Source of the DNA: a bacterium
Lineage (GTDB): Bacteria; Auribacterota; UBA3054; B51-G9
Direction of reading: 5' to 3'
DNA length: 25,106 nucleotides
NCBI GenBank assembly: GCA_029939815.1
Contig: JAOZSF010000002.1
Span: 1 to 25,106 of the forward strand
The notes below the pieces were generated by a model. It worked only from the letters and a program-made list of their open reading frames with translations, had not been told where the DNA came from and did no database searches. The translations under genes and the position numbers were made by a program. The first letter of the stretch is position 1, and each line of letters opens with the position of its first letter. Positions 1 to 25,106 of this stretch are shown here, piece by piece.

Positions 1-5
1 TTCAT

Positions 6-34
6 TTGCGTTTTTTGGCGGATTTCGTTATACT
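6..34 (+). promoter_or_regulatory. Candidate sigma70 promoter for the glycan operon
   Basis: TTGCGT (6-11), 17-nt spacer, TATACT (29-34), about 25-35 nt upstream of the first CDS. Confidence 0.45.
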
Positions 35-59
35 TTATACACTTTATATAAATTGAAAT

Positions 60-845
60 GTGATGATTATGACTTGGTGGACTAAACTATTTAAAATTAA
101 AGAAAATGAATCCGTGGATTTTGTTCCTCCGGAGAGATGGGTGGATTTACACTCGCATATTCTTCCCGGGGTGGATGACGGTGCAAAAACATTAAGTGAT
201 TCTCTATCGATGATTAAATATGCTTCAGAGATAGGAGTTACACATATAGTTGCCACTCCGCATTTTAGTGATTTATTCCCAACGACACCGGATAACAGAG
301 ATGCAGCTTTTAAATTATTAAAAGAAGCTGTTAGTGAATCCGGGATTAATGTTGAAATAATTTGTGGATGGGAGGTTAGCTATACAGATGTTCACATTAA
401 ACGCGTTCTTGACGGAGAGGATTTAAGTATTGCAGGGAGTAAGAATTATATGTTGATTGAATTGCCGAACGGGATAAACAAATCGGCTGTAATAGAAGGT
501 TTCTTTTCTTTAATGATTGAAGGAACTAAAATTGTATTAGCACATCCTGAAAGAAATAGTCTTATTCAACAGGATATTGATTTGGTAAAAGAATTACGCT
601 TTCGTGGAGTTATGATTCAAGTTGATGCTGAAAGTATCGTTGGTGTACACGGGCAAAGTGCTAAAAAAATAGCGATCGAGCTATTTAGGCGGGATGAAGT
701 GGATGCTTTAAGTTCGGATGCGCACACACTTAGCGGATATAAGAATTATAAAAAGGCCTGCGAAAAAATATGCAATAATTTCGGTCAGGAAATTATAAAT
801 AAGATATTAAATAAAGTACCTGTATCTATAGCAAATATAAAATAA
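60..845 (+). CDS. cpsB: PHP-family tyrosine-protein phosphatase (CpsB/CapC/YwqE type); start may be ATG 63 or 69
   Basis: Motifs DLHSHILPGVDDGA, VATPH, GWE, LIELP, AHPERN, SDAH; lies directly upstream of a BY-kinase. Confidence 0.93.
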   Translation: MMIMTWWTKLFKIKENESVDFVPPERWVDLHSHILPGVDDGAKTLSDSLSMIKYASEIGVTHIVATPHFSDLFPTTPDNRDAAFKLLKEAVSESGINVEIICGWEVSYTDVHIKRVLDGEDLSIAGSKNYMLIELPNGINKSAVIEGFFSLMIEGTKIVLAHPERNSLIQQDIDLVKELRFRGVMIQVDAESIVGVHGQSAKKIAIELFRRDEVDALSSDAHTLSGYKNYKKACEKICNNFGQEIINKILNKVPVSIANIK

Positions 846-869
846 AAACAACATAGTAAATGGAGAAGT

Positions 870-2834
870 ATGGAAACAAATAACGGAATACAGCAGGAAA
901 ATCAAAAAGAAGTTAAAGAACGTGATTTTAGAATGTATGCGAGAGTGCTGCTGAAATACGCGCCTTTAATTATTGGAATTACAATCACTACGACAGTAAT
1001 AGCATTTATATACTCTATAATGGCTACAGAAGTGTTTGAAGCGGAAACAATGCTGCGAATTGAACGCGGGAATATGAAAGCGATTCCCGGCCTTGATAAC
1101 GCGTTTTACAATGGCGGAAGGGACTATGACTTTTTTCAAACACAGATCAAACTTTTTAAAAGTCGAAGTCTTATAAAATCAACATTGGATGAACTCGCGG
1201 CGATGAAAGAGCCGTTTTCATCTAAGGATGATTTAACGGAAGAACAGAAAATAAATGCTTTTCTTGCAAAGGTAAAAGTAAAACCTGTACCACGAAGCCA
1301 GCTTGTTTATCTATGTGTTGAAGACGGGAATCCTGAAAAGGCGGCTTTATATGCCAACACATTGGCAAAAGAATATATCAAACAGTCCGTTGATGACAAG
1401 ATGTCGATAGTCAAGCATTATGGTGAATGGTTTGATAAACAGGCGACAGCCCATGAAAAAGTAATTCGTGAACGGGAAAAGAAATTTAAAGAATTTAGAA
1501 GGAAGCATAATATTGTTGAGCTTGATATTGATCTTAGCGCATCTAAAGACGCGTTGAAAAGATTACAAACTCAATTGAACGATATTGAGAATAAAATAGC
1601 AAGCAATGATACTTTTGATGAGGTTAAGAAATTTGAGCTTGAGCAGAAGAAAGCTGAAATACAAGGAGAGATTAAACGCGAAAAGGAACGAATAATCGAA
1701 CTTGATAATTTAAGCGCCCAGTATCTTTCTTTCCAGAAAAAAATACAAGCAGCTCAGAATTATTATTCAATATTGCTGAGCCGTGCTGAAGAATGGACAT
1801 CTACAACAGCGGGCGATAATAAGAAGCAATTTGACCCGCGTAATATTAACATTATTGATGAGGCTGAGCCGCCGACCCGGCCGAAGAAGCCCCGGAAAAC
1901 AGTTAACATACTTTTCGGTATGATTTTTGGAATGATATTAGGTATAGGGATAGCATTTTTTATTGAGTATCTTGATGACACAATTAAGTCACCTACCGAT
2001 GTGGAAAATTTCCTTCAGGTTCCGTTCCTTGGTTTAATTCCAACAATATCCTCAGCTCATGGTGCAAACGCGATAGAAGGAATAGTCGAAAGTCAGCCTA
2101 AAGGAACAATTGCTGAAAGTTACAGAGCGATAAGAACAAACATACTTTTTTCTTCTGACAGGAATGTGAAAAGATTAATAGTAACGAGTACCGGACCTTC
2201 AGAAGGAAAGACGACCACGGCGATTAACATCGCTGAAGTAATGGCGACAGCCGGCGACAAAACGTTGATTATTGACGGGGATATGCGTCGTCCGAGAATA
2301 CATAAAAATATTGATTTGAAAGGAGATGAAAAAGGATTAAGTAATTATCTGACCGGTAATGCGACGTTGGATGAAATTGTTCATGAAACATCAATAGAAT
2401 CGTTGCACGTAGTTCCGGCAGGACCTATACCGCCTAATCCTGTAGAGTTGTTAAACAGTCCTCGTCTCAAAGAATTTCTTGACAGGATGAGTGAAAAGTA
2501 TGATAGAATAATAATTGATAGTCCACCTGTTATCGCGGTTACCGACGCGGCAATTCTTGCGAGAATGGCTGACGGGGTTATATTTGTTGTTCATGGCGGT
2601 CTTGCGCATCGCGATATTGTAAAGCGGGGACTTAAGGGATTAATGAAAGTTGGCGGACATGTGTTTGGAGTGATTCTTAACAATGTTAATATTTACCGTG
2701 CGAGTTATTACGACTATTATTACTATAATTATTATCGCTATGCTTACGGTTATGGTTATCGCGATAAGAAAGCGGATAAGAAAAAAAAGAAGAAAGCGAA
2801 CAATAATAAGAATCAAGACTCAGTGCAGTTGTAA
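870..2834 (+). CDS. wzc: Wzc-like polysaccharide co-polymerase / BY tyrosine kinase (fused type)
   Basis: Two TM helices flanking a coiled-coil periplasmic region; ESYRAIRTN, Walker A GPSEGKTT, A' IIDGDMRRP, B IIIDSPP; C-terminal Tyr cluster; GGAG RBS at 862-865. Confidence 0.95.
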   Translation: METNNGIQQENQKEVKERDFRMYARVLLKYAPLIIGITITTTVIAFIYSIMATEVFEAETMLRIERGNMKAIPGLDNAFYNGGRDYDFFQTQIKLFKSRSLIKSTLDELAAMKEPFSSKDDLTEEQKINAFLAKVKVKPVPRSQLVYLCVEDGNPEKAALYANTLAKEYIKQSVDDKMSIVKHYGEWFDKQATAHEKVIREREKKFKEFRRKHNIVELDIDLSASKDALKRLQTQLNDIENKIASNDTFDEVKKFELEQKKAEIQGEIKREKERIIELDNLSAQYLSFQKKIQAAQNYYSILLSRAEEWTSTTAGDNKKQFDPRNINIIDEAEPPTRPKKPRKTVNILFGMIFGMILGIGIAFFIEYLDDTIKSPTDVENFLQVPFLGLIPTISSAHGANAIEGIVESQPKGTIAESYRAIRTNILFSSDRNVKRLIVTSTGPSEGKTTTAINIAEVMATAGDKTLIIDGDMRRPRIHKNIDLKGDEKGLSNYLTGNATLDEIVHETSIESLHVVPAGPIPPNPVELLNSPRLKEFLDRMSEKYDRIIIDSPPVIAVTDAAILARMADGVIFVVHGGLAHRDIVKRGLKGLMKVGGHVFGVILNNVNIYRASYYDYYYYNYYRYAYGYGYRDKKADKKKKKKANNNKNQDSVQL

Positions 2835-2863
2835 TGCCGCTGGAGAAAAATTAATTACTCAAA

Positions 2864-4480
2864 ATGAAACGGACGCACCCTGAAAGAATAATTATGTGGT
2901 TAATGGTAAGTTTGCTTGCCGTGTCGTTATTATTTTGTTTGAATTTGCTTATTGTCGAATATATACGCATTCTGATACTGGGAATGGCTCTTGCCATATT
3001 ATGTGTCACGTTTCCAGACAATTTCCATAAAAGTCATATAAGGGTAAGTTTTATAGCCGGTGCATATGCGTATATTTTATGGCTTTTTGACCCGGCAGTG
3101 AATGGAGTAGCTTTTTTTGGTGAAGGAGCAAAGGTATTTAATTTTTACCGTATTGTTTCATTTGGATTATTATTAACGGCGGCATCAATATGGTTATTTC
3201 CACTTATAACGCGAAAAATATCATATAAAGAATTTAAAGGAAAATTTACCCAAAGAGACATTTATATTTTTATCGGAATACTTTCGGTCGGCGTATTATT
3301 GACTTTAATGGAAATAATACGTGCGTACAATGAAAAAACAAGTTTTGTAGAAGCTACGTTAAAAGGAACTAAATTAATTGACTGTGCTTTAGTATATGTG
3401 CTTGTTATACGAGGAAAATCGACCAATGAGGTTTCAGAGAAAAAAAGAGTTTATACTTTGTTATATGCTTTCTTAATTTTTTGCGTGTTTACGAGCCTCG
3501 TTGGAGCAGGGCGTGCTGCGGTTGCGTATTACAAGGTAAGGATTCCTGAAAAGTTAGAGAAATCTGTTGGTGCAATCAGGAGGAAAAGACTGTTGGAGTT
3601 GCGTGAAAGATTGCTTCGTGTTTTTTCGCTTAATTCTCATGAAGCGCTTGTTGTTTATGAAGCAGGCTATTTTGCTGGTAAAAAGCAATGGAAAGAATCT
3701 TTAGAACAGTTAAGTAAAGCTTCAAAAATACCGCGAATTGCAATAGAAGAAGAAAAACTCATTGCTGAAATTGAGACGGGATTATATTCAAAAGCGATTC
3801 AGCGACTTGAAAGCATGCCTCTCGACTATAAATTTGCTTCTTTTCATTCAGATGAAATTGTAAAAAAGTTAATAAAAAGCTTAAAAAGAAAAGAAGTTGA
3901 GGATTCCGATTATTACCTTGCCGGTTTGTTTTATATGCATTTAGGCAAGCAAGATGAAGCGAAAAAATATTTCACGGAGTTTATTTCCGCTTCCGCATCT
4001 TCAAACAATGCCAACGCATTATATTTCTTAAATAATGGCAACCAAGAAAAATTAAAATCATATAATACTTTTCAAATGCCGGCAGCGGGATGGCTTCGTC
4101 CGCGAACCACGGACAAATCGGTAGAAGAATCCGGGGATATTATTACAATTGTTAATAATCAGCAAATTGAGGGTAAGCTATGGATAACCCCCGGTGATTA
4201 TAAAGTTACAATTATGGCGCGTGACTCGGGGACTCCTTATAAAAAAGCAAAGGAATCCGGGTTTGATCCGTCCTGCAAAATCAGAGTTTGGGTAGATGAT
4301 ACATTCAATAGTTTACGTATAGTATCAACCAATGGTACATTTAACGCGTACACCTTTGACGTGGAAATTAAGAACGAACCTTCGGATGTTATAATAGAAT
4401 TTACAAATGATACATATAATAAATCGCGGGGTTGGGATAGAAATGTTTCTATATCTCGCGTTACATTTAGTAGAGAATAA
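2864..4480 (+). CDS. Multi-TM membrane protein with TPR-like helices and a C-terminal CBM60-like beta-sandwich
   Basis: About 7 hydrophobic segments in the first ~220 aa; TPR-like YYLAGLFYMHLGKQDEAKKYF; C-terminal FTND...DRNVSI motif recalled from Pfam CBM60-like domains. Confidence 0.6.
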   Translation: MKRTHPERIIMWLMVSLLAVSLLFCLNLLIVEYIRILILGMALAILCVTFPDNFHKSHIRVSFIAGAYAYILWLFDPAVNGVAFFGEGAKVFNFYRIVSFGLLLTAASIWLFPLITRKISYKEFKGKFTQRDIYIFIGILSVGVLLTLMEIIRAYNEKTSFVEATLKGTKLIDCALVYVLVIRGKSTNEVSEKKRVYTLLYAFLIFCVFTSLVGAGRAAVAYYKVRIPEKLEKSVGAIRRKRLLELRERLLRVFSLNSHEALVVYEAGYFAGKKQWKESLEQLSKASKIPRIAIEEEKLIAEIETGLYSKAIQRLESMPLDYKFASFHSDEIVKKLIKSLKRKEVEDSDYYLAGLFYMHLGKQDEAKKYFTEFISASASSNNANALYFLNNGNQEKLKSYNTFQMPAAGWLRPRTTDKSVEESGDIITIVNNQQIEGKLWITPGDYKVTIMARDSGTPYKKAKESGFDPSCKIRVWVDDTFNSLRIVSTNGTFNAYTFDVEIKNEPSDVIIEFTNDTYNKSRGWDRNVSISRVTFSRE

Positions 4481-4483
4481 AAA

Positions 4484-5872
4484 ATGAAAACGTCTCAATT
4501 CGGCAGAAATGTTTTGATAGTAAGTCTTATCGGTATTATGCTGTTGACCTTTGCTTGTCATGTCAGATATTCGCAAAAAAATATAAAAATGGATGATCTG
4601 ATGCGAACAGAAGCTGTTGCTCCAAGCGCGGCAAGCCGGGATATTGTAAGGACAGTAGAAAAAGCGGTTGTTCATGATTTGAATTACTTAAATCAAATTA
4701 TCTTTTACAGTTTGTACAAAGGCAAAGCAATTTATCCGGTTAGTAAGTTTCGAATCTGGGACGGTTTATTTGCCGTTCTTGCCGTACTTATGATTTATCG
4801 GGTGGGCAGTATATGCGGAAATAAGGCCACCGGTATTTTAAGCGCGATACTTCTTGCACTGACCCCGCCGTCACTTTGGGGGGAATATGCTTTGAGGATA
4901 TTTGTAGTTCTTCTTAATTTTGAACTATTTATAACCGCAATTTCTAAAAACACGACTTTCCGGTGGTCATTGTGGTCGGTATCTTCTGTTTTACTTTTTA
5001 GCACCGGTGTTTTTGCTGAAGCGCTGCTTCTACAAAGTTGGTTTCTTTCTCTTATAATCGTTTTTGCTTTGTGGTCAATTGGAACGAAGGTAATGCCGGA
5101 GTGGAAGAAATTTGCCCTTTTGGCACGTGAGGCAAGAAGGAAGAAGAATAAAAGTTTATGGAAAAAGATTCAGGGGGATGCAGGCTTTTCGCGTTATATA
5201 GCAACCGCGATTTTTGTTGGAATTATAATTTTGGCATTAAGTTTTGTCGGCGGTTTTTTTGTTTCGAGATCAATATTATCAGTTGAAACTCTTGCCTTTA
5301 TAATTTTACTTTCTTTTGGTATGGTTATTATTGCTTCGGCAGTTCTATTTGCTTTACCTATTTTTAACCGAGAACGTAATATTGTTTTAGACTGGCTTTC
5401 GGAATATAAATTAAACAAGTCATCAAATGCCCCGTGTCAAATATTTACGACTCCAAGATCGGGGATAATATTAAAGCTCTTTTTTTCTTATTCAGCGGCG
5501 ATCTTGATTTTTCTACCTTTTTTCTTTGCTTTTTACAAAAATATAAATATATTTATCAATAACTGGGAATTTAGCAAAGCGATTACATTCGTTAATAGTT
5601 CGAACTCATTTTACACCTGGATTTTTCTTGCGCTGCCTGTTATATTTGTTTTGATTACACTAATATGTTATTTGCTTAGAATTGTTTCCCGCGGCAGATT
5701 AATTGGCGCAGTTTCCTTAATGATTCTTAGCAGTATTTATATTTTTCAGCAGCGATATGCTGTGATTTCCACGCCTTTTTATATAATCTGTTCTGCAGGT
5801 ATTGCGGCGATAACGGTAGATATCTTTTCTTTTTTATTTGTAAAACTAAATTCAGAAAATGAGAACTCGTAA
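4484..5872 (+). CDS. GT-C fold (ArnT/PMT, GT39/GT83-like) integral membrane protein
   Basis: FRIWDGLFAVLAVLMIYRVG...TGILSAILLALTP matches the ArnT/PMT_2 pattern; LPFF and QRY...P motifs; almost entirely hydrophobic. Confidence 0.65.
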   Translation: MKTSQFGRNVLIVSLIGIMLLTFACHVRYSQKNIKMDDLMRTEAVAPSAASRDIVRTVEKAVVHDLNYLNQIIFYSLYKGKAIYPVSKFRIWDGLFAVLAVLMIYRVGSICGNKATGILSAILLALTPPSLWGEYALRIFVVLLNFELFITAISKNTTFRWSLWSVSSVLLFSTGVFAEALLLQSWFLSLIIVFALWSIGTKVMPEWKKFALLAREARRKKNKSLWKKIQGDAGFSRYIATAIFVGIIILALSFVGGFFVSRSILSVETLAFIILLSFGMVIIASAVLFALPIFNRERNIVLDWLSEYKLNKSSNAPCQIFTTPRSGIILKLFFSYSAAILIFLPFFFAFYKNINIFINNWEFSKAITFVNSSNSFYTWIFLALPVIFVLITLICYLLRIVSRGRLIGAVSLMILSSIYIFQQRYAVISTPFYIICSAGIAAITVDIFSFLFVKLNSENENS

Positions 5873-8800
5873 TGACCGAACCACAACATACAAATAATAT
5901 TAAAAACAAAGATTCCGGCATGCGTGCCGGGATGTTGAAAGTGTTATTTGGTGTTTTGATAGTTGCTTTCACTTTCTTACGTATTTACCACATTCTGGCA
6001 GTCGGACTGACTACTTCAGAAGCAGATTTATTAACTAATTTCGGAGCAATGAGAACCTTTTCTTTTCCGTATTCGTTATTAGTAATTTCGTGGAATGAAC
6101 CGCTTACTGTAATGCTGATGCGCTTAGTTGCCCTGTGCGGAGAGCCACCTGTTTACGGCAGATATATTTTCGCCTTTTTCGGTGTGTGGAGTTTATTGCT
6201 TATTGCGGGTATTGCGCGGCGAAACAGCGGTTTGATAACCGCTTTAATTACTGTTGTTTTTGCCGGATTTTCTGCTGCACTTATAGTTTCGTCACAGGAA
6301 ATTTCAAAAATTTCTCTGATAATCTGGGCAGCGCTTATCGTACAGTGGGCATTTTCTTTATTAACCCATTCTCCAAAGCGAAGAAATGTTGTTATTTACC
6401 TGGTTTCAGCATTGGTAGGCGTTCTGTTTTCACCACTGATTTCATTCGTTATTTTGGCTCATTTGATTTGGTTTACTATTTTCGCGTTTCAGAAAAAAAG
6501 CGGAAATTCAATTCGCATTGCTTATATAATTACAGCGACGGGATCGCTGATTATTGCCTTGCCTTTTTTTATTTTGAAGTGGATAGCACTTAGTAAAATT
6601 AATATAATGGGTTTAGCACCGGTTTTAGTTACAACAGATACAATTCCTGAAATTACCGGTAATATAAAGGACCTTTTCTTTGTACATTCATCTCTTATTT
6701 TATACTATTTATTTATTCTGGTATCGGTTATTGCAATCTTTAGAAGTTTTTTTAAAAAAACAAGAGGAGCATGTGTCTGGGGAACTGTAGTTTTGCTTGT
6801 TTCTGCTGCTATGTTTATTTCACCATATAAAAACATGGGTAAAATTAACAATTCAATTCTTTTACCATTTGTTATACTTCTCATTGTTCAGGGATTTATT
6901 GAAGTGTCCGAAATGATAGCAAGACTTAAAGGATACGCAGGAAAAATTTTAAAATATTGTTTTATGACTTTGGTAACGGCAGTATTTGTTTTATGGGGAT
7001 TCGGACAATATAAATTTTACGAAAAAAAACAGCAGAGTATAATATCACGTGATTTATCATCCCCTTCAGAATTTCTTAAAAGAGTGGTTAAACCGAATGA
7101 CAAAATCATATTGGTAAGCGATATTGACACGTATGATTGGCTAAGAACTAAATATTATTTTTGTGATTATTTAACCGGTGAAGCCAAAGCTTCTTTTGAG
7201 CAAATCAACAAAGCAGAATGGCAAACAAACTGTTTGAATTATTTTCCTGATGAAAATTCATCTTTATGGCTTGTTGGCGTTTCCGGGTTAGGAAAAGACT
7301 GTGTACAGAATTCTTATACTAATTTAACTTTTTCCTATGCACTGCCTGTTACTTGGTTAATACAAACTTCAAAATGGAATGGCTTTGAATATCTAAATTT
7401 ACTGCGGGAAGCAAATGCGGCAACTCCTATGAATCATGCAATTACCGCTCAACTGTTAGATTGGTACAAGGGAAGTAGAGATGCAGACTTAGTAAAATGT
7501 GTTGAGAGCGGTTTTGCGGGAAAAGACATTGCGGCCGGCAGCGGTTCGGAATTGTTTAAGAAAGCGGCGGCGAATCGTATTTTATATGCGTGGAAAGAAT
7601 GTAATATCACCAATTTTTACAAATTCAATGAATTTGTAAATGAAGTTCGGGAATTTGGAATTGATAATGATCGTGCGATTCATCTGTACTCTTTATATGC
7701 TGAAAAGGCTTTAAGAAGTACAAATTTAATAGTCGCATTGACAGCTGTTGAATCTGCCAAAAGAATTGACCCTGAAAACCCGTTTATAAATCGCTTGGCG
7801 GCTAAAGCAGAGTCTTTAAAAAAGAACAAAAATCTGAATAAAATAGTTGAGTTAAATGAACTGGCCTCCAAAGAATATAGAAAACGGAATGGTAAAATAT
7901 TTATAGCAGCGGAGTTCGCAAATGCCTATGCATATCGTGCTTTGAGTAATTATGCCAAAGCTTTTGACAGTTGTAATGCTATTCTTTCGTATTATTCGGA
8001 TGGAATTAAGATGCCGGTTTCAATTCAAACAAATCTTACAGAAAATGGCAGGATCAGAAGAGAGAAATGGACAAATAACCGTTTGGCGTGGATAGGTAGA
8101 TGCAATTCATTTATTTCAACACTTTTATGCGAAACCGGTGACTTCGAAAACGCGATTTTATGGGAAACAAAAAATCTTGATGAACGTAATAGTGAAGCAA
8201 GGCGCACAACTTCGCGGGAAAGATTAGCAAAAATGTATACTAAGGTTGGCGGTATTGATAAGGCATTTCAATATATAGATTCATTGGCTAATTCCGCAAC
8301 TTCGGTAAATAAACGTATAAGTTGGAAAATCGAGGGAGCACAGCTGTATGTAACGTTAGGAGACACCGTTTCAACTTATGACAAATGGAATGATTTACAA
8401 AAAGAAATTGAGAAACTTCCAATGGAAGAGCGGTGGAAATGGTCGAAGAATAAACAGTACCAACGAATACTTCGATATCTTAGCAGCAGATCACAAATGG
8501 ATATTCGGAATCCTGTACTTGTCTCTATCGGAAAAAGAGCTGCGAAAGAAACTAATGCGACAATCGCTGCCGGATTACGCATTCAAATGGCAGGAATATA
8601 TAAATGCAAACTTCAGTATGGTCAAGCGGAAAAAATGTTTAAGCTTGCCGAAAAGATTGCTCCTCTTTATTTTGATTCTTTTCTTTCAGACGGGATTCTT
8701 AAGTATAGAATGAAAAGGTATGCGAAAGCGGAAACTGTTTTTACCAATATTACACATGCTATAAAAGAAAAGAATATTATTAGTCAATCAACGCAGGATT

Positions 8801-9192
8801 GGCGGTATATTGTTTTGGATATGCTTGTTGAAAAGGGAACTCCCCCTTCACTCGAAAATGTTCTTGCGCGGATGGAGGAGTTTAAGCCATATATTGCCGA
8901 TGTCTCTGAATATAATAATTATCGTGGAAATATTCTTGCGTGTTATGGTAAGTTTGACTTAGCCACAAATCAATTCACGCTTGGCATTCAAACAAATCGA
9001 TTTAATTTGCAAAATCATCTTGATCTTGGTTATCTTATTTGTAAACATTCTAATGCTGATGAAGCCGGAAAAATAATTGACAGAATTATGTCTTTGGATT
9101 TGCCGGAAAAAGACAAGCAAATTCTTGAGACTGATTGGCGATTTATAATATTACATCATGTAAGTGTACGACCGTACAATTTAAAAGAGTAA
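5872..9192 (+). CDS. GT-C fold membrane glycosyltransferase-like protein with a soluble domain and long TPR-like C-terminal region
   Basis: N-terminal ~380 aa multi-TM with GLTTSEA, NEPL, GRYIFAFFGV, SQEIS, AH, LPFF; then PNDKIIL...LWLV domain; helical repeats such as YNNYRGNILACYGKFDLATNQF; TAATG overlap with the upstream gene. Confidence 0.7.
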   Translation: MTEPQHTNNIKNKDSGMRAGMLKVLFGVLIVAFTFLRIYHILAVGLTTSEADLLTNFGAMRTFSFPYSLLVISWNEPLTVMLMRLVALCGEPPVYGRYIFAFFGVWSLLLIAGIARRNSGLITALITVVFAGFSAALIVSSQEISKISLIIWAALIVQWAFSLLTHSPKRRNVVIYLVSALVGVLFSPLISFVILAHLIWFTIFAFQKKSGNSIRIAYIITATGSLIIALPFFILKWIALSKINIMGLAPVLVTTDTIPEITGNIKDLFFVHSSLILYYLFILVSVIAIFRSFFKKTRGACVWGTVVLLVSAAMFISPYKNMGKINNSILLPFVILLIVQGFIEVSEMIARLKGYAGKILKYCFMTLVTAVFVLWGFGQYKFYEKKQQSIISRDLSSPSEFLKRVVKPNDKIILVSDIDTYDWLRTKYYFCDYLTGEAKASFEQINKAEWQTNCLNYFPDENSSLWLVGVSGLGKDCVQNSYTNLTFSYALPVTWLIQTSKWNGFEYLNLLREANAATPMNHAITAQLLDWYKGSRDADLVKCVESGFAGKDIAAGSGSELFKKAAANRILYAWKECNITNFYKFNEFVNEVREFGIDNDRAIHLYSLYAEKALRSTNLIVALTAVESAKRIDPENPFINRLAAKAESLKKNKNLNKIVELNELASKEYRKRNGKIFIAAEFANAYAYRALSNYAKAFDSCNAILSYYSDGIKMPVSIQTNLTENGRIRREKWTNNRLAWIGRCNSFISTLLCETGDFENAILWETKNLDERNSEARRTTSRERLAKMYTKVGGIDKAFQYIDSLANSATSVNKRISWKIEGAQLYVTLGDTVSTYDKWNDLQKEIEKLPMEERWKWSKNKQYQRILRYLSSRSQMDIRNPVLVSIGKRAAKETNATIAAGLRIQMAGIYKCKLQYGQAEKMFKLAEKIAPLYFDSFLSDGILKYRMKRYAKAETVFTNITHAIKEKNIISQSTQDWRYIVLDMLVEKGTPPSLENVLARMEEFKPYIADVSEYNNYRGNILACYGKFDLATNQFTLGIQTNRFNLQNHLDLGYLICKHSNADEAGKIIDRIMSLDLPEKDKQILETDWRFIILHHVSVRPYNLKE

Positions 9193-9196
9193 AACT

Positions 9197-10531
9197 ATGA
9201 ACTTATCACACAAAATCATTATATCATTGTTGTTAATCTTAACTGTTTTAGGCAGTTCAAATTGCTGTGCCGGTGCTAAGCAGCCCAAATTGTATGATTA
9301 TATACAAAAGATTTCAGAACATATAAAACCATTACCGCTGCTCTATGCTCAGAAAAGTGACAGACGTTTGGAATATGAGAATATGATGAATATTCTTTTT
9401 TCACTTATGTATCTTGGTGATACTTTGGTAATAATGACTCCTGACGGTGATTATGCGGTATTCACGTATTTGAAAAAAAATAAAATTGTTTTGAAATCAA
9501 CTCAATATGAAGAATTAACATCTAATTTTAAAAGTTTACTTGATGATTATAAAAGAATTTGGGTCGTTGTCGTTGACCATAGAGCCGGATGGCAGGCTCA
9601 ACCGCCAAGTCAATATTTGCCTGTGCTGAAAAAAGATTATATGGATCTTCCGTTACCGATGCCAACTTATTTTGCGGATAAAGGTGTTGTAGTCGGTTCA
9701 ACTAATTTCTGGATTAATAAGGCTGCGTTATTAAAAAAAGTGGCTGAAATCAGCCCCCAAAATAGGAACCCGCGCCTGTATTTGCGGTTGGGACAAGTAT
9801 ATAGGCGGTTTGGCAAACTTGAAGAAGCGGTAAAAACTTATGAAAAAGGAATAAAATATTTTCCGGAAGACCCTTTTTTACACAGAGAACTTGGAGCATG
9901 TTATTATTGGGAATATTCGCCTCCGCTTTTAGAGGAATCAATAAAAGAAAATCGTATTGCCAATCAGTGCCATATAAGCAAGTTTGGCAAGCCTAAATAT
10001 GACGCGATGTTTAATGCGGCAATGGCGTACAGAGACCTTGGTGAATTGACGAAAGCACAGCTTCAATACAATGATATTTTACGATCAATAAATGAGTTTC
10101 CTGACAATTATTTTGAATCTCAGACGAGGCGTTATCTTGCTAATGTATATCTTGAGAGCGGAAGAACAAATGACGCACGGCTTCAGTATGAGCTTGACAT
10201 TAAGCTTGCTGCTCAGCCGTTACCTTATTCTTATAATAAACTGCTTGACATTTATGACGTTAACGGCGAAAAGAAAAAGTATAGTGATGCGGTGAAAGAA
10301 TATTTTGAAGTTTGTGGTAACAAAGATCCGTCAGCAATAATTCGTTATATAGATTATGTGAAAGATAGTGAAGAGAAACAACTGATAATAGAAGATATTA
10401 ATGTCGTGAAAACATGGATGCAGTCAAATACAAACTTGCTTAATAAAATAAGATTAAACCCCGAGTGGTGGGATATTTGGACTAATGTGACGATAAACTG
10501 CGGTGTTTCACCGGTAACTAATAAAAAATAA
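9197..10531 (+). CDS. Exported or membrane-anchored TPR protein
   Basis: N-terminal hydrophobic helix; canonical TPRs LYLRLGQVYRRFGKLEEAVKTYEKGIKYFPEDPFLHRELGACY and AMFNAAMAYRDLGELTKA. Confidence 0.8.
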   Translation: MNLSHKIIISLLLILTVLGSSNCCAGAKQPKLYDYIQKISEHIKPLPLLYAQKSDRRLEYENMMNILFSLMYLGDTLVIMTPDGDYAVFTYLKKNKIVLKSTQYEELTSNFKSLLDDYKRIWVVVVDHRAGWQAQPPSQYLPVLKKDYMDLPLPMPTYFADKGVVVGSTNFWINKAALLKKVAEISPQNRNPRLYLRLGQVYRRFGKLEEAVKTYEKGIKYFPEDPFLHRELGACYYWEYSPPLLEESIKENRIANQCHISKFGKPKYDAMFNAAMAYRDLGELTKAQLQYNDILRSINEFPDNYFESQTRRYLANVYLESGRTNDARLQYELDIKLAAQPLPYSYNKLLDIYDVNGEKKKYSDAVKEYFEVCGNKDPSAIIRYIDYVKDSEEKQLIIEDINVVKTWMQSNTNLLNKIRLNPEWWDIWTNVTINCGVSPVTNKK

Positions 10532-10536
10532 TTCTT

Positions 10537-11121
10537 GTGGGTATAAAAAGAAAAATAATTTCTCAATTCGGGAAAATATACCTTGAAATGAAAGGTGTTG
10601 AAATCGGAAGTGCAGTTGTTATGTACGGGCTTCCACGAGTTAATATCGTAAATGGAGCAAGAATTATAATCGGTAATAATGTTGCTTTATGCTCAACAAG
10701 TGATGGGAATCCATTAGGTGTAAACCATCGCGTGATTTTATCCGCGATCCGTTCAGATAGTGAAATTATAATCGGAAGTGATACAGGAATTAGCGGAACG
10801 ACAATTGCCGCAGCAAAATCTGTGAAGATTGGCAGTAATTGCTTGATTGGTGCTAATGTAACAATTACGGATTATGATTTTCATTCGGTAAAACCGGAAG
10901 GCAGGAGATATAATACAAATACTGAAGATATTGGCTGTTCCTCTGTTGTTATAGAAGACAATGTTTGGCTGGGCATGAACGTTATTGTGTTAAAAGGCGT
11001 TAGAATAGGGCAAAACAGTATTATTGCAGCAGGAAGTATAGTAACAAAATCTATTCCTTCAAATTGTATTGCCGGTGGTAATCCGGCAAAGATTCTGAAG
11101 GAAGTTAGTAATAAAGAATAG
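10537..11121 (+). CDS. Left-handed beta-helix O-acyltransferase (maltose/galactoside acetyltransferase-like)
   Basis: Hexapeptide repeats (IGSNCLIGANVTI; IEDNVWLGMNVIVLKGVRIG) and terminal AGGNPAK; GTG start. Confidence 0.92.
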   Translation: MGIKRKIISQFGKIYLEMKGVEIGSAVVMYGLPRVNIVNGARIIIGNNVALCSTSDGNPLGVNHRVILSAIRSDSEIIIGSDTGISGTTIAAAKSVKIGSNCLIGANVTITDYDFHSVKPEGRRYNTNTEDIGCSSVVIEDNVWLGMNVIVLKGVRIGQNSIIAAGSIVTKSIPSNCIAGGNPAKILKEVSNKE

Positions 11122-11133
11122 GTTTATAATAAA

Positions 11134-12453
11134 ATGGAATATCAGTTTATGGAGTCAACAACAATGAAATTCACAGTAGAAATATTAGTGGCTGTAGGGC
11201 TCGTACTTGCGTTTATCCGACCTAAATGGTTGCTTTATTTTCTTGTATTTAGTTTGCTGGAGCCATCACGTTTTTTAAGTCTCGGGAATTATGTTATTCT
11301 TGGCACGGTAAACGTAAAATATTATGAGATTACGATATCACTGATTTATTTTAGCGCACTATGGAATCAAAAAAGATCAATTAAGGACTGTGTGCCGGTC
11401 AGCCTTGTAGTGTTTATCTTTTTTGCCCTTATTTCTCTGTGGAGGGGAAATTCGATATATGGTGAAGCGGCTTTCAACCAGTTTCGTACTTTTTATTCTA
11501 TGGGAATGTGCCTTGTAATTCCTCTGCTTTTTAAAGAAACGAAAGAGCTGCGGCCATTATTGATTTTCTTTTTTATTATGACTGTAATTATGGGATCTAT
11601 AGAATTTCTTGGTGTGATGGGGGTAAATAAAATTAATCAGTTTGCAATGAGTGGAAATCGATATACTTCTATGTTAAGCGCTTCGCAGGGGGCTATGCTG
11701 GCAATGCCGTATATCTACGTTTTAAGTACTTTTCGCTATATTAATAAAAACAGGATTATGGTTCTTTTGGGTGGAGTATATTGCTTTGCTTTATCGGTAA
11801 TGACTGGTTCAAGAGGAGTTTTACTTGGACTAATTGGAGGAACAGCCGGACTGATTTTGCTAATGCCGATACGCAAAAAAGTCACTATAACAATAACTAT
11901 TGTATTACTTGGATTATCTTCTTTTGTTTTTGCCAAAACTTTTTATATTGAACGTTACGGAATGACCCTTGGTGAAAGATTTAGCAACATAATTTCAACA
12001 CATGAAGGTACCGCAAGGTGGCGACTTGATGCGTGGCGCCAAATGCTTGATGATATTAAAGAAAAACCGCTTTTGGGCTCTCCATTCGGAACTTCTTCTG
12101 TTTTTAATGTTTACGGCGGTAATAGAGAAGAGCATGCACCGCATAATGAGTATTTGAAAATTGCGAGGTACACCGGTTTAATTGGTTTTGGTGCGTTTAT
12201 ATGGTTTCTTGTGGGGATTTTCTTTTCCGGTTTTAAAAAACTAAGAAAACTTGGCGAAAATAAAGAATATTATGAACTTGCAGCTTTTATAATGTGTTTT
12301 CTTTTTCATGTAATTACCGCTACGTTTACGCAGGCTTTCACCACGATGGACAGAAGTCCGATTGTTTGGGCATTAGCCGGAATAATTACACTTTATACTT
12401 TAACGAATACTAAAAAAAGTTCTGAAAAAAAAACAATACAAAAATACGCGTAA
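11134..12453 (+). CDS. O-antigen ligase/polymerase family (Wzy_C) protein
   Basis: About 12 TM; TGSRG, RWRLDAW...KPLLG and PHNEYL...TGLIGF motifs. Confidence 0.85.
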   Translation: MEYQFMESTTMKFTVEILVAVGLVLAFIRPKWLLYFLVFSLLEPSRFLSLGNYVILGTVNVKYYEITISLIYFSALWNQKRSIKDCVPVSLVVFIFFALISLWRGNSIYGEAAFNQFRTFYSMGMCLVIPLLFKETKELRPLLIFFFIMTVIMGSIEFLGVMGVNKINQFAMSGNRYTSMLSASQGAMLAMPYIYVLSTFRYINKNRIMVLLGGVYCFALSVMTGSRGVLLGLIGGTAGLILLMPIRKKVTITITIVLLGLSSFVFAKTFYIERYGMTLGERFSNIISTHEGTARWRLDAWRQMLDDIKEKPLLGSPFGTSSVFNVYGGNREEHAPHNEYLKIARYTGLIGFGAFIWFLVGIFFSGFKKLRKLGENKEYYELAAFIMCFLFHVITATFTQAFTTMDRSPIVWALAGIITLYTLTNTKKSSEKKTIQKYA

Positions 12454-12459
12454 ATAATT

Positions 12460-13608
12460 TTGATCATGAAACTGCTATTTCTTAATGCTAATATTGCCGG
12501 ATGCGGAACTTATCACAGAGCTTTGTGGTTCGGCAGATTATGCGCTGAAAACGGCGGACATGATGTTACAATTTGCACCGTGTCGCGTAATGAAAAATGG
12601 AAACGTAAAACGAGAGTTGAAAAGGGAATTACTATTACTGAAGGACCCAAATGGGGATACAAAAACATCCCCGGTTACGGTTCAAACTGGCTCGATATTT
12701 TATGGAGATGGAAAAAAATAGTGTCCGGTAATTACGATGTGATATTTGGATTTGAATATCATCCTAATGTGGCATGGCCAATTTACGCCGGGCTAAGAAA
12801 AAACCAGACTTTTATTTCAGATTGGTGCGATTGGTATTCAGGAGCAGCCAATCATTTCAAAGGAAATAAGATTGCTCATAAATGGGATAAAAATCGTGAA
12901 GAGAAAATCAGATTGAAAGCGGATAGAGTTAGTGTTATCAGCACAATGCTTTTTGAACGTGCAATGGATGTTGGCGTAAACAAAAAAAATATTACGTTGT
13001 TGCGTGAGGGTGTTGATACTAATTATATGAAACCATATCCGAAAGAAAGTGCCCGCTTGGAGTTAGGGATTTGTCAGGATACGCCAATAGTTGGAACTCT
13101 TACCGATGGTCATGCTTTTCCATTTCTTATTGATGCCTTTAAAAAAGTAAAAAAAGAAATAAATAACGCGAAACTCTTACTTGTCGGTGGTTTGACTCCC
13201 GAACAAAATAAACTTGTAATTGAAAGCGGATTGCAGGACTCTTTTATTTCAACAGGGAGATGCAGTGATGAACAACTGCCTGTTTTTCTTTCTGCGGCTG
13301 ATATTTTTGCTTTGCCGATGGCGGACACATTAGCGAATAAAGCCAGATTTCCGCATAAAATTGGAGATTATCTTGCGTGTGCCCGGCCGCTTGTTGTAAC
13401 TCGGGTGGGTGATTATCCCGAAATGCTTCGCGAGGATGGAGTTTCTGTGGTTGTTGATAATCAGGATAATTTTTCAATTGAACTGATAAAATTGATTAAA
13501 AATAAAGAACAACAAAACTTTCTCGCTAGAAAAAGCAGAGAATGGGTTGTTGAAAAGCTTGAATGGTCGGTAATTGCTCCCGATATCCTTAAATTTGTTG
13601 AAGGATGA
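12460..13608 (+). CDS. GT4 family glycosyltransferase
   Basis: GT-B layout; REGVD; LSAADIFALP...RFPHKIGDYLACARPLVVT. Confidence 0.9.
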   Translation: MIMKLLFLNANIAGCGTYHRALWFGRLCAENGGHDVTICTVSRNEKWKRKTRVEKGITITEGPKWGYKNIPGYGSNWLDILWRWKKIVSGNYDVIFGFEYHPNVAWPIYAGLRKNQTFISDWCDWYSGAANHFKGNKIAHKWDKNREEKIRLKADRVSVISTMLFERAMDVGVNKKNITLLREGVDTNYMKPYPKESARLELGICQDTPIVGTLTDGHAFPFLIDAFKKVKKEINNAKLLLVGGLTPEQNKLVIESGLQDSFISTGRCSDEQLPVFLSAADIFALPMADTLANKARFPHKIGDYLACARPLVVTRVGDYPEMLREDGVSVVVDNQDNFSIELIKLIKNKEQQNFLARKSREWVVEKLEWSVIAPDILKFVEG

Positions 13609-13670
13609 CAATTAACCCTCCTTCGGCGGATGCTACGCACAATAACATTAACGAATAACGATTAATAAAA

Positions 13671-15842
13671 ATGCCAAATAAAAATAAATCTATAATAAGT
13701 AAAATATTATTTTCCCTTATTGTATTACCTATTACCGCAATATATCAATTGAGTTTCTTTGCTCAATCGGATGTTTTTCTTCAGGTAACGGTATTTGCTT
13801 TGAGTCTTTTCATTTTTTGTCTGTCTTGGTATAGGTGGACATTAGCGGTATATGTTTTTATTTTTTGCATACCGGTATTTAACACACTTAATGCTATATT
13901 TAGAATTCCATGGCCGGGGATCAATGTTAATGCTGTGATTCTTGGTGCATTATTAACATCCTGGGTTTATCACTATATTTGGGGAAAGCCTATTTCAGAT
14001 AAAAAACCTGATGTTTATTTACGCAAGACTCCACTTGACGGTATTTTAATATTTCTTGGCGTAATTATAATTTTACAATTACCGGTTGGCTGGGCACGCT
14101 TCAATAATGTTCTATGCCCCGGATTTTATAATGATGTCCCGCGGCAGATTATGAGTATACCGTTTTTCAGTATGCTGGATAATTATTTATGCTTTACCAG
14201 ATTATGGCAGTTCATGCAGATTGGTGTGGCCTTTTATTTGATTTGCTCTTCAATACGCCACCGGGAACAATTAAGAAATGTTCTCTGGCTTATTGTGATT
14301 TCAGGAGTTGTTGTAGGTTCTTATGGTATATTTCAATATTTTGCAGGATTTAGATGGGTTGGTATAAATTGGTTCTTTATGCGTGTTAATGCGACATTAA
14401 ACGGTCCTCACGCCGCTGGTATTTATTTCGCGACACTAATGGTCTTATGTGTGGCTCTGTTTTTCGCTACTCAGTCATATTGGAGAAAAATTATGATGTT
14501 TGCCGCAACTTGCGTGGCAGGCGGTGGTTTATGGTTTTCAGGAACAAGAACTGCCGCATTTGCGCTTGTAATTGTGCTTGGTGTGCTCGCGCTTGCTTTT
14601 CTTGTAATCTCAATGATTAAAAGTACAAATGTGAGAAAGGTTTTCTTAATCATTGTTGCTGTTTTGCTTTTTCTGGGACCGGGGTATTCGCTGATTATGC
14701 CAACGCAGGGACCGCTTTCCTCAATTACAAGATCAAGACAATTCCAGAGATTTACTGAAGGATTTAATAAATTAGCGTCTGATAAATCTTCATCAACGCT
14801 AAACGAATGGCTTGCATACAGATTTTATCACTGGACATCGGCAGCTAATGTTATTAAACAATTCCCGGTAACCGGTTCGGGCATCGGAACATTTGATAAA
14901 CTATATCGTCATGTGAAATTAAAAGATGATACATATAAAACAGCATTTGCTCACGCATTGTACTTGGATATACTGGTAGAGCAGGGTGTTTTTGCTTTGC
15001 TTGGGATAGTGTGTCTGTATTGTATTGCTATTGTCTTAAGCTGGAAACTTTATCGCGCGCGCGAAGTTTCATGGAGATGGAAACTGATGGGGATGGCAAT
15101 GCTTGTTTCACTATATGTCACCTTTGTCTCCAATTTTTTCACAAGCGATTTTTATTATGTTCTTGAACTGCAATTATGGTTTGCTCTTCTGTTTGCATTG
15201 GTGGTTTGTAACTATCAGCTTAATTTTGATCCGGTTCCATATTCGCTAACCAGACGTCTTAAAACAGCATCCGCCAATTTTTTTGCCTTCATAAAAAAAT
15301 CAAAAATAAGAATTGTTCTTGTGACCATTGTTATTTTACTTCTCTTATCCGGCTGGATTATTGAGCTTGGCAACTCAATTTATTATGGTTATACTTTTTT
15401 CAACTCTGCTAAACAATATACTCTAATTGACAGGATTCTGGAGTACGGTATTTTTTATTATCAAAAAGATGATCATAATAATAAATTTGCAAGAACTGCG
15501 AAATCAGTCTATAAGCCAATCAGAGTTAAAGATAAAAATTTGAGACTTTTCCTCAGAGCGGAACATCCTGATGTTAAAGAAAAACCGGTAAAGGCTACTG
15601 TTAGAATTGATGATGTTGTTGTAGGGGACACCATTTTGTCTAACAGAGAGTGGAACTTGTGTAGATTTGATTTAGGTGAATGGTTTGCAGATCATGCTAC
15701 TAATGTAGTTGGCAAAGAAGGAATTCCGGCCGTTCTTAATTTTGAATCAAGCAGAACATGGAATCCTTATAATTTGAAAAAAGGCAAAGATGACCATGAT
15801 TACGGAATTGACCTGGGAGCAATTGAATGGGGATATTATTAA
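13671..15842 (+). CDS. O-antigen ligase family protein with an extra C-terminal soluble beta-rich domain
   Basis: RVNATLNGPH, SGTR, RFYHW...FPVTGSGIGTF, AHALYLDILVEQG; ~150-aa soluble tail ending RTWNP...DYGIDLGAIEW. Confidence 0.85.
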   Translation: MPNKNKSIISKILFSLIVLPITAIYQLSFFAQSDVFLQVTVFALSLFIFCLSWYRWTLAVYVFIFCIPVFNTLNAIFRIPWPGINVNAVILGALLTSWVYHYIWGKPISDKKPDVYLRKTPLDGILIFLGVIIILQLPVGWARFNNVLCPGFYNDVPRQIMSIPFFSMLDNYLCFTRLWQFMQIGVAFYLICSSIRHREQLRNVLWLIVISGVVVGSYGIFQYFAGFRWVGINWFFMRVNATLNGPHAAGIYFATLMVLCVALFFATQSYWRKIMMFAATCVAGGGLWFSGTRTAAFALVIVLGVLALAFLVISMIKSTNVRKVFLIIVAVLLFLGPGYSLIMPTQGPLSSITRSRQFQRFTEGFNKLASDKSSSTLNEWLAYRFYHWTSAANVIKQFPVTGSGIGTFDKLYRHVKLKDDTYKTAFAHALYLDILVEQGVFALLGIVCLYCIAIVLSWKLYRAREVSWRWKLMGMAMLVSLYVTFVSNFFTSDFYYVLELQLWFALLFALVVCNYQLNFDPVPYSLTRRLKTASANFFAFIKKSKIRIVLVTIVILLLLSGWIIELGNSIYYGYTFFNSAKQYTLIDRILEYGIFYYQKDDHNNKFARTAKSVYKPIRVKDKNLRLFLRAEHPDVKEKPVKATVRIDDVVVGDTILSNREWNLCRFDLGEWFADHATNVVGKEGIPAVLNFESSRTWNPYNLKKGKDDHDYGIDLGAIEWGYY

Positions 15843-15899
15843 TTTATGAATAAAACTTATAATATAACGTCATAAGTATATAATATCTTTTAACAAAAC

Positions 15900-16415
15900 A
15901 TGGAGACAATTATGAAATTGATATCAATGATAATCTTTATATTTGTAACAATGTCCTCTTTTTCACTTTTAGGTGGAGACGTCACTATTGATCAATCCGA
16001 TGTCAGCAGGATTTCCGGTGAAGCAAAAAAACAAATCGCTTCTGAAAGAAAAGAGGCAAAAAAGAGTGTTCGAAGAAAATCAGGGAATAGTAAATCCGGT
16101 AGGGAAAGGATAAGCAAACGTGATAAGCGCGATATAAAAAAAGAGTCGCGTAGAGACAAAAAACAGGCCAGAAAGGAAATTAGAAAGAAAGAAATAGCCG
16201 CCACAAAAGCTATTAATGAAAGTAAAACAAAAACAGTTACTGTTCCAAAAAGTAAAATACCAGTTCCGCCGAGTCAAAAAAAACAGGAAGCGAAACCTGT
16301 TGTGAAAAAACAAACAAAACCATCGGTACATAAATCTTCACCTGCCAAAAAACAAACTAAACCTGAACCGGTTGAAGAATCATACTGGTATGATTCAGTT
16401 ATTTTTTGGGATTGA
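15900..16415 (+). CDS. Hypothetical secreted Lys/Arg-rich low-complexity protein
   Basis: Signal-like N-terminus, K/R/E-rich helix, P/K-rich linker, aromatic end EESYWYDSVIFWD. Confidence 0.7.
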   Translation: METIMKLISMIIFIFVTMSSFSLLGGDVTIDQSDVSRISGEAKKQIASERKEAKKSVRRKSGNSKSGRERISKRDKRDIKKESRRDKKQARKEIRKKEIAATKAINESKTKTVTVPKSKIPVPPSQKKQEAKPVVKKQTKPSVHKSSPAKKQTKPEPVEESYWYDSVIFWD

Positions 16416-16571
16416 ACCCCGGTTTCTATGAACTGCGACTAAATCACATCTTTTGAAATAAAAAAAGCTGGATTGACGATATTCATTGCAATTAAGGCGT
16501 TTTGTACTTTCAAATACAGCCATGTGGAAATAGAGGGAAGGTAGTTTATTCCGTTGCAAATAGAGATTCAA

Positions 16572-18143
16572 ATGAAACAAACTATAAATAAGCTGATTAG
16601 CAGACTAATTCTATTTTTGTGTATGCTGCTATTGATAAGTGGATGCATGACAGCTCAATCTATAATTCAAGATTTAAAGGAAAAAAAACCTACCAAACGA
16701 AAATCTCTGATTTATGCCGGAACTAAAGCAAATTATCACGAAATTTCTCTCTATAAGTCGCGGGCCAGAATGTGTTGGGCATCACAAATCGGGTATTCGT
16801 TCAGATGGATAACCTATGTTGACCTCTATTTCTGTATGGCGGCTGATACAATAGTGCTACCTTATACAATTCCTCGCACATACTATTCGCAATGGAAAAG
16901 TTTGCAATGGAAAGAAAAAGAAAAGAAAAAAGATCGTGATTTTTGTCCATTAAGAGAGGCAATCGGGCCCCTAAGAGATGAGTACCAACGTTGTGCAGAA
17001 AACATGCGCTTTCTTGAGGTGGAAAAGAATATATTTGCGCATGCTCTTGGTTTGAAACCATCTGATGAATTGCCAACGGATTTGGATGTTTACAGAAGAT
17101 CAATAGATGTTCCGGTCAATCGAAAAAAGGCACCTTTCTATATATGCCCTACCGGCGGCAAATATACAGTTGGCGGACAAAATGAAAACCCGGTATGCTC
17201 GGTTCACGGTTCACTTTCTAATGCCTTCAAAATATGGGTGATTTATTCTGATATCTACCGCCGTCCAACGTCAATGTCATCTTATTATGATTCCATTAAG
17301 AAACTAAACGGGAAACTTCCACCAATATACAAAAATAAAAAAGGGGATGAATCAACCGGTCGTTGGCAAAACACTTCGGCGGTAAGTTCAAATCAAAGTC
17401 AACTTGAGCTTAGATACTCGTTTGATGAAACGGGAAAAACGATATGCGACCGAGCAGGACATAGAAACGAAGCGACAACATATCGTGCTTTACCCTATTC
17501 TAACGGAAAATATAAAGGAGCATATGAATTTAATGGTAGTAACGCTTACATTCAGACTGCTCGTGATATTAATCTTTCACAGCCATACAGCGTGACTGCT
17601 TGGGTGTATTTGAAAACACTACTTGAAGATTCCGCCGATTTTGCCAATTATCGCGGACGAACAATTCTCGCACGTGGGGATTTGAAGTGGTCGGGTACAT
17701 GGGATTATATTTTCAATGTTAATGCTTACGGCAAGTTAGGGTTCGTAACACATTCGGCTTTTTCGCAAACAGATGTATTACAAAATCCGGATGTCTTTCC
17801 TCTTAATCAATGGGTTTTTGTTGCAATCACACATGAAGGAGATATCGGACGGCTTTATCAGGATAGTCGTCTCGTGCAAAAATGTGAGCACATGAGAGCC
17901 GGCGATAAGCATTGCACCAAGGGCACCTTTATCGGCAAAATCTTCAATTCGCACCTTGCATCGCACGGCGAACATTTTTGGGATGGAATGATCGATGAAT
18001 TTCGTATATACAATACTGCTCTCTCGCAACAGGAGTTAACTGCACTACAGGCGGAGTCATCAAAAATTGATAGTTATGATTCCGCTGAATCATGTCTTCC
18101 TAACGGCAAAAATATATTAACAAATTCAACCAATTTCAGATAA
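16572..18143 (+). CDS. Predicted lipoprotein: YceK/YidQ-like N-terminus + CPxGGxY...CSxHG module + LamG-like jellyroll (track start TTG 16554; ATG 16572 preferred)
   Basis: Lipobox LISGC; IYAGT and VDLYFCMAADTIVLPY; CPTGGKY...CSVHG; YSFDE, AYEFNG, YSVTAWV, QWVFVAITH, FWDGMIDEFRIYNTALS. Confidence 0.7.
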   Translation: MKQTINKLISRLILFLCMLLLISGCMTAQSIIQDLKEKKPTKRKSLIYAGTKANYHEISLYKSRARMCWASQIGYSFRWITYVDLYFCMAADTIVLPYTIPRTYYSQWKSLQWKEKEKKKDRDFCPLREAIGPLRDEYQRCAENMRFLEVEKNIFAHALGLKPSDELPTDLDVYRRSIDVPVNRKKAPFYICPTGGKYTVGGQNENPVCSVHGSLSNAFKIWVIYSDIYRRPTSMSSYYDSIKKLNGKLPPIYKNKKGDESTGRWQNTSAVSSNQSQLELRYSFDETGKTICDRAGHRNEATTYRALPYSNGKYKGAYEFNGSNAYIQTARDINLSQPYSVTAWVYLKTLLEDSADFANYRGRTILARGDLKWSGTWDYIFNVNAYGKLGFVTHSAFSQTDVLQNPDVFPLNQWVFVAITHEGDIGRLYQDSRLVQKCEHMRAGDKHCTKGTFIGKIFNSHLASHGEHFWDGMIDEFRIYNTALSQQELTALQAESSKIDSYDSAESCLPNGKNILTNSTNFR

Positions 18144-18178
18144 CTATCCACAAAACGTAGCATTAATTATAAATAAAA

Positions 18179-19336
18179 ATGAAGAAAAAAACTCAAATTA
18201 TAATTTCAATATTTTTACTCTTTTTGACTTGTTCAAAAACGTTCGCCGGTATATATTATGTTTCAAAAACAGGTTCACATTCTTCACCGTTTACTTCGTG
18301 GGCAACTGCGGCGACTAATATTCAAACGGCGGTTAATTCATCTTCCGATGGTGATACTGTTCTTGTTAATGATGGAACTTATTATCCAAGCAGCGAAATT
18401 TTTGTGGCAAAAAATATTATTGTCAAAAGCGTTAACGGAGCTGAAAACACTATTGTTGACGGGAACAATATAAACAGATGTTTTTATTTGTTTAGTGCGA
18501 ATCCAACAATTGACGGATTTACTATTACAAACGGATATACTTCGGAGTGGCATGGCGGAGGAGGGGTGTATTGTTATGATAGTGGCACAATTCAAAATAG
18601 CACGATTAGTGGGAATTCGACAAGGTTTAATGGTGGTGGAGTGCTTTGCAATCGTGGTGGCACAATTCAAAATAGCACTATTAGCGGGAATTCGGCAAAA
18701 TTTAATGGTGGCGGGGTGCGTTACAATCATGGCGGCACAATTCAAAATAGCACTATTAGTCAAAATTCGGCAGACTGGGGCGGAGGTATATTTGGCGGCA
18801 CTATCAGCAATTGTATAATCAGTAGAAATTGTGGTGGCGGAATATGCAACAGCATCATCAACAATTGCACTATTACTATGAATTCCGCAGGGTTGGGCGC
18901 CGGAGCGTTCTACGGTACCGTCAACAACTGTATTATTACTAAAAATTCCGCAGATACAAGAGGTGGTGGAACATGTTACGCCATCGTTAACAATTGTACT
19001 ATTATTGGAAATACTGCGTGGAATGGTAGTGCTACAGCACACTCTACTGTCAACAATTGCATTGTTTGGAACAACATTGCTTATAATTATGGCAATAATT
19101 TTTGTGATAGCAAAATTAAATATAGCTGTTCAGCCGCTTTATCTGGCGAAGGGAATATTTCAAATAATCCGGAATTTGTAGATATAAAATCCGGCAATTA
19201 TCATTTGAAAGTAAATTCATCTTGCATCAATGCCGGAACTAATGCTTTCGCACCAATGCCTTATGACCTCGATGGGAATTCTCGTGTTTTTGACAACATA
19301 GTTGATATGGGGGCTTATGAATATCCTGTTCGCTAA
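18179..19336 (+). CDS. Secreted right-handed beta-helix protein with a choice-of-anchor-Q-like C-terminus
   Basis: Signal peptide ending TFA; AATNIQTAVN; GGG...NSTISGN and NNCxIxxN repeats; SSCINAG...DLDGNSR...VDMGAYEY. Confidence 0.85.
   Translation: MKKKTQIIISIFLLFLTCSKTFAGIYYVSKTGSHSSPFTSWATAATNIQTAVNSSSDGDTVLVNDGTYYPSSEIFVAKNIIVKSVNGAENTIVDGNNINRCFYLFSANPTIDGFTITNGYTSEWHGGGGVYCYDSGTIQNSTISGNSTRFNGGGVLCNRGGTIQNSTISGNSAKFNGGGVRYNHGGTIQNSTISQNSADWGGGIFGGTISNCIISRNCGGGICNSIINNCTITMNSAGLGAGAFYGTVNNCIITKNSADTRGGGTCYAIVNNCTIIGNTAWNGSATAHSTVNNCIVWNNIAYNYGNNFCDSKIKYSCSAALSGEGNISNNPEFVDIKSGNYHLKVNSSCINAGTNAFAPMPYDLDGNSRVFDNIVDMGAYEYPVR
18584..18772 (+). repeat. Intragenic 75-bp tandem repeat (two full copies plus one partial)
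   Basis: Copies start at 18584, 18659 and 18734 with the same first 20 nt (ggcacaattcaaaatagcac); copies 1 and 2 match at 64/75 nt. Confidence 0.95.
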
Positions 19337-19387
19337 AATTTCCATTAGATTAGGATGATTGGTGAATAATTGCCCGAACCGGAAATC

Positions 19388-20236
19388 TTACCATTTAATT
19401 TCAATATTATCAATTAATCGCGCTTTGTTGAAGAAAACGGCAATCGCGATTAATAATTTATCCCCTTTGTTGGGACGCGAAACTTCTGATAGAGTATTAA
19501 TATCAACAATAGATATATAATCGATTCTTATATCTTTTTCCTTTTGTATAAACCGTATGAGTTTTCGGCGGATTTGTGCTACCGATAAATTATTTTTCTT
19601 CCAGTTCTTTATTTCCTGTAATCCTTTGTAAATTACAGCCGCCTGCTTCCGCTCTTCAGGTAAAAGATATTTATTTCGTGAGCTGATAGCTAAGCCGTCT
19701 TTTTCTCTTTTAATCGGTGCGATGATTATTTTAACGGGGATGTTCAAGTCGCGGACCATTCTTTTAATAATTATTGATTGCTGCGCGTCTTTTTGGCCGA
19801 AAATTGCGATGTCAGGACTACAAATCATAAATAATTTAAGAACAACGGTGCAAACACCTCGAAAATGCCCTTTACGCCGTGCACCGCAAAGATATTGTGA
19901 TAATACTTCTTCGTTTACCCAGGTTGATGCATTATCAGGATACATTCCCGCTACCGAAGGAGAAAATACGACATCCACACCGGCTTTGCGGCACTTCTTA
20001 ATATCTTCTGATAAAGTGCGGGGATAATTGTCATAATCTTCGTTAGGACCGAACTGCATCGGATTCACAAATATTGAAACTATAACCTTATCAGCCTTAT
20101 TCTTTGCCGAGCGAATAAGAGATAGATGACCTTCATGCAAAGCGCCCATTGTTGGCACAAGAGCAATGGTTTTCTTTTCAGCATGCCAGTTTTGGCTTTG
20201 CGTGAACATAGATTTTAATGAATTAATTTTCTTCAT
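19388..20236 (-). CDS. panC: Pantoate--beta-alanine ligase (pantothenate synthetase)
   Basis: VPTMGALHEGH, SIFVNPMQF, RKGHFRGVCTVV, FGQKDAQQ, DGLAISSRN, ARLIDN. Confidence 0.98.
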   Translation of the reverse strand: MKKINSLKSMFTQSQNWHAEKKTIALVPTMGALHEGHLSLIRSAKNKADKVIVSIFVNPMQFGPNEDYDNYPRTLSEDIKKCRKAGVDVVFSPSVAGMYPDNASTWVNEEVLSQYLCGARRKGHFRGVCTVVLKLFMICSPDIAIFGQKDAQQSIIIKRMVRDLNIPVKIIIAPIKREKDGLAISSRNKYLLPEERKQAAVIYKGLQEIKNWKKNNLSVAQIRRKLIRFIQKEKDIRIDYISIVDINTLSEVSRPNKGDKLLIAIAVFFNKARLIDNIEIKW

Positions 20237-20253
20237 AAAAATAATTAAAGGAA

Positions 20254-20610
20254 TTATTCCTTGCTTTCCTCTTCCTTGGATTCTTCACTTTTTTCTTCAA
20301 TCTTCTCTTCAGCCTGCTCTTCTTTCTTATCTTCGAGTTCATCAACATAATTAAGTTGAAGAGTTGAGATGCTGTTAGTTAATAAATCTTCTTCGACTTT
20401 GCTTAAATTTCCTTTTGTCTTTTCTTTTAAGGCGGAAAGAAGATCAATAGTAGCCTGAGCTCCATTCAGGTCTTTTTCAATTTTCTGAGTCATTGGGTTC
20501 ATTACTTTCCCGAGCTGCATCATTCCTGAATGAGACAGTCCCATAACGAACTGCATAAAAAGTATTTCGTTTTTTTGTTTTTCAGACATAGCATCCATTT
20601 TTTTCTCCAT
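20254..20610 (-). CDS. DUF1844 family protein
   Basis: F...L...MMQLGKVMNP...DLNGAQATIDLL..LKEKTKGNLS..E..LL pattern. Confidence 0.85.
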   Translation of the reverse strand: MEKKMDAMSEKQKNEILFMQFVMGLSHSGMMQLGKVMNPMTQKIEKDLNGAQATIDLLSALKEKTKGNLSKVEEDLLTNSISTLQLNYVDELEDKKEEQAEEKIEEKSEESKEEESKE

Positions 20611-20616
20611 TGTTAA

Positions 20617-21537
20617 TTATTTTAAAAAATCAGACATTTGCACTACCTGATATTTTTTTGTATTTTTAATCAGACTTATTATACCATTTTTCCCAACTAA
20701 ATGCGCAGCGCCTACAACCACAAAATACCTTCCTTCACTTTTGAGATATTTCTCAATCTGTTTAGCCATTATTTTGTTGCGCTGATAGATAAATGTGTCA
20801 AGAAATTTTTGCCCTCCCGGATAATTCGCGCATCGCTCAAAAAAGTTTTCCACAATTTTTGTATTGCCGGTTTTCCACGCGTTAATTAATATTTTTATTT
20901 CTTTATCCCAGCGGCTTATATCCTGAAGTGAATATTCAATGTATGGCTCACCGAGACTATCCATCAATTTTAATTGTTGCTCAGGGGTTTCAAGTTGCAG
21001 AATGTTTTTCTTTTTCCTGGCATCATCGAGGTAATACTTGTCGATGCCGAATTCAGGGTCATAGCCCAACGAGGCAAGCTTAAGCATTACAAGTGAAGTA
21101 ACTACCGCGGCCGGTTTCATTTTCGAGATTTTATTCTGTGAAACGCCAAGTTGAGCAAATGTGTTTAAAAGCTGAATATATGTGTTTCGGGAAATGTTGT
21201 TTTGTAGTGATTCGCCTTCAGGATACTCCAAATATCCCTTAATCTTTTCCTTGTCAATCTCTTCGGGGTCAAGCTCAACTACCAATGTGTCGGAAGCGTC
21301 ATACGCCATCTCAATCATTTCGTTCAGCGGGAACATATCTTCGGTCCCGACGTGAATTGAGCCAAGAATATAAACGGTGCTGACTTTTGACTTTACCCGC
21401 CAGAAGAACAATTTTTGCAGTTTGGGTTGTGAACCGTCAAATGAATTTGTTAAAATAACTTCTTTATTTCGTGCACAGGAATTACCGGACATAATAATTA
21501 TTAAAATTAAAATTGAGAATATAATTTTTTTACACAT
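20617..21537 (-). CDS. TraB/PrgY/GumN family protein (TIKI-like putative metalloprotease), exported
   Basis: YILGSIHVG, LVVEL, GID, LETPEQQ, RNKIMA, VVVGAAHLVG; hydrophobic N-terminus; AGGAGA RBS at 21542-21547 (minus strand). Confidence 0.9.
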   Translation of the reverse strand: MCKKIIFSILILIIIMSGNSCARNKEVILTNSFDGSQPKLQKLFFWRVKSKVSTVYILGSIHVGTEDMFPLNEMIEMAYDASDTLVVELDPEEIDKEKIKGYLEYPEGESLQNNISRNTYIQLLNTFAQLGVSQNKISKMKPAAVVTSLVMLKLASLGYDPEFGIDKYYLDDARKKKNILQLETPEQQLKLMDSLGEPYIEYSLQDISRWDKEIKILINAWKTGNTKIVENFFERCANYPGGQKFLDTFIYQRNKIMAKQIEKYLKSEGRYFVVVGAAHLVGKNGIISLIKNTKKYQVVQMSDFLK

Positions 21538-21576
21538 AATTTCTCCTTTTTTTCTGTTGAGCTGTAACGATACTAT

Positions 21577-21604
21577 ATTATATCAAAAACGGTTGCATTT
21601 TCAA
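21577..21604 (-). promoter_or_regulatory. Candidate sigma70 promoter for the traB-DUF1844-panC operon
   Basis: Minus strand: TTGAAA, 16-nt spacer, TATAAT, with TG making an extended -10 (TGATATAAT). Confidence 0.6.
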
Positions 21605-21626
21605 TCTTTCTTTTTTTAAAACAAAT

Positions 21627-21635
21627 TGATACAAT
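21627..21635 (+). promoter_or_regulatory. Candidate extended -10 promoter for the ECF sigma gene
   Basis: TGATACAAT ends 7 nt before ATG 21643; no SD between. Confidence 0.45.
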
Positions 21636-21642
21636 ATCTATA

Positions 21643-22194
21643 ATGGAACCGGAAAAAGAAAAATCTATTCTGAGAAAATGCCGCGCCGGAGAATATATTG
21701 CTTTTAATCATCTTGTTTCGCATTATAATAACCGCGCATATTATTACGCATTAAGTATTGTGCATAATCATCACGACGCGCTTGATTTTGCGCAGGAATC
21801 TTTTGTGAAGGCGTTTCGCGCCATAAACACATTTGACATCTCAAAACCTTTTCTGCCGTGGCTTCTAAGAATTGTTCGTAATACTTGTTTTAATGAATTG
21901 AAAAAGAAAAAAAGACGCGCGGAATGTCCGGGAGCGGAAGACGATTATATAGTTTTAGAAAAAATTTCCTCTAATGCAAAACAACCATACGAAATTATTG
22001 AAGAAAATGAACTCGCGGCTTCAATAAAAACAGCTGTAAAAAAATTGCCCGAGGCACAGCGAGAAACAGTCTTCCTTTTTCATTTCGAAAATCTGTCATA
22101 CGGGGAAATAGCTGAAGTGACCGGTGTGCCCGTTGGAACAGTTATGTCGCGCCTTTTTAACGGCAGGAAGAAACTCGCGGAATTATTGAAATGA
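21643..22194 (+). CDS. ECF (sigma70 group 4) RNA polymerase sigma factor
   Basis: Region 2 AFNHLV...DALDFAQESFVKAF...PWLLRIVRNTC; region 4 LPEAQRETVFL...SYGEIAEVTGVPVGTVMSRLFNGRKKL. Confidence 0.96.
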   Translation: MEPEKEKSILRKCRAGEYIAFNHLVSHYNNRAYYYALSIVHNHHDALDFAQESFVKAFRAINTFDISKPFLPWLLRIVRNTCFNELKKKKRRAECPGAEDDYIVLEKISSNAKQPYEIIEENELAASIKTAVKKLPEAQRETVFLFHFENLSYGEIAEVTGVPVGTVMSRLFNGRKKLAELLK

Positions 22195-22222
22195 ATAAAA
22201 ATAAAATATTGTTGTAATATAA

Positions 22223-22663
22223 GTGAAAGCTATGGATGATAACACACAAAATCTTATTTGTAAAGTACTTGACGGAACCGCAACTTCCGAAGAGGAAAAA
22301 ATTATGAACGAACTCAAAGAAAAACATCCCGAGGTTCAGGCGGAACTTGACGCACAGAAAAATATCATCGATTCGTTTCGGTCGGTCGGTCTTCCCGAAC
22401 TGGATGATTCGCTGCAAAAGGAATTCTCTGCCGGCGTTTATAATAAATTTGAACGGGCAACGGGATGGATACTTTCATGTATCGGCATCGTGCTTGTTCT
22501 TGGTTACGGGATTTATGAATTAATTATGCATCCGGATATTAATGCCGTTTATAGAATCGGGATGGCTGCTTTAGTAATAGGGTTTGGACTTTTGTTCAGC
22601 AGTGTTCTTCGCGGTCGCTTAAAATTAAAAAAATACGATAAATATAAGGAGGTAATTCGATGA
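22223..22663 (+). CDS. Putative anti-sigma factor with two TM helices (start GTG 22223 or ATG 22232)
   Basis: Directly after the ECF gene; N-terminal ASD-like L..VLDG...EE segment; two TMs; stop overlaps the next ATG (ATGA). Confidence 0.7.
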   Translation: MKAMDDNTQNLICKVLDGTATSEEEKIMNELKEKHPEVQAELDAQKNIIDSFRSVGLPELDDSLQKEFSAGVYNKFERATGWILSCIGIVLVLGYGIYELIMHPDINAVYRIGMAALVIGFGLLFSSVLRGRLKLKKYDKYKEVIR

Positions 22664-22980
22664 TAATTGTAACAACAGACTCAATTCCGGGATACGAAAT
22701 AACTGAAGTTATCGGACTTGTTAGAGGAAACACAATCCGCGCCCGCGCAATCGGGAAAGATATATTGGCGGGGTTTAAGAATATTATCGGCGGTGAAATT
22801 CACGAATATACAAAAATGATCGCTGAATCACGGGAACAATCTCTCGACAGAATGGTTGCAGAAGCTGAAGAAAAAAACGCGGATGCAATTGTTGGTGTTA
22901 GATTTACTACAAGCTCGGTTATGCAGGGAGCGGCGGAATTATTCGCTTACGGCACTGCAGTGAAAATCAGGAAAAACTGA
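22660..22980 (+). CDS. ybjQ: YbjQ/UPF0145 family protein
   Basis: MIIVTTDSIPGYEI...GLVRG...IIGGEIHEYT...ADAIVGVRF...YGTAVK, 106 aa. Confidence 0.95.
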   Translation: MIIVTTDSIPGYEITEVIGLVRGNTIRARAIGKDILAGFKNIIGGEIHEYTKMIAESREQSLDRMVAEAEEKNADAIVGVRFTTSSVMQGAAELFAYGTAVKIRKN

Positions 22981-23051
22981 AATAAGAAACGAATTTCACA
23001 AATTTAATTTTCTATTGTATCCATTAATATAAAATAAAACGGAGAGAAATC

Positions 23052-23684
23052 ATGACAACTTTTTTTGAAAGTTTAAACGGAATAGAAAAAATCTTTCTGA
23101 TATGTGCTGTTATCGGAAGTACTTTGTTTTTGATTAGAACACTTCTTTTCTTTGTCGGAGGTGATGCCGATTCGGATGTCGATGGCGATTTTGACGGTGA
23201 AGTTGACATTGACGGCGATGTAGATTTCGATGGCGACATTGACGCTTCGGATATGGGGCATATCGACAGTGCGGCAAGTTTTCATATTTTCTCTTTACAT
23301 GGAATAACCGGTTTCTTTATGATGTTCGGATTGGTTGGCCTTGCGATGTCTCGGCAGAGTAATTTAACTCCGGCAATTGCTGTTGGCGGTGGATTGGTTG
23401 CAGGTGTTTTTACGATGTGGCTTGTGGCGAAAATTTTTATGGGAATGAAAAAACTTCAATCCGATGGAACTTTAAATATTAAAAACGCAATCGGTGCAGA
23501 TGGAACAGTTTATCTTAATATTCCGGGAGACGGGACGGGGAAAGTACAGGTTGTTGTCCAGGAAAGTTTAAAAATATTTAACGCGGTATCCGCAAATAAA
23601 GAAGAAATAAAAACCGGTGAGAATATTAAGGTTATAAATGTTATTAGTGGAAATATTTTAGTAGTTAGAAAAGTGTTGCAGTAA
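23052..23684 (+). CDS. NfeD-like (YuaF/YqiJ type) membrane protein with a C-terminal OB fold
   Basis: N-terminal TMs, acidic loop, C-terminal IGADGTVYLNIPG...GKVQV...AVS...IKTGENIKV; sits before a flotillin gene; GGAGAG RBS at 23041-23046. Confidence 0.88.
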   Translation: MTTFFESLNGIEKIFLICAVIGSTLFLIRTLLFFVGGDADSDVDGDFDGEVDIDGDVDFDGDIDASDMGHIDSAASFHIFSLHGITGFFMMFGLVGLAMSRQSNLTPAIAVGGGLVAGVFTMWLVAKIFMGMKKLQSDGTLNIKNAIGADGTVYLNIPGDGTGKVQVVVQESLKIFNAVSANKEEIKTGENIKVINVISGNILVVRKVLQ

Positions 23685-23715
23685 AAAATATTAACAATTA
23701 AAAAAGGAGAATATC

Positions 23716-25106
23716 ATGGGAAATGGAGGTTTATATGTATTAGCAGTAGTGGCACTCGTCATAATCAGTTTTTCGTTCATCATCTTTCTCGCTAAAAGAT
23801 ACAGACGATGCCCTTCTGACCAGATACTCGTAATTTACGGTAAGGTTCGGCGTGGAATGTCGAGCAGATGTCTTCACGGCGGCGGAGCATTTGTCTGGCC
23901 CTTAATTCAGGATTATTCTTACCTGAGTTTAACACCGATGACAATCAGCATTCCTCTGCAAAACGCGTTGTCATTTCAAAATATCCGAATAAATGTTCCA
24001 AGTACTTTTACGGTCGGTATTAGCGTTGACCCGGCAATAATGACTAACGCGGCGGAACGTCTTCTTGAATTGGAAGCAAATATGATAGAAGATATGGCTA
24101 AAGAAATTATTTTTGGTCAGCTGCGTTTAACGGTAGCTTCGCTGACAATTGAACAGATAAATCAGGATCGCGAAAGTTTTCTTGAATCGATCAGAAAAAA
24201 TGTTGAGCCGGAACTTAATAAAATCGGTCTTTATTTAATTAATGTAAATATTACCGATATTACTGATGAATCAGACTACATTGAAAGTATCGGCAAAAAA
24301 GCCGCGTCCGAAGCTGTTAACAGAGCAAAAGTCGATGTTGCCGAACAACAGAAAATAGGCGCTATTGGTGAATCAGAAGCTTATCGCGAGAAAAATATTC
24401 GTGTTGCTGAAAATGAAGCGACAGCAGAAAAAGGTATGAAAAAAGCCCGCGCGGACAGACGTATCTATGTCGAACAGCAGGAAGCTGAAGCCGTTTCGGG
24501 AGAAAACCTGGCGAGAGCCAATATAGCCGATTCTAATGCCGCGCTCGATGTTAAAAAAGCTGCCGCGCTGCAGCTCGGTGAAGTGGCAAAACGCAAGGCT
24601 GAAGTCGAAATTCAAAAAGCACAGTATCTTGCCGAGCAGGAAAGACTTAATGCCGAAGAAGTTGTAAGAAAAGAAATCGAAAAACGTAAAATTGAGATAT
24701 CAGCCGAAGCAGAAGCTGAAAAAACACGCCGCGAAGCAAAAGGTATGGCGGACGGTGTCCTGTTCAGATACGAAGCGGAAGCAAAAGGTATCAGACAAGT
24801 TCTTGAAAGCAAAGCTGAAGGTTATAAATCTTTGGTTGAGAGTTGTAATGGTGACGCCAAAGCGGCTGCCACACTGCTCATGATTGAAAAACTTGAAGAT
24901 ATTGTCGCCAAGCAGGTTGAAGCGATTAAAAATATCAAAATTGACAAAATCACTGTTTGGGATTCCGCAGGCGGTGACGGCAAAAACACTTCAACAGCTA
25001 ATTTTGTTTCGGGTTTGATTAAAAGTGTTCCTCCGCTGCAGGATGTTGCCTCAATGGCGGGAGTTCAGCTGCCTGAATATCTCGGCAAAATGGTTGATGA
25101 AAAGAA
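23716..25106 (+). CDS. Flotillin/SPFH domain protein, 3' end truncated by the window (not in the ORF track)
   Basis: My translation from ATG 23716 (AGGAGA RBS at 23705-23710): MGNGGLYVLAVVALVIISFSFIIFLAKRYRRCPSDQILVIYGKV...HGGGAFVWPLIQDY...; EA-rich coiled coil; ...IKIDKITVWDS...; no stop seen before the window end. Confidence 0.93.
   Translation, partial: MGNGGLYVLAVVALVIISFSFIIFLAKRYRRCPSDQILVIYGKVRRGMSSRCLHGGGAFVWPLIQDYSYLSLTPMTISIPLQNALSFQNIRINVPSTFTVGISVDPAIMTNAAERLLELEANMIEDMAKEIIFGQLRLTVASLTIEQINQDRESFLESIRKNVEPELNKIGLYLINVNITDITDESDYIESIGKKAASEAVNRAKVDVAEQQKIGAIGESEAYREKNIRVAENEATAEKGMKKARADRRIYVEQQEAEAVSGENLARANIADSNAALDVKKAAALQLGEVAKRKAEVEIQKAQYLAEQERLNAEEVVRKEIEKRKIEISAEAEAEKTRREAKGMADGVLFRYEAEAKGIRQVLESKAEGYKSLVESCNGDAKAAATLLMIEKLEDIVAKQVEAIKNIKIDKITVWDSAGGDGKNTSTANFVSGLIKSVPPLQDVASMAGVQLPEYLGKMVDEK

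Follow-up and report, generated by a model that had tools for sequence, protein, structure and literature searches.

Which pathway would be served by an operon that carries a Wzc-type kinase with its phosphatase and two Wzy_C proteins, and that lacks genes for initiating, flipping or exporting a repeat unit? The question is raised by the window, i.e., the whole stretch of 25,106 nucleotides of bacterial DNA that was analyzed, whose first part an initial annotation had described as a Wzc-led operon dominated by GT-C-fold membrane proteins and interpreted as a candidate glycan transfer or tailoring machine. Ten open reading frames at 60-15842, all judged real, form one co-oriented run on the + strand; the intergenic distances from G1 to G10 are, in order, 24, 29, 3, -1, 4, 5, 12, 6, and 62 nt, reproducing the small gaps reported originally.

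6..34, + strand: promoter-like element TTGCGT-17-TATACT, 5' of G1 (read from the sequence)
60..845, + strand: G1, CpsB/CapC-type PHP tyrosine phosphatase (PF19567, E 9.6e-50, 169.6 bits against a cut-off of 27)
870..2834, + strand: G2, Wzc-type BY-kinase (PF02706, PF13807, PF13614; TIGR01007, 216.3 bits against a cut-off of 108)
2864..4480, + strand: G3, unnamed family with 7 transmembrane (TM) helices, a helical/TPR-like part and a CBM36/60-like domain (predicted model, Pfam)
4484..5872, + strand: G4, unnamed divergent GT-C (subclass A, PMT_2/STT3/ArnT-like) membrane glycosyltransferase (profile and fold)
5872..9192, + strand: G5, PMT_2-like GT-C N-domain with a big periplasmic helical/TPR domain (hhalign; TPR_19 in orthologues)
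9197..10531, + strand: G6, exported TPR protein (TPR_14, 8.9e-11; TPR_12, 1.8e-10)
10537..11121, + strand: G7, hexapeptide-repeat O-acetyltransferase, WbbJ/WcaF-like (PF00132, 4.5e-14)
11134..12453, + strand: G8, Wzy_C protein of 439 aa, candidate polymerase (PF04932, 1.6e-14, 54.4 bits against a cut-off of 31.7)
12460..13608, + strand: G9, cytoplasmic GT4 (GT-B) glycosyltransferase (PF13692, 8.6e-19; PF00534, 1.2e-16; PF13439, 6.4e-09)
13671..15842, + strand: G10, large Wzy_C protein of 723 aa, candidate ligase (PF04932, 3.7e-16)

These family assignments, observed directly, uphold the operon and most of its content as first described, including exactly one GT-B enzyme (G9) and exactly one hexapeptide acetyltransferase (G7), with two corrections: the operon is led by the CpsB/PHP-type phosphatase, Wzc coming second, and the N-terminal half of G3 is not supported as GT-C, as detailed below. 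In G2, Wzz and GNVR periplasmic parts lie between two TM helices (residues 33-51 and 347-365) and are followed by a P-loop kinase and a Tyr-rich C terminus. G6 begins with a hydrophobic, signal-like segment; the top NCBIfam match of G7 is WbbJ (8.4e-25, under that model's cut-off); G8 has about 10 TM segments, and G10 has one more TM helix as well as an extracytoplasmic extension at its C terminus. As the initial annotation had stated, an initiating phosphoglycosyl transferase (PGT), Wzx, and Wza are absent from the cassette, none of the ten genes having a Pfam or NCBIfam match to any of them.

Gene set and order were kept in 13 of 13 related loci examined (full G1-G10 in 4, the remaining 9 being interrupted by contig ends), with G4 identity down to 24% and GC content ranging from 32 to 65%. 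Because every related locus examined keeps this set and order, conservation of the cassette exceeds chance, and the ten genes constitute one conserved operon. The start of G5 overlaps the stop of G4, and the reading frames of G3-G4-G5-G6 overlap or nearly abut, an arrangement retained in distant lineages. Among the other genomes of the same uncultured order, 16 of 17 have G3 and G4, the single miss being a 64%-complete genome; the G3 family occurs in 17 of the phylum's 79 genomes, every one in this order, and none of the 61 genomes from the rest of the phylum has a full-length G3 or G4. For the exported proteins at 15900-19336, put forward earlier as possible substrates, no match was seen beside the cassette in the genomes examined from three other families, and a dedicated role is not supported.

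G3 and G4 are two membrane-protein families without a name in any domain library. The predicted model of G3 (pLDDT 74.5) comprises 7 TM helices (residues 6-225), a helical/TPR-like region (236-397), and a CBM36/60-like beta-sandwich (402-537); the last is matched by Pfam CBM60 (E 4.9e-10) and by the CBM36 structure 7ay3 (Z 13.7, rmsd 2.1, 116 residues aligned). Many charged residues in the TM part are invariant (E32, R35, D76, R96, E150, and K170). The N-terminal half had been proposed as a probable fifth GT-C domain; with 7 TM helices in the model and profile probabilities of 1.4, 0.9, and 3.9% against PMT_2 and the G4 and G8 families, respectively, i.e., no similarity, this assignment is not supported.

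Judged by profile and predicted fold, G4 is a divergent GT-C protein, in keeping with its original annotation. A Pfam search with G4 gave zero matches; all seven of its remote profile matches were PMT_2 proteins, and the G4 family aligned with PMT_2 by hhalign at 98.1% (E 7e-14). Compared with solved structures, the G4 model, which is of low confidence (pLDDT 59.2), matched 20 GT-C-type chains with VIA Z scores of 17.8-9.1, the next row scoring 7.2. Among the top matches was the Pmt1-Pmt2 structure (Z 15.7), and likeness to STT3, AglB, PMT, and ArnT was stronger than to the arabinosyltransferases AftA (12.2), AftB (10.1), AftD (10.0), and EmbA-EmbB (9.1). An acidic residue at position 38, in the first periplasmic loop, is present in 16 of 17 family members. 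According to Table 1 of Meitil et al. (2024; PMC10920833), subclass A GT-C enzymes, oligosaccharyltransferases excepted, use lipid-phosphate-monosaccharide donors.

G5 was also correctly annotated as GT-C with respect to its N-domain (residues ~25-421), which aligned with PMT_2 proteins by hhalign at 97.3% (E 1.7e-11, 367 columns); the helical/TPR periplasmic domain spans residues ~430-1106, and TPR_19 is matched in orthologues (E 4.7e-10). In one family (f5), the orthologues are 680-aa lipoprotein-like proteins without a TM domain, and the conserved core of G5 is the soluble domain. Because an S-E motif replaces the D-E of PMT_2 proteins at the same place, and because the domain is absent in that family, the GT-C domain of G5 may serve merely as an anchor.

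G8 and G10 both carry Wzy_C, and O-antigen ligases and related polymerase families are placed in GT-C subclass B in the account of Meitil et al. (PMC10920833), consistent with their earlier designation as GT-C-fold proteins. A G10-family profile, which included four paralogues from outside the cassette, matched the solved WaaL structure 7tpg_B (E 2.6e-11), and a G8-orthologue profile did not match WaaL; from this one profile match, G8 is a candidate polymerase and G10 a candidate ligase. The description of the operon as dominated by GT-C proteins thus holds here for G4, the N-domain of G5, and the two Wzy_C proteins, but not for the family whose G5 orthologues lack the domain. The proposed transfer or decoration machine is partly supported, by these proteins and by conservation of the cassette, and draws nothing from the N-terminal half of G3 or the exported neighbors.

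The steps missing from the cassette have candidates elsewhere in the genome, which encodes three EPS-type PGTs, all exceeding the TIGR03025 EPS_sugtrans cut-off, two Wzx-like genes, 12 GT2 matches, and 8 Wzy_C genes, G10 being one of these. All 18 genomes of the order have PGT, LpxC, and Wzx (the last above cut-off in 17); Wza/OPX is absent from this genome and from 17 of the 18, being found in one. The lack of repeat-unit assembly genes therefore stands for the cassette, but it counts for less against a Wzx/Wzy pathway, given the presence of PGT and Wzx throughout the order. Since neither PGT, Wzx, a GtrB-like GT2, nor GtrA is linked to the cassette, assigning any of these genes to its pathway is a guess.

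We give about an even chance to the reading that the operon encodes the periplasmic-face steps of a lipid-linked, Wzx/Wzy-type envelope-glycan pathway, whose product would be a "common antigen" shared by the order and not a capsule that varies between strains. A polyprenyl-phosphate-linked unit would be started by an EPS-type PGT encoded elsewhere, extended by G9 and O-acetylated by G7 in the cytoplasm, and flipped across the membrane by a Wzx also encoded elsewhere. The small Wzy_C protein G8 would then polymerize the units under control of kinase G2 and phosphatase G1. On the periplasmic side, G4 would glycosylate the polymer from polyprenyl-phosphate sugars, joined in most lineages by the G5 GT-C domain, while G3, the C-domain of G5, and G6 may hold or guide it. 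Finally, the WaaL-like G10 would transfer the polymer to an acceptor; with LpxC present and Wza nearly absent in the order, lipid A-core suggests itself most readily. What we infer is in which order the steps occur, which donors and acceptor are used, and how G8 and G10 share the work. Counting against this reading, Wzc-type kinases are usually paired with a Wza-type channel, missing here, and O-antigen pathways usually employ a kinase-less Wzz.

The cassette resembles group-1-type capsule/EPS and O-antigen/ECA loci in its PCP-2a-type BY-kinase with phosphatase, two Wzy_C proteins (one WaaL-like), GT4, and acetyltransferase, and enterobacterial common antigen in being constant across a whole order instead of varying among strains. 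Unlike Wzx/Wzy loci, it has no initiating PGT or Wzx, its genome lacks Wza/OPX, its phosphatase is of the PHP (CpsB) type, it has a single cytoplasmic glycosyltransferase, and TPR/CBM or GT-C membrane proteins foreign to the canonical pathway account for four of its ten genes. As in three-component periplasmic glycosylation (GtrA/GtrB/GtrC, ArnT, GacL, and YfhO), a GT-C protein in a polysaccharide locus is expected to add sugars extracytoplasmically from polyprenyl-phosphate-sugar; however, the cassette has no GtrB-like GT2 or recognizable GtrA-type flippase, and G4 diverges too far to be matched by the Pfam PMT_2 model, lacks a soluble domain, and is frame-coupled to TPR/CBM-bearing proteins.

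A Wzx/Wzy capsule or EPS locus of the usual strain-variable kind, with its other genes just beyond the window (a case that the initial annotation had named as refuting its proposal), would fit the presence of Wzc, CpsB, Wzy_C, GT4, and acetyltransferase, typical capsule-locus content, and the window does begin just 59 bases 5' of G1. This explanation is highly improbable and largely refuted here, since neither wzx, wza, nor PGT was found 5' of G1 in the overlapping contig or in the close and distant relatives examined. The contig that overlaps the first 55 bases of the window carries deoxyhypusine synthase, agmatinase, a CAAX protease, a divergent mannose-6-P isomerase, and tRNA-Ala; two relatives have the same junction, close relatives having the last two upstream of G1 and distant ones unrelated housekeeping genes (carbamoyltransferase or ribosomal genes), so that the flanks differ from lineage to lineage. 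Gene content and order, moreover, are fixed order-wide, and we know of no variable capsule locus so fixed at this divergence. A quite unlikely alternative is that G4, with G5, builds much of the glycan in the periplasm from polyprenyl-phosphate-monosaccharides on a short GT4-made primer, as in mycobacterial arabinan synthesis (Emb/Aft), with G3, the C-domain of G5, and G6 as a membrane-anchored holder of the growing chain. This would explain the lone cytoplasmic glycosyltransferase, few for a conserved heteropolymer locus, and is consistent with the Aft/Emb structural matches of G4, the conserved frame coupling of G3 to G6, and the carbohydrate-binding module and charged TM residues of G3. Yet two Wzy_C proteins with Wzc are the hallmark of block polymerization of lipid-PP-linked repeat units, G4 is less like Aft/Emb than like other GT-C enzymes, no processivity feature is readable in the sequence, and one family dispenses with the G5 GT-C domain.

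Protein O-glycosylation is unlikely, too, though a little less so. G10 and/or G8 would act like PglL/PilO, attaching a lipid-linked glycan as a block to envelope proteins, and G4 and G5 like PMT/TMTC enzymes using polyprenyl-phosphate-sugar, the TPRs picking acceptors. Streptococcal GT-C enzymes reportedly glycosylate Ser/Thr-rich regions of membrane-associated proteins, and PMT_2 proteins are nearest to G4 and G5. As in PMT/TMTC-type O-mannosyltransferases (GT39 and relatives), G5 joins a PMT_2-like membrane domain to a large extracytoplasmic TPR-like domain, TPRs also occur on one remote PMT_2 relative (P0036), and the adjacent G4 and G5 are a candidate pairing like that of PMT subunits; unlike those enzymes, they have no MIR domain, and G5 differs in its motif and its dispensable membrane domain. 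The genome encodes one exosortase and 41 ORF tails of the PEP + TM + basic residues type, and its many PEP-CTERM-like proteins would be natural candidate substrates, recalling XrtA/PEP-CTERM EPS loci as treated by Haft et al. (2006; PMC1569441). XrtA-system models are among the NCBIfam matches of the kinase, GT4, Wzy_C, and TPR proteins, ranking top for GT4, G5, and G10 (TIGR03097, [quoted passage not shown] E 1.7e-6) and outscored by other models for the kinase and G6. All of these matches, however, fall below cut-offs, and the cassette lacks PrsK/PrsR, a Wza-like exporter, and PGT. The exosortase gene is on a different contig, among unrelated genes, never adjoins the cassette in the loci examined, and is phylum-wide (61 of 79 genomes; 16 of 18 in the order), whereas the cassette is limited to one order and its exported neighbors are not conserved with it. 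The Wzc kinase, CpsB phosphatase, and CBM36/60-like domain favor a polymer over a protein substrate.

As for expression, the promoter-like sequence noted initially at 6-34 is present, and because sigma-70-like matches in this AT-rich DNA barely exceed chance (86 observed versus 68.3 +/- 8.8 in shuffles), it is only plausible as a promoter. The element is kept at the corresponding intergenic site in two relatives (L005 and L044), where the -10 reads TATAAT.

Contig C21 (25,106 bases), which is the whole window, belongs to a genome assembled in 430 contigs and 81% complete. ORF listing and translation placed ten co-oriented genes, G1 to G10, at positions 60-15842, with intergenic gaps from G1 to G10 of 24, 29, 3, -1, 4, 5, 12, 6, and 62 nt; the co-orientation and the short gaps (-1 to 62 nt) are exactly as the initial annotation described. 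Comparison with Pfam and NCBIfam models gave the following content for this cassette:

60-845, + strand: G1, CpsB/PHP tyrosine phosphatase (PF19567, 9.6e-50)
870-2834, + strand: G2, Wzc-type BY-kinase with Wzz, GNVR, and AAA_31 matches (TIGR01007, 216.3 bits versus a cut-off of 108.05)
2864-4480, + strand: G3, transmembrane (TM) region, one TPR, and CBM60 (4.9e-10)
4484-5872, + strand: G4, no family
5872-9192, + strand: G5, nothing above noise
9197-10531, + strand: G6, TPR protein
10537-11121, + strand: G7, hexapeptide acetyltransferase
11134-12453, + strand: G8, Wzy_C protein (1.6e-14)
12460-13608, + strand: G9, GT4 glycosyltransferase
13671-15842, + strand: G10, Wzy_C protein (3.7e-16)

Because G1 is the phosphatase and G2 is Wzc, the phosphatase heads the operon, and the earlier description of the operon as Wzc-led has to be corrected, the kinase being only the second gene. 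G2 displays the features of a Wzc (PCP-2a) BY-kinase, i.e., PF02706 and PF13807 (the periplasmic Wzz/GNVR region, flanked by TM helices at 33-51 and 347-365), the cytoplasmic P-loop kinase PF13614, and a Tyr-rich C-terminal tail, and it scores under the cut-offs of the full-length Wzc equivalog models of NCBIfam. The promoter-like element reported at 6-34 (TTGCGT-17-TATACT) is present and kept in two relatives, which have TATAAT at the -10; consensus promoter matches of this kind barely exceed expectation (86 versus 68.3 ± 8.8 in shuffled sequence). The far end of the window (19388-25104) is occupied by unrelated housekeeping genes, of which the minus strand carries panC, a DUF1844 gene, and a TraB/GumN-family gene, followed by genes for an ECF sigma factor, a small membrane protein, YbjQ, and a flotillin/SPFH protein.

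Related loci were drawn from reference genomes, metagenomes, and a search of the window's phylum (79 genomes), and 13 loci were compared by tblastn (ten plus three from genomes of other families). In all 13, every cassette gene present stands in the window's order and on one strand; the complete G1-G10 set was found in four loci, and the remaining nine are truncated where their contigs stop. The gene-neighborhood check suggested with the initial annotation thus gave the same genes in the same order throughout. Across the loci, identity is as low as 24% (G4 and G5) and GC content ranges from 0.32 to 0.65, and the reading-frame overlaps of 4-13 nt among G3, G4, G5, and G6 recur in distant lineages. 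Full-length G4 was detected in 16 of the 17 other genomes of the order, the single miss being a 64%-complete genome, and in none of 61 genomes elsewhere in the phylum, where 20 of the 61 gave only weak partial matches (best E value of 6.1e-11). The adjoining gene G3 has the same distribution (16/17 in the order and 0/61 elsewhere in the phylum).

In most bacteria, loci for surface glycans rank with the most variable regions of the genome. The present ten-gene cassette keeps one gene content and one gene order throughout an uncultured order, small genomes (1.4-2.2 Mb) included, and this fixity points to a core envelope component as the product, comparable in status to the enterobacterial common antigen. 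The building blocks are of known kinds; what is new is the fixed ten-gene architecture, restricted to and near-universal within one uncultured order, and the lack of linked genes for the initiating phosphoglycosyl transferase (PGT), Wzx, and Wza. No description of the ten-gene set was found in the open-access literature searched.

Upstream of the window, the sequence could be extended, as bases 1-55 are identical to the final 55 bases of contig C184 of the same genome. This contig carries genes for deoxyhypusine synthase, an arginase-family protein, a CAAX protease, and a divergent mannose-6-phosphate isomerase, with a tRNA-Ala(GGC) at 4035-4110 of C184 (L003), approximately 200 bases before G1 and between the isomerase gene and G1. 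The C184-window junction is real because the contigs of two relatives show the same arrangement, with the divergent isomerase gene (92% and 89% identity) placed ahead of the G1 orthologue; the intergenic region holding the tRNA is likewise kept in two relatives. Since the upstream genes are not capsule genes, the suspicion that the remainder of an ordinary capsule cluster lies just upstream found no support on C184. Elsewhere, the flanks of the cassette vary between lineages and are housekeeping in nature (carbamoyltransferase, rpsB-tsf, MlaA, and metal transporters), and PGT, Wzx, and Wza genes are absent from the flanks in the window's own genome and in five relatives with upstream sequence. 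Downstream of the cassette, all on the + strand, are genes for a small, very lysine-rich exported protein (15900-16415), a LamG/concanavalin-like exported protein (16554-18143), and a beta-helix "choice-of-anchor Q" protein (18179-19336; NF041518, 1.8e-8) ending in VDMGAYEYPVR. Several genomic paralogues of the last show the same motif followed directly by a PEP-CTERM tail, which this copy lacks. By tblastn against the three genomes of other families, neither these three genes nor the isomerase gene was beside the cassette.

As the initial annotation held, none of the ten genes encodes an initiating PGT, Wzx, or Wza according to the Pfam and NCBIfam searches. The genome search that it called for gave a divided answer. 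The Wza family Poly_export had no match in the window's own genome (81% complete) and was found in only 1 of the 18 genomes of the order, but PGT and Wzx genes do occur elsewhere, each in 18/18 genomes (17 over the cut-off for Wzx). The window's own genome has three PGTs, each on a different contig outside the window, all over the TIGR03025 cut-off and one adjoining an 813-aa Wzy_C gene, and two Wzx-like genes each stand alone among housekeeping genes. Thus, genes for the early steps missing from the cassette are present in trans and just as well conserved. LpxC was detected in 18/18 genomes; lipid A-core is available as an acceptor, as is the Lpt route. A Wza channel seems, from these searches, to be absent, raising the question of how a Wzc-controlled polymer leaves the periplasm in LPS-bearing diderms that are devoid of Wza.

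By Pfam, the cassette is also devoid of a GT2 gene, the candidate for a GtrB-like polyprenyl-phosphate-sugar synthase, and so differs from a three-component periplasmic glycosylation system, in which such an enzyme and a GtrA-type flippase are encoded with the GT-C. The genome as a whole contains 12 GT2 matches and five PMT_2 matches, three of the latter over the cut-off. Contig C322 (about 6047-8816) carries a PMT_2-like GT-C (a 427-aa ORF) preceded, some 2 kb upstream, by a GT2 gene, and the two look like a separate GtrB/GtrC-type periplasmic glycosylation pair.

The initial annotation counted G4 as a GT-C-fold protein, and both profile and structural comparisons bore this out. G4 and three orthologues had no Pfam match at an E value of ≤0.01, including PMT_2 (PF13231), and only 14 G4 homologues were found among 5.8 billion clustered proteins. 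When a G4-family profile built from 12 homologues was searched with hmmsearch against 1.84 billion representatives, 24 proteins were obtained at an E value of ≤1e-3, comprising 17 G4-family members (E ≤ 1e-10) and 7 remote matches, and all 7 of these are PMT_2 proteins (PF13231, E values of 1.5e-12 to 6.1e-18). Aligned with these seven by hhalign, the G4 family gave 98.1% probability (E value of 7e-14, 158 columns), with D37-D38 of G4 falling on the invariant D-E of the PMT_2 alignment. Position 38, in the first extracytoplasmic loop, is acidic (D or E) in all but one of the 17 members of the wider alignment; in GT-C enzymes, the conserved acidic residue of this loop is generally catalytic.

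An AlphaFold model of G4, of modest confidence (pLDDT of 59.2, pTM of 0.55), is all-helical over residues 5-461. Foldseek returned only OST or DPY19 entries in rows 1-19, albeit at E values of just 1e-3 to 0.35. VIA-align, which is independent of Foldseek, gave a top 20 consisting of 17 GT-C glycosyltransferases and 3 chains from GPI-transamidase entries, led by STT3 (Z of 17.8, rmsd of 5.8, 296 aligned) and followed by AglB (16.9), Pmt1-Pmt2 (15.7), ArnT (14.3), DPY19 (14.0), PglB (13.7), and others down to EmbA-EmbB (9.1); at row 21, Z falls to 7.2. A hydropathy scan detected 13 partly overlapping segments, and G4 thereby agrees with the polytopic character of GT-C subclass A, given the range of 8-14 TM helices in Meitil et al. 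(2024, PMC10920833), where this subclass includes GT39, GT83, GT53, GT57, and GT66. Since its relatedness to PMT_2 appears only at the profile level, G4 is a relative of PMT_2 outside the Pfam family as defined, and it constitutes a new family of GT-C subclass A. G4 and the 7TM-TPR-CBM protein G3 are both new membrane-protein families that lack a Pfam or NCBIfam model.

For G5, the GT-C assignment held in part. Its N-terminal domain (5872 to about 7140) had no Pfam PMT_2 match, and the G5 sequence alone retrieved nothing relevant among solved structures; compared by hhalign as a family of 10 close homologues, G5 matched the PMT_2 set with 97.3% probability (E value of 1.7e-11, 367 columns, residues 25-421). 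S49-E50 align on the PMT_2 D-E, and E50 and D52 are invariant among the 10 close relatives. However, in two genomes of f5, a small-genome family of the order, the G5 orthologue is a 680-aa protein with a lipoprotein-like signal and a soluble TPR-containing domain only, without the GT-C membrane domain (L063:13503-15545 and L067:13055-15097), and the membrane part is shortened in one metagenomic orthologue of 997 aa. The periplasmic domain is therefore the conserved core of G5, and the membrane domain was either lost in f5 or gained by the window's lineage. A direct hhalign comparison of G4 with G5 detected no relationship (2.6% probability); at the sequence level, each is related to PMT_2 proteins, yet not detectably to the other.

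G8 and G10 had also been called GT-C-fold proteins. Both exceed the Wzy_C (PF04932) cut-off of 31.7 bits, with 54.4 and 59.7, respectively, and O-antigen ligases and SEDS proteins, together with related bacterial polysaccharide polymerase families, are assigned to GT-C subclass B by Meitil et al. (PMC10920833); on that placement, the call is defensible. A profile of G10 with two orthologues and four large paralogues matched the solved WaaL structure 7tpg_B (E value of 2.6e-11), and a profile of seven G8 orthologues gave no WaaL match and only a chance match among solved structures. Searched as single sequences, G10 had no PDB match at an E value of ≤1 and G8 nothing relevant. These comparisons faintly suggest G8 as a candidate polymerase and G10 as a candidate WaaL-type ligase. 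The genome contains 8 Wzy_C genes and three PGTs, an unusual ratio. Six encode large proteins (about 740-940 aa) with the domain positioned as in G10, scattered over contigs C430, C358, C59, C87, C142, and C328 (loci L019, L012, and L024-L027). They stand singly beside housekeeping genes (recA, metG, lexA, and purM-like); one of the large genes (813 aa) directly follows a PGT.

The N-terminal half of G3 had been proposed as a probable fifth GT-C domain, and this found no support. The model of G3 (pLDDT of 74.5) consists of seven TM helices (6-225), compared to the 8-14 of GT-C proteins, then a helical stretch (236-397) and, at the C terminus, a beta-sandwich (402-537). Compared by hhalign with PMT_2, the G4 family, and the G8 family, the N-half (2864 to about 3540) gave probabilities of 1.4%, 0.9%, and 3.9%, respectively, and it had no usable match in the Atlas search. 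In both whole-model fold searches, all matches fell on the C-terminal CBM domain, which resembles CBM36, CBM35, and CBM6 modules (best 7ay3, Z of 13.7, rmsd of 2.1, 116 residues); BcsB of cellulose synthase is also among the matches (Z of 9.8). Many charged residues in the membrane part are invariant (E32, R35, D76, R96, E150, and K170), suggesting that this part may be more than an anchor.

In the best-supported reading, to which we give an even chance, the cassette would represent the periplasmic-face half of a Wzx/Wzy-type pathway producing a glycan common to the order. Initiation and flipping would be supplied in trans, and Wzc/CpsB (G2/G1) would control polymerization by G8. Periplasmic glycosylation would be carried out by G4, plus G5 where its GT-C domain exists; the TPR/CBM proteins G3, G5, and G6 would handle the polymer, and the WaaL-like G10 would move it to the final acceptor. 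What this analysis observed directly is the family membership of the genes, the G4 fold, how the cassette is conserved, and which genes are missing; the order of steps, the sugar donors, the final acceptor, and a physical complex of any kind are inferred. As a defined gene set, the cassette lends itself to heterologous reconstitution from a lineage that has no cultured members.

Other readings appear less probable. A protein O-glycosylation machine is unlikely. The exported proteins encoded at 15900-19336, suggested initially as substrates, had no tblastn match when the surrounding 30-36 kb were searched in three genomes from other families, the comparison being confined to these since the contigs of close relatives stop within or at G10. 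Somewhat more doubtful still is GT-C-driven periplasmic polymer synthesis by analogy with mycobacterial arabinan; EmbA-EmbB does appear in the G4 comparison, below STT3 and the others named. We attach similarly low probability to an order-specific, self-contained, Wza-independent glycan machine in which G3-G6 would form a stoichiometric inner-membrane/periplasmic complex that builds or remodels a polymer from polyprenyl-phosphate-sugars and passes it to the WaaL-like transferase. Given its charged residues, G3 could then be more than a passive anchor, acting as the lipid-linked-sugar translocator that is missing or as a transferase of a new kind. An ordinary variable capsule locus, with which the cassette shares Wzc and Wzy_C proteins, is largely refuted and very improbable; unlike a canonical Wzx/Wzy capsule locus, the cassette has no PGT, Wzx, or Wza/OPX gene alongside the polymerase.

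The search for exosortase and PEP-CTERM genes in the same genome was productive, although it did not tie them to the cassette. A single exosortase (706 aa, with an EpsI-like C-terminal fusion) is encoded on another contig, C292 (L042, 6141-8261, minus strand); its neighbors there are ispE, xseA, and aminotransferase genes, plus a single PrsT-like TPR gene close by. A regular-expression scan that permitted P[EDQTS]P found 41 ORF tails with the motif, a hydrophobic stretch, and basic residues on many contigs, and 41/41 read PEP. Exosortase occurs in 16/18 genomes of the order and 61/79 of the phylum and, being phylum-wide, is not cassette-specific. Haft et al. (2006, PMC1569441) link exosortase to EPS loci with genes for group 1 glycosyltransferases, a chain-length determinant, and a sugar transferase. 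NCBIfam models of the XrtA system are the top match for G9, G10, and G5 and are outscored by others for G2 and G6, and all cassette matches to TIGR03018, TIGR03007, TIGR02917, TIGR04063, and TIGR03097 are below the cut-offs. The cassette therefore differs from an XrtA/PEP-CTERM EPS locus in having no member over these cut-offs and in that the exosortase of the genome lies on another contig; a functional link between the two is possible. Some of the 41 candidate PEP-CTERM proteins exceed 1,400 aa. The long form of exosortase (roughly 700-770 aa) is found in 16/18 genomes of the order, and matches elsewhere in the phylum are mostly in ORFs of about 270-560 aa, the best-scoring being near 280-300 aa.
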